The notes under the pieces were generated by a model. It was not told the origin of the DNA, ran no database searches, and saw only the letters and a program-made list of their open reading frames with translations. The position numbers and the translations under genes were made by a program. From Amoebophrya sp. A120 (Eukaryota; Protista; Dinoflagellata): a DNA stretch of 64,000 nt. Location of the stretch: NCBI GenBank assembly GCA_905178155.1, contig CAJINV010000015.1, positions 1,035,907 through 1,099,906 of the forward strand, read 5' to 3'. Position 1 is the stretch's first letter; each line of letters begins with the position of its first letter. This document shows, one piece after another, positions 1-64,000 of this stretch.

Positions 1-2115
1 TTCAATTGTGCGAGTAGACTGTCACCCTCTTGGACCAGCTCGCGGAGCTCCCGATCGAAGTCCATGTTGGCTGCTGTTGTTACGCTGGTACAACTCTAGG
101 TCTAGTGCCGCACTAACCAACCGCCCCTAGGAGACAGCCTTTGTATTGTACGAGCCCGCAGGAAGCCGCTTCGAGCGTGTCCTCTTGCAGGCGCTTGTAG
201 TTGCGGAAACAACAGCGGAGGTCGTGATGAAGACGGGGCTGCGGCTTATCTCTCGCCGTGATGTGCTATCTTTGCCCGGGACTTTGACTCGCCACCGCCC
301 AACCTATGCTCTCGTTCTGCGAAAAGATTTTTTCAAACAGAATAAACGGTACGTGCTTACTAGATGCTTATGCTAACGTTGATGGTGACGAAGGGGAAGG
401 CCATCCCAAGAGAACGGCTGTATGCCAACTGTACTCGATGGCTCCACAATGACGCGAAAGAAGAACGCCCAAAACGTCAATAACTCTGGTGCTGCTGGGT
501 AAACGAAAACAGACGACTCCGCCAGCATAATTGCAGGCTCTTGCATGATCCAATACCACTCAAATCTTTCGATTGCTCATCTTGGCTCTGTACTGCGCTC
601 GTGTTGCAAACATCGATTCACCGGTACACACGCAATTGGAACAGAACTAGCTGGTTTTTGTCGTCAAACACGAAAGGTCTGCGGTCCTGGGGGCGGCCCA
701 CGACCCGCAAGAGAGACAGCCCAAAAGCCGACGCGCTACGTTTTTTTCTTTCTTTTGCTGAAACGTTTTCTGCGAAAATTCCGAGTTTCATCAAATAGGC
801 CGTCTGACACATCTCAAAAGTAGAATTTAGGCAATTCTATTCCATAGGACGGTTGGTGCGGTCAGAACTTTTCCACCTATTGATCACCTCCATCGGGGAA
901 AACGAATATCAGATACGCCCTACTGATCGAGAAAATAGAAGTGCAGCCGTTTTGTTTTACCGAGCCAATGCTACTACAAAGGCTCCAGACATGGGGTAAA
1001 ACAAGTCTACTAGTACCTCTGCAAACACTAAAATCGGGCTGTAAAAAGACGAATTTAGGTTTTTCGTCCTCAACAAAGAAAAGAGTGTTCGCAGGTGGAA
1101 GTGTGGTAGAAGGTGCAACTATTCTGACAACAAAGCAATATCGGACAATCGTTTGCAGAAAGTGCTGTTTTCATGCTGTAACATCAGAGGCAATAGATCT
1201 GCCGGGGACAATAGAGCTCCAGCGAAAAAGTATAGCAAAGATGTCTTACAACACAGCAAATTTAGAAAATCTTCCAAAACAGGCAGAAACGGAGGAGTCG
1301 TTGGATTTTTGATGTCACAACTGACATCTTCCGTATCACCCGCTCTAGAGAAGTCGAACTAAAACTGTGTGTAATTTCGATATAGAGGGTTGATGTCGTG
1401 GGTGACACTTAATAAAATCTTGGAAGGCGTTCGAAAATTTAAGTGAAGCCGTTTTAGAAAATTATATTGTAGTCGAATAGAAACATACATATCTTCCTCC
1501 TGTGTCTTTGTCCTATCTGTGCCTATTATGCTGTTGTGCCGCTATAGAAGTCCTCAGTTTTGCTTTTGCACGGACGTTGTTGCTGTCGTGCAACAATCCG
1601 GAAATAGTACTGTTTTTAGCTCACGAATAGCAGGACTTCTACAGCGGATAATTTTTCATCTCTGGTGTTCTGTGCAATATCAGATTCCTCTCGGAGAAGT
1701 GTTTTGTGTTTTGCCTTGGCAAAAACTTTATGTGGTCAGACCGATTGCACGCAAGCGTTTTATTCCTCCATAAGCAGTCCGATTTTTAAATGTTCGTGGC
1801 ACAAATAGTTATTTGCTTCTTGGTCGAAAATTTTCTGAAACCGTTGATACAGTCCTAGTTTGATGTCTTCACGATAAAATAACCTGATCGTAATCTAGTA
1901 GTAAATTTCGTAAAAATTTTGCAATAGTAGTTACTAAAAGTTGAAGTCGTTGCGATAGCGCGATGTTGAAAACGCTTGAAGATGTAGCCTAAAATTTGTA
2001 ACCTTGAAAGAAGATTTTTACACCTGGGTGAAGTTCGTGTCACTTAAGCCGCATGATCTTGAGGGCGGAACTTCTCATGCTGTTTCACCTCCATCTCCGA
2101 AACAGGCACAGCTAC

Positions 2116-3902
2116 TTACTTCTTCAGGCGGGGGATCAGGTCACCGATCTTCTTGCAGCACCCGCACGCCGGCTTGAAGTCGGCCCTGTGTGATCAGAGG
2201 TTAAGGGTTTAGGAGTTTGCACAACGTTTTAGCATGACTTTTGATATTTCATTCGTGTGAACTTATTGATGTATCACAATGGTCACGTACTTCATATACA
2301 AACTTGCGCGATTGTCGTCTTGTGTCATGCCTTTGCCATGCATATCAATCCAAAACAAAAATGTATACATGCAGTTCAGGCCGCAGGAGTTCAACAGGCA
2401 CGGCACTTCGTCGTTGCACGGGATCGCGCACCGGGAGTCCAGGCAGAAGCACTGGTTCTTGCACTCCAGGATCTCCTGCGGGATCTTCCAGTAACTGTAG
2501 TTTTTTTGTTTAATCGTGTTTACTACCCTTGTTGTAATTCCAAGTTGTTTGGAAACGATATCACCCATCTTAGTTATACGAAATAGAAATACGCATTATA
2601 AAAAACGCTCGTAAAATTATGCATGTGTGTGACAAAGGGGGAAGATACCGATAGACATAGATCAAATTATCTAAAAAATTTAAGTACCGCTGCTGCTCGA
2701 CGACGGCGCAGAACCGCTTGTTCTCATCCTTGCAGTATCAAATGCAAAAATGTCTGGGTCTGGAAGAGTGCGCGACTTGTCATGCAGATTTTTCATGACT
2801 CATGAGGTCTGGAATCGAGAAACGAGCATGACAGATTCTGTAGAGACCTCTGCCATGCCTGTCCCGCATGAGAAGCTGCCTCGCAACCAGGTCCAAAGAG
2901 GACAACTTTTGGTAGGCATGCAACACAGATTTTTACAGGATGCGGACTTAGCATGACAAGGGGCGACCTTCCAGACCCAGACATATTTGCAATGCATATG
3001 CAGTCCAACGGCTTGCAGCACGCCTGACGCTGCTGGATGAACAGCAGGGTACCGTCGGCCTGGCACCCAATGCAGGCCGGAAAGGCACAGTACAGGGACG
3101 TGATGGCGCAGATAGAACCGTTGCAGGGACTGTGGTTTCAGATAATTCAGTTCATTTTTATAATGTCATCAAATTTTTCATGCACGACAGGTGGAAGGAA
3201 CCAAGATTTAAAAAACAGTCACTGTCTACTTCAACTTCTCCGTGCAACCACGCATGAGAAATAAACGCTTCTTTGATGCAAAAAACAAAATGACAACAGT
3301 ACACTAAGTCCTCGGTCTTGACGGCGGACTGATCACGGTTGTCCTCCGCGGCGTGGCAACCCTCGGAGAAGTATGAAATTGAAAACAGGTGGGTGGTATC
3401 ACATTTTCCATACGCTTATGCTATTGCTACTGAATATCGTGCATGGCAAGGGATCGCTACGAAGCACACCACGTTCGCATAGGAAATAATCCGAAGCCCC
3501 AGCCCGTGTAAAGTAGAAACTTTGTCATCATGCGTCCATGTCTGTGCACAGTACGTATCAGCAATTCAAGCTGCAACACTACCCACAATTTTTTCTACGT
3601 TCCATACGAAGTTGCAGCGGGCGACCTGGTCCATGTCCATGGAGCACAAGTTCGGCAGGCGGTGGGATTCCATGTCTGTAGAAGATTTAATGTTTTTTTG
3701 TTTGTCATGCGAAAACGAAAAGATAGAACAAAACTGTCATGCTATCTCTGCTTTGCATAAAACAAAAGAACGTACTAATACCGTGCTGCAGCGGCACTTC
3801 CAGAGCCATGGCGGCCTTCACCGTTTCCTGCGCGGCCTGCATCTCCAGGTCCATGGGCGTCTCGTGACGCATGTTCACCATCTCTTGGGAGGGAGCCTGC
3901 AT
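2116..3902 (-). CDS. Cysteine-rich protein, paralog 1 (multi-exon)
   Basis: Manual splicing gives MQAPSQEMVNM...SEGCHAAEDNRDQSAVKTEDLVPCNGSICAITSLYCAFPACIGCQADGTLLFIQQRQACCKPLDCKDENKRFC...YWKIPQEILECKNQCFCLDSRCAIPCNDEVPCLLNSCGLN...CGCCKKIGDLIPRLKK*. It has GT-AG introns plus two introners and is collinear with the gene at 6148-7915. Confidence 0.8.
2736..2998. mobile_element. Introner family A (TIR core tgtctgggtctggaag)
   Basis: TSD tgcag on both sides; tatcaaatgcaaaaatgtctgggtctggaag ... cttccagacccagacatatttgcaatgcata; excision restores LDC/KDENK. Confidence 0.92.
3372..3606. mobile_element. Degenerate introner
   Basis: tatgaaattgaaaa...ttccata; TSD agaag/cgaag; weak IR; excision restores CNF/SEGCH. 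Confidence 0.65.
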
Positions 3903-6147
3903 TTTCTGCGTTGGGTTTCCAAACGAAGAACGTTCCAAAATCTAAACTCGGCACAGACAGGAAAAAGCTACGAGAGCAGGATTTTTGCAAGTTTGCTATT
4001 GTAGAAGTTGACGTAAACGTCGGTTTTTTACAGCGGGTTTAGTTTGGGGTAAAGCTTTGCGGAAAAGTGGGATGCGGGGCGACTCCACACTTTCTTGTGT
4101 ACAACCTGGTCAGGGTAGGGAATAGAATGTAGGTTAATTTTTCACGAAATTCCACATGCCTTCACGGTGCTCCCTCAACGCCACGGTGGTTGCTCTCGAG
4201 ATTACACCCCACTCAGCGAAGGAAATACAAATAGACGCGATTTATTACATGCATCGTAACTAAACTAAAAACGACCACTGGTATTTCTACATGTTGTTTC
4301 TTCATCATCTCTCCCAGCCGACGTCACTCTGTGTTTCTGCAACCTGTAGTGCGCAACGACCCTCTGTAGTACGTAAAAATTCTGTACGTAGCGCTTTTAG
4401 ATGTAGCATTTTGCTCAGTGTACGAATGAGTATTTGTACGCCAAACCGATACTATTAGAATGTCTCTCTTTGCGGTTCCAATTCCATTTATTCGCTGCAC
4501 GAAACAAAAACCGATCAAGTTGCACCTTGTTTTTTAGTGAAACTACGAAGAACCGATGAGTTCATCCATATTTCTGCTTTACATGAAACGACATTTGCAC
4601 CGAAAATTTTGTGTACGGTCCCTATTCCAGCCGACCACCTCCTCTGCACACGACGACAACCAACGTTGATGTAATCGCAGGCCGTGGCGGCACAAGGACC
4701 ACACAGCACGGCTCACCGCCTGCGGCCCTGCCTCAGGCGCAGCGCTTTGTATTTTGAATTTTCGGACGTGCAGTCTCGTAGCGCGAATAAATTGTCCTCC
4801 CGACTTTTTGTACGTCTCCGCTGACAAGCAAAAGGAGAGGCCTATATTTCCACAGCCGCTAGTCAAAGTAGCTACGAAAACATAGAGCCTTATCGTGGCG
4901 AGAATCTAAAGCTCTGCTGCTACTTACTCATGTTCAGAGCGACGCATGGTAGTTTTCTACTGCTTCTCGTACAGGTGCTAAAAATTGTATAAGTGCAGCA
5001 ATAGCGCTCAACCCCCTAGAGAGGTTTTGCGAGCACATTGCGGACGTGGCTGCTCACCGAACCCAGAAGGAATAGAAACGGACCAATCATCTCTTTGTCG
5101 TCATGCAATATTCACAGTCCGAGAAATTTTTGTTTCGGAGGAGAAGAGAATGAGAGTTTGATAAAATTGTAAACATCTATAAATCTGAGAAACGATGTGA
5201 TAGTACTTATTCTTACACGGTCAGCGGGGCTGTGTTCTTTCCTCGTAGTGAGCCTAGTCAGCAAAAAGTCCGCTACAAGCAGCGACAGTAGACGTACCAG
5301 AGTTGATGACTCGTTGTCTAGATCTATTCTGCCTTTCTGAACTGCAGACTTGCGGTCCAGATTTATTCGAGTGGTCCAAAAGTCGCGAGCCGCAACTTCT
5401 ACATCTTAATCTAGAAACAATCGAAGCACCGCCACCTCTCTCGCCGATAGCTCAATAGCATACGACCTATCACTGTGACCGCTTCTTGGTAGTAAAAATT
5501 CTGGGACAAATGGAGTGACACTTACTGTAAAATAAAGTGGACGTCGCAGATGCGGCGGGGTTCTTAGCTTAGGTTCTTTAGCGGCCCATCTTCATCAAAG
5601 CCACACCTGTTGAAGCAGCTCCGTGGAAGTTTTTCCAATTGTGGACTTGCGTGTTTGCGGTTTGCAAATTATGGTGTGGGAACCCAAACCACAATACCAT
5701 CGTACCATGTGGGCTGGAAGATAAAGGACAATAAAAAACCTGAAACTAGTAAAAAAGTGCGTTTTGCATTTGCGAAATGCCGTCCAACGTAGCACAACAA
5801 AAATTATGGCCTTGATCTATTTCTTACAGTTTTTTGAAACCAGTGAGAAATTAGCACGTGAAATTTGCTAACAAAGGTTGCGCTGTAATGATCTTGTACT
5901 CAATCCGAGTCGTCCTCAGCCCCCTCCTGATAACGACTTCTGTCTGTAATAAATCTGGGTTATAATACTCTGAGAAATTGAAATGGTTTAAATTCCTGAC
6001 CGTAATCTAGTAGTAAACAGTTTTAGAAGTGAGAAGCTGTGCAGCATAGGTGATAAATAACGTGTAATTTTTGTCATCTCCTAGACAGAGTCAACTTGCC
6101 ATTCCCGACGCATGGGCATGAAGATGGTGACAATGCGCAGGAGCCGC

Positions 6148-7915
6148 TTACTTCTTGTCATTACCAGTGATGGCGCCGAGCTGTTTTGTTCGATTCAGAA
6201 GGCGATCTTTTATGTACCTATCATCCGTAAAAACACTGTATGCAAAAACTACATCACAGAACCCTTTCCTCTTGCGAAAAACAGCATGACAAATTTTCAA
6301 AAATACCTTCTTGCAGCAGCCGGTGGTGGGGAAGCAGTTGATGCCCATCATGTTCACGATCATCGGCACATCCTTGGTGCACGGCAGGGTATGGAACGGA
6401 AAAAAACTTTCCGAAGTTTGACCTTCTGTAAACTTGTCAACTACATGCGGAACAACTCCACCAAGTGAAAGAACCGATGGTCTTGTTTCCATCTACGGCA
6501 CAGAGTCGTCGTGTTCTTCTTGGGTATAATACTTCTGTTTTCGGATCTTCTTCTTTCTCTGCATCATCAACATACATGGGAATAACTTATCCGCTGAACA
6601 AGTTTTATGGCCAAACCTCGTGGGAAACTGGTGATCACACTCGCGTACAGGGCCGCGCGGACGTCGATGCAGAAGCACTGCTGGTTGCACTGCACCAGGG
6701 TGCGGGGCTGCATCAGGTACCTGAAGAATCAAAAATATTTAAAATTCCAAACTTGGAGGACTGCGTGGAAAAAATCTTCATTCCTCGACTTTTTCATCGT
6801 ATTTTCCATTGTGCAGAAACACAACAGTAGACCAAAGCCAGCATCTAACAGTAAAACCAAACCATCTAAATTCGATGTCGTGGAACAGAAAAGACTATCA
6901 AGAAAAAATCATCTCTGTAATTGATGTACATGTTGCAGTTATCGCAGGCGCAGCAGCGCTTCTCGGCGTCCTTGCAGTCCAGCGGCTTGCAGCATGCGAC
7001 AGTCTGCTGGCAGAACAGCACTTCGGATATGAACTGCAAAAGCATCGCACTAGTAGAAATCGCATGACAAATTCACTCAGCATGAGAAATACAATTTGTA
7101 ATGCTGTTTTCCCTTTGAAAATAGATCTGTCAATGTCATACATGATTGCCATTACTACGAGTACGATAACTTTTGCACAGGATATCGGAGTTACCGGAGC
7201 ACCCGATGCAGGCCGGGAAGGTGCAGTACAGGGACTCGATGCAGAACAGGCACCCGAAGCACGGACTGTTTTTTTAAATAAGGGGTAAAATGTCTCATGC
7301 TACACAGAACGATGAAGCAAACTTATTATCGAATTTGTCATGCGAATCTTGGAACGACAGTCATGTTTTTGATACAAATACCACAATAGTACTACATCAC
7401 ACTGATTAAAAATTGTTTTGGAAGTAGTAAGTACATCAGGTCGTTGGGGTCGGCAGCCGCGTCACCGGATTCGTTGGGCATGCAGTGGTATGCAATACAA
7501 ATTTACATCGATCTGGTAGTGAGTTCCCCCGAAGTGATTTTGCATCAAATCTAAATGCGTGACTAGCATGGCTGGACAATATCAATGTCGGGTACGGTTG
7601 GACTGCTCTAATTCTTCTTCTTCTCCTTTTTATCGAGAACCACCCAGATCGATGTTTTTTGCAGTGGATAAGTGGGTCCCCTCGCAGATCGTTGGGTACA
7701 GGTTCAAGCCCGGAGACATAGCTGTATTAAATGTGATTTTCGACAATTTCTCATGCGTTAAGTAAATCAGAATCACAATCTGTCATGCACATTTGTGTTC
7801 TACTGCAAGAACCAACCATTTGTAGTACTCAACAAGTTCCTATACCTGGCAACTTCTCACCCATGGCCTGTTGGGCCGGGCACTCCAGAGCCTGCGTCTT
7901 GATCATGTCAGCCAT
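6148..7915 (-). CDS. Cysteine-rich protein, paralog 2 (multi-exon)
   Basis: MADMIKTQALECPAQQ...CEGTHCMPNESGDAAADPNDLIPCFGCLFCIESLYCTFPACIGCSGNSEVLFCQQTVACCKPLDCKDAEKRCC...YLMQPRTLVQCNQQCFCIDVRAALPCTKDVPMIVNMMGINCFPTTGCCKK/LGAITGNDKK*. The Cys pattern matches paralog 1; the last exon is inferred. Confidence 0.8.
6390..6647. mobile_element. Degenerate introner
   Basis: TSD caggg; left end tatggaacggaaaa; excision restores RAAL/PCTKD. Confidence 0.7.
7028..7184. mobile_element. Introner family B (TIR core tgcaaaagYatcgYactMgta)
   Basis: TSD tcgga; tatgaactgcaaaagcatcg...gataacttttgcacaggata; excision restores GNSE/VLFC. Confidence 0.92.
7489..7670. mobile_element. Introner (IR acatcgatctgg)
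   Basis: TSD agtgg; TAT/ATA ends; IR acatcgatctgg/ccagatcgatgt; excision restores GTH/CMPNE. Confidence 0.8.
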
Positions 7916-8721
7916 TTTTGTTGTGTTTTTTTCAATTCGGATGAACTGAAAAAAATTTGTGTCCTCTGCTGTGTCCTAGAGAAGGAAAATGGTTTTTGAT
8001 GTCGAGAGACAAGTGCGTCGTCGTGGGTTTTGAAATTTTTGCGTAGAAGTACAGCGGGTAGTTCTTATTTGATTAACTAGTTGCAAGGGTGGGTTGCAAA
8101 TAGTTGAGTCACTCCTGTTTGATGTGTAGTTTTAAATTCAATGGGTTCGTCGTGTGATGAAATACACTTACGGAAACAACTACGCGAGCGTGTCTCTCGA
8201 AGAAGCGGCCAATCGATAGAAACCAGACTAGGCAGACAACGCTCATATCTTCTGACGCGAAACTCTCAAAATGCAAAACCTCTCATAACACCTCTGTTTG
8301 TAGACTCGCTCGCAGCTGTCAAAACTCTGCCTCTCCCATGCCTAGGTTGACCAACCACATCAGTTCGCGTTGTAAAGAATAGTTCTGCACGGACGTAGCA
8401 CTCAGTTTTTGGCCAATGCACTCCCTCGTTTTACAACTGTTACACTTGCGGACGACCCTTGTTTCTTCTTGCACGAGAATTCTACGTAGTAGCTCCTTGA
8501 GTGGTGTACGAATGTGTGCCCTTTCACCGATGTACTGATGTTTTTGTCTTTTATTTATGACCGAAAACTATGTAATTCCAATGTTACTCAAATTTCGCTT
8601 TTACGACCCTTGACCGGCTTGTACGACAAGTTCGGACTACCTTTGCATGTTTTTTAATGCACGATTTAAAAAATTCGTCTTCATCTACGTAAGGACGTAC
8701 GACAAAATAGTACCGACTGCT

Positions 8722-11700
8722 TTAGATGCACGACTTGACAGCGATACTAACCGACGCGCTTCCTCTAGACGACCACTTATCACGGGAGCACGAACAAAAA
8801 GCTCGACTGCTGGACCAGCTCCACAAAATTGGCGCAGATCTGCACCAGATCTTCACGCTTTTCGTCATCAGAGAAAGACAATAATATCGCGCAGAATTTC
8901 TAATGCCGCCACTGCGAATGGAAAAGTCGATTAGTTCTCCGGTTCTTTCATTCACGGGTTGACCACAATAACTGGTCAGACTCTCCCTCGAAGCTGCTGA
9001 TAATAACAGGCACTTTGTTGAAATCTCTACCAAAAGTTGGTTGTAAAATCTGTCTTGCGAGAAAAAATGCAGAATCGTCTGCACCTCCGGTTCCAGTTGT
9101 TGCGCTGCTTTTAACGAATCCGACATTCGAGATTTCACGGTTGCATGTATCTTCGTGGACGCCGTGGCCTCATCTTGTCCATCTGATGAAACATTTTTAA
9201 CCTCAGGAGCTGCGGAGAACGTCGTCGTATCTGCTGGCGATGGGGCCTGCGCACGATGCTGCTCTCTTTTCGCGATTCGCAAAAGAAAACCCCCTTCCTG
9301 TACTTCTTCACTGCGCTGAGACACAGCTTGTGCGGTGGAGAATGAAGACGCAACTTTCTGCTGTTTTTCTCTTTCCACTCGCACCCAAATGCCGTCTTTT
9401 GATTTCATTTTCTCCAGCAAGTTCGGCAAAAACTCCGAGTTTAGACGATTTAGCTTCGCGGTTTCTACACGTGTTTCATCAGTAGTTCCACTTGATGCGT
9501 TTGCTGTTTTACCAGGAAAGGACAAATTGGATGATGAATTGGATCTTCCCAGTTGATCTGCATTGTTCCCCGGAGGACTATCTTCTTCACGACCGGAGGA
9601 GCTTTTCTGCAGCACCAGCATTGGTACGGTGTTTTGGAACTCAATCCGCTGGTAGAAGTAGAAGGAAGACGTCGGTTCTCGACGTTCTTGGGTCGGTCTC
9701 GCGTCCTCTTTTCCTCCCCGGCGGCGATGTCGGGCAGGAGCTTCACCCAAGCTCTTGGCTCCCTCCAAGTTGTAGATTGTGTCTTCCCATAAGACCACCT
9801 CATGCGGTAGGCAAGTTTGTAATGCGAGAAACTCAAGAAGGAGAGAAAACTGGGAGGCAAAGGTCGTGGAAAAAACACGTTGGCTGCTTATGCTTTCTCC
9901 CTGCGAAGATGAGTCCATCTCCTCGCCAGCGGACGAGTTGGTCCTGCTGTTGTTTTTCGTTCTTTTCAGTGGCGCTGCTAGTAGTGCTGCTTCTGCTGTC
10001 ATCGCAATAAAAACGACGATTCTAGTGCTCCTGCTCTTCGTGTCAACAACGCTTAGATCTCGACCCAGAGCGGGCGATGGAACAAGCGGCTCCTGGTGAA
10101 AGCGCCAAAGAGCGGCTGCGCCAATGTTTTTTGTTGCACCTGCAGGTCCAGAGGTGATGACCGCATGATGATGCTGGTGGTGATCGACGTCTTTTTCTGA
10201 TCCTACTGCTTTCATACTGTTGTGGTCGTAGAGGTAGTGGACCGGTAAACCCGTCAAAACCAGAACCGCTGTGATTAGCCAAGACACATCATGTACTACT
10301 TCATCTTGATCTCCGAAACCGATAGAGGACTCCAGTGCGGCTTGCGCCATACTTTCTGTTCGTGCTCTTGCGGGAGGTGGTCCTCCATCTTCTTCTCCTT
10401 CCACGCTCGCTTTGGAACTTCCGGTTCCGGTTACTACTGCGGTTCCACGATCAGTTGCTGTTCCTAACACAAACAGTGCCGCTGTGACGAAGGATCGACG
10501 GGGTAAAATGATTTTATTCGCAGGAGCAGCGGAGGAGATAGATGTTGCTTTTGCCTCCGATGCAGATTTGAAATTGAATCCCTCTTCAATGAAGTCGGCA
10601 ATCGGTTGCGATAAATCATTATCCGCCACAACTTGTCTAAAACGCCCTTCCCGGCTACACGCAATCACGTGCCCGGGTCGCAGATTAGCGGCGCGGAACA
10701 TCAGGTCTTGTGTGCACCACAAGACATCCTTTTTCCCGTGCGCATCTTCATCTCCTGCGCTGGTGTCCGCCATCCCTTCAACTCCATCGGCCTCTTTACG
10801 CTCGTTCTCGTCGTTGCCGACCTGCAGCATGACAAACTCAGCTCTTTCATCCATCGAAGCTAACTGGCGTTTCAGTCGATTCATTCCACGACCCTGATTT
10901 TTATCGATGATTTCATTTTGTTCAGCCGCTCTTGCAGTGACATCGATGACCGCCATTCTTGTCCCCATGTCCGCAAAAAGCACCGGCTCGTAGAAATCCT
11001 TCGCAACCAGGTGGAGCAGCGTCGCGTCCGTACAGCTTGTTTTCGGGTAGAAATCTACGCCAAAATGCTGCTCAAACTCATTCAACACCCGCGGCTTTCT
11101 CTGGCCGTCGGTCGTCGAAATGGTCCATTCGCGGTACCAAGAAGCGACGTCTGTTGGTACGCCGGTGAAGTGCTCCGGGACTGGGAGCGGGTTTTCCACG
11201 ATACGGATGCCACTCGCTGTTAGTTTTGATGTACTGGTCGCACCATCGGTCGTAGAAGTGTCTTCGTTTGTTGCTTTTTTGTCCGTCCTAAATTTAGGAA
11301 AAACGAACTCGTCCGCGGGGACCTGCGGCCCGGAGACCGTTCTCGGATCCTGCGCGAACACTGGGCGCAGAAGCTCCCTGCGGGGGAGGGGCGATGCAGC
11401 AGCTGGGGTATGATCAATTTCGGTGGTTGAAGATGAATTATCGTCGCCGTAGAAATCTTCATCGACATGTACATGTTCTTCCCGCGCCCCACCTCGATGA
11501 TTATGAAAAATTAGTTGACTCTGCACCGCAAACCGGCGGTAGCTCGCGAGATTTCCGTACTGGCAAACGCCGATAGAAGTTGAGGAAAAACCGGCATTTG
11601 TCATGCTAGAGCCGCTTATGTGCGACGTCTGCCGCACTTCGTCCAAGTACTGCTTGCTGCGCATGCGCGTGTGGCAACACAAATGCTGGTCGAGGAGGGA

Positions 11701-14302
11701 TAGTGATGATCTTCTACCTGATCCTGGGGGGTTGTCTGGAGAATCTGCGTCAACATCTTGGGCAGCAGCAAGTCCACCTCCGCTTCCTTCTGCACGACAT
11801 TGAGGTGGCATAAAGAAGCCACTAGAAGTCCCCGCGGTCCTTCGGCTTGCTTGTAGGTCCTGCACGCCGGCGCTCTCCTGCTCCTGTCCAGTAGGTGTGG
11901 CCGACGGAGGTTCATCTTGGGCGGGCTTGGCACTCAGTTGCGAATATGCGTACTGCACAACCCACTCTAGATTCGGAAACACAAACAGGATTGTCTCCGG
12001 GTCTTGCTCCACTTTCGCTATCGCTCTCTTCACCAGAAGTTGCCTGCTCAAATTAGTACCTGCTGTATCTTGTTGTTCCGGATCAGAAATTCTAAACAGG
12101 TGCAGATGGACCTCGAGTTTCTGGTTGAAATCGTCTTCCGCCCGGATTTCTATCAGGCGCCAGAGGTAGGACATAGTAGTTGCACCGTCGGTTCTTGATT
12201 TTAGCGCAGCAGGGATCATTTCTCTTCTCGACGACACAGGGATCACCAGGTGCAGGGCTTGTAGGCCCAGCCGCGTCAGCAAAGATCCCCTGACGTCGGC
12301 CTTTTGCGCCGTTTCCGCCAGCCCTTCAAACAGCTTCTCCAAGATAAGCTCGCGGAGGTTGTGAATCCTTGTTAGCTCCGCCTCGATGGAGAGGTCTTCT
12401 TGAGGACTTGGCGTCTGACTTTTAGCGTCCCCTTCTGAAGAGCAACAATCCAACTATCAAGCGCAAAAGTGTCTGGGTCTGGAAGGTTGCCAGGTTTGTC
12501 ATGCATATTTTGCATGACCCAGGATGTCTGTAATGCATGATCTAGCATCACATGTTTTTAGAGGCCTTCTTGATGCCAACCCCGCATGACAAACTGGGCT
12601 CCTCTTGCTGGTCATGCAATACATATTTTTTAGAATGCAAAGTGAGCATCACAAGTTCCAACCTTCCAGACCCAGACGTATTTGCAATGCATACCAACAC
12701 AGCCTGAGCGAAATTTTCATCGTCCACTAACACAAATCCGGCACTGCGGTCTTCAAACGCGCCCTCAATCCAGATGTTCGATTTGGTTCTTTCGGCAGCC
12801 TTAGTTTGTTTGCCGGCGTAGTTAAAATTCGTGCTGCTGTCTCCATCGAAACTGACTTCATGTTCATTTTCTCGCGGTGGTCCTCCTCCTCCTTCTGGGA
12901 GAGCTCTTGAAGTAGACGTGGTAGACCCAATAGCAGCTGACAGCCCATGTAAGCACTGAAACAAATTTTCGTTGTTATCGCCACTCCCCGCACCACCGAG
13001 ATACAGGGCATCAGGTTCGAAGCCGAAGCCGATGTGCTCCGTCCGCAAGCGGTGGCCGAGTAGTTCGCGTTTGATCCGCTTTTTCGCCAGATGCGCGGAC
13101 AGCCACAGGTCGTCGTGAAGGGTGCAGGCTCGAGCCTGCAAAAAATGTTCATGATCTTCTGTAGAAGTAGGAGTTCTTGCCAAATCAAAACGACCCTTTG
13201 ATGTTCCGTAAGCACCACCAGGAGCAAGCACTTTCTCCTTCCGTACCAAAGATTCCAGGTCGAAAAAGTACCGTGACCACAAGACCCCGTGCACGCCCTC
13301 CAAAATCGTCGACCCCACGTAGGCGTAGACGTGCTGGCTCGCAGTGCCGGTGGCCCGGCCCGGGGTCACCTTGGTCATTGCGGTGGAAAGGAGATTTACC
13401 AACTCAGGATCGTATGTTTGATCGTCGTCTACCTGAAGAATCAGTGTGTCCGGGTCGTTTTTCTCGATCGTGAGAATCTGCAGCATGTGCGTGCTCGGGC
13501 CTCGGTCGCGGCAACGGACCAGGTAAAACTTTGTTCTTGGTGCGGAAGACAAACCGTGACCAACAACATCTTCCAGAGGAGCGTCAGCTTCTTCATCAAG
13601 TGTGTTTCCCGTTCCACTTCCGTCGCCGGATGTAGCTGCGTCCCGTGTAGAAGAAGTACCCTCCTGCGCGATAATTTCAAAAATTTTGACAGCATTCCGG
13701 TCGTGCAGAGCACGCGAACTCTGATCCTGCTGCAGCTCGTTGAGCAAATCAAAATCAGGTCCGCCTCTTGTGTCTACTTCTGCCTCCCGATTTTTATATT
13801 TCCGATCTATTCTGGTCGTCGTGGTCCCTGCCACCGGAAAAATACTAAACCTGTATCCACCATCGTCGTTATTCCAGAAGGAAGTTTTCCCATCCTTCGT
13901 TTTTTCGAAGTCATATTCCTCGTTATTCCTCAGAAACACCCAGGGGACGAAGAGGTAGACCGCGTCGAGCGGAACGGTTTGTTTGTGGAGGAGGGAATCC
14001 AAGCATGGTTTTAGCAAATGTAGTCTCTTCGGAGTGGTCGTCAGGGCCGCGACGATACGCGGCGATCGTGGTAATGATCTTCGGGTTAGTACAACTTGCG
14101 ATGCAGTGCTTGTCTGTGATGCGGTCCTTACAGCATTTTCTTTGTCCTCCGTGTCAGCGTGTCGTATCGCCTCGCGCAAGAGGATGCCGTCTCTCGTACC
14201 GGGAAGGTTATGGACGTCGATCCAGTCGGAGATTCGCTCTGCGTTTGAAGAGGAGCTAAAAACGGCGCCAAGGACGAGGAACGTCAAGAAAACAGAAATC
14301 AT
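8722..14302 (-). CDS. Large (~1780 aa) secreted/membrane protein with N-terminal GT-A-fold glycosyltransferase-like domain
   Basis: ORFs 12548-14455 and 8722-12453 join in frame (AQAVL/DCCSS) after introner removal. Signal-peptide-like MISVFLTFLVLGAVF; motifs IVAALTTTPKRL, DRGPSTH, QVDDDQTY (DxD-like) and HDDLWLS. Start codon uncertain. Confidence 0.7.
12455..12693. mobile_element. Introner family A
   Basis: TSD ccaac; family A TIRs. Confidence 0.92.
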
Positions 14303-15002
14303 GAAGTCGCGTGTAGTAGTTCTGAGCAGTACTAGGGCTACTGGGGACAAGAACATCCTGTTGTATTTACAATGGACATGGAGGCACTGAGGCATGCTCG
14401 TAGTTTCAACAACACCAAGAAAACATGATACTGATATTCGCGATCTGTTTACCAAGAGTAATGATCTTGCTCGTGATCAAGTTCGAGACCATATCCAGCA
14501 AAATATTAGAATGGTCTGAAGAAAAAGCACTGATATCGCTGCGCTTGCTCGGACACCAGACGGACGGGGCGCACATACGTCTCAGATCTTTTCGTGACGA
14601 CGACGCGCCTTTCTTGATCTACCATGCAAAAAAAAATGGCCCACAATGTAATGGCTCCTGGTGTACAGAGCCTCATCCAGAGGCATTGTCTCATCGATCC
14701 GGAACCGGATGGTCGAGATCGACGAACAAAACACGGTCTCAACTACACACTTACCGGACTTTTGCCAACAAGACACGCACCTTCTTTTTTTTTCAGGCTC
14801 CCGCACCCCCTCGGGCTAGTAGGTACGTGGTCCCAAAAGCATATAACGTGTCCCCAGGCGACTCCGCGCCAGAGGCGACTTTCCGATTTTGCATGCAAAA
14901 CAGAGTGAGCTCCATATCGGAAAGCCAGGGCACACATACAAACTACCTTCGGATCGGCTGAAGAAACTAGAGATAGGAGGGATGCGGGCCTCCGAAACAA
15001 AT

Positions 15003-15065
15003 AAGAGCAAAGGCGAGAAGCTGGATCGGCGGTCCAAAAGAGCAAAGGCGAGAAGCTGGATCGGC
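15003..15065. repeat. 28-bp direct duplication at the edge of the GC-rich island
   Basis: aagagcaaaggcgagaagctggatcggc at 15003-15030 and 15038-15065. Confidence 0.85.
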
Positions 15066-15139
15066 AACACCACTTGACGCTGATCGACCCATCGATCCCC
15101 GTGCCGGATGGCACGGATTGCGAAGCAAATGCACTGAAG

Positions 15140-16970
15140 ACAGATCATTAGGGCGTACCGGGGGGCGGCGCCCCGGTGAAGTGGGCGCGCGGAGGTAGCG
15201 GCATGCAGGGCAGCGCCACGAAATAATTGAAGCAGGGGCGCGGATGCCCCGCCCGAGGCGTTGCGACCGCAACCGAAGTAGCGGGCGGGGCCCGTCTGTC
15301 TCCCTCGCTCCCACCCGGGGAAGCAGCGAAGCGGGTGGCGCTGTGGCTGCCATCGCGAATAGTGCAACGGCAACGCGATACTAAGAGGGCCGGGGCGCGC
15401 GGGCCTGCCCCAGCCGGGCCGGGCTTCTCCCTGACGGCGCTACGTACGCACGCGGCCCGCCCGCCCCGGGCAAGCAACCCGGCGGGGCTGACCACGCGCA
15501 ACCAAGCGAGTTCCTTGCTGCGGGCGCCGCGTTGATGGGGTCTCCGGTCTCGTCCACCATCGCCACGTCATCTGCATCGGATTCCCTTCTGCCGCTTTTT
15601 CCTTCGCCAAATAATGGAACCAGGCAGATCGCTTCGCTGCGGCACCGGCTTCGGTAATCCCGTCACCCCCGGCTGGTCGTGCTTCATCCTGCGCGGAAAA
15701 GCGTGCGGCCCACCAGCGGGCGGGGTGCGTGGGTACCGGCGGGCCGGATTTTACTTCTCGCAGAGGCCGATCTGGGAGGAACACCGGGCCCGGGCCTTCA
15801 TTGCCAAGGCAGGCCGATGGGGGGCCGGCAGCAGGGCCGGCGCGGGAAACAAACGGGGCGCGCCACAAAACTCGGCGCGCTCCCCGGGCGCCCGGCACAA
15901 ACGCGAAGGCGACTGACAAAAACCAACACGGCGCACCGGACCGACACAAACGGCCGCGCCTGGGGCTCCCGCCCCGCGGAGCACTTTCCCCGCCCCCCTT
16001 TGAAGGGGCAACAAGGCCCCCGGGCCGCCGGCCTCTGCGCCGCGCACGGTGTGCGCACCCAAAGCAATGCGCGCAACGCCGGGAGGCTCGCGCCATTCTG
16101 GGCAAGGGCGGTCGGCACAACAAGCAATGCCCGGCCGCTAGGCGCCCCGCCGCGGATCACACACCGCGACGGGCCCCGCGCGGTCCACCCCAAACTCCCT
16201 CCCCCGGGCCGGCCTTAGAGACACCCATCTCCTGAAACACCTGCGCCCGCCACCCTGCACGGCGGCCAACGCGCCACCCTTGCGCCCGGCGTGGCCACTC
16301 AAAGAATTCGCGGCGGCGCGCCCGCGCGCCCGCGCGCCCGCCCTTGGTCGGCCCGTCTTGTAAAAACCAGCCGCCTCCAGCAGGGTGGTGGGAATGATCG
16401 GAGCAGCAATACTCGCCGCGGCCGCGGGGGAGGCGCCTGGGGTAATGTGGCGGCGCAGCTAGGCGGCAAACTTTATCAGCTTCCGTGCCTGCGCCCGCGC
16501 ATGCGCGTCGGGCAGGTTCTTGCAGGCCCCACTATCGAACTCCCCAAGGGCCTCGGGGGTTCGCGCTCCACCTTTGAGCCCGCCCGCATCCGGGGCGAAA
16601 AGCGTCAGGGCCCCAATCCGCAAACGCCTGCCATTCGGCCCGCTGCAAGCTGCAACACCTGGGCGCCCGGGGGCTTTCGCAGGCAATGTTTGGACACTGG
16701 CAAAAAACGCCAACAATACCCGAACACGCAACGCCCAATCTGGAAATCTGGGTCGACGGTTGCGCCCGGCGACGCGGACGCCGCTGCGCGCGCCTCGATT
16801 TCCGCCACGGGCCCAATCTTGCACAGGGCGGCGGGCGTGCGGTTGCCGCTGCCAATCTTGCGCCATTTTTCCGCCGATAAATTCGGCGGACGCCCTTCGC
16901 CGACCACATAGGGGGCCGCTGCGCGGGGTTGAAAAAATGCGCGACAAAACCACGAGCCGGAAGCGCCGCG
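15140..16970. other. GC-rich island, probably a degenerate element or pseudogene
   Basis: Abrupt shift to very high GC; overlapping Arg/Gly/Pro/Ala-rich ORFs in all frames with no recognisable protein. Confidence 0.5.
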
Positions 16971-17682
16971 CTTCCGTTTTTCTCGTGCTGCACCTGTTCC
17001 AGGAAATGAAGAGAATCCCACGAGGGGTTCATCTTCGTCAACACAAACTGGCGCGTCGGCGTGTAGAACAATTTCCACGCAATTCTGAAGGTTGCGCTGG
17101 TTCACAAGCTGTACTCAGCAGCTTGATCGCACCTCTGCCTGGCGCCATTTGCTCCCGAAAATATTTCACAATTTTTTTCGCAGCTGCTTCATCTCATACA
17201 TGGGGTGTACACAATTGTTGCTCCGTTGTTGACCACAATTCCATCAAAGAACTAAGAGTCAAAGACGTCCACCACAGACAAATTCATCCAAATTCAAGTT
17301 CAAGTTTCGCTCGCCATAGGAGTTTGTTCGTCGTGTGAAAGGTACAGGTACATAAAAAAGAACAGTAGTTTCATCTCGCCCCCTAAAATAGTGTTAAACA
17401 CATGATCGTGACTGACTACAATCCAATCACGTCTGATCTAGTGATTTTCATCGTCCAATAAACAGTTAGGAACTTCTGGAAGTAGAGAAGTTCTAATACC
17501 ATTTTCACCTAAAAAATTCGTAAAAGTACAGTTGACACAGGGACAGCAGACGCAAACGCATTTGGCTTGCCGTTGCCGAGACCGCTAGGTGTACAGGAAA
17601 TGTTGCTCCTGGAAGATGAAAAAAACACGTCGCAGTGATATGATTCTTGTCTATTCACACCTGCATTCATTTACTTACTTTC

Positions 17683-20600
17683 CTACTGTCCTTCCCCCTC
17701 TTTCTCCAATTTGATTAAGTCGTCGATTCGCAAAATGGTAATCGCCGCTTCCGTCGCAAATTTCAAAGATTTCAACTTTGATACCATCGGCTCGACGACT
17801 CCGTTGTTGATGCTATGGTGGATCTGTTTTCATGTTTGATGTGGAACTCATATTTGTCGTTCTTGCGTTTCTGCATTGCAGATTTGTTGACATTATCCTC
17901 GTTCTGATCCAAAAATCTTCATGTCATGCGTGCTTGCAACAGTACGAAAGTCAGTTTCTCATGCAGTCGTGCAAAGTGTAAAAAGAACTCCTAGCAGTAC
18001 CTTGTTTCCAATCAAATCGAGGCCGAAAAACTTCTGGTCGGCCTTCGCCTTGTCACTCCTGCTTGCGTGGTGGGCTACTCGCAGTTTTGAGGTCAGGTCG
18101 ATCGCATCGAGCGCCGCGTTGCAGGTCAGAGTTGTGGGGATCACCATCAAAGCGTCGGCAAATTGGGCGACGGCAAGCTGCTCCCGGGAATCCAGTGTTC
18201 TTGCGTAATCGTCCAAGTGGAGGGAGAGTTGGGTCTCCACCGCGCCACCACCTGGTCAAATTGAAATTCGTTTAAAGTTAGTGTATATTTTGCATGACAG
18301 TCGCGATTCCTGTAGCCATGACAAGTACCATAAAACAGAAATCATGTTCATCCGGCACTCTGCCACCGCCGTTTTTAGTACTTGCTTCTTACGCATGACA
18401 AAAACAAGAACCTCACAGTGCCTACTAAGATCACTTGTATAACTATACCTGGCACGACCGTGGCGCTTTCCGCGGTTTTTCCCACAGCCATCAGAGCGTC
18501 GTGGATACTCCGGTCGGTCTCTTCCAGCATGTAGTCGTTGGCGCCGCGCAACAACAAGGTCGACGCCCTGCTGTCCTTCGCGCCCGTGATGAAGATGAAA
18601 TCGTTATCTCCCACCCGCTGCTCCTCCACCAGAGCGCATTCCCCGAGGGATTCCTTGTCAAATTCCTCCCCACCGTCGAGAGAGGACAAGGTCAGTTGGA
18701 TTTTTGCCCCAGTGACGCGGGCCAGTCGCTTCATGTATTACAGTGAAAAGCGCCCCCCACCCCTGAAATTGCAAAAATTTGTGATGCGAAGTTTCCAAAT
18801 GCAAACTTTTTGTCATGCATGAAAGGATTATGAATTTCAATTTTCCTGATGCAGAGCCTAGGTGTATATAGCATCGCTTGCATGACAAGCGCCGCTCTTG
18901 CTGGGGTCTTTTGCAATACAAATCTTTGCTGTTCACGATTGAAATAAACCTGTGCTGCTGATAGATGCAAGAGGGCGAATGTTTCATTTGGAAAGGTTTG
19001 CAATACAAATGCTCCCAAGTTCGGGGGTGGGGGCATTTTTCATTGAAATATCATGTCCGCCTTGTCCACACGACGGATGCCCATGGCGCCGGCGTCGACC
19101 AGGTACTTGATCGACATGTCGTCCATACCGCGGGTTGTCATAATCACGTTGGCGCCGGTGTCCAGGATCTGATAAAATTTTGGGTTTCGATAGGAACTTC
19201 TTGCAACACAGATCAAGTTTTTCATCTGCATTTCGCAACACAAATCTAAGTAAGTGGAGCATGTCAGCACACTTGTCATGCACCACAGCAAGCGCACGCT
19301 ACACGTCTTCAACATTAAATCTATTTCTGTACCTTGTTAATCCTCTCCTTCGTGATATCCATCTCCTTTTGCCTGATCTTTTCCAATTCCGCCGGGTCCG
19401 AAACCAAAATCTCCGCCTGTCGCATGCAGTACTTTTTCAGGTCAAAATCCAGCAGCGCCAGCTTCGCGTTCTCGACCCGGGTCGGGCAGCCCTGCGCCAC
19501 TCGTGCCAGTTGCAACGCGTACCCGTTTTCCACCAACATGGTTTCGCGCGACGATTTCCCGTGGGACTTCAACACGCTGATCTGGTTAATCGGGTACTTC
19601 CACTTGCCCTCGACGTTCTTAATCTTCACCGAGTTGACCGCGTCCACGATCAATTTGCTGAAAAACTCGGAATCCCCGCCGACAAACTTGGAGGAAAGGG
19701 TGGTCTTCGCGACTTGGGTCAATAACTCGTTGCTATTCAACTGTTCGAGTTTGATTCCCATGTTCTCCTTGATGAATTTCACGGATTCCCGCATGGCCAG
19801 GCGAAAACCGGAAATCACGCTCGTCGGGTGGATCTGCTGTTTCACGAGCTCGTTGCCGCGTTTTAACAGTTCCGCGGCGAAGAGCACGACGGAAGTGGTG
19901 CCGTCACCGACCTCGCGGTCCTGCAGGTCGGCGAGCTCGACGAGAACCTGGAGTTTGTCATGCGGGATCAGCTTGATAAAATTACACGACGTAATTGCAC
20001 GTCGGCATGCCAAATACAAATCAAAGCTTCAATCACGTATGTTTATGCAAACCTCGCATCACAAATGAGAATAAGGTTTGTTCTTCGACTATCTATCTAT
20101 ACCTTAGCCGCCGGGTGTTGAATTTCCAACTTTTTCAGAATGGTCGCGCCGTCGTTGGTAATCACGACGTCACCGACGTCGTCGACGATCATTTTGTCGA
20201 GTCCCTGCGGCCCGAGCGACGTTTTCAGAATGTTGGAGAGTGTCGCGACTGCGGTGACGTTGGCGGATCGGATATCAACTGTAATAATGTCTGGGTCTGG
20301 AAGAGTGTCAGACTTGTCATGCAGGTTTTCCATGATCCATGAGGTCTGGCATGAAGGACATAGCATGACAGAATTTGTGAGAGTTCTAGCATGCCTATCC
20401 TGCATGAGAAACTGCCTCGCGATTAGGTGAAAAGTGGACAGCTTTTGGTAATCGTGCAACACAGATTTTCACATGGGCATGCACATGGTTCAGATTTGGC
20501 ATGACAAGTTGCTTTGTTCCAGACCCAGACACTTTTGCATTGCATATCGGACATCCTGCCCGGATTCCCGGGATCCGGCGATGGAAAGACCACTGTATCC

Positions 20601-20939
20601 TGTGCAAAAGTATCGCACTCGTACAAATGCAATTCTTGCATTACAAATCTTGTTTCCAAGGCAAATCTGCATTACAAATTTTATTTCTCATGCTGAGCAC
20701 ATACATGGATCTGAGTTCGTTTTCTCTCAGTTTTTGCGTAATTTTTCTCACAACTCTATTTTTCAAGCGCGAACAAGAAGAAAGCAAAGTTGCTAGGTTC
20801 TGTTTTTTCAAGTGCGTTGTGAAACTTCGGTCACTGCTTCACCTACTATTTTCAATCGGTCATGGATGCTGAGAAAATTTGTAATGCATTTGTACGAATA
20901 CGATACTTTTGCACCGGATACACTGTCGTGAGCGCCCAT
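17683..20939 (-). CDS. TCP1: T-complex protein 1 subunit alpha (CCT-alpha)
   Basis: [28 protein letters not shown]...[60 protein letters not shown]...KWKYPI...KSHGKS...[19 protein letters not shown]...[19 protein letters not shown]. Three introners and four GT-AG introns. Confidence 0.95.
18736..19050. mobile_element. Introner family F (TIR aaaa(c)gcccccacccc)
   Basis: TSD tcatg; excision restores the conserved CCT1 sequence [13 protein letters not shown]. Confidence 0.9.
20273..20546. mobile_element. Introner family A
   Basis: TSD tcgga; excision restores QDVR/SANV. Confidence 0.92.
20596..20920. mobile_element. Introner family B, enlarged by a ~165-bp insert
   Basis: TSD cactg; family B TIRs; about twice the usual family length. 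Confidence 0.88.
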
Positions 20940-22520
20940 TTTTTCTTAAACTTCTGGCGTCGTGGGTGGAGCAAGAAAGGAAACTGATTTGTCGCTTGTT
21001 GTGTGAATATACTTTCTTTCTACTACCTAGCAAAGAATCTTTGTGCGTTTTTATTCCTCTTGTCGCCGAATTTAGGTACTACACCTTTTTGCCGTACAAC
21101 CGTTTCAGAACCAGGCAGCTCTAGTGTGCGTGCATTTCTCTTCGCTTCTGCCTGATGGTTTTATTTCGACACACAGGACAAGATAAAAGGAATTGAAAAA
21201 GTATGATGCGGATGTGCGCTTCTAGTTCTACTTGTTCTGAGCGGATCTTCTTCATTATTTTTGATGGGAATTTTGGATTTTGGGATCTTCATCGTGTTCA
21301 TCTTGCCTGTTCATATTCGGAGGAACTCATGTCGTGGGGATTTGCGAGAAGTTGTCTTTTCGTGAACATCGTCTGCGCCGTGCTGCCAGAGGACAACACA
21401 ACTACAAACTGTCATGCCCTCGCTGCGAGCGGAGCCGTTTCGCAACCGAACCAGGTGAAAGAGATTTTTGAGCTGAACTTAGAATCGCAACGAGAGTTTC
21501 TTGTTTCACGACCTGATATTCTTTGCGCCTCTGCACAGGGGTACTGGTAGACTAGTAGTCGCATTCTTGTGCTATCATGTGAATAACAGTGTGCAGCAGC
21601 TTCTTTAATAGCTGTCTCTAATTTTAGTTTTCTACAGGTGTGAGGAAATCTTTCGTTTATGCATGACTGAGATCAGTCATCGTTGCTCTTGCCGCGGAAA
21701 TTGTAGCGCGATTTCGAAGAACGTCGTGCGATCCAGTTGTATACAAAATTTATTGAAATTGAGTTAGATGTTGATTTTAGATTCATAACCTTGCACAGTC
21801 CTCTCAGCGTCCTCGTCTCATTATTTACTTCAATGTGCGTGTGCTAGGCGAATCATACAGAAAACTGCAAAATTTTACATTCTGACTTTGTCATCGAGCA
21901 GTCGTAGAGGTTACCGGGACGAACCCTACGTACTAGTTGCCTTGGTAGCTGCGTTTGTAAAAGTTCTGGCAAAAGACGAGCTACTACTGCTGATTTGGTC
22001 GTGTGTTTGCAAAGCGTCCTGGTAGTTCTAGTTGTAAACCCGACGTAATACTTTGGTGATAGCGATTTGTCGGTTGGTACATTGAGTTTTTTGAAAATTC
22101 ATAGAACTGCGTCGTAGTGGTCAATCGGAAAATTTTTATGTGACGAATAGTGATTTAGATTTGCTACTGTTACAGTTACTATTGGGTGAAATGTCAAAAT
22201 AAGTAAGTCGTGGTCGGTTGAAAAAGCTATAAATTGGTTGGTACAAGTGTAAATGTAATCAAACAAATGGAGTAGACATTGACATACGTACTGGTACATA
22301 GTGTTAGTTTTACTAGAAAAGGAAAACTGCCTCCCGTGATATAATTTGCTGCTTCTTCTGCTCCTTTGCCCCCGGATTGATGTGATCGAAGAAGCTAGCA
22401 AACGAATTTCTCCCGAATTTGAGGTCGTAGTTGGCGGTTTTGCGTTATTAAGTGGCGTTGTTTGAGTGTGTTCACCGCCAACTACCGACTACATCAAGAA
22501 GCTGCAAATGCCAGCTTCTC

Positions 22521-25500
22521 TTACGTGCGCAGCCCCTTCGCGATGGAGACCACCCCGAGGGAGTGGCAGACCATGCAGATCATGACGAAGACGACGAAGG
22601 AGTAGGACTGGTAGCCCGATTTTTCCAAACCGAACACGTTGTAGCGGTCCAACACGCGGAGCTTGTTCAAATCGCCGTTTTCCGTCTCCCGGACGATGGT
22701 GGACTCGTCCGCCGGCTTGGGGGGTGCGACGGTTTGCGAGGCAGCGGCTTGTTGGCCTTTGGCAACACCTCCTCCTTGGACGTTGCCAGATTGTTGCACA
22801 TTAGCTGCTCCTGGTGCAGCGGGTGAACGAGCGTCGAAATCTGGAGGGGCAACCACGGGCTCGGTGTCGCCTGCAGGTTCCGGCGGTCTCGCTGGTGCGT
22901 CTGCATGCATACGTATTCCACGCTGCAATGCTTCCTCCTCCAAGAAGGAGGCCGCGGATGAAGCGGCCGCAACCATCATGTCGAGGGGTACCCCAAATGC
23001 TGCGGTTTGTCCGGGCTGTGACCCGCCCATCTGCATTTGCGCGTGATTTCCCTTCGAAGCTGCCTGCGGGGCAGGAGTAGCTGCCTGGGCCGCCCCTTGC
23101 GTATTCGGCATACCTGTTGGAGGAGAACGTTTTCTAATTATCACGATCAGATGATACATTCCAATTTGAATGGACCGAATCAAGAAAAACCGATTTGCAG
23201 ATGCAAGTACGACATTGTGAGTGTTTGAAAGAAAAACGGATCGCGTTCACTTCATAGACAGAAAGCAATTTTGTATCTGAGAGTGATGCATTCTTTCGCA
23301 GCATCGCAAATTTCAGCACAACATGAGCAGTATGATATAATCCGTAGGTAAGTACCTGGCACATGCAGAAACTGGTCGACGTTTCCCTGGAACAGATAGC
23401 AGTTCTTGTCGTCCCCGGTGTAGGAGAATTTGCAGGTGAAGGACAACCGATCCGTATCAAGAAGAGAAATCCCCTCTCCCCGTATCGACAGCGGAAATCT
23501 GTGATGCAGATTTGTGGCAACAAATCAGCTTTGTCATGCTAGAAGGGAAGAGATGCGGACTGTAGTGCTGGTTGGCGTGGGAAAGCCTTGATGCGTCTTC
23601 AGCATGACAGAAGGCAGCTGGAAGTGGGAAGCAGCATGACAAATCGCCTGCAAACGAGGCCACAACTGCGGCGCTTGGCCTTCTAGCATTACAGGCCGAC
23701 TTGTGTACTCAAATACAGCATCACAAGTTTCGTTTTCAATATGGGGAGGGGGGATTTTTTCTTTTGATAGTCCGCCCGGTAGGGCCAGGAATTCATGCAC
23801 AGGTACTCGCACCAACGCTTCTGCTCCGTCGAGTCCGTGTGCGGCTGGGATTTCCCGAACCAACCGAGATCCTGGAAAAAGTTGTGCGCCTGCTCTTCCC
23901 CCACCGCATTGCCCGAGTCCGTGATGGTCGCTTCGACTCTGTCCGCGTTCTGCCCGTTCTGCGGGTTCGACCCGGACGCGGCGTGTAATACAGAATCCTT
24001 GATGCGCACGTGGATCGCGCACGTCCCCTCCTGGTAGCCCGCAAAGGGCGAGGCGGTGGAAACTTGCGCCAAACCAATGTCGTGCGGGATGAAAGACTGT
24101 GCGAACTCCACGTTCGACGTTTTCGCGTTGCTGTCCATGATCATCTGGGTGTAAAACTGGCAGGACTGGTGCTGATCGGTGGTTGGAGTCGCGGACCCCT
24201 GCCCCTTGGCCTGCATTTGCCGCTCCTTCTGCTTGTTCTCGGCCGCAATTTCCTCCGTCTTCTCGTTGATGCGCGCATTGCGCTCTTTGTCGGTCTCTCC
24301 CGCCTCGATTTGCATGGTCGGACCAGCAGGTGTCTTCGCCGCCGCTTGTTGTAGCTGGCTTTTCGGGAGGGCAAGGACCTGCTTCCCATCCCCTTTCGTG
24401 ATCTCGTCGACCTCGCCGTGCGCCAGGTCCCGCATGGTCCGCATGGCGCCGTGGTAGGCCGAAAAGTAATATCCTGTGCAAAAGTATCGCACTCGTATAA
24501 ATGCAAGTCTTGCATTACAAATTTTTTCTTCATCAAGGCAAATCAGCACTACAAATTTTATTATTATTTCTCATGCTGAGATAATTTGTAATGCATTTAT
24601 ACGAGTACGCTACTTTTGCAGTGCATAAGTAGTCCTTCAACGGGACCCCGGACTGGTGCGCGAAGGAATTGACGTCCCAGAAGTAGTTGATCCCCGTGTC
24701 CTTCGTGAAGAGCAACACCGTGACGAACACCCAGGCGGTCAAGGCCACGCAGACAAATGGCATATGGATTGCAAATAAGTCTGGGTCTGGAAGGATGTAA
24801 CTTGTCATGCTGAATCCAAATCATGCAAAAACCTGTGTTGCATGAGCGCCAAAAGCTGTCCACTTTGGACCAAGTCGGGTGGCAGTTTCTCATGCAGGAT
24901 AGGCATGACAGAGACCCCACAGTGTCTGTCATGCTAGGTCCCGCATTCCAGACCTCAGTCATGGGTCATGGAAAACCTGCATGACAAGTTTACGCTCTTC
25001 CAGACCCAGACATTTTTACATTTGATACGGCACGTTGGTCAGCATGTTCGTCTTATACGGGTGGTTAAAAAACCGGAACCAGAAGCTTTCCTCGTACCGG
25101 GCCCGCTCCGCCTCGGGGGAGCGGTCTTCCAACTCCTCCAACAACCCACCGACGTTCTGCTCGCCGCGCATCGCGGCGGAAGTCCTTGCCCCGCGCCGGA
25201 TTTGCGGGTTCACCAGGGAGACTTCGCGGGATAAGACCCCCGGTGCTTCTCCCGATCGGTACCGGTTGATTACCGCTTCTTCCTCCGCCGAGGAAATTGC
25301 GGAAGAACTGCTGGCGGACGAAAACATCAACGGCCGTCCCTCTTCCAAATCCCGGCCTGCATGAGAATGGTGGCGCTTGTTATTCCCACCAGCCGGCATC
25401 GGGGACTGCGGCTCATCCACTCCCTCGACATTCACACCCAGCTTCCGCACCTTCGGCCGCATGGGCCCACTCGCGCAGGCGATGCAGACGTTGGCGATGG

Positions 25501-28500
25501 CCATGATTTGGAAGGAAAAGATCATCGCCATGTCGGCGTTATTGGATCGACCGGTAATGTCCCCAATGTACCAAAATCCGTCCTTCCAGAGGGACATCGG
25601 GGAGTACCTGATAATTTTTTTTTTCCCGATGGAGAACTTGCTTGAGAAAAAGGATCGTCCTAATGATCACAGGAAAAAAAGGCATCTACAGATTTTCATT
25701 TTCTGGATTTGCATCACGAGTTATCTCTAAATTTATTTTGCAAGATCATACATCAAGACAAGAACTTCTTCTACAGCTTCTATTCCAAAATTCTATACCA
25801 TGCGGGCATCGGGTCTTCAACCTTCCGCACATCCAAGTCCGGCTTTTCCGCCTCCCGGCACGGGACCGTCAACGCAATCACCAGGATGAAAAACGTCACC
25901 GCGTTTGCGCCCCAAAACGCGGCCAGATAGATCAGCGAGTCCCGCTGCGCAATCGCGGAGTTCGGGGTGGTCGTCCCCAGTTTGTTCCGGGCCCCTTGGA
26001 AGGACAATGTCAATGGCAACGTCAGTGCAAACGCGAAATCCAGGGTAGCGAATTGCGCGAAGGAGCCGAACGCGAGCTTGGTCTGCATGTAAATTTTCCC
26101 GCAGAAGATCCAGGTCAGGCCGTACACCGTGAAGAGGTAAAATGACGCAATGTAGGTGTCGAGACACGCGCGACCCTCCTTCAAGATCGTCACGGTTTTC
26201 GAAATGTCGTCCTGGTTCGCGACGAACGGTGCCACGACGTTGCTCGTCGAGCCGTCATCGTCTTCGTTCTGCGCGGAGGACTGTCCGCCGTGCACCAACG
26301 CGACCCCCACCTGCGCCTGCTTCAAAGCCCCGGTGTCGTTGCCGCCGTCGCCGCACATGGCGATCACGTAACGGGAAGACCGGTCCTGGAAGAACCGGAT
26401 AACCTTCCGTTTCCCATCCGGCTTGATCCGACCGTACACTTGGATGTATGGTTGCAACTTGTGCCACAAGGTCGCGTACCCCGGTTCCGTCGTCATTTTG
26501 TTAAACGCGTCCGCGGAGATCGCACAAGAGACAAAATCGACACCCCGATGCGTTCCGTGGTTGTTATGCATTGCAAAAGTATGGTACTAGTACAAATCGC
26601 ATGACAAATTTTGCCAAGAGCAAAAATGGGACTTGTCATGCTGAAAAAGGTAGACACAGATATCTGTTATGCATGAACGCAATTAGTACGAGTACGATGC
26701 TTTTGCAAAGGATAGTTGTTCGCTTTCAGCAAGTGGTGGAGTTGGTCCAAATCGCGGTTGTTTTTGATTTTCGGCTGCACTTTCCCGTCCGGGCCCTGGA
26801 TGTCGTCCAGCTCTTCCCAAACGGGTAAGTTTTCTTCCGGATTCACGGAAATGCAGAAAGGACAGTGCTCGACCAAACCGACCTGCTTCGAGATCGCCAC
26901 GCCGGTGTAGACACTGTCCCCCGTGATCATCACTGTGTGCACGTTTGCGGCCTTCAGCTCCTTGATCACGAGAAACGATTCCGGCCGCAATTCGTTCCGG
27001 AACAGCGGCATGCCGAGGTACTCGAACATGGACTGGGTCAACACATCGTCGAGCGAAACGCTATCCAATTGCGACCAGTCGAGGGCTATGCACTGCAAAA
27101 GTATCGCACTCGTAGTAATTGCAGTCATGCATTACAAACCCAACTTTCTACCCAAAGTAGCATGACAAATTGCATTTTTGTACTTGAGAGAATTTGTGAT
27201 GCAATTTATACTAGTACGATAACTTTGCAATGCATAAGGTCCATCTGGGCCTGGCAAAGTCCCAAAACGTAAAACCCCTTCGAGGAATACGTCTGCGACA
27301 AATCCGTCAGTCGCTTTTCAATCGCCTGCTGCTTTTTCTTGCTGTTCGGCGACTGCGTCATCGCCTCCCCGGAGCAGAGCTTCGTCACTGCCTCCATGGA
27401 CCCCTTCGCAAACACCGTGACCTTTTTCTTATCCGGGTTCTGCACGTCATGCGTGCAGGTCAAAGTGACCTGCAACTGCCGACTTTGGTCGAACTTCCAC
27501 TTGCGGAGGATCAGCGCCTGCTGGTGCGCGGCATCGGGGCCAACCACCATCAACGCAGATCTCGTGTCCTGCTCCCCGCGGGGCCCGGTCATCGGGATGC
27601 TGTAGCGGGTCAGGTTCCAGCCGACGGAGGACAAAGCCTCCTTTTCCAACGGATTCCCGACAATCGACAGATCCGGGCCGACGGACAAAGAGTGACAGCA
27701 GGCGAGCGCGAACAAAGCCGCGTCGTTCCCGGTTTTGGTCAGTTGCTTGTTGAATCCCACCTGGTCTCCCTGTTCGAACATGACTTCCGCAAACGCCTCC
27801 TTGATGTGTATGGGGTTCTCAAGCGTTACACTCTCAGGTGTTTCATAAATTTGTGATGCAAGAATGGAAAAAGTGAAAGGGGGTAGGTTGCACCTGTAGC
27901 ATTACAAATTTCGAACAGATTTAGGTGCTGTTTAGTCCGTCGCAAATTTGTCATGCCAAGCAGCTTGATCGTGTGGATGATGATGGTGTTTTTGCATGAC
28001 AAATCCATGTAACAGTTGAGAATGTAACGTTTGAGAACTCCATAATGTGCGGCGCAACGTTCGAACCCTCAACGATCGACCCGCGCTTTCGCATCTGGGT
28101 GACCACCTGCGCCAGTTCCTCCTTCGGCACCGCCGACGCGGAATGACCACTGCTGGTTGTTTTTTCGCTCTGCTGGGGACTCGTCGGGGAAGACAAGGTC
28201 GGACCGGTTGGACTCGCAACGGCGACAATTCCAGTGACCCGATCCGCGTAGGCCGCCTCCGCATCCATCGGAGCCCGCAGAATGCCGGACACCTGGGGAA
28301 TCCGGGCCTCCGAAATGCCCTCGCCCTCGGGACCGTAATATCCCGCCGCCTCCCCCTCGGAAAACACCCCTCCCGCAACTTCGCCCTCTGCAGCAGCTCC
28401 ACGTTGCGTATTCTTGTTTCCGCTTGCCTTCTTGCTGGTGGACCGTTTTTTCGGGGTTTTTGGCCCACCGCCTGCGATGTGCGTGCCAATGGTTTTCCGC

Positions 28501-31500
28501 GCGTCGTTATGAACTGCAAAAGTATCGCACTCGTATAAATGCATGACAAATTCCCTCAGCATGAAAAATAAAATTTGTAATGCGGATTTACCTTGAGAAA
28601 GAAATTTGCAATGCATGATTGCCATACGAGTACGATACTTTTGCACAGGATAGTCGTCGTCGGAGGGGTCCGTCGTGACTCCCCGATCGGAATTGTTTTC
28701 CGCGAGTGGGTATGCATTGCAAATATGTCTGGCTCTGGAAAGTTGTCATGCCAATGTCCGAATCATACGCAAACTGTATTGCGGAGCCACGCATGACAAG
28801 TTGTTTCCGAGCGACTATATCTAGCGTTAACCGCATGACGAATTGCCTTTTTGCATCATGACAAACAAGTGGCACTGTACTAGCGCAACGAACATGACAG
28901 ACTTGTCTGTGTGGTCGACCAAGCATGACAAACTTGCATTCTTCCAGACCCAGACATATTTGCATTTGATAGTGGGATGTTCTGCGGGCGGGAAAACTCG
29001 TCAATTTTCGGCATCATCAACACCGACCCTTTGACCGCCCGGGTGCCCTGCTTTTTCAAAGCGAAGTCCCCGGCTAACGACCCCCGCGCCGGGCCTTTCC
29101 GGTCAATGGTAATTCCGAAGAAGTCCATACCCTCCTTTGTTAATGTACCCGTCTTGTCGAAGCAGAAGAGGTTCACCTTCCCCGCCTGCGCGATTTTTTG
29201 CGGTTCCATGCAGAGGATACCGCCGTTGTCGGATTTTTCCAGACGTCGCGCGGACATGTCGGACGCGCGGGCCATCATGGTCGGAATCAACGGGTTGACC
29301 AATTGCGCGAAAGAGGTAAAAGCGGTGACTAGAACACCAATAATGATCTCGAAGTGCTCGTCGTCTTTAAAGGGGTTCGTGCAGATCAAGAGCAGAATCA
29401 GCACCATCGGCTGCAGGCAGGAGAGGTAGAACCAGACGGTGCGGAGTTCGAAGTCAAACTCGAAGAACAACGCCAGGGGGTAGAACATGGTCCGGATCAA
29501 ATCTCCCTTCAGCGTTCCGGTCCCGATCGCCGTCACCACTGCGTAGACCGCGTGCTTCGAAAATTCGTTCGCCGGGCCAGAATTCCGCGTTACCACATCC
29601 CCGGTCACCCCGCGCACCGGGGACAGATCCGGCGACTGCGGGACCGATTGGCCGCCATCACCCGGTTTCGAACTTGTCAACACCGCGATCACCTCGGTAC
29701 CGTTGAATAACATGTGGGTTTTGTCCTTCACTGTGTCCAACGGTCTCTTCGGCCCCTTGTCTTCCGCCGGTTCCTTTTCCATCGGGGTGGACTCCCCGGT
29801 TAAGGTGGACTCGTCCATAAGAACTGACCCCCGCACCAGCATCGCCTCACACGGCAACACCATGCCGTCCGTGATTTCGATGATATCGCCCGGGAGCAAC
29901 TCTTCGGAATTCACCTCGTAAAATTGCGCTTTCGAGTTGAACTCAAATCCATTCCGCCAGCACCTCACCCGGGTGAGGGATTTGCTCATCGCCAGAATCC
30001 GGTTCCAGCCTCGGTAATCGTAGAACGCGTTGAGAACGCCGGAAGTGATGAAGATCACCTCGTAAATAATCGTGACGTACCACGCGTCTAAGAAGATGAA
30101 TAGAAACGCGGCGAGCACTTGGAAAACGTACATGAAACTCCCGGTGAATTCCTGGTAGAGGCACATGAAAAACGTCTTGTCCTCGTGCGGTTCGATCACG
30201 TTTTTTCCGAAGTACCCCTGCAAGTTCTCAATCCGGTCGTAGGTGACCTTCCCGAGCCCGAGCTTCACCTGCGTGCCCGCCGTGTCCTGCTGGGAGGATA
30301 AATGGTCGTTTTTGAAGAACTGTCCCTTCAACTGGGAGGTTGACAAGTGCTCCAGCCGCTCCTTGCGCGGGACGAATTTACCCTGGGCGGTGTCGTAGAC
30401 GTACTTCAGGCATTTGAAATGGAAAATCTTCACTTCCACATCACCCCCGTGCGCCGCGTTCCCGTAGCTCATCCGGTTGCCCGAAATCGACTGTCGTTGG
30501 TGTTTATGCATTGCAGATATGTCTGGGTCTGGAAGGGTGCAAGGTTTGTCATGCTTGTCTGGCATGAGTAAAGAGTTTGTGATGCGTGTTCAAGAAGAGA
30601 CCCTTTTGCTTGTCATCATGCAAAAAAGCAGCTTGTCATGCGAAAACTGCAATACTGAGCAGCGCAGATACTTCTCATGCTTGGCTGTGCATTACAGAGG
30701 ATTCACTGTTCCCAACCCAGCATTACAAGTTTCCAGACCCAGAGGACATATTTGCTTTGCATAGTGTCGCTGCACCGAGTAATCGTCTTCCAACCGGACA
30801 AAGGCTCCGGTCTCGCCGGGGCCGGCGGCGGAGGGCCCGGAAATTGCCTCGTCGTCCACCGCCATATCCATATCATAGATCGTTTGCAACTCCCGGTCCG
30901 TGTCGGCTTTGGTCAGTTCCGTGGAGATCCACACGTACTGGATCGGCTGCAAGTTCCTGGACGTCATCGCCTTCTGGATGTTTCTTCGCCCCTGCGGTTG
31001 CTCGGTTTGCCCCGCCTGGCCCGTGAAATACGCCGACTCGTCCAGCTCCCAGACGTCCTATGGATTGCAAAAATGTCTGGGTCTGGAAGATTCGAACTTG
31101 TCATGCTGCTTTCGAACTGTAAGAAAGTTTGTATTGCATGACCAGCAAGAAGAGCGCAGTTTTTGCTACACGGCCAGGGCATTTCTCATGCGGAAGGTGC
31201 ATCAGGAAGCCCTCTAAAAGTCTGCGATGCTAGGTCAAGCATTACAGGCCTCATGGGTCATGAGAAATATGCATGACAAATCTTGCATTCTTCCAGACCC
31301 AGACATATTTGCATTTGATACGTCCTCCGAAAACCCGATAATGTTGGCGTCGACCAACTCGGCCACTTCCGCCAGGGTGAGAGCGTTGTACAGGTCCGCG
31401 AAGTAGAAGAAACCCATCAAAATGGTGAGCAAAATCCAGGTGTAAATGAAGACGAACCCGAACTGGAGTTTCGCATTCACCGCGTCTGGTTTCTGGTTGC

Positions 31501-32086
31501 CCCACCCGACGCACTGAAACATGTAAAAATTCCCACCCGCGTGCGCGTCCTTTCCGTCGGCACAGGGAAGCAGCATTTTTTGCAAAGCTAAAACCGCCGT
31601 GCCCTCTTCCGCGCCGTCTTTGTCGACGTAGACCGCGATGACGGAGGAAATGGTGAACAGCATGAAGGTCACGAAAAGGATCCACACGCAGTACAAAGCC
31701 GCGCCGGCCTTGGAGTAGCGGAACGCGAGCTGGGTGTCCGTCCGGGATTGGCTTATCACCTGCTTCACGTTGAACATTCTCGGGCGGATCAGCTTCCTCC
31801 AGATCCCGAACAGTCCCGTGATAAAGAGTAACACGAAAAACCCCGCGGTCATGCCCTGGATGTATTTGGAACTCGCCAGCTGCCCGAAGTGCCCGGAAAT
31901 CCGGCCCCAGGCGGTGAACTCATCCCCGTGCACCGTGGCGGGCGCTGGGTTGTCGTTGGTGGACACACCGGGCTGCGACTCGAGGAAGGAAAAGCGGTCG
32001 GAATTTGGAGCAGTTTTGTGGGTCCCATAATGCTCCATGTGGTACCACGCATACGTGTGCGCGCCAAGAATGGGAGGGTCCAACAT
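22521..32086 (-). CDS. P5-type (ATP13A/P5B-like) P-type ATPase
   Basis: Motifs SEELLPGDI, DESTLTGES, CFDKTGTLT, CHSL/GNPLE, KGSME, MITGDS and MCGDGGNDTGALKQAQVGVAL. The frame is continuous through 10 introners and 2 GT-AG introns to a final TM segment and stop at 22521. Confidence 0.9.
23455..23769. mobile_element. Introner family C (TIR aaatccccYYccccRtat)
   Basis: TSD atccg/gtccg; TAT/ATA ends. Confidence 0.88.
24470..24627. mobile_element. Introner family B
   Basis: TSD agtaa/agtag. Confidence 0.9.
24763..25027. mobile_element. Introner family A
   Basis: TSD tggca/cggca. Confidence 0.9.
26565..26714. mobile_element. Introner family B
   Basis: TSD gttgt. Confidence 0.9.
27087..27236. 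mobile_element. Introner family B
   Basis: TSD agggc/aggtc. Confidence 0.88.
27809..28044. mobile_element. Introner family D (TIR tatggRgttctcaaRcgttaca), intact copy
   Basis: TSD atgtg; homologous to the flanks of 52672-54599. Confidence 0.9.
28508..28652. mobile_element. Introner family B
   Basis: TSD gtcgt. Confidence 0.9.
28711..28971. mobile_element. Introner family A
   Basis: TSD gtggg. Confidence 0.9.
30505..30763. mobile_element. Introner family A
   Basis: TSD gtgtt/gtgtc; internally similar to 50915-51167 in the opposite orientation. Confidence 0.9.
31059..31320. mobile_element. Introner family A
   Basis: TSD cgtcc. Confidence 0.92.
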
Positions 32087-33307
32087 TTTTTTCTTGATAA
32101 TGTGTGGACCGTTTCTTCTTTATACTTATATACTCTGAACAGTTCACGTTGGCCGTTCGAAGGGGGAATGATGAATCGAATGGGGAGGAAAATTCAAATT
32201 TTTACTTTTAGTTTTAGGGGTGCTAAATTTAGGAAAAATAAATAGGTGTTGATGCGAATTAAAAACAAATTTAGGTCGTGAATTCAACAGAAGCCTTTCG
32301 CGAGACATCATGCATGCACCACTTTGATAAGAAGTGTTTAGCAGGATTATTTGGGGAAATGAAAATAAATGTGGGCGAAAAACTGTGAATGGGATTATGG
32401 CGGACTTCAAGCGATTTTTACATATTGTGAAGTGAGGCGATGAAAGACGACGATAGCGATTGTGCGATGACGAGAGGGCCGCGCCTCGACGGGAGAGCAA
32501 TGTTGACTCCAAGGACGAACAAGAGTCTCACTTTTCGCTCCGAATGATTCATTGTAAAAACGAAAACGAACGACAGAGTTTGACTAATCATTGCGATGTA
32601 GGCCGTGTAGATGTACGATCCAAATTTTTCATCTTGTACGAAAGCTAGCAGGTGCACGAGGTAGGGGCCGATTCAAGCTTTGATTTTACTTTTGAGCTTA
32701 CGACAAACCGATTTCTTTTTTTACTAGATGGCGATAGTAAGTCCAATAGGACTTCTTTTTACTATCGAGCAACCGAGGCGGTGCGGAATGAATCAACCGT
32801 GAAGACCGAAATTATCTGTAATTTTTCTTCACCAATTCAGGTTGCACAACAAACTGGAACTCGGCAATATTTTCATACGAAACTCCTTCATTTTGGGGTT
32901 GCCTAGAAGTCATAATATTTATATTCAAGCTGTTGTGCTACTACAACATCATAAGCTACATAGAGGAAAGCGAATTCGTTTGTGCGATCATCGTACAGTT
33001 TCATTTTTCTGTATGGAATTCAAGATTTTCTGATACTGGTTTGAAAGAAAGTAAAAATTAAAATGGTTGTTCAGACTACTTGTCACTGCGTGGTACTGAC
33101 TGCATGTCAATTCTGCCTTCTCGAAGTTTTAGTTAATAATGCGATGGTACACATACATTCTACATGACACAAATATTTGGAATCCGCACTAGCGCTCAAT
33201 GTAAATGCATCGAAACATACAAACAGTTCTATACTAAAATATGGTCAGTAGCTCACAGATCAGCATCCGCTCTATCAATCTTTTAATCGTTCGTCATCGT
33301 GGTACTA

Positions 33308-36300
33308 CTAACTTAATCGCCGAAGCCGAACTTCGTCGTTGAAATCCTTCACAAAGCGACACTCTTCCAAAGCCTCGGACTCCCGTATGAAGATGAAAAC
33401 AAATCCGCCCTCCCCACACTCAAACGGAGACTTGTGTAGCAGGACCTGGTGTGGTCAGGGTCGCCAAAAATCAATGTGTCATGATAATAGAGGAAATGAC
33501 ACGCGGAGTGTAGTGCTGAAGCCTAGTGTGGTCTTCAGCATGACAGGGAGCCACTGCGCTGCCGGGAATTATAGCATGACAAGTAATTGCTATTGCCTGC
33601 AAAGCCATTACGAGGGGGCCGGATGTGCTTCTCGTTCTGGTGGCCTTGTAGCAATACAAGTTAAAAATCTGCGTACTTACGCAAATCGCGCATGAGAAAT
33701 TTCCTTTTGAATATGGGGAGCGGGGATTTTTCGTCGCTGTATCACAACCTCTTTGTTTTTCCCTTCATCGTATACTTTTTTCCGCTATGCATTGCAAAAG
33801 TTACTACCGCACTCGCACAAATTTTTGCAGTCTACTAGCATGACAGATTGCATCTTCTCTGCACCTTTACCTGGTCCTGCACGTTGACAACTTGCATCTT
33901 TCCTTGATGTGGAGGGGTTTGTCATGTTGGAAGGCTAAGGGCTGGGCGTCCCCTCGTAAATTACTTCGACAAACAGTAGCCTCATACCCGGTAAACTCTA
34001 GAAGAAATTATTGGACAACGCGATTTCTATCGAAAGACAAGCACAACAGCATCTGGGACGGCCGCGACGACAGCTGTGTGGATATCTGGATAGAAATAGC
34101 CCTGTGCAAAAACTTTTCCTAGCACCGAGGGATTAAAAGAAAAGTAAAAAACGATGAAAAACAACAACTAAGACACAGTCCCACCTATGTCGAGAAAATC
34201 ACCCTAAAAGGTGGTAGCGCCAGTAGTATCAGTAAAGGTGTCCTGAACACGAGAGTGTGCGGGTGAAGACAAAACCCTAGGACAAGCATGCAAAAGGCCA
34301 ACGAAACCGGACGGGGAGACAGTCCGAACAACAGCTCCAGGGCGGGCCTGGGCGGAAAATGCATGACAAACACCGGAAGCCGAAACAGATCATGACAAGG
34401 AAAGGCCATAATGATACTAAAGGTGGCACCAGGGTGGAAAAATAAATGTTGGTCTTGTTCGTCTCCTTGGTCTCGTTCCCACAGCCCCAGTAAAAGCTAA
34501 AGTAATTTTTTAAAAAATTAATAATAAAGCTTTACTCTACGCGCGCATAAGTTACTTTGTCTAGACCGGTCGATCCACTTCTGCCTGTACCGTCTCTATT
34601 CCGTTTTCTCTACCACTCTAAGAAGTGGCGATCTTATGCATAGCATGCCTAGAACAAGGGCCCACTATGACGCGTCGTCAGGGCGCAAGCTAAGTTTTCA
34701 TTCCCAGAGGGCAAGGGCCCCCGCATGCAAATGTGCCAGACACCCTAAACAAGATACAAAACACGACCGCGAGGTCGACACCAACATAGGGAACTGGCAA
34801 CGGGAGGGGAAGAGGAAAACCTAGTGTCATAGAAGGTCGAGAAAAACGGAGTTAGAGTGCTCGCTATTTTCCGCGTCTTAGATGGTTGCTCAAGGGTACA
34901 GGCGCCGGCTCCACCATGAGCAACCACGCGAAAAATACGTGGATAATGATATTGTTATTGATGTAGTAAGGCGCACGTTGTTTGTTCGCGTCGTGGTGTC
35001 TGGTTGGTTCTTCGTTGTTGTTGTAGCTCGTGTATTCTCTGTCTGGGACGGTGCTACGGTGGAAAAAGGGTTTTCACGGCATGAACAGCTCCAAACCGGC
35101 TACCGGTGCTGTAGTTCCTGCCTCGACCTCGTTTTGTCTTTGTTTTCGTTTCTCTCTCCTCCCCTTACCCCGTGTTAATCTTATCCATCTCCTCCGCCCT
35201 ATTGCTAACCGCCAGAAAACAGCTAGCTCCAGTGCTCTCGCTGTTCTAAAAAACCGTTCGAATGTCGACGACCGTTGGTTCTGAGCAGGTGCGTAACGAT
35301 GCTAAAAATTGTACTGCATGTCCTGCGTTGTGTAGTTGGTAGGTGTGCACGAGGTTCGCGGATCTTGGTATGTGGAGATGGTAGTTGATGTATTTTTCAT
35401 ACAAAAGGATTGAATTACACCTGAAGTTCGGCGGGCCAGCTACTAGGAGCCAAACCACAGCCTTCCTGCAACAGGGAAAGGTTTTTATTCAGCAGGCGTC
35501 CCCGGTACTCTAGGGGGAGGAAAGCGGTGCTGGGTACACCCCTATGGTTGTGCAACAAATGCAAATAAGACCACGCTACTGTGCATGAGCGCGCCGAGAT
35601 AAAATGCAAGTAAGGACACGCATCAGTGTACGTACATGCCGTGGGAAACCACAGCAAGACAAAGATTTTTGGACAAAAATCTTAAGAAAAGCATCACAAG
35701 CCAACCAGAGCCAAAAATCGCACACCATCCCACATTCGTGGACAAGGGTCATGCTGACATCTTTCCTTGATGTGGAAGGGTTTGTCATGCGAAAAATTCC
35801 AATTCGACTAGTACGATAGTACTTTTGCACTTCATATCCGCCTGTAGTGCTTTTCCAGCGAAGTGGGCGAAATGTTTTTTAAACCCCGGGTTCCGGTACT
35901 CATGTTACCTCCACGAGGACTGTTGTTCGTCTCGAGTAACGTGCTTGCAAGCGTCATCTTATCGTAAGAAAAAACTGTTCCACTGTAAGGATTTTGCAAC
36001 TTTTGCATTACAAGTTCGCTACACACTACAAAGAAAACTTGCCACGCAAGGATCCTAAGGGAATAAAACACCGCTAAAAATCTCTTGTCTTGCATGTGTA
36101 GCAAGACAAACACTTCAGTGATGCATTTTCTGCATCACAAGTTCACAGTGAAAAAGTGTTTTTCTTGGAATACATCTTGTCCCCTCGGTTTGTCGGAGAC
36201 AGCGACACCAGGTCCTTTTGCGACAGAAGCAACTCCTCTATCATCGGCTTTGATAGCGTGATTTTTGTCGCAAATTCGGAGAGGAAAGATTCTTTCTTGT

Positions 36301-39300
36301 AATTCCCCCTGACCAGCTGGTTCAGCCTTTCCTCCCTTTCCTTCGGTGACAACTGGAGTCTTTTTCCCTTTGATACTCCTTTCCGCGAACCAGACCCTAC
36401 GCTTGTTCCTGGCGAGTATTTCATCTCGGAGTCCGAAGCGCCGTCCGAATCGGAATCATTTTCCTCGTGGTCTATTTCTCGTTCATTATGCGCATGAAGA
36501 TCCTCTCTTTTCCACTTCGCCTTCACCTTTCTTTCCAGTTTTCGCAGCTGTTTGTTATTGATTTCTAATTCCATGGTCCCGTCGCTGTTACTATTTCCAG
36601 CTGGTGCACAACCCGGGTGTAGAATCTCTTCCATAAATTCGATCAACAACTCCCGTCGCTCCTCCTCCTCGTCCTCCTCGTCTTCCTCTTTATCAAACTG
36701 TCCATTCGCAAATCGATCCCCGACGAGAAATTGCAAACCGCCGGGCCCCCGATTCACACAGCTCTCCTGCTGCGCAAGCAATTGCGACGCAGAGGCGGAG
36801 TTTAAACTCGAGTTACTCGCTGACTTCATCAAGTTCATCGGCATTTTGATCATTTTCTGAAAATTCGCCCCGTTCGTCAGCCCATTGCTGCAGTTCCAGG
36901 TGAATTCCTTGTTTTTGTAGTAAACTTTTCCGCTAGTCGCGGTATTCGACATTAGTAGCCGCAGTTGGTGGGAAAGGGACTGCGCCGCCCGTTCCGACTC
37001 TAATTTTGAACTCGAAGTGTGGCTGGAATTTTTCCCGTACGGATTGTACTGCGATGCTGTGTGGGAAAACGCTTGGTAAGTCGAGGAAGTCCCGTGCGAC
37101 TGCAGGCCGAAATTTTGCAACGACATAGAGCCGGCGGCAGACGCAGCTTCGTCGTGGTGCTCCCGGGTCGTGGCCTGATAGCATTGGGTTACTAATTTTC
37201 TATGTTGTTTTATACACAACACAAATGGATGATCTTGATCACCATGTTCAAGAAGCGAGGTGGATTCGATTGGCATTGTTTTTCGTGCATGACAACTTTG
37301 AACTTCAAACGCAAATGATTGAAGCGCCGGAGGAAAAAAAAATAAAAATGAGATCATCGCCGCTAGTAATTATACCAGCTGCTGCGCCACCGGGTTCATG
37401 CTTGCCTGCAGTGCCGAAATCGGCCCCATGATGCTGTTTCGCGCTGTGCTGCGGGGAAACGATGGCACTAGAAACTGCTCTCGCACGACGGATCCGCGAC
37501 AGCTGTTGGACTTTATGCATTGCAAAAATTAAAATATCGCACTGGTATAAATTGCATCACAAATTTTTGCAAGAAGAAAAAATGAAATTTGTCACGCTGA
37601 CTAAGGTAGAGAATTAGATTTGTCAAGCATGACCACTGCAACCGATACGATTACGAGTGCGATACTTTTGCAATGCATAGACTTCTGTACTGGCTGATTC
37701 GGGTATGAGACTGCACAACTCCCCCTCCCCGTCATTTGTAATGCAAAACCCCAAGTCCAAGTGCTAAGCTACCTTGTGGCGCTCTTTGCATGACAGATTC
37801 CGGAAGCCCAAACAGTACTGCACTAGGCGTATGAATTTGCCATGCACAGGCTCCACGTGTGCTGGGGTTTGTCTTGCTGCACATGCCATTCAAATGAGGG
37901 GGAGGGGGACGAGTTGTGCACTGTCATATCGGGATCAAAAGGCTCGACGGGACGTTTAAGCGGAACGAAGCCCTCGGGTTCACGGCACTTCCACCCGTGA
38001 AAATCGAGTTATGACGAGAGGGCACAAGAACTTTCATTTTTCCCCCGTCATTTGCGATTTTTTGCCATGCAAAATTAGACCCAGTCACCCTTTGCTGCCT
38101 TAATAGCCTTGTGCGGTCACTGTTCGCATGGCCAGAACTTCCGGAAGCAGCCCAAACACTATGTGCATTTGGCGCGGCGTGAACTTCTTGTTATGCTGAT
38201 GTGGTGGTGATGATGATGTGGTGGTGTTTGTATTTTTGCTGCTCATGTCGTACAAATGACAGAGGAAGTAGGGCAGTAGTTCTTGTGCACTCTCATACGA
38301 GTTTATCAAATGTAAAAATGTCTGGGTCTGGAAGAGTCATGCTGTTTTTGCATGACACAGAAGGTCTGGCATGAAAGCTCTAGCATCACAGGTTTCGAGA
38401 AGCTTCCGCAATGCCGAATCCGCATGACAAATCTCCTACTTTGCTGACAGAAAGTGGGCAGCTTTTGCTACGTATGCATGAGAGACTTTTCTGTGTTCTG
38501 AAATACGCATTACAAGTTGCCTTCTTCCAGACCCAGACATTTTTACATTTGATAGAGTTCCGACTTGTCCCAAAGGTCGTGGTGTTCCGCGGCGCTTTCA
38601 AACTACTTTGCCCTGCTCCAGGCGTCTATAACAGGGCACAACTCCCCCTCCCTCTCATTTGTCATGCAAAATACCGAATCCAGTCGCTGCCTTGTGGCAC
38701 TGTTTGCATGACAAATTCTGGAATCCCAAACAGTACTACACGAGGCACATAAATTTGTCATGCACAGGATCCACGTGTGGCGGTGTTTGTATTGCTCTTC
38801 GTGCAACACAAATGAGGGGGAGGGGGAGTTGTGCACTCTCATACCGTCTCTCCCAGATATGCTTCGTCGCCATCTGCTCCTCCTTCGTGCTGACCCCCCA
38901 CGCGGCCGTGTGCTAGGTGCATGTCAAAAGCCGCTGGTGCTGCACCGGATTTATTTCCTAGGTTGCTGCTCCCACTGGTGTTATTACCGCTTGCTGTACT
39001 ATTTGCTGAGGTTGCCAGGATAGAAAACCGCTGTTGGTTCTGGCTTGGCGAGGACATAAAACCGTTGACGCCGAGAGTGATTCGACGAGAATTTCGGTTA
39101 TTTCTGAGGTCATTTGCGGTTGTACTGTTGCCCCCCAGGATCCTGCTACCTGGGGACGTCGCTGTGCCTTCTTCATCGTCATCAAAACTTAACTCCTCGA
39201 TGTCTTCTGGTAGCAACGCCAAAGCATTGTACTCTGATTTTCGTCTAGCCGAGAGCGTTTTCCGCCGCTGCGCGCTGAAACCACCGGATGTTGATCCATT

Positions 39301-42300
39301 CGCGGTTGCACTACCGCCAGAACAACTCCCGTCGTCTTCTGCGGCAGCCTCGGTCAACACCTTCGTCTCCAAAATCGCCCCCAAATCGCTGATGCTATTG
39401 CGTTTCTGCGTCATCATCACGGAATTGCGCCGGGGCTGGAGATTCAGGGTTTGAACTTCCGGCTCGTAGTGATCAATTGCTGGTGGAGGTGCTGGTGGTG
39501 GAGCAGAGGTTGTTGTAGCTGCTGCACTTCCACCTTCGTGTGTTGTAGTTGTAGTTCCACCGACGCCAGATGATATCAAACCAAACGCCAGCAGTTCCGA
39601 TTCCGCGGCGGACTGACGGGAGGATTGCGGCTCGTCGGAGATCGATTCTCATGCATTGCAAAAACGTCTGGGTGTGGAAACTTGTGATGCTGAACTATGG
39701 ATGACTGAAACATTTGCCAATGCAGCCAATCATGACAATTTTGCAGAACGCTACCTTTGTCCAGTCCGCATGAGTAGAAACTGCGCTTTTGTACGAACAA
39801 AGAGGGCGTCTGTTTTTTGTTAGTCATGCAATACAGATTTTACAGGAACGTAGGGCTAGCATCACAAGTTCCATGTTTCCAGACCCAGACATATTATTTG
39901 CAATCCATAATTCTGCTGAGTTTACGACGACCGCTGGCGCGTTTTTAGAGGAACTCTTGTTAATATTTGTTCCTAAAGCGTTAGAAGCGGTTGCGTTTGT
40001 GGTCCCCACACCGAGCAATTTGTTGATGTTCAACATTGTCAACGGCGCAATCTGGCTGTTCACGTCCCTCAATGATTTCCTGCTATTCACGGATCTTCTT
40101 GCCATCGAATGCCGGATGTTTCGCTGGGAAGCAGTGGGCTGGGGTCCTTTGTTCGTACTATGATTGTTGCCATACGAGCTCAGGTGATCATTCTGGTGCT
40201 GCAAGTGATGAAACAGCTGGGCCGTTGTCCCCCCGCCGGGCACTTCGGATTTCCGCGGGCTGTGGTGGTGATTGCCGGAGGACGTTGTCGCGTGATGCGA
40301 AGATATGCATTGCAAAAGCATCGTACTAGTGGGAATTGCATTACAAATTAGCCCAGCATGACAAATTGAATTTGTAATGGTGATTTACCTTAACAAAGAG
40401 GTTTGTAATGCATAAACGCAATTACTACGAGTACGATACTTTTGCACAGGATAGAAGAATTTGATGACCAATAATTCCCCCGCTCCGAAAAATTCATGCT
40501 GCCGTTCAAGGTCACTGAAGTCACAGACGTGCGCTCGGAATTGATGCTATGAAATGCAAAAATGTCTGGGTCTGGAAACTTGTGATGCAAGTCAGTCAAT
40601 AACAAACGCACTGTAATGCGCCGCCAAGCATGACAAGTTGCTTCGTGCTTCTGCGCTGCGTATTCCGCATGAGAAACCGCGTTTTTGCATGACAGGCGAG
40701 AGAGGCTGTTTGTGGCCACGCAATACAGATTTAAGGGCCATGCCAGATCAGCATGACAAATCTCGCAATCTCCAGACCCAGACATTTTTGCATTTGATAG
40801 ATGCTATTCTCATGCATGTTGGAGGCCGTAGAGCTGCGGTCGCTGTTTTAGTTTTAGATTTAGTCGATTTTGTTTTGATGTCAATTAAATCGCCATAGAA
40901 ATAACCGCCCATGCGCATGCTGTGCGTAGTTGCTTGTAGTAGGCAGTAGCAGCGCGTCGAGAGCACAAAAATAAAAGCACTTCTAGTCTAGTTCTAGTAT
41001 AAATACCCGCCAATCCCCATTGCCGTTCTCGTACTGGAAGTCGAGGCTCGGTGCAATTGCCCCCTCCCGCCCCTCGGAGACGATGCAGCTGACATCGACG
41101 TCCCGTGATTGTTCCCATATCCATGATTTATTCCCGCCTTGATGTGCGTATTATGCGGCTTTTTTCTACTCTTATTCTGACCACCAAGAGCTGGTCCTCC
41201 CGATGCTCCTGCTTGGGAGGATGAAAAGTTCTGATTCATTCCATTGTTTTGCCCGTTGTGCAATTGCTGGCGCAACTGCTCGTGGTAGGTGGAAACCAAA
41301 TCTTTTGAGCTGGTCGCGGAAGTTGTAGACGACGATGAAAAGCCGAATAAAGGACCTGGTGAAGTCGCCGACGCTGCATCTTTACCATTCAAATTTCCAC
41401 CTCCGAACTGCTGGTGCAATTGAGAAAAAGTGCTGTCATAGCTGCTCGGGCTCAACCGCTGGGACGGATCTCGACTCGTCGTGTAGGATCGGGGGGAGGG
41501 GGGTTTCAGGATTATTTGGTTACCACTGCTCTTGCTATTCGCGGCCCCGGGCCCGCTTTGCGTGCCATGATTTCCCACGATCACACCATTGCCACCATTT
41601 CTCTGATCCAGTAATGACGTGCTCGTCCCGTGATGATCATAATTCTGGTTCGAAGTGTATCGCATGAAAAAACTGTCTCAATCTCATACAAAAATCTCTT
41701 GGAGATGACTCAGCAATGAATGCAAATTGGAATTCTCGTCTCAGCATGACACGGAAATAAAGAACCTGTGATGCGTTAGACACAACATCGAGGGAAAACA
41801 CACAGGAGGAAGGACGACTTTCTATTGATTCTTCTTCTTGCATGCCGAGCATGACAAAAAACTATCTCAAGGAAGTTGCGCAATACACGTTGAAACTGAG
41901 ACATCTTTTTCTCGCGATAAGATAACCGGCTTCACGCCACTGACAATCCCTTGCACGGTCAGCGCAATTTTTTCCAGATCTCGCGGGAAATGGAGTAAGC
42001 AGTTGAAAAACGCGTCGCGGTTTAAGCACTTCAGACTCGCGGGCTTCTCCCCGATCACCACGGCGGTGTTGACTCTTTTTTCCAATAACCCGAGAAAGCC
42101 AAACTCGCCGAAAAAAGCATCCTTCGTCACCTCGATCTCTTGCTCTTCGTAGGTGGAAATGAGACGAATGATGCCGGATTTCAGGAGGTACAGACACGGC
42201 TCGCTGGCTCTGCTTGCCGTGGTGGTAGCAGCACTTGATACAACATTTTCCGGCGCTGCCCCCGTCGTGGCAGAAAATGATGTTGAACAAGCTCCTGAAG

Positions 42301-43168
42301 TACTATTTCCCGCATGCGGCCCGGTTTCTTCGCCCTCGAAGTAGATGACTGATCCCGGTTTCACGTCTTTCACGGTGACAAACCGTTTTGCCAGGAAATG
42401 TAGGAACTGGGCCGAGACGTGCTCTAAGAAACCTAGACTATGCAATGCAAAAGCATCCCATCGTACTAGTACAAATTGCATTAGCCCAGCATTACAAATC
42501 AAATTTGTAATGCTGATTTATCTTGAGAGTAAAGAGATTTGTCATGCATAAACGCAATTACTACGAGTACAATACCTTTGCACAGGATATAGATTCCGCA
42601 GCAGCAATTCGTCCCCCTTCAGTTTCTTCGGCGGGTGAAACCCAGAAATCCCCGTGTTGCTGATGTTGCTTGTATCAACCCTAAAAGTATCGCGTAGTAA
42701 TTCTAATTGCAACTTCGCATGACAAATCTGGCTCCTTTGGTCGTAATTTAGCACGACAAATTGCACCTGTCTACATGCTGAGCAAATTTATATGATCATG
42801 CTGGTTACTACTAGCACGATACTTTAACTTCTTTTGCGATGCCTAGTTTGACTTGTGGAACAAGTTTTTTCCCTGCCAGTCAATCTTGTATCAACTGTAA
42901 AAATGTCTGGGTCTGGAAGATTCTGACACTTGTCATGCACGTTTTGCATGAGCCATGATGTCTGTGATGCATACCCTAGCAATACAATTTTTTTGAGGGC
43001 TTCTTGATGCGTAATCCGCATGACAAATGCCTTCTCAGTGTAGCAAAAATTGCAGTTCCTTTGGTACTCATGCAATGCAGATTTTTTTGGAATCCAAACG
43101 CAGCATCACAAGTTGCATTCTTCCAGACCCAGACATTTTTACATTTGATATCTTGTTGATGATGACAT
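33308..43168 (-). CDS. Large low-complexity protein with an N-terminal cyclic-nucleotide-binding (cNMP) domain
   Basis: cNMP signature at ~41900-42438 (KPGSVIYFEGE...LYLLKSGII...FFGEFGFLGLLEKRVNTAVV...LNRDAF). The frame can be followed through ~15 introners and 2 GT-AG introns to a stop at 33308. The start and two degenerate junctions are uncertain. Confidence 0.72.
33389..33737. mobile_element. Degenerate introner family C
   Basis: IR aaatccgccctcccca/tggggagcggggattt; flanking cgtat/tgtat; TAT/ATA ends eroded; excision restores EVVI/RESE. Confidence 0.65.
33786..35836. mobile_element. Introner (family B-like ends) carrying ~1.8 kb cargo
   Basis: TSD tccgc; tatgcattgcaaaag...cttttgcacttcata; excision restores HYRR/KKVY. 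Confidence 0.85.
35960..36172. mobile_element. Introner (IR aagaaaaa.c...t.cactgt)
   Basis: TSD catct; excision restores GDKM/TLAST. Confidence 0.85.
37514..37679. mobile_element. Introner family B
   Basis: TSD gactt. Confidence 0.88.
37704..37928. mobile_element. Introner family E (TIR tatgaSagtgcacaactccccctcccc)
   Basis: TSD tcggg; only 24 bp from the previous element. Confidence 0.9.
38010..38297. mobile_element. Introner, family E-like
   Basis: TSD cgagt; IR gcacaagaact/agttcttgtgc. Confidence 0.82.
38304..38554. mobile_element. Introner family A
   Basis: TSD gagtt; 6 bp from the previous element. Confidence 0.9.
38627..38843. mobile_element. Introner family E
   Basis: TSD gcgtc/ccgtc; close copy of 37704-37928. 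Confidence 0.9.
39650..39909. mobile_element. Introner family A
   Basis: TSD attct; left end reads CAT rather than TAT. Confidence 0.88.
40304..40453. mobile_element. Introner family B
   Basis: TSD gaaga. Confidence 0.9.
40548..40799. mobile_element. Introner family A
   Basis: TSD gatgc. Confidence 0.9.
41658..41885. mobile_element. Degenerate introner
   Basis: tatcgcatgaaaaaa left end, gcatgac motifs, ...caata right end; TSD not clean. Confidence 0.5.
42439..42589. mobile_element. Introner family B
   Basis: TSD tagac/tagat; excision restores RNL/GFLEH. Confidence 0.9.
42673..42850. mobile_element. Degenerate introner family B
   Basis: Left end tatcaaccctaaaagtatcg; right end eroded; candidate TSD gcttg/acttg. 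Confidence 0.6.
42889..43150. mobile_element. Introner family A
   Basis: TSD tcttg. Confidence 0.9.
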
Positions 43169-44273
43169 TGTGCTGGGCCACCGTCGCGGTCTGGTGGTTC
43201 TGGAGTGGATGTTTGTGCGGCGGGGAAGGTGAGGCAGTCGTGCTGGGAAAGGAACTCTGCACGTGGATGAGCAAAGGATCTTCCATGGACGTCATGGTTT
43301 TGATATTAAAGTGTGTCTACTTTAAAATCTTTCCGAGCGTACAATCTTCGCAATGCTCCACCTTGTGGTCGCGAGAAGGACGAGACTCAGCAACTCACAC
43401 AACGCAATAACCTCTTCCATGATAGATCTACACGCGTAATGTCGAATGACACAAGGAGAAGTCGAAGTGTCGTAAGTATGAAAAATAAACCTGAACCGTG
43501 CGATTCAGTGCAGTAGCCTCTCTTGCTGTAGTTGAGCTCCCACAGCTCCGTGTCTGTTCCCCTTCCCTCCATGTGCCGTGTCTTGCTATTAATAAACACG
43601 CGTCGTGCACGACCTCTCCAGCTCTTTACTACAGAACGAAAAACATAAGTCCAGAATCAGACACGAACGGTTCCCGGCAGGGCGCTTTCACGAACCAAGC
43701 GTGGGGGAAAAGATACGAGCCTCCTCCTGGAGGCGTCTCGTCTACTTGCTTTTTTTGTGTTTTCAAGTTGTAGAAATGCATCGCAAATTTAGCGATTGTT
43801 CGGCTCAATAATCTACTTCCAAGCCAATGTTTGAGCAAGACAGGAAGTCGAGCGTGGTGGTTTTTTGAAAATTCTTGTACTGCACCTTTCACGTGGTGGC
43901 CCACGGCGAAGCTGAGAAAGCTTACTTTTGTATCAACTAGCTCGGTATCAGTGTTCCTCGTTTATTTGATGAAGTATTGTTCCTTGTTCATTTGATATAC
44001 TTGTCTACGAACTATCATTGTCTGCTGGGACGGAGAGCGGCCTTTTTATCTTTATCATCAATGCCTTTTGATAACTAGAAGCACGCGACGCATCTGAGTG
44101 GATCATTTGTAGCCTGGTGCTGTTCTTACTTGGTATCATCCAGAATAGTGCGCGACTTGCCTCCCCATTTCTACCATTAGCTCCGCGCGCTACTTTTTTC
44201 TCCTAGTCTATCCTCGTCGTTATATTTCGGTTTGCCCGAAGATGAAAATCGGCTGCGATCGAAGACGCCGAAG

Positions 44274-45235
44274 CTACTTCTTCTGCTTGCCCGCGCGACC
44301 CAAGTCCTGCAGGTCGCTCGGCACCGCGTAGCTGCGCCGCAAAGCCGCCGCCGGGGGCCTGGCGTCGGCGTAGGTCATCCCTGGTGGGGGTCGCACACTG
44401 TACAGGTGTTTCTCGGCCGGCGAGAGGGTAGGCGTCGTGCGGAAAATAAATGTAGTACCAGCGCCACACGTGACAACACTAACACTTCGCGTTTTCTACG
44501 AAAATAGAGGCCCTCGCCTTTTGCAAAACGAAAACCAAAATAACAACGCAGTCAGATTCAGATAAATAAACACGGGTGGGGCGAGGGGCCGACTATAGGC
44601 AGCGCAGTTTTTATATATGAAAAGCGCGCCGGCGCCCAGGCATGACGCTGGTGCCTCAACATTACGCATGATACGCGTCAGCCGGATGAACTGGCCACCG
44701 TCACCGCTGCTGCAGTGGTATGCAATGCAAAAGCATCGCACAACTAGTATAAATTGCATTACAAATTCCCCCAGCATTACAAATTCAATTTGTAGTGCTG
44801 AGTGACCTCGAGAAATGCATAAATGCAATTACTACTACGGGTACGATACTTTTACACAGGATAAGTGGGCCCGGTACGCCGGCGCGTTGGCGACGAAGGA
44901 AAGTATGCAATGCAAAAGTATCGTACTCGTAGTAATCGCAGTTGTGCACTACAAATCTCCATCCAAAGGTAAAACAGCATGACAAATCTTATTTCTCATG
45001 ATGAGCAAATTTGTAATGCAATTCATACTAGTACGCTGCTTCTGCAATGCATAGAAAAGCATCGTGGCCCGTTCCATTGGATCGGGGGGCCAATACGAAT
45101 TTCGTATTGGCCCGCCGATGCAGCAGTGGAAACCAACCCTGGCGCGACCGCCGGCGTCTTCATCAGGCCAGCGCGGGTCATGAACGTCATCCGGTCGGCG
45201 CGCGGCTGCACGACGAATGTGTCTTGAGCGGCCAT
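44274..45235 (-). CDS. Hypothetical protein
   Basis: MAAQDTFVVQPRADRMTFMTRAGLMK...WNGPRCFS/FVANAPAYRAH/CSSGDGGQFIRLTRIMR reads through two introners. The 3' end is uncertain: a stop at 44496 if unspliced, or a further exon ending at 44274. Confidence 0.55.
44719..44863. mobile_element. Introner family B
   Basis: TSD agtgg. Confidence 0.9.
44904..45053. mobile_element. Introner family B
   Basis: TSD gaaag/gaaaa. Confidence 0.88.
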
Positions 45236-48200
45236 TTTAATATCGTTGTGGCAACAACTAGAATTTTTGAGGTGGCAGAGAAAAAATAGAACTAGAGCTC
45301 TACTACGACGAAGAAGAACCACCGGTATGACAAGTACGGGAGAGGCGCTCCCTTTACAACCCGAGCGAAAACAAAAACAAAAAAGTCAGGACCACTAAGT
45401 ACGGAGAAACAGATCCTCAACCTTGACCACACAGGGAACCAAAAAAAGATGATCTTTCACTGGGTGAGGAACAAAGAATGAAAGGCTAAGGATCCACAAA
45501 GTCAAAGACGGCGATACTCCATAATCTTAATTTTCAGGTGAGACAAACAAGAACCGATCCATTGGAACGGAGAGAAGGGTGAAACGGTACACGAGCGAAA
45601 GTCATCTTTGAACTGACCGAGGAGGGATCATGATCAACATTTTCATTTGCATCTGCAATCGCACCACGAAAAGTAGAAGCCGATCACTTCCGGAACAACA
45701 TAAGTAGAAGATACATCCCAAGCTCCATCTTGTCATTACGTTGTATGTTTGATGTTTATTTTGGAGTTCTGTATTCTCAAAAGTTGTTTTTCAGAGTCAG
45801 TATAGAAGAAATCAGGAATCAAAATCCGGCCTGGGCCTGCTTCATCTTGGTTCTAGAAAAATCGGCATAGCTGTAGTCATCAAAAACTTTTTCAACTAGA
45901 TTATAGTTTCTTCGAATTTTATTTAATCTTTGAGGTCGAGCTAGGCTCACATTTCCTGCAGAACCCTGGTTACGAATACCTAGTGGTATTGAGATTGCAA
46001 TACAAATACTACCTTGTCATCATCTTTTGTTCGTTTATGTTTTTGTTGTTGACCAATGGGTGCTACAATGAATCCGAATTCGGATCGCGTAAAGCTCCCA
46101 ACCAGTCGCGGTCTGCTTAGTTGCTTCAATCATCGTCCTCTTTGAGTATTGTTATCTGTACGAAAAAAAGTTTGGAAAATCTAGCTTCATCGCTATCTGT
46201 AGCTTCGATGTCCAGAGCAAAGAAAAAAACTTCAGTGTTGAGCATCAACATTCGCAACCCTTGTTGGCGAAAAAAATTCAAATTGAAAAATCAATATCAA
46301 AGCTTGATCTGCTTGGCCTACTGATGTAAGCTCTATTGCCAAAAAAAAAAATGGAAATCAAAAATCAGAGTTGGTACGCAAAAAAAAAGGAAATCTCCAA
46401 AAAAGCCTCAAAAGATCAAAAAGCGAGAAGAACCCCAGGTAAAGAACTTCCCCGGTCTAGTGTCGTGGACCGGCCTATAAATCTTCTTGCCTCCCATCCT
46501 GTAAGTCGACACCACCACGCGCTACTAGTACATGATCCTAGTACATGCTCCTCAGCGATGAAACGAAGCGGAAGTGCCGTCTTTCCGGGGGCCCACTAGC
46601 GGTTCATTCGCAGGCCGTGTCATCTGTCGTAGTGGCGCCGCTTCCTCGCCTGCTTCCTCTTCTTCCTCACTGTCAGAGCAGTCCATCAGCCCGGGCGGTG
46701 GGACTTTCTTCACCGATTGCAAATTTTGCAGCACAGCGTTTTCCGGTATGGTGGGCAGTAATTGCAGGAATCCAGACGATCGCCGACGCAGTGGCAAGCC
46801 ATAGCCACCCACTGTTTGATGTTGGCTGGAGTAGAAGGAATAAACGCACCAGAATGCAAAGCAAAATCACCACTGCTCGCCTTTTTATATCTCATCGCGA
46901 CTTATTGTTCGCTATATCGAATACGAGTAGACCGTGTAAGTATGTGTGTCCAGGAATAGATGATCTTATGCAGCTGCAGAAGACGATGAGATAGCTCGTC
47001 ATCACGCAATCATGGAGATTGTGCTTTCCATACTTCGATCTGCAGCATCCTCAGTTTGTTTGCGAAGGGACGATGAAGCGGCGGTCGAATCTTCAAATGT
47101 TGCGCTTCGAGTAACCAGAATGCCTAAACTTAGAGTTCTGCAGATTTGATTCTTGAAATTAGAATTTCTGAATCAATAAGTCTCACACCAACATCAAGTC
47201 GGCTGTACATGAGATCTGAAGAAGGAGGGTTAAACCAGCATCTTAATTATCAGACGAGTATACGAAGAAATAGAAAAACGACACGAATACGAAATGGGAT
47301 ACACACGTGATCGTCTCGACAACGGAACAAAAAAGGAACAGGAAGCAAATGAGATCAAGAAATGCAGCAAGTTGTGAATCACGGGATCTACTACAAAAGA
47401 AAGCAAATCAAATGCGAAAGCAAAACAAAAACTGCGTCTGTCGTAGGAGCATAGAGAAAAACGAAACGAGAAACGGAAGTAGATCTTCTGGGGATTCGTC
47501 TTGAAAAGGCGAACTTCCTATTCTATTTTGCAACAGCGACCACAAAAAAACGCTAGCAGCCCGTTGTTCCTTTGTGCTCTAGAATCACCGTACTACGTGT
47601 GAGACTCCCGATGTTCGTCTCGTCGAGCGAGTGCGAGATCCATGTCCAAAGAAATGCTGTACCGAACGAGCCACAGAAAGGCTTCATAATCAAAGTGATC
47701 ACTTGAAGAGGTAGGTGCAAAAAAAGAACGGAAATCAACATGTCTTGTTGCGCTGGAACAACCATTCCGCGCCTGTGGTCCTCGCGACGAGCTAGGTGCG
47801 CGTCTTTTTTCTTTTTCGCTCATGTATTGTTCATGTTCAATTATCGGTTTTGTCAGAAAAATTCGAGTCCCTGCCGCGGGGCTTCAGTATTGAGCAAAAT
47901 GTATTGAATGTGGTTGAATTCACGTGAATCGATGACACAATTTTTGTTCCACGACTCGTGTGACACTATCACGTGAGCAGCGCGACACGTCGTGCCGCAG
48001 TCGAGATTTCGGGGCTCCGTCCGCCAGAATCGGAGAAGCGTGCAGCACGAAGACCGTTTTTCCAAAGGTCCACTCCCCGTAGTCTACTTCACAGAGAGTT
48101 GTACAACGATGTATCGCCGACGCTGACCTGTTTCGGTTTCGAATTTATGCAGTTAATTGTGTCCTCTGTCGCGCATGTTCTTACATGACTGAATGGACGT

Positions 48201-48440
48201 GATACAATTATAAAGCAATCCATCGTGTGGTTTTTCATTGGTCGCGCACAAAAAAAATCTCCGTACACAACACATCTTCTACAAGTAGTGGGTAAATTGT
48301 ACCTTTCACGGTCGACGGAATTTTGACTGTTCTTCGCGTAGTGGTAGGTGAATCAGTGTTGTTTTCCTGCAGCAGATGAAGAAGTTCTTCTTGTTGTGTC
48401 GAGGTTTTTTGTTTGTTGTTGTCAAACGCGCCGTCTGTGC

Positions 48441-51400
48441 CTACGGCAGAATCGAAAACACCTTGAAAAAGTCCTCGTCCTGGGCAATGATCTCTGCACG
48501 GATTTTCTCAGCCTTTGCCATCGCCTCGTCCGCCTCCCTCAGAAGTCGCATCCTGTGTAAAAACGCCCCCACCCCAGAGCTGTCATGCAGATTTGCCGTG
48601 ACAGAAACATTTGTGATGCGCATCCCCATGACAAGCGTTTTCGATCGTGTTTGGGAATTTGTAATGCTGTACAGAGGACAAGCAGATCGATTTGTAATGC
48701 GGCTGTCCTTCCTAACTTGCACTACCTTACGCACTGCAACTTGTCATGCGTCACTTCGAAAACTCCTAGGTTTGTGTTGCAAAATGCCCATCGTGACTCT
48801 GGGGTGGGGACGTTTTTACCTAGGATAAATCGCTTGTTGTAGGTATCCTTCCTGTCGACCTTGTACGTCCACTGCAGTTGTATGCTCTGCAAAAGTATCG
48901 CACTCGTACAAATTGCGGTCATGCATGACAAATGTGATTTCTAAGCTAAATCAGCATGACCAATACCGCTTCTGCTATTGCCAAAATTTGTGATGCGAAT
49001 TATAAATATTGCTAGTACGATACTTTTGCAATGCATAAGTTGTTTTTTGTGTTTATTTGTTCCCCCTTTCATGCTCCCGTGCTTCAACTCGTCGAGCAGC
49101 TCCTCGTGTTTCGACGGATCCCTGATCTTCTCTAGCATCGCAAAGTCCACTGTGTCATTATGACATTCCTTCTGGTCACAGATGAGACAGTGAACGACAA
49201 TATGGATTGCAAAAATGTCTGGGTCTGGAAGGATGCAACTTGTGATGCTGCATTTGGGTATGGATTCATCTACAAAAATCTGTATTGCATGAACAGCAAA
49301 AGAGGTCCAGTTTTTGCGACGGCGAGAGGGTATTTCTCATGCGGTATAGGCATCAGGAAGCCCTCATAAAATCTGTGATGCTAGGGGATGCATCACAGAC
49401 ATCAGGGGTCATGCCAAAGCTGCATCACAAATCTCTGCATCCTTCCAGACCCAGACATTTTCGCATTTGATAGACAACCGTTTTGGCCTGCATGTACACT
49501 TCGTCATATATTCTGCGGAGCATCTATGAGAGCGCACAGCTCCCCCTCCCCCTCATTTGCTTTTGCATTGCATGAACAGCAATACAAACACCAGCACACG
49601 TGGAGCCTGTGCATGACAAACCCATGCGCCTAGTGCAGTACTGTTTGGGCTTCCCCAGGAATGTGTCATGCAAACAGTGCCACGAGGGACAGGGAGCGAC
49701 TGGATTTGCGGTTTTGCATGACAAATGAGGGGGAGGGGGAGTTCTTCACTGTCATAGCATCAACCAGGGCGCAGTGGGAAAGGGTCGGGCACAGGAGATG
49801 TACTTTTCTGGGGGAAATTGCTTGCCTGTTTTATGTATCCTGTGCAAAAGCATCGTACTCGTAGTAATCGCAGTTATGCATTACAAATCTAGTTGGTTAG
49901 GTAAATCCGCATTACAAATTTAATTTGCAATGCTGAGCCAATTTGTATTGCGATTACTATATATTATATTCATGCGAAAAAAGAGGTAGACAGAGGGTAA
50001 ACAAGAGGTGGCCGAGAGGTCAAAAAGAGGTCAAAAGAGGTAAAAAAGAGGTCGACAGAGGTGGAGAGGTGGCGCGGGACCCCTTTCGAGAGGGCCGGCG
50101 AGAGGGTGCGCGAGTATAGCCCGCCGAAGGACCCACCCTAAGGCGGCGCCTAAGTGCCTCAGAGGGTGCAGAGAGGTCAAAAAGAGGGGGCGCGAGAGTT
50201 CGACAGAGGTGGCGAGAGGTGGCGCGAATAAGGGGCGACCTCTCGCGGACCCTCTTGGCCACCTCTCGGCCACCTCTGTCGACCTCTACCCGCGAGTATA
50301 GCCGGATTATTAGCGGGGACCCCCAAAAGAGGCCAAAAAGAGGGTCTGCGAGAGGTCTGCGAGAGGGTAAAACACAAAGAAGCGGGCGCGAATCCGCATG
50401 GCACTACCCATATTTGGCACTGCAGGCCATTCGCGGAGCTGTTTTGTTCGGCGCCTTTCCGCGCCACCCTCTCGCGCCACCCTCTCGCGCACCCTCTCGC
50501 GCCACCCTCTCGCGCTACCCTCCCCCGCCGGGCGGTTTCTGTTCGCCCCCGGTGGTCTTTGCAGCTGCTCCCTGCGCAGAGCGCCCACAGGCGCGGGAAG
50601 CGCGCAAGTGGTCCTGCGGGTTGGCGCGGCGCAATGTGTTTCGTTGTGCATAGGCCCGCGGGGTTGTGGTCCTATCGGCAAACAGTCTTGCCCCGACCCA
50701 ACAGCCTTGCGCTCCGGCGGCAGCCGGAGCATGGCTGGTTTGTACTAGTGCGATGCTTTTGCAGTGCATATTATGTGACACATTCAGCTTCAGTTCCTTC
50801 ACGATATCGAAGACCTCCTGCCGCTTCTCGACCTGGGTTTTGTGCTTGGATTCCTTGTTGTGTTCGCAACTCCATTCCGTGGGTTTGTGTTTCGCGTTCC
50901 GGCACAACCGGCACTATCAACTGCAAAGCTGTCTGGGTCTGGAAACTTGTAATGCTGCGTTGGGAATATTGAATGCTCTGTAATGCACAGGCAAGCATGA
51001 GAAATATCTGCGCTTCTTTGTGTTGCGTTTTTCGCATGACAACCTGCGTTTTTGCATGATAGGCAAAAGGATCTCTTCTTGGACACGCATCACAAACTTT
51101 TTGGTCATGCCAGACAAGCATGACAAATCTCAAAATCTTCCAGAACCAGACATTTTTGCATTTGATAGGCACTTGAATTGGACGATGCCGGCGTTGTCCG
51201 AGGCACAGTAGCTGTTCATTTTCCCGTATCAAAAGTACAAAAAAGTTCGTCACGATCACTCATTGGGATGGGCATTGTCGCAATACAAAAAATGCCTGTC
51301 ATGCGTAAAAATGCATCACAGCCAAACTTCATACGGACTCTCTCTATAGAAGTGTTTCTGCAATACAAGGAAAAGTTGTGATGCTAAGAAAATTTGTAAT

Positions 51401-54400
51401 GCAAAACCTCCAAGCTAGTGACTGTGACAAACTTTTGTCTGTCCATATCTCGGGCCGCACAACCGCACAGTATCCGATGAGGTCCTGGTTGAGAAACAGC
51501 CGATTTTTCGTATGGAAGCGTCAGGATCGAAATCGACAAAGTCGAAATAATCTGTCATGCAGAAAATGCGACACAAAAAGTGACTCTATTGCAGAGAACA
51601 ACGCAAAGGAGGCAGATTGTAGTCCTGCTAAAAGTCAAGAATTGGGCTGGTGGCTAGCATGACAGAGGGGAGCTCTTTTGCCCTAAACCGCATGACATTG
51701 GTGGTCTACGGGCAGGACGTCCCGGTGGCACGACGGCCGATAAGCTTACAAATTCATTCATTCATTCACGACCCTCGCGAGTCAACGCACTTCCGATGGT
51801 GCATGCAGAAACACAAATGACAGATTCGCTTCCAGGACGAGGGAAATGCGCCATGCGCCGACTAAAAACTGTAGGTCTAACTGGCATCGATTTTGTGCAT
51901 CGCAAGTTTCTCGATTTTGTCGATTTCGATCGTGACACTCCCATACTTCGCCGTGTTGAAGTAGAGGAGATGTTCGTAGTCTTGGTACTTGTAGTACTTC
52001 AAAAAATTGTCGAAGTTCAGCTTGTTCAGCGTTTTCTATGAACTGCAAAAGCATCGCACTACGTATGAATTGCATGACAAATTTCCTCAGCATGAGAAAG
52101 AAAATTTGTAATGCGGATTTAACCTGAGAAAGAAATTTGTAATGCATGAATGCGATTAGTACGTGTGCGATACTTTTGCACAGGATATTTTCCGCGGGTC
52201 CACGACTTGACCGGTGTCCTTGTTCGGTGCGGTTTGCTTGTTTAGGTCGAACATTTGGTACTGGAGCTGCTTGTTCTTCTTCACCTCTTCCTTATCCCTG
52301 TCGGCCTGAAAATGCCAGCCCCGTTTCTGGTCCCACAAGGGTATCAAATGTAAAAGTGTCTGGGTCTGGAAGAATTCATGTTTGTCATGCTTGTCTGGCA
52401 TGACTCCTAAATCTGTCATGCACGTTACCCAAGAGCTCCGCTTTTCTGTGATGCAGAAGCGCAGTTTGTCATGCAGAATAGGCAACACCTAGGAGCTCAG
52501 AAACTTGTCATGCTGAGCCAGCATTTGTAGCCTCATCATGAGACGCCACCCAGCATCACAAGTTTCCAGACCCAGACACTTTTACATTTGATAAAGGGCT
52601 GACCGTGTCGATTCGTCCAGTAGTCCTTCATTCGGTTCTTGAACTTCCTCGCGCGGAGAAGCCGCGTGGTGCATGGGATTCTCAACTGTTACATTCTCAA
52701 CTACTGCTACATGAATTTGTGATGCAAGAATAGGAAAAGTAAAAAGAAGGAAGCCTGCTGCACCTCCCGCATTACAAATTTGGCACAGAGAAGTTTCATG
52801 CTTTTTAGTCCTTCAAAATAAATTTGTCATGCATACCCGACTGCGCCACATCGAAAACCTTTGCACCGTCGCCGCAAGCAGCTACGGCCGCAGGAGATCT
52901 AGGGTCAGAACCGCGAAAAACATCGCGAGTATTTCTTCATCCCCGGGCACTTATGTTATCTTTACCGTACTTCTCGCTAACACTGTATGAGCTGCTGCAG
53001 ACACACTGTGACAGGGAAAAACACAGGCGCCACAATACTAGAACCCACTTTCTAAATAGTATACGGAAAACTGGCAGGCACCTGTCGCACAAAAGAAATA
53101 GCAACAGGCGCGGGTACAGAGTCCGAGAAAGTTTTGGCTAGCTTACGAGGAGATTGCTGATTGAAAACCAACAATGCTCGTAGAAGGTGTCACAACTGGC
53201 GTCGACAGTTGTGAGAAGAGCGCACCTGATTGGCAAGACAGCGAAAACGGATTTACAGGCCGCGAAGCGTTCTCATGTGTGAAAACCTGCCAAACCGTCC
53301 GTAGCTCACCTTCTTCAAGCGTTCGTGGCCGCGAAGTCGTGGGCGTAGCATGATGAAAGGTAGACGGCTGGGCTTTCTCATCGAAGGCAGATTTCCGTCT
53401 GCGAGCATCTTCTTCAACAGCGGCCAGAATTCAGCTCGCGGAGAGGGTCGCCGTCCTCTCTCCGGGTTTCCGCTGTATGTCCTCTCGTGCCACCAACTAT
53501 CTCCGCCCCGGAATGGGGCTAGCCTAGCTCGCATCTATTGTGCGCCCTTAGCTCGCGATTGCGAGGCTAGGGAACAAGTCTCTATTGGACTTGTTGCTAT
53601 TGTGGCTAGCCCTCCCCCTCTGCTCGTCGGGAGAGAAGATTCGCACCGCTTCGGTTCCACTTGTCACGCACGTGCTAAATACCGCTTGGAACTGCCATCC
53701 GTCTGCCCTGGCTCTGCGCACCGAGAAGCCCCGGCGCCATCTGCTCCGTGCTCTCTCCCCTGGCTCTGGCTCGGCGCAAATGCTTTGCGCGGAGGAGTTG
53801 GCAGCAACGCATCTTTATTGCGTGCCCCTACACATCTTTATTGCGTGCTTACGGGAGCGAGCCATCTGGATTGCGGCTCACTGCTGCAAACTCCTAGCGC
53901 GCCGCCGCATTTGCAACCTACCTCCCTCCAGCGGGGGCCGCCTTCCTCACAGGTCCGCCCGTGCCGACCTGATTTATCGCTGACACCCCGGGTAGCCCAC
54001 CATCGCCGCGCCGTCGGCTGGTTAGTCCGGTACCATGGCGGTCGCTGCTGGGACGATCTCCGGCGCCGCCGTGTCTTGCTGACGATGTACAACTTGGGCG
54101 AATTCCCGTGGAAGAGTGCCCGCAGCCCCGCACAAAATCCAGTCGAGCCACCGTGCGCAGCGACACGGACACCAGCCCGCACATAATCCGCAGGACATTT
54201 TTCCAAGAGGAGCAGGAGCACACAGACGTAAGGGTCGCAGCTCTACTGCAGATCAGGAGAAAAGAATGCGAATGCTGAATAGCGGAAGAGAGAAAATAAG
54301 CAAAAACGAAAAATGTCGAGGAAACCTATTGACTACGTCGGGCCTCTAAACTACTGCAATCTGTAAAGGCTAATGGTATGCATTTACTCACGCAGAGGGT

Positions 54401-55054
54401 CGCTGTCGGAAAAATTAACTGTGCTCAGCGGATCCCCCCCACCACCGGGGCAGGGGTTGGCATATTAAGGATCTTGAGCCAAAATGGCTACGGAGTGGCT
54501 TTCTCGTGTGGATGCTCATGCTGATGTCGATCTCGATGTGGATTCTGCATTGCAAAACTTATGCAACAGTATGAGAATGTAACGTTTGAGAACTCCATAT
54601 GGTGGCTCTGCCGATCAGTAGGTCGGGGTGGATTTCAAAGCCGAAGTCATTCTTGCTGTTCTCTTTGTCCGCGAGGTACTCGGACGTGAACTCTGGGTCG
54701 ATGGGTTTCTGCGCAGGAAAGAGCTGCTTCTGGACTTGCCGCAGCTGCTGTTGCGCAGACCGACCTTTGGTTGTCAGGTCCAGCACCGAATATGCATTGC
54801 AAATGTATCGTCCTCGTAGTAATCCTAATGCTAATCCTAATCGCAGTCATGCAAAGTATACAAATCTCGTTTTCGTTCCCAAGGTATCCATTAAAGCAGC
54901 ATGGCAAATTCCATTTCTCATGCTGGGGAAATTTGCCATGCGACTTCCACTAGTACGATAACGAGACTTTTGCAATGCATACCGAGTCCGGTATGTCGAT
55001 GTCCCGCTCGGCCGCTTTTGCGCGGGTAGTGGTGGAAGCGGACGAGGACGGCAT
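48441..55054 (-). CDS. ~415-aa protein with putative U1/matrin-type C2H2 zinc fingers; 13 exons separated only by introners
   Basis: Removing 12 elements gives one open frame: MPSSSASTTT...GRATTRLLRARKFKNRMKDYW...FKCRLCRNAKHKPTEWSCEHNKESKHK...VHCLICDQKECH...TNKHKKQLQW...FFKVFSILP*. Confidence 0.8.
48549..48827. mobile_element. Introner family F
   Basis: TSD agtcg/aatcg; IR gtaaaaacgYccccaccccagag. Confidence 0.88.
48881..49037. mobile_element. Introner family B
   Basis: TSD agttg. Confidence 0.9.
49201..49472. mobile_element. Introner family A
   Basis: TSD gacaa. Confidence 0.92.
49525..49756. mobile_element. Introner family E (opposite orientation to 37704/38627)
   Basis: TSD gcatc. Confidence 0.9.
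49836..50770. mobile_element. Introner family B carrying ~0.78 kb repeat-rich cargo
   Basis: TSD ttatg; excision restores VSH/KTGK. Confidence 0.88.
49975..50520. repeat. Degenerate AGAGG(T/G) minisatellite in both orientations
   Basis: ~10-13-bp period units (caaaagaggt, gcgagaggg) and reverse-complement blocks (ccaccctctcgcg x4 at ~50464-50514). Confidence 0.8.
50915..51167. mobile_element. Introner family A
   Basis: TSD ggcac; it splits the CxxC motif. Confidence 0.92.
51227..51447. mobile_element. Introner (IR aaaagttYgtcac..tcact)
   Basis: TSD tcccg/tctcg. Confidence 0.82.
51511..51945. mobile_element. Introner (IR gatcgaaatcgacaaa.tcga), 435 bp
   Basis: TSD tttcg/cttcg; TAT/ATA ends. 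Confidence 0.87.
52037..52187. mobile_element. Introner family B
   Basis: TSD ttttc; close copy of 28508-28652. Confidence 0.92.
52342..52593. mobile_element. Introner family A
   Basis: TSD aaggg. Confidence 0.92.
52672..54599. mobile_element. Introner family D carrying a 1.66-kb spliced-leader-headed insert
   Basis: TSD tggtg; 52672-52832 and 54495-54599 align with the two halves of the intact copy at 27809-28044; excision restores GRAT/TRLL. Confidence 0.9.
54473..54494 (-). other. Perfect 22-nt dinoflagellate spliced leader (DinoSL), genomic copy
   Basis: The reverse complement reads TCCGTAGCCATTTTGGCTCAAG, matching the DCCGTAGCCATTTTGGCTCAAG consensus. It is followed by AT, not by a GT donor. 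Confidence 0.95.
54791..54981. mobile_element. Introner, family B-like
   Basis: TSD ccgaa/ccgag; excision restores IPDS/VLDL. Confidence 0.85.
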
Positions 55055-58012
55055 TTTCTTCACGACACGGATGGAGATACTAGTGCACCAGTTGCAGATG
55101 CTGAAGTTGAACTGCGACTGCGAGTGTGATATATTATACTTATTTCCTGGACTACAACTTCTTCTCGCACAGGTGTCGTCGTGGCAAGCACTGTTAGTAC
55201 GTAGTAATGCTTGTGTCTGTCCCCAAAAGTTCTTGCTAGATCTCGTGGTTCGCAGGGGGGGGGTGTCGTCTTCGTGCTCGATGTCGATTTTTATGTGAGT
55301 CCCGTACTATTCTTTGGCTCTCCTTCAATACAACGCGCAGGCGAAGTGCTTCCAGAGTGCTGTAGTAGTCTTTGATCCTACCAGCACTGCTACTTAAGTA
55401 CGCGACGGTCGTGTTGATCAATACGCGCAGGTCGTGATCGATGATGTTTCCTTGAAGATACTAGTGCCACTGCTACTTCACGTTCAGGAAGGTTTGATGT
55501 GCTGGCCGTCCAACAAATGATCCACTTCTACTCCAGAAGATCAGGAACACGACCAGCGCCCTCGACCACGACACAAATTAATATCGGTCGTTATTCTAGT
55601 ACTCCACCGGCGGGGATGAACCAGCCGCTGCACCTACATGAACTACAGGATGAAGAGGACGATGTAAAGAAAACGCTGGCAGAGCAGCACGGGTATGCTG
55701 GTTGAAGATGCTTCGGACGAGTGGGTGTCCTTCGATGATCTCCTGCTCGTCGAGGTGCAAAACTGAGCACTAAGGCTGGAGGAAGTCTGAGCACAGAGTC
55801 TGCTCCGTCTCGCTCCGGAAAATGTATGTGTATTCGCGCGGGAGAAAATGTATGTGTATTTGAATCGGAATCCAATCTGCTTGAAGAAAAACACGACGGC
55901 CGCGGGGGCAGACTCGTTTTCGCCAAATTATTGCCCTAGACGAGACAGGTGTAGGACAAGAAGGTCGTCGTGTCGCTTGTACTTACATTGTAGAAGTTCA
56001 GGATTCCGTTCTTCCAGAATAAAATTTGCCCGACTAAGAAGTCGAGTGGGTATTCTTTTTAGTACAACTCGCGACAACTTTGGCCGCTGCGTCGTTCCGG
56101 ATCCGGTCGATGTGCTTGTTTGCGGATGAAGATATTAATTTGTTGAAGATGATTCTGGCAGCCGAGGAACCAACTACGATAATTGGTGGTCCGCCTCCTA
56201 GTCGTGGAGCTGGTTGTCCGGGCTTTCCTTACCGTTCGCGGCTAGTACAACGTCGAAACTACAAAACTGGGCTCGGCAAACTGCGTGGAAATCTTCAGAT
56301 TGCTTGGTAGTTGTACACTGTTTGGCTTGTTGCGAAGGAACTCTTCTTGGAAAATTTAGTTTTGTCGGTGTTCGAAAGTAGGTCGCATAGTACTATACTA
56401 TCTTTAACCACTAGTGTTGACAGATGGGAATGGAACAAGTACGACTGTGCTCTTAGACCACGTAGAGTCTCTCTCAGTTGTCATCTGGTTCTGGTCGGAT
56501 GTGACGCATACAAATTTTCAGAGTCTGCACTAGAGAGGGAGGAAAAATGGCTTTTCGAAATAATATGAAGTGTAAGCAAGAAGCAGTCAACATCGGTTCT
56601 GTTTTTTCCTTGATTTTTCGGCCTTTCAATTGCTTCGCGGCGGAAAGGAGCAGGCGGATAGGTGTCACACAGTTGTGGCGAAATACGACGGGAAGCTCTA
56701 CTTCTGCAGCTTTGAACCCGGTTTCATCTCTTTGCTTTGCTGTTGCAAAAAAGTAGATCCAGAAGATCATACCCTCAGATGAACATGAATCTTCAAACGT
56801 TGTAGCCAATCATATGACGCTGTGACAGTTTTGCATTCCTGTAGGAATTGTGGTGAGCCACGTACTAGGCAACATCGTATAATGTTTGCACTTTCTGTTT
56901 CATCTCTTTCATCCACTTGTACTTCTTGTTTCTGAACATGCCGCCGCGACAAGAACCGGAACACAGTACTACCACAACAAATCGACGTCCCCTGACTGCA
57001 GGTGCAGCACTACATTTTTATAGCTGCAAGAAGCAACTACACAATACTTCTAAACCGGATTTGCTTTTTCATCTCCTGAAAATACCTAGTCCTCTTGCGT
57101 AGGATTTTTCTGCGTTCGATTCTTCAAAAAATAAGTAGCATCTGTCGAGGCTCCTCGAAGAGCAGCGCCGCGCCGAGCTTGAAAAAATCCTTTGTGATAA
57201 ATTTGTCGTGTCGCTGAAAACTAGTACGCACTTACACCGCTACGCGGACCACTGCGACTCGCTGCTATCAAAAGATACAGATGCAGCTGTCTATAGAGCA
57301 AAACTTTCGTACTCATCACAACTGGAACTTTTCATATCACGCCTGGATTCTTCGTCCAGCATATCATGGTCGAGCAAAATTTTTCTACTGCTCTCTATTC
57401 ACACGCCTCGTCGCTTTTCAAAGTAGTAGCTGTCGTTGTCAGAAGTGGTCGTGTAAATCGAGCGTAATTATGGGCGGAAAATGTGACTACAATGACTCAT
57501 AGTAGCCAGGAGGGGACGACCTCTCCACGGATTCAACATCCTCCGTTGGTCGTACAGAAAAGGGTGATACGTAAAAATGAAGAGTCGTCCAGAGATGACA
57601 GGTCGGGGAGGAAAGTAGAGTAGTAGACCTCCGCATTAAAGGAGGTCCTTCGAAAAGTAAATAAAAGTAGCTTATATAAAAGTGTGTGCCAACAATACAG
57701 ACAAGACAGCTACACACCAAATAATCCTTCGAGTGCGCCGTACCAATCAAGACTTGGCCTACACTTCTGAAAGAAAAGGTTTGTGGTGATGTTTGCAAGT
57801 CAAGCCCGCTCCTGCTCCCGTTGGAAAAGTTGAACTCGTATAAAAATTTGCGGTCGCCGAAATTTTTACTCAGCCCGAGAATATGTTGTCAAATTTTAGA
57901 CGTTGGTATTGGTTTTTGTTGGATGCGTCCCTCAGAGTAGTACAAATACTACTGACATCCATAACTCAAAAGTAGAAGTGAAAGTGAGGAAACTGAAGCA
58001 GCAGAGTTCTTG

Positions 58013-58224
58013 TATCCAAGAAAAAAACACCATCACAATCACACTTAGGAGGTTTTGCATCAGAAATTTCTCTCGCATGACAAATTTTTCTTGTAATGCA
58101 AAAACCCAAAGGGAAATCACCAATAACTCTTTACTGTGATGCATTTTTGCGCATGACAAAAATTTTAATTTTTGTATTGCAAAAATGCGCATAAGTGATT
58201 GTGATGGTGTTTTTTTCTTGAATA
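58013..58224. mobile_element. Introner in the probable 3' UTR of the aminotransferase gene
   Basis: TSD tcttg; ~29-bp perfect IR caagaaaaaaacaccatcacaatcactta; ~15 bp downstream of the stop codon. Confidence 0.9.
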
Positions 58225-58239
58225 TCTTGTTTTCTTCCT

Positions 58240-61181
58240 TTACAAACTCGAGCTGGGGTTTTTCACCGCTTCAATGCACTCCGCCAACGCGGCGGTCACC
58301 GTTTTCACGTTCATTTTGTTAGAGTTGTACCCCATGAGCCCGATCCGCCTATCAAAAGGAAAAATCCCCCCCCCCATATCGTAATGGAAATCTGTGATGC
58401 AGGATTTGTGTACACAAATCGGATTTGTCTTGCGGTAGAGGGCTGCAGACAGATACAAAGCCCGGAAAGGGGTGGCTTGGGGTAGGCACTTAGCATGGCA
58501 GACGTCTGCCCTAGTAGCGTAGCAGCATTACAAATCGCCTGCGAAATGCACCGGAGGCCCTGGCTTTGCTCTCTTGCAAGACAGACTGGTTGAGCTGGGC
58601 GACCTCAGATGGCACCCCCGTCCCGAATTTCTCTTGATTTTTTAAGATTTTTTTTTCAAAAAAAAAATTTGGCAGGCCACTCGTCGTCGGGTGCCAACGT
58701 TCGATGGCCAGCCGCGAAGCTAAGCTGCGCTATTCTACTAGACCTCTCTGGTTCTAGTGCTGCTTTTATTTGCAGCTTCTCCGCATTACAAATTGCTGCT
58801 TTCTTGTCTACTTCCAACGATCTTTTTCGGTATCCCTTAGAAGTGGCGACGTATCCTCACAAAAAGTGCTCACTTTTGATGGCCAAAAGTGAACTCCAAA
58901 AAAGTCATCTTTTCCCATTTTTACCTCAAAAAAGTCTCTCGATTTTCTAGAAGGTGAAACCGAAAAAGACCTGCAATAATTGAGAATATAAGTGGGAGAG
59001 GAGACTTTTTTCTAGACTTTTTTTTTGGGTATGCAAGGTCGGAAGACGAAACCGAGGAGGAAAAACAGGAGACTTTTTTGGGAGCTCAAAAGTGATCATT
59101 TTTGGCTTCCAAAAATGTGCACTTGTTGTGGGGAAAAGCTGATGCTTGCTTTGGTGAGTGTTTGATGAGTCCACCACACCAACTGGAATAGCATCGACGC
59201 AGCATGCCGTGCAGTTTCGACTCAGCAAACGAGTTAGGAATGCGTAGCCACCTTAGAAATTCACCTGACGACGTGAGTCGCAACCTTTTTCCCAGTGCAA
59301 AGTAGGACGAAAAATCCCAAAATTTTTTTTGAAATGATGATATTGGCAGTGTGCCCTTTAGCGGACTGCTGCGTGCTACTCCCTCCTCCAGCCCGAGAGC
59401 AGCTGAACGCCGATCTTCTATGACGAACAGTTTTTTTGAAAAAAAAATCTTAAAAAATTGGAAGAAATTTGGAAGACTTTTTTCATCTGAGCCGCCCAGC
59501 TCAAGACTGGATGTGTGACCACAAATTAGCATCACAAATTTCGAAAAGCGCGCCTTTTCGATATGGGGAGGGGGGATTTTTCCTCACAATACCGCCAGCA
59601 CTTTCCCTTCAAGCTCCCGAGCGCCGCCCCGATCTCGATGTCAAAGCGGTCCCGCATCAGCGCGATCACCTTCATGCCGTCGCCGCACCCGTCCGGGATT
59701 TTGATGGTTGTCAAAGACGGTAACCGGATCTTTTCATCCACGTACGGCTCGCACCCGATCTTTTTCAACTCCGCCCAAAAGTACTGCGCGTTGGCCAAAT
59801 GGCGCGCGTGGGAATTCTCGAGACCCTCCTCCGCGACCAGCGTAAGGGCTTCCCGCATCGCGTAGGCCATGGTGATCGGGGCCGTGTGGTGGTAGACGCG
59901 CGGGGCGTTACCCTCCACAACCATATACTTTTTTATCATGCTCATGTCCAGGTACCAATTTTTCACCTTGTCTTTCCGACTGTCCAGCTTTTTGAGCGCG
60001 CGCTCGCCGAGCGTGAGTGGGGCGATACCCGGGGGACAACCCATACCTGTTGTAGGTAGAAGTTTTTTTTTCACACACTGTAAGTACTAAATCACTGACT
60101 TGGTTGATGTGTCGTATTTCATCTGCATAGAAAGAACGAGCACCTACTCGTTCACGTGAGGAATCTGAATCTGAGGCGTGATCCACCGGTACCATATGAA
60201 TTTCAACTTGAATTTTTGGAACGAGTGATTAATTATGATATGATAAAGTAGAAATACATTTCTGCCCGCCCGCGTAGCAAATGTCGACCTTCCAATCGTC
60301 CAGGTGGATCGGCACCCCGCAGATACTTGTTACCGTATCCAGCATGAGGAGGCAGTCGTGTTTTCGGCACAGTTCGCCGATCTCGCCCACGTTAGGTTGC
60401 AGTGTACCTGTATTTATTCATTAAGGAAATTTGTATTGCGTCATTTCAACATGATCCATGTCTATATATGGGGTTGCGTTCACAATCACATGCGACCTCC
60501 CATGCATGGCAGAAAACGATATTACCTGTGCTGGTTTCGGCATGGCAGATCCAGAGCAGCTGTGGTTTGTATTTTTCCAGCCCGGCCGCTACTTCTTCCA
60601 CGGTAAAAACCTCGCCGTAGGGCTTGTCAATGCGCTCGATTTTGTCCGTATACCGTCCGTGCATGTCCACCGCCCGCTCGCCGAAATAACCGTTCACACA
60701 GATTAAGTGCGTGTCCCCAAACTCGGTGCAGTTTGCCACGCCGGCCTCCCACGCGGCGCACCCAGTCCCAGAGACCGGAACAGTAAACAGGTTTTGCGTT
60801 TGCCACATATACCTTTCATTATATTTCAATCTTTTAATTTGAGGCATCCATGGCGTTTATTTGCATGACTGACAGAGAACTCGATACGTCTAGTACCTTC
60901 TTCATCAGCACCACAAATTCATAATATTTTTCGATTGCCCAATAAATTTGTTCCATGCATGTTGCTATTTTCTTCACGTTGTACCTGAGCATGTGCTTGA
61001 TGTCTTCCACGATGCGCATAAAATCGGCGTCCAAGTGCCCCACCTGCTGCAGCGCCATGGCGGCGTGCACGCGTGGGTGCGCATTCTGCGGCCCCGGTCC
61101 GAGTAGCAGGCGTTTCACGGGAGCCAGCTGCGGCTTCACCAATTTGGTGTCCAGAAGCGGGTTTTTCACAAAAAGGCCCAT
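58240..61181 (-). CDS. AGXT: Alanine-glyoxylate / serine-pyruvate aminotransferase (class V PLP enzyme)
   Basis: LLLGPGP, VSGTGCAAWEA, NGYFGERA, HAETSTG, DTVTS, PLP lysine in GGQKCMGCPPG, WYLD, YHHTAPI, RLPSLTTI, IEIG...WR/IGLMGYNS; C-terminus -SSL. Confidence 0.93.
58350..59591. mobile_element. Introner family C carrying a nested TIR element
   Basis: TSD ccgcc; excision restores the conserved WR/IGLMG. Confidence 0.92.
58590..59504. mobile_element. Non-autonomous TIR/foldback DNA transposon (MITE-like), nested
   Basis: Ends ttgagctgggcgacctcagatg ... catctgagccgcccagctcaa with ~80 bp imperfect TIR; flanked by gactgg on both sides; further inverted blocks at ~58857-58910 and ~59070-59130. 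Confidence 0.85.
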
Positions 61182-63514
61182 GGTTTGTTTTGCAAGGAGA
61201 ATCTCACGGTTCTTTTTGTTCTTATGATTTTGTTGATCGGTGGTTTTAATATTGGTGTTCTTAGTCACATCAATTATCGGATTTTTGTAGGAGACGGACA
61301 CATGAGCCGACGTAGCGCTAGCAGCCTGCCGCGTTTGGTATTGCGGAGGGACCTCAGTGGTCGGGGGTGCTTGCTTATTTTCGCTATCTGACTTCATGAT
61401 TTATTTTGGACAGAAGTAAATGGAATGCAGTACTTATCAAGCACGACGAAAGAGAAAAGCAAGATGTGACAAAATCAAGATGTTCATGTTGCCATCAACA
61501 CGAGGAGAAAAATCCTCACTATTAGGTGCTTGTTGTTTTCATGTGCCGTTTCAAGATGTTCAGATCGTGGCGTAGAAAAGGAAGGCGCAACTAGTAAGAA
61601 AGACCTGATAGATATGATTCGACACGGCTCGTGCTCGGTTGATGCTAATTTCGAGATCCTGATGTAGGAGCCGGCAAGGAAGTTCTTTCTGCGCGTGTTC
61701 CTGCTGGCACTGCCGTCTTGTTGCTTTTCGCAAAAAAGAAAAATCCCAACACTATACGCGCTGAACTCAGCGGCAGGTTGAGGCTCATGAATACACGTTA
61801 AAGTTTATGTTTACACAAGTAACTACTAACTTAATGTGCGCCACAAGGTTAAAGACTGTTCCTTCTAGAGCTGCCGGCGTGCAAGCTCAACTTTTGCGCG
61901 ATCTTAGTAGAGGTTGTAAATGGTGGGAGGTCCTGTGATTTGATTGATACGACAACGACGGATCAAATACAATACAATTTGCTTGATACGACGGACCACA
62001 AAGTAGTAAAAGTGTGTCAATCGACGCAAGCACGAATGTTGAGATGAATCTGAGTAAAACAAGTTCTTTCGAGACAGTGAAGGTACAGAATTCATCTGCT
62101 GTCCGATGCAGTTCGTTGCACGAAAATGACGTACAACTGCAGGCTAGCATATTAGTATTACTTGAACGTAGTTTTTTATCTTGTGTGTACGTCTGGTGCT
62201 CTCAGAGTCGCGCGCCCGAGATGAACGAAGCTGCGTCATCTGTTTTTTTCGAATAAAAAACCATACCGACCTGACCTCCTCATAACGGTTACGACGCAAC
62301 TGACTGCCCTTTCACTACAGGCACAGAATGAGTTGAGGGATAATTCCCTGCAAGAATCGGACGTTTTTGGTATAGGTACCACCCGATATGACGACCCACG
62401 CGGAACAGAAGATGAAGATCTTCATGGCAACGAGAAAAATAAAAGAAAGAGCAGTCAGTCAGTCGCTCTAGTACAGTGCGCTTCTCGCCTTCCTCGTGTA
62501 ATCTAGTGCGCGGTCAGCCCATCGCTCGTATCTAGGGCGCGACGCGAGCAGGTTCTTCCGCGCCTCTGTCCACAGCGTTTTCCTTGTCAAGTCTTGTCAG
62601 AAGAGGGGGGCGCTTCAACCTCTAAAAGAAATCTGCAAGACAAAATATCGGGGTAAAAAGAAAGAAAAGGAAAATGACTACGCTATCTAATGGTGGTCAG
62701 CTTAATGCGACAAAAAAGGTTTTTTTGTTATAGCATTAACTGTACAGATGAAAAGAACCTTCCCGAGTCTTTTTTTAAACAAGCACGACGGACTGGAGGG
62801 GGGGCCTCAGGTTTTGTAGTCCAAAGACAAGATGGAAGTAGACCGACGACGACGATAGTGTGTGAATAAAAACCTGCGACGAAATACTGGATGGAAAACG
62901 TGAAAGTTCGAAGTTGTGACGAAAATCAATTGTGTGCTCGCTTCTTTAGGCGAGCGAGTGACTGTTGTACGTGCTAATTGAGTTCCTGAGAGTAAGTGGC
63001 TAGCACACTGTGTCTCAACAATGTGCTACCAGTACTTGACCATTGTGACGAAAATCAAAATGAGTGCAAAAAAAGCAAGTGCTTAAAAATGATGGACTGG
63101 CATCGTCGGTGCCGCAGTTCCATGAAAAAATGAAGAGAAACGTAGAAAGTACAGGTGAAACAAAAAAAGGAAATTGCAAACAAATCGGAATGAAGAAACC
63201 GACCCACTACATCTGAAGCGCTTACTTTCACCCTACCCGCGGCGGCAGTGTAGGATCAGGTTGAGGACAAGGTAGGGCGACGGAACAAGGGAATAAAGAA
63301 CGACAAAGAGGAAGGGCCCATACAAAGAAATAAAAGTTTCATTTTCAATAAAATTAAAAACAAGGACAACGACAAGCGCCTCGGTGTTATAGTATCTTCT
63401 TGTTAGCCGTACTATACCATTTTTCGGGATGATGAAAAAGCCAGTTGTACTTCCCACTACATCGACCCGGTTGTAGCGTCGCAGCACGAGTTGATGTACT
63501 ATAGTAGTACTCCT

Positions 63515-64000
63515 TCACGACTGCGACGACGTGCTCTCTTCACACTTCGCGGTCTCGCCCTCCGCCTCCGGCTTCCATTCGCACGATTGGGTCCCCGGGG
63601 TAGCAGCGCCTTCGCAGTCTTCCTGCGAAAGAAGTTTGTCGCAGGGAATCTTGCCATCGGGGAGGGTCACCCCTCCGCCCACATCGCCGCTGCATTTCGC
63701 AAGACCGGACCCAGCGTCCATGGGAATCGGTCCAGCGTCGCAACCGTAGTACTCGCACTCGACCGCGTCGCCCCACAGTGTGTTATGCGAGTTTCAACGG
63801 TTACAGCTGCAGCTGTTGTGATGCCAGAATAGTAAAAGTGCAAGGGGGGCGCTCCTTGCACTTGCGCTTCTCGCATTACCAATACCGTTGCCCGGTGGAT
63901 CATCTCCATGCTATTTGACCCTTCGAAGATTTGTCATGCGAAGTGGCTTATTCATCATGTCAATGCAAATGCCGATGGTCATTTTGCATGCCAAACGATA
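63515..64000 (-). CDS. 3' part of a Cys-rich protein gene running off the window
   Basis: LWGDAVECEYYGCDAGPIPMDAGSGLAKCSG...PCDKLLSQEDCEG...SCEWKPEAEGETAKCEES*. Upstream structure unresolved; tttgtcatgc motif near 63930. Confidence 0.4.

Follow-up and report, generated by a model that had tools for sequence, protein, structure and literature searches.

The window analysed here, a 64-kb stretch of the Amoebophrya sp. A120 genome, carries minus-strand genes and 49 elements with terminal inverted repeats (TIRs) and flanking duplications (TSDs), spread from position 2736 to 59591. Three such elements and four canonical introns lie in CCT-alpha (17713..20939, range start approximate; Pfam Cpn60_TCP1), ten and two in a P-type ATPase gene (22521..32086; Pfam E1-E2_ATPase), one (within the CDS) and three in a class-V aminotransferase gene (58240..61397), and twelve and one in a further gene (48085..55054, limits approximate), where a single transcript contig in each run omits them all. 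The window exons are 100% identical to annotated A120 proteins. Taking out each element with one TSD copy restored the coding sequences: the spliced CCT-alpha model was identical and gapless to A120 protein P0001 over 535 aa (100%) and 85–90% identical to two orthologs, a 2293-aa frame opened in the ATPase gene once its ten elements were removed, and the aminotransferase yielded an open frame of 469 aa. Pfam matches and open frames confirm CCT-alpha as named in the initial annotation and support a P-type ATPase and a class-V aminotransferase where it named a P5-ATPase and AGXT; the CCT-alpha model confirms its proposal that such removal restores the protein.

We scanned the whole 64 kb for TAT...ATA ends that formed part of a TIR and were flanked by a 5-bp duplication. 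This returned 48 candidate pairs, corresponding to 42 non-overlapping elements, as opposed to 1–2 matches in each of three block-shuffled controls, every one with 2 TSD mismatches; seven elements added by inspection gave the final 49, close to the roughly 50 first proposed. Lengths ranged from 145 to 435 nt (n = 45) and, for the insert-bearing copies, from 935 to 2051 nt (n = 4). TSDs were perfect in 34/49 elements and imperfect in 15, and AAA occupied positions 11–13 at 37 and 38 of 49 ends. BLAST clustering resolved five multi-copy families (15, 13, 3, 2 and 2 members) and left 14 elements as singletons; grouping by TIR type gives about eight, in line with the eight or more families claimed initially. 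Both orientations occur, as had been noted, in the two large families (8+/7− and 8+/5−) and between the copies at 37704 and 49525 and at 30505 and 50915. Every one of the 45 folded elements paired its ends (≥12 pairs), and in 35 of them TAT:ATA was paired throughout. Pfam returned nothing for eight ORFs within the inserts of three long elements (the 33786 insert not among them), including no transposase, nor for nine ORFs of a GC-rich stretch at 14.8–17.3 kb, and Rfam returned nothing in the window. With a TIR, a fixed-length TSD and no coding capacity, the elements are non-autonomous, MITE-like introners.

The gene strand is taken as minus throughout. Between 2736 and 20920, the scan placed family A introners at 2736..2998 and, within a 1836-aa frame, at 12455..12693 (both leaving open frames upon removal), a family B copy at 7028..7184 (assigned by clustering), a singleton at 7489..7670 and, in agreement with the spliced model, the CCT-alpha introners at 18736..19050, 20273..20546 (family A) and 20596..20920 (family B). 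Inspection added two diverged introners whose removal leaves an open frame: 3372..3606, with a TSD mismatch at gene-sense position 5, and 6390..6647, a hybrid joining a canonical-looking G-TAC donor to a non-AG end. Within the ATPase gene, RNA joints were obtained for 23455..23769, 24470..24627 (family B), 24763..25027 (family A), 26565..26714, 27087..27236 (both family B), 27809..28044, 28508..28652 (family B) and 28711..28971 (family A); for two scanned family A copies, 30505..30763 and 31059..31320, the skip is deduced from contig coordinates.

Protein comparison covers the scanned introners at 33786..35836 (2051 nt with an internal insert; absent from annotated protein P0121), 35960..36172, 37514..37679 (family B), 37704..37928 (family E, by clustering), 38304..38554 (family A), 40304..40453 (family B) and 40548..40799 (family A), as well as 38010..38297, which has E-like ends and was found by inspection. 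Only 6 nt (38298..38303) separate two of these introners; under the fixed register described below, protein comparison and end analysis reduce this spacer to an exon of 1 nt (38299). Annotated proteins also inform on 38627..38843 (family E), 41658..41919 (found by inspection), 42439..42589 (family B) and 42673..42845 (5′ end TAG), and junction analysis on the scanned copies at 39650..39909 (A-type ends, 3′ end ATG) and 42889..43150 (family A). Two putative family B introners from the scan, 44719..44863 and 44904..45053, are assigned to the minus strand nominally. RNA joints were again available for 48549..48827 (3′ end ATG; 4/4 runs), 48881..49037 (family B), 49201..49472 (family A), 49525..49756 (family E), 49836..50770 (family B, 935 nt with insert, skipped whole), 50915..51167 (family A), 51227..51447, 51511..51945, 52037..52187 (family B), 52342..52593 (family A), 52672..54599 (1928 nt with insert, 3′ end ATG, skipped whole) and 54791..54981 (family B). 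The aminotransferase gene holds the scanned 1242-nt, insert-bearing introner at 58350..59591, and a putative one, also scanned, lies downstream of its stop (58013..58224).

These elements are the published A120 introners, in keeping with the match to Amoebophrya introners drawn by the initial annotation: genome and end motif are the same, and the class is already known because Farhat et al. (2021, PMC7789003) described introners, including TAT-N7-AAA, for this genome. In the accessible parts of that paper, inverted-repeat motifs begin with TAT, seven variable nt and at least three A, direct repeats measure 3–5 nt (with four nt upstream from the 5′ end in the commonest), and introners are RNA-seq supported with no transposase inside, nor one in A120. 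The window elements share the TAT-N7-AAA ends, a 5-bp repeat, the repeated families, removal from RNA and the non-canonical ends. Farhat et al. left the splicing mechanism open and described splice sites whose position with respect to the hairpin varies (Fig. 3 legend) or is unknown, whereas one register fits all informative junctions here and aligns TAT with the canonical donor. Gozashti et al. (2025, PMC12130899) list 58 A120 families, and the two rows available to us are of TIR DNA type with mostly non-canonical sites, marked ‘co-opt both’; the portions available to us contain no splicing mechanism, and their ORF-bearing family 38 has no counterpart in the window (0 Pfam hits in the eight insert ORFs). 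Neither a fixed register nor a spliceosomal test in Amoebophrya was found in the accessible literature; Farhat figures 3 and S19–S25, most Gozashti rows and further supplements may bear on the point.

No element had GT-AG termini in any register yielding the same mRNA (0/49), as originally stated for the copies then examined. Sliding reaches an AT-AC, GA-AG or GC-AG register in 5/49, including a single GC-AG, the one instance of canonical U2 termini (GT-AG/GC-AG). A GC-AG reading of 42673 with its end at 42841 was rejected, as the annotated protein sets the end at 42845; family clustering and the canonical-intron comparison used the former coordinate, end statistics the latter. Among the junctions listed, which do not include the three CCT-alpha elements, transcript contigs skipped the element plus 5 nt at 20/20, in both element orientations; these are assembled contigs from two samples of one study, taken as RNA by guess, which do skip canonical introns. 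The target is restored, given that element and 5 nt are absent from transcripts, and the highest-depth contig of each gene lacked all listed elements. DNA contigs, by contrast, retained them: run X1 passed from exon into element at depth 22–29 at both kinds of border, with depth 0 for all ten RNA joints listed, a count that is incomplete and made on contigs, which drop rare variants. In raw-read run X11, 156 partial reads fell on element ends without exon cover, and metatranscriptome X9 contained short pieces. The contig data support non-GT-AG, orientation-independent removal of the element plus one TSD length, and place it at the RNA level, where the initial annotation had left DNA and RNA side by side.

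To define the cut, we let the register be the number of upstream TSD nucleotides kept, which mismatched TSD copies make informative. Register 4 fitted 20/20 RNA junctions listed, and registers 0, 1, 2, 3 and 5 fitted 15, 17, 18, 19 and 17. Eight RNA junctions were informative, allowing at most 4 kept nucleotides (23455, 24763 and 51511) or at least 1 (24470, 54791), 2 (27087), 3 (51227) or 4 (48549). Four junctions in annotated A120 proteins also fitted register 4 (38627, at most 4; 42439, at least 1; 41658, at least 3; 42673, at least 4), so that all twelve are compatible with the intron N-TAT...ATA-NNNN. Were registers independent and random, the chance of such a fit would be 0.045 for RNA and 0.005 with proteins, uncorrected for six possible registers; the lower limit of 4 is set by a single junction of each kind, 48549 for RNA and 42673 for annotated proteins. 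A single, fixed cut position accommodates all informative junctions. The initial annotation had the TIR hairpin plus TSD define the junction. It is not the direct repeat formed by the TSD that does so, given that 15/49 are imperfect, that 41658 is absent from the annotated protein despite 3/5 mismatches and that the cut keeps a constant distance from the ends of the element. An edge bias of TSD mismatches (window 11/17, p = 0.035) was rejected after 172 outside elements gave 9 edge, 11 next and 4 centre mismatches. Nor was there target-site selection for G or AG, with GT-AG in the fixed register in 4/110 outside elements (about 2 expected).

The fixed register places TAT on donor positions +2 to +4, and the elements carry TAT there in 47/49 cases, compared with TAY in 18/19 canonical donors of the window. 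The latter read GTAY in 18/19; where RNA or conserved proteins pin the donor down, 9/10 do so, and a further GTAT comes on top. At +2 to +4 the elements thus resemble the genome's canonical donors. Intron +1 was random (A13 C14 G12 T10), as were the last two nucleotides. Positions +2/+3 were changed in 0/159 elements (0/49 in the window, 0/110 oriented elements of another assembly), and the mirror acceptor positions deviated in 7/159 (3 in the window, 4 outside; p = 0.016). One element of undecided strand, L018, would break +3 on a minus-strand reading, and the asymmetry would then drop to 1 vs 7. An internal GCATGACAAA-type motif, not found in the accessible text of Farhat et al. (PMC7789003), is common to elements and canonical introns. 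The adenosine at −7 was invariant in window elements, and no branch site is established, as it deviates in 2/110 outside and only 10/19 canonical introns have A there. An excess of G-U over A-C in the stems (53 vs 32 in the window) was rejected as evidence, outside elements showing 64 vs 83. In Table S4 of Farhat et al. (PMC7789003), T occupies +2 in 9/9 listed top junctions per strain (TT-NN in A25, NT-NN in A120). These placements may reflect aligner preference.

What removes the elements is probably A120's own U2-type spliceosome, U1-less and, as we infer, having dropped the G+1 and AG checks. In the available text of Farhat et al. (PMC7789003), all but 6 of 89 spliceosome proteins are present in A120, U2, U4, U5 and U6 are reported, and U1 was not found. 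The ‘non-canonical excision system’ of the initial annotation holds for removal outside GT-AG; a system apart from the spliceosome is not needed, as TAT at +2 to +4 reproduces the canonical donor. The spliceosome reading is likely yet putative.

A less likely candidate for the same fixed register is a non-spliceosomal, structure-guided cut-and-ligate machine that releases circles, as proposed for Euglena, with TAT being only the transposase end. The universal end pairing and the lack of a G+1, AG or branch consensus would suit such a machine, and Euglena nonconventional introns (accessible parts of PMC12501133 and PMC11282704) resemble the elements in their TIR stem, TSD-like slidable borders, proposed MITE origin and similar offset geometry (5′-N3CDG.../...CH′GN5-6), the stem being offset from both cuts. 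They differ in their signature (N3CDG/CH′GN5-6|R), rare hybrids and the circle release and non-spliceosomal proteins proposed for them, whereas in A120 +4 is T in 47/49 elements and the stem starts at +2 with canonical donor letters. This match, the invariance of +2/+3 on the donor side only, the hybrid intron at 6390 and the motif shared with canonical introns argue against cut-and-ligate removal. No end-to-start element joint occurred among the rows listed, although contigs are a weak test for one. Also comparable are the TIR-transposon introns of Fritillaria borealis, for which the accessible sources (bioRxiv 10.1101/2025.08.15.670264, PMC11282704) describe removal by an altered U2-type spliceosome; there U1 is present and the element supplies the preferred ends, AG-AC and AG-AT, while in A120, where a spliceosome is our reading, the target supplies the terminal nucleotides, which can be any.

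It is improbable that the junction falls anywhere inside the direct repeat, whether because joining is imprecise or because reverse transcriptase switches template across the hairpin. A hairpin with a short direct repeat is a known template-switch setting (PMC4176328, as far as accessible), Farhat et al. call sites variable in the text available (PMC7789003), and most mismatches sit at TSD edges, positions for which register 4 and a longest-homology rule predict the same junction; however, the 48549 RNA uses the 2-nt block of homology instead of the longer one, 42673 behaves the same way in the annotated protein, each gene's highest-depth contig lacks all listed elements, and CCT-alpha could not be made otherwise. 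Least probable of all is DNA-level excision in some life stage, as with ciliate internal eliminated sequences, since for all the TIR/TSD anatomy and precise target restoration that would suit transcription from element-free DNA, the run X1 contigs retain the elements and the asymmetries follow the gene strand.

On the spliceosomal reading, a transposase acting in trans would insert a TIR element and duplicate 5 bp; element and 5 nt would then be lost as seen in transcript contigs, the cuts falling 1 nt 5′ of TAT and 4 nt 3′ of ATA (as the eight RNA and four annotated-protein junctions allow), setting TAT on +2 to +4, where the window's canonical donors have TAY. Either orientation would offer an N-U-A-U donor because both ends are TIRs. 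The TIR stem would join the ends in place of U1 and then open for U6 to take the donor, and the stem base, or else a branch adenosine within the terminal ATA, would serve as the reference point for the 3′ cut. U6 pairing at +2 to +4 would compete with the stem. TAT may also be a transposase end whose agreement with TAY is coincidental, at odds of roughly 1 in 32.

Tentatively, and with the chances close to balanced, we propose for A120 that a U1-less spliceosome reads an N-U-A-Y donor, dispenses with the checks on both terminal nucleotides and finds the acceptor by its distance of 4 nt from the RNA stem base, such that any TAT-ended transposon of up to 2 kb, in either orientation and at any site, even around a 1-nt exon, would become a perfect intron; the GCATGACAAA-type motif may mark introns. 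A single register makes the lariat location and the three donor letters testable and would permit re-annotation of A120 junctions that are ambiguous at present, tens of thousands in number. Removal by the spliceosome, if real, would show that the catalytic core functions even when the G+1/G-1 and AG contacts are missing, and would explain how a genome withstands transposons inserting on a massive scale into its essential genes.

Scanning the whole window for TAT...ATA ends that combine an inverted repeat with a duplicated 5-bp flank (TSD) returned 48 candidate pairs; each of three shuffles produced one or two poor matches. With cross-pairings taken out and seven more copies, diverged or in tandem, included, there were 49 elements spanning 2736 to 59591, with a perfect TSD in 34 and comprising five multi-copy families plus 14 singletons. 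As the initial annotation had proposed, none of the 49 yields GT-AG in any equivalent register, and the large families each hold elements in either orientation. Every host gene for which a model was built is on the minus strand (gene sense was set to minus for all 49 elements, by assumption only at 44719, 44904 and 58013). Three exons, among them one of CCT-alpha, match Amoebophrya sp. A120 proteins at 100% identity, and the text of Farhat et al. 2021 (PMC7789003) describes A120 inverted-repeat motifs (TAT, seven less-conserved nt, at least three A) bordered by direct repeats of 3-5 nt, counting 29,850 such introns. The elements are thus real and, in line with the initial annotation, already published for this same genome.

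Transcript contigs skip exactly the element plus 5 nt at 8/8 element joints among those listed for 17600-32200 and, across 48000-55150, at 12/12 elements in 4/4 runs (two samples, one study), including elements of 935 and 1928 nt with inserts. Families A and B are both skipped in either orientation, in agreement with orientation-independent removal. The contigs were labelled by guess, but they also skip canonical introns and so derive from RNA. DNA contigs continue through the exon-element borders (depth 22-29) and contain none of the listed skips, although contigs drop rare variants. Element removal happens at the RNA level. The expected restoration of protein sequence was likewise observed: the spliced CCT-alpha model is identical to the annotated protein P0001 over 535 aa (85-90% to orthologs), spliced models of the P-type ATPase and aminotransferase have frames of 2293 and 469 aa, and a 925-aa stretch spanning ten elements aligns gap-free to the annotated protein P0121. 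A 146-nt piece within a family A element (52406-52553) is missing from low-depth RNA contigs in 3/4 runs, probably reflecting another, internally deleted copy. Raw RNA run X11, which bears the same species label, carries ends of families A and B on 24465-31107 next to different flanks and covers no exon of the window; its source is perhaps a relative having the same families.

Where TSD copies differ, the mRNA reveals how many upstream TSD bases (u) are kept. RNA joints set u ≤4 at 23455, 24763 and 51511, and u ≥1 at 24470 and 54791, ≥2 at 27087, ≥3 at 51227 and ≥4 at 48549. The annotated proteins of A120 are not a source independent of RNA mapping; they set u ≤4 (38627), ≥1 (42439), ≥3 (41658) and ≥4 (42673). 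The sole value compatible with all 20 RNA joints is u=4, which makes the intron N-TAT...ATA-NNNN. Were registers random and independent among junctions, such a fit would arise with probability 0.045 (RNA) or 0.005 (all), before any correction for the six registers. The lower limit of 4 comes from two junctions. The proposal that the TSD defines the junction did not hold, in that an exact repeat is unnecessary: element 41658 has mismatches at 3/5 TSD positions. In the text of Farhat et al. 2021 (PMC7789003), splice position is described as variable, whereas here one register fits the informative junctions; the commonest repeat layout given there is four upstream nt. Our literature search, which for that paper covered the text, found no published report of a fixed register. 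At 38298-38303, 6 nt separate two introners and the fixed register leaves a 1-nt exon; P0121 is consistent with removal of both.

The 19 canonical introns, delimited via reading frame, RNA or conserved proteins, begin with GTAY in 18 cases and have TA at +2/+3 in all. Elements in register 4 have TA at +2/+3 in 49/49 and T at +4 in 47/49; position +1 and the final four nt are free to vary. One other, metagenome-derived assembly, whose strain may differ from A120, is rich in family A elements (~530 stretches estimated). From 151 of its loci we took 172 elements, of which 110 were oriented and 62, unoriented, were excluded; the codon model used was correct on 37/37 cases from the window on which it was trained. 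An open frame is left by 104 of the 110 (orientations 37 vs 41), and donor +2/+3 deviate 0 times against 4 at the mirror acceptor positions. Together with the window, the count is 0 vs 7 (p=0.016), or 1 vs 7 if the undecided locus L018 is counted against. A constraint acting on the DNA would affect both ends alike. T also occupies +2 in every top junction of both strains in Table S4 of Farhat et al. 2021 (PMC7789003), to which aligner preference may contribute. Two further window features failed replication in the outside elements, namely an excess of G-U pairs in the stem and a bias of TSD mismatches towards the edges; no branch site was established.

Donor positions +2 to +6 contact the U6 ACAGA box, and G+1 pairs with the acceptor G. 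Because the U6-facing letters from +2 are kept while terminal nucleotides are free, we favour a U2-type spliceosome that would retain the U6-facing donor letters and have lost the terminal checks, the TIR stem perhaps substituting for U1. A separate machine recognising a stem at a fixed offset, of Euglena type, fits the register equally well; we consider it the less likely of the two.

Both introns and elements also share a GCATGACAAA-type motif, defined by eye from this same window. Counted on both strands, it reaches 7.3 per kb in elements (45/49) and 3.4 per kb in canonical introns (9/19; 11 sites vs 0.18 in shuffles), for example 19948-20102 and 17824-18000, and is scarce in exons (0.2 per kb) and outside genes (0.1 per kb). 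A transposase-binding repeat that survived in old introns derived from elements is one possible reading, a mark of introns another.

As to mobilisation, the 5-bp TSD and TIRs point to a putative DDE-type transposase acting in trans. The seven variable nt at TIR positions 4-10 are drawn from a small variant set common to several families, and the two ends of one element often differ there, a sequence pattern that suggests end swapping or conversion. Long introners at 33786-35836, 49836-50770 (its insert has internal repeats), 52672-54599 and 58350-59591 carry unrelated inserts; whole removal is backed by RNA or protein for three of the four, and Pfam returned no domain in the three inserts scanned. 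The GT-AG-type intron at 33447-33743, whose annotated acceptor differs from ours, bears at one end what is left of a TIR of the 23455/58350 type and is possibly an old introner become canonical. A GC-rich 2.4-kb intergenic stretch (14800-17300) with many overlapping open frames, none matching Pfam, resembles a mobile element in decay. The genes at 2117-3900 and 6148-7915 are tandem paralogs coding for a small cysteine-rich protein; their introner insertions differ, and they partly share canonical intron positions.

The text of Farhat et al. 2021 (PMC7789003) reports that U1 snRNA was not found and leaves the splicing mechanism open; the fixed register is a refinement that renders this question testable.

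Follow-up and report, generated by a model that had tools for sequence, protein, structure and literature searches.

The insert carried by one family D introner in the window (the whole 64-kb stretch of Amoebophrya sp. A120 DNA that was analysed) is read here, with about even confidence, as a copy of a small, non-autonomous, spliced leader (SL)-capped family of retro-mobile RNAs that occurs in two introner families. The first-pass annotation had proposed a one-off retrocopy, with an SL-headed mobile element as its second option; the RNA-like origin has held, a single event proved too narrow once a second copy (L001, in another assembly) had been found, and the mobile element is now the better reading because that copy is independent. 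If true, this would be a mobile-element family headed by a spliced leader that sits within introners and bears an RNA motif unknown to Rfam. Judged from listings, no prior description of such a family was found in the open-access literature, and no paper was found on nested introners in Amoebophrya.

The size of the insert (~1.66 kb), its minus-strand 5' end at SL nucleotide 1, exactly at the junction, and the resumption of introner sequence at 54495 all agree with the first-pass annotation. Length-matching to the uninterrupted family D copy gave ~1,659 nt and moved the far end, previously placed at 52833, to ~52836, with 1 nt of ambiguity. The host introner and its cargo are laid out as follows, X1 being a genomic run and X3 a further run.

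52673..54599, minus strand: host introner of family D, forming an intron of a minus-strand host gene and enlarged to 1,927 nt; it has 27-nt TIRs (52673-52699 and 54572-54598) and its arms match the D copy
52673..52835, unstranded: introner D arm with the TIR at 52673-52699, 74% identical to 27810-27956
54495..54599, unstranded: introner D arm with the TIR at 54572-54598, 80-83% identical to 27972-28044
27809..28044 (alignment from 27806), unstranded: uninterrupted family D introner, the empty-site reference
54600..54784, minus strand: host exon upstream of the introner, a piece of an X3 contig with an open frame
52600..52672, minus strand: probable host exon downstream of the introner, deduced from a 73-nt gap in the X3 contig, with an open frame
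52836..54494, minus strand: SL-headed non-coding insert of ~1,659 nt with an approximate 3' end, in sense orientation relative to the host gene; homologous to L001 2328 to ~3860
54473..54494, minus strand: complete 22-nt DinoSL followed by AT, an exact match whose junction is seen in an X1 contig

The Amoebophrya gene that carries the host introner is expressed, and the introner is removed by splicing: an X3 contig lacks it, and the host frame stays open once it is gone; that X3 represents RNA is a guess, though one contig skips introners. None of the runs listed as containing the sequence is on record as RNA. No X3 contig lay over 53161-54519 (contigs show presence only), and the 92 reads of X11 and 6 of X12 were uninformative on the insert since all were partial and fell on introner motifs. 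Both the window insert and L001 are sense to their host genes. The host introner does hold foreign sequence between intact TIRs, a Pack-type trait, and the earlier idea of introner cargo capture was not borne out: the two copies sit in different introner families, and no sign was seen of the chimera having moved as one unit. This SL junction and introner arm are near single-copy in X1.

An exact SL 21-mer at 54473-54493 on the minus strand was the sole match in the window at ≤3 mismatches, and 0 of 100 shuffles gave any match. The T at 54494 completes the perfect 22-nt DinoSL that heads the insert, its exon containing an Sm-like site, and AT rather than GT comes next, as noted before for the window copy and now seen in L001 as well. 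There was no tandem SL array (a single SL in the 64-kb window), no 5S or U6 in 52.5-55 kb by Rfam search, and no tRNA in the whole window. The lack of poly(A) and of a clear TSD was likewise upheld, with no A-run of ≥6 in either copy, window junctions sharing ≤1 nt and no convincing duplication in L001. The direct repeat at the L001 insert is the core of an abundant introner motif.

The 5' junction was matched by a 3,578-nt X1 contig covering 54464-56000 with 0 differences and reaching 31 letters to the insert side of the SL junction. Another X1 contig carried 52673-52849 unchanged and extended only 14-17 letters into the insert, so it was not counted as bridging the 3' junction. No single contig spanned the whole insert, the interior of which was near single-copy depth; X1 may be the very data from which the window was assembled. 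The 3' end overlaps a repeat:

52820..52970, unstranded: repeat of high depth that overlaps the insert's 3' end, the depth dropping steeply inwards

Summed contig depth, which is no copy number, was 13,081 at 52884, 3,884 at 52916, 385 at 52967 and ~49 at 53040. Because of this repeat the 5' boundary is the firmer of the two. At 52880-52886 a stretch of 7 nt repeats the SL start; it was rejected as a junction because the repeat continues on either side. The 3' regions of the two copies were unalignable except for ~20 nt; an 8-mer ahead of the 3' junction was common to both (7/8 identical), with 1 of the other 338 introner-motif sites scoring equally high.

L001 differs from the window copy in both introner family and host gene and also starts at SL nucleotide 1, so that the full copies known (n = 2) are dispersed at unrelated sites. 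Common to both are a 96-nt head, two four-way-junction modules, a pyrimidine tract with CAG and a short 3' motif; the remainder could not be aligned, and all 8 intervening segments scored no higher than shuffles (z -1.0 to 1.7). The upstream DNA is introner sequence, unrelated between the copies.

54399..54494, minus strand: conserved 96-nt head, comprising the SL and two predicted stem-loops, 85% identical to L001 2328-2423

Between the two heads a loop has been replaced and its stem kept, with one G-U to G-C change; folded alone, the window head was no better than shuffles. Contig ends in X1 indirectly imply at least one further locus sharing 54430-54493 and one sharing 54231-54274. No further copy was found in viral pattern scans (four element-specific and one SL scan) or in two prokaryote scans, and the foreign origin suggested earlier thus gained no relative to point to. 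Closeness to the introner motif argues only weakly for targeting: 23% of all positions in introners are equally close.

Each copy contains two ~100-nt modules with a predicted four-way junction (z -2.8 to -6.9). Those of the window copy are:

53775..53914 (core 53793-53895), minus strand: structured module of type A with a long closing stem (z -4.4 for the core, -5.0 for the long form)
53515..53613, minus strand: structured module of type B with the same predicted four-way junction (z -6.9), its topology as in the other three modules

All four modules folded independently into the same tight four-way junction, whereas 3 of 1,491 random window stretches folded in this way, none of these at ≤-35 kcal/mol. 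The type A module is 82% identical to L001 3069-3214 and comes first in the window copy and second in L001. Among the 15 pairs anchored in the closing stem and in hairpins a-b, 6 have changed on both sides; the helices were derived from each sequence's own fold, so the pairing is partly built in, and a two-sequence shuffle control of module pairing was not significant (123/500). Hairpin c may be out of register. In three of the four modules the sense strand folds more stably, and in three of four the G-U pairs favour it. Neither copy had an Rfam match that reached the gathering level (best E 0.92 and 5.7). A covariance model of the modules, run on the window and L001, recovered only the four modules it had been trained on (next best E 0.6), and it found no module in 100 of 119 viral loci scanned; this model is rough, as the MAFFT alignment is one column off in hairpin a. 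Resemblances to U1, U2, U12-type sites and SRP, noted by eye, found no support from Rfam. Searches for a telomerase template motif and a hammerhead core gave none, no CTGANGA occurs on the sense strand, and no Rfam ribozyme was matched.

The three GT..AG candidate introns of the first-pass annotation do exist at the coordinates described, and they fared differently on comparison with L001.

54246..54391, minus strand: candidate intron 1, predicted and plausible, with a GT donor, pyrimidine tract and CAG
53226..53309, minus strand: candidate intron 2, unsupported; GT..AG present, no counterpart seen in L001
52995..53146, minus strand: candidate intron 3, unsupported; GT..AG present, acceptor read through in a contig from another locus

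For intron 1 the GT lies at +104 (+105 in L001), the tract and CTGCAG occur in both copies and the tract segment aligns at z = 6.3, but the donor hexamer differs. Introns 2 and 3 lost their standing, neither having a counterpart in L001; a 91%-identical X3 contig from another locus crosses the intron 3 acceptor unspliced, and removing all three introns gives no ORF of >88 aa. GTRAGY occurs five times in the insert against 1.8 expected (P = 0.036), two of the five being inside a structured module. No long ORF was found, the longest sense ATG ORF being 93 aa in the window copy and 119 aa in L001. Six-frame matches between the copies were confined to conserved RNA blocks, mostly with stops, and a 293-aa antisense frame had no Pfam match.

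We propose that a copy would be transcribed by read-through from its host gene, or from the SL, which is T-rich and might serve as a basal promoter. If the AG at the close of the genomic SL then accepted a new leader by trans-splicing, a perfect capped SL would be restored at that very position; this would account for the exact 5' ends, the perfect SL and the lack of a shared upstream promoter. The unspliced RNA, recognised via its four-way junctions and 3' tail, would be reverse-transcribed by some autonomous retroelement, and copies in introners may last since splicing by the host removes them. A model in which SL-capped RNA is retroposed ahead of cis-splicing has been published (PMC5585692, Fig. 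4), and 53 orphan full-length SLs on 50 scaffolds are reported for a related Amoebophrya (PMC6482013). Against a retro-mobile family stand the absence of poly(A), of an LTR and of a convincing TSD, and the number of full copies, two; no partner RT was identified for it. The reading also needs an unreported GT-type SL donor gene, as PMC7789003 reports one complete SL. This sharpens an open question, that of a strain that trans-splices an SL, has no detectable U1 and has one reported complete SL (PMC7789003): if the reported SL is the present one, it has no GT donor, and the donor gene is still missing or its donor site is non-canonical. Rather doubtful in our estimate is a fuller version, in which the family would be a promoter-less RNA parasite of introners, sheltering in these self-removing introns, its exact 5' end and cap renewed by trans-splicing onto its own genomic SL, and recognised via a new four-way-junction motif. 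In the boldest form of that version the head would also be the 'single SL gene' of the strain; the published SL gene would then be a mobile element and not the real donor, or the donor would be non-GT in a U1-less cell.

The main alternative, so ranked because the paper on strain A120 reports only one complete SL, is that the head is a functional SL donor RNA with a non-canonical AT junction, riding on a mobile cassette that has no fixed upstream promoter. We regard it as unlikely; it and the retro-mobile family are not mutually exclusive. A protein stretch encoded in the window is 100% identical to one labelled Amoebophrya sp. A120. That strain is described as lacking U1 and having one complete 22-nt DinoSL-like sequence, with at least 37.8% of its transcripts bearing the SL and >60% of its introns non-canonical (PMC7789003), and the head, at ~100 nt with three predicted stems, recalls the three helices reported for Amoebophrya SL RNA. 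A T5 run at +81 of the window head would suit such a gene, but in L001 the run is elsewhere (+113) and conservation extends past the T-run. The upstream flanks are unrelated introner DNA, the Dinozoa SL RNAs described in PMC9399869 keep a GU donor, the SL locus of PMC7789003 may be a different one, and a donor RNA by itself leaves two modules 500-900 nt downstream unexplained.

Those modules would become DNA signals, as cruciforms, if the insert were a DNA-level mobile element of rolling-circle or tyrosine-recombinase type carrying the SL as DNA at a transcription start, which we judge quite unlikely. The missing TSD and poly(A) and the 5' TC of both copies fit it, and DNA-encoded SLs exist: giant-virus genomes appear to carry the SL in this position, and IMG/VR loci hold 132 distinct SL contexts (126 preceded by A, upstream sequence 87% AT, 3 followed by GT). 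Yet a 3' CTRR, TIRs and terminal direct repeats are all missing, the target in the window reads C|T rather than A|T, and an SL at the very end leaves no room for a carried promoter; the sense bias of the G-U pairs in three of four modules and the lack of a module in 100 of the 119 viral loci scanned count against it too. No more probable is the account closest to the first-pass annotation, in which one ordinary trans-spliced cellular long non-coding RNA, not yet cis-spliced, gave rise to independent retrocopies that were dead ends. The conserved parts would then reflect the function of a parent gene, intron 1 is plausible in both copies, other X1 loci seem to share the head and acceptor blocks, and a published model allows retroposition at whatever stage of processing (PMC5585692). 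This account requires the same RNA to have been captured in full length at least twice, in a genus for which mRNA reintegration is called rare (PMC6482013); the extra X1 locus appears to share the SL itself, and the differing place of the type A module is more in keeping with a repeat that rearranges than with a gene present once. A chimeric assembly, for which the unspanned insert and a 3' junction in a repeat would speak, is very improbable, given the SL junction unchanged in an independently built contig, the near single-copy interior (X1 may, again, be the source data) and the same architecture in L001.

Among known systems, the host element resembles described Amoebophrya introners in its TIRs, TAT-type ends and splicing (PMC7789003) and differs in its nested SL-headed insert, which the excerpted text of that paper does not mention. 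Dinoflagellate and perkinsid SL RNA genes (PMC3101222, PMC9399869) likewise have a 22-nt exon containing an Sm-like site and a short structured downstream region; unlike those reported, the insert has AT for GT and 1.5 kb of downstream sequence linked to it, and the window holds no array. The T5 run of the insert stands at different positions in the two copies. NeSL and Utopia are similarly tied to SL sequence or to repeats as safe harbours, and some target-specific non-LTR families of this type leave no TSD (PMC4640811). Here, however, the SL is part of the moving unit, the upstream DNA is introner in both copies, unrelated and not SL-gene DNA, and there is no RT or endonuclease ORF. Tx1 inserts into DNA transposons. 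Helitrons have a 5' TC, no TSD, a 3' CTRR and an A|T target; the insert has the 5' TC and no TSD, its window junction being C|T with an end in GG, and L001 possibly has A|T but without CTRR. No long direct repeat in the window and no hammerhead core pointed to LTR or Penelope-like elements.

SL-bearing retrocopies of dinoflagellates were reportedly described by Slamovits and Keeling in 2008. As in these retrocopies, a complete DinoSL stands in DNA at the 5' end with no GT after it, and the model given for them allows capture before cis-splicing and lets the AG of the SL accept a new SL (PMC5585692); the insert differs in having no ORF, in belonging to a family with conserved RNA modules and in lying inside introners. 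Of the traits of processed retrogenes, the 5' SL is present, and downstream protein-coding sequence, poly(A) and TSD are absent. SINEs and other non-autonomous non-LTR elements have a small-RNA-like head, a non-coding body and a tail possibly shared with a LINE. Unlike SINEs, the insert has a spliced leader as its head, is 1.5-1.7 kb long and lacks a poly(A) or simple-repeat tail, a TSD and a B box (an A-like box at +14 with 1 mismatch and no B box at ≤1 mismatch in either head). Like them, it joins a small-RNA-like head to a non-coding body and a tail possibly shared with a high-copy repeat.

An exact DinoSL (dinoflagellate spliced leader) 21-mer occurs once in the window, at 54473–54493 on the minus strand, and 0 of 100 shuffled controls contained any match. 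A T at 54494 completes the 22-nt leader, AT follows it directly, and the surrounding introner has TIRs of 27 nt each (52673–52699 and 54572–54598) and arms that align with the uninterrupted family D copy at 27.8–28.0 kb, which bears out the first-pass annotation of a complete, AT-followed DinoSL in a family D introner. Length matching to that copy placed the SL-headed insert at 52836–54494 (one base ambiguous) and revealed no TSD; with no A-run of six or more in the insert, the claimed lack of both poly(A) and TSD also held. A near-perfect 25-nt palindrome lies inside the insert at 53190–53214, where the surrounding region folds at z about -3.

X1, a sequencing run judged genomic by the look of its contig sizes and depth and possibly the source of the window itself, has a contig beginning at 54464 that spans the SL junction, with 31 letters on the insert side and no differences. 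At the far (52836-side) junction just 14–17 letters reach into the insert, and no single X1 contig spans the whole insert. A contig of a second run, X3, tentatively taken as RNA, leaves out the SL-bearing introner and three neighbouring ones, and the host frame stays open once introners are skipped (73-nt exon inferred from X3 contig coordinates); the swollen intron is thus still removed. The window is rich in TIR introners with TAT-type ends, as described for A120 in passages of PMC7789003. Self-alignment gave at least 31 copies over 2735–52593 (10% of the window), the core 8-nt motif being about 13 times denser inside introners than outside, and several TIRs extend into exon sequence on both sides. 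The window also contains the following exon:

28880–30589, exon of an ATP13A-related P-type ATPase that transports cations

A 473-aa ATPase stretch of the window is 100% identical to a protein with the label Amoebophrya sp. A120 and 50% identical to an A25 protein, which marks the window as Amoebophrya DNA.

The first-pass annotation had proposed a reverse-transcribed copy of a trans-spliced but cis-unspliced RNA or of an SL-headed retroelement. The insert has an independent counterpart: one scan of metagenome contigs, with the end of the SL and the ten bases after it as query, yielded a sole match, L001, in another introner family at an unrelated locus. Its insert too begins at the SL and lies ahead of a same-strand open frame unrelated to the one in the window, and its host introner has TIRs 87% like those of window 51510–51946. 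Since the flanks share nothing else, the two insertions are not orthologous. The copies have in common their first 96 nt (85%, z = 21), a segment reaching to a pyrimidine tract and CTGCAG (z = 6.3, in part an effect of composition), one block of 145 nt (82%) and, at the 3' end, about 20 nt; for the remaining 8 of 10 segments compared, alignment was no better than shuffles, and no counterpart of the palindrome was seen. Their 3' 8-mers agree at 7/8 positions, a score reached by 1 of 338 other introner-motif sites, which backs both 3' ends modestly because the L001 end was picked by eye.

X1 contigs break at 54459/54464 and 54260/54245 (end/begin), which, with 31-mer graphs, indirectly implies additional loci in the same organism sharing 54430–54493 and 54231–54274; residual depth fits one to three others for the former and one for the latter. 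Over the 3' 130–170 nt of the insert, summed X1 depth, which is not a copy number, reaches ~290x the interior and falls steeply inwards, and the adjoining D arm has near twofold summed depth. This repeat may be a tail that truncated copies share; alternatively, it may be a repeat of its own, which would place the true 3' end further in. The high-depth repeat at 52820–52970 has no second copy in the window; its majority variant and the D copy interior (27957–27966) have 10 nt in common.

GT..AG ends are present for all three introns suggested earlier, of which candidate intron 1 has a positional counterpart in L001 and candidates 2–3 have none. The intron 1 donor GT lies at +105 in L001 and +104 in the window, a match with odds of roughly one in six by chance; the acceptor block of intron 1 seems common to other loci of the genome. 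Removing all three candidate introns leaves no ORF above 88 aa. Capture of an SL-capped, unspliced RNA is already within a published model, as outlined in part of PMC5585692.

Both copies carry two ~100-nt modules, 275–282 nt apart:

Window 53895–53793, minus strand, module 1 (z -4.4)
Window 53613–53515, minus strand, module 2 (z -6.9)
L001 2813–2905, module 1 (z -3.5)
L001 3087–3189, module 2 (z -2.8)

Folded separately, all four are predicted to form a closing stem and three hairpins round a junction with 1–2 unpaired bases, the sense strand folding more stably in three; 3 of 1,491 random window stretches take the same fold, none as stably. Pairwise identity is 56–62%, except for the first window module and the second of L001 (82%). 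With helices derived from each sequence's own fold, pairing is retained in all four modules at 19/22 anchored positions examined, with double-sided changes at 6/15 in the closing stem and hairpins a–b and a possible register shift at the four in hairpin c. A two-sequence shuffle test of the pairing was not significant, and an Rfam search with both copies gave no match.

Exact DinoSL 21-mers also occur at 119 IMG/VR loci, mostly giant-virus MAG contigs. An A precedes the SL in 126/132 distinct contexts, the 40 nt upstream average 87% AT, and GT follows in only three, a pattern that looks like viral DNA encoding the SL where transcription starts. A title-level literature search found no description of DinoSL encoded in giant-virus DNA; passages of PMC9651163 mention DinoSL solely in connection with an RNA virus and in the vicinity of endogenous viral genes. 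One 5.3-kb contig (L068, 1–2021) has the SL as its exact start and codes for an RdRP (PF00680, E 3.7e-7), and is an RNA-virus-like SL-headed sequence. Tandem SLs at about 50-nt spacing occur in two giant-virus MAG contigs (L025 2001–2121, L066 2001–2070). In two small contigs (L048 360–380, L085 300–321) a GC-rich hairpin-like stretch and G-run, not AT-rich DNA, precede the SL; the L048 ORF had no Pfam match.

We favour a non-autonomous retro-mobile RNA, a reading with about an even chance of being right. Copying of a capped RNA is the simplest account of independent copies that start exactly at the SL next to unrelated upstream DNA, and in a sense copy within a transcribed intron the final AG of the SL could serve as trans-splice acceptor, a renewed use noted in part of PMC5585692. 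Trans-splicing there would restore an identical RNA with no need of a promoter; a partner enzyme, and any targeting of introners, would complete the scheme. Against it count the absence of poly(A), TSD and LTR, and the 23% background that weakens the closeness of insertions to the introner motif as an argument.

The retro-mobile reading also needs a GT-type SL gene, whereas passages of PMC7789003 report a single complete SL for A120. Because of that count, the SL head being a non-canonical (non-GT) donor is kept as an unlikely yet serious alternative, although GU is kept in the SL RNAs described in part of PMC9399869. We consider a DNA-level mobile element carrying the SL distinctly improbable: the giant-virus contigs with SL behind AT-rich DNA offer a parallel, but the ends of the insert do not fit a Helitron. 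About as improbable are dead-end retrocopies of one lncRNA, which require repeated full-length captures, though reintegration is called rare in sections of PMC6482013. For a different strain the same sections list 53 orphan full-length SLs, which could be SL-headed elements like the insert or true SL genes.

On the evidence of two full copies and indirect contig arithmetic, the insert is real and not one-off; with belief and doubt evenly balanced, its mode of working most resembles that of an SL-capped non-autonomous retroelement. Compared on generally known features with SINE, Helitron, LTR, Penelope-like and Tx1 elements, it belongs to none of the families tested.
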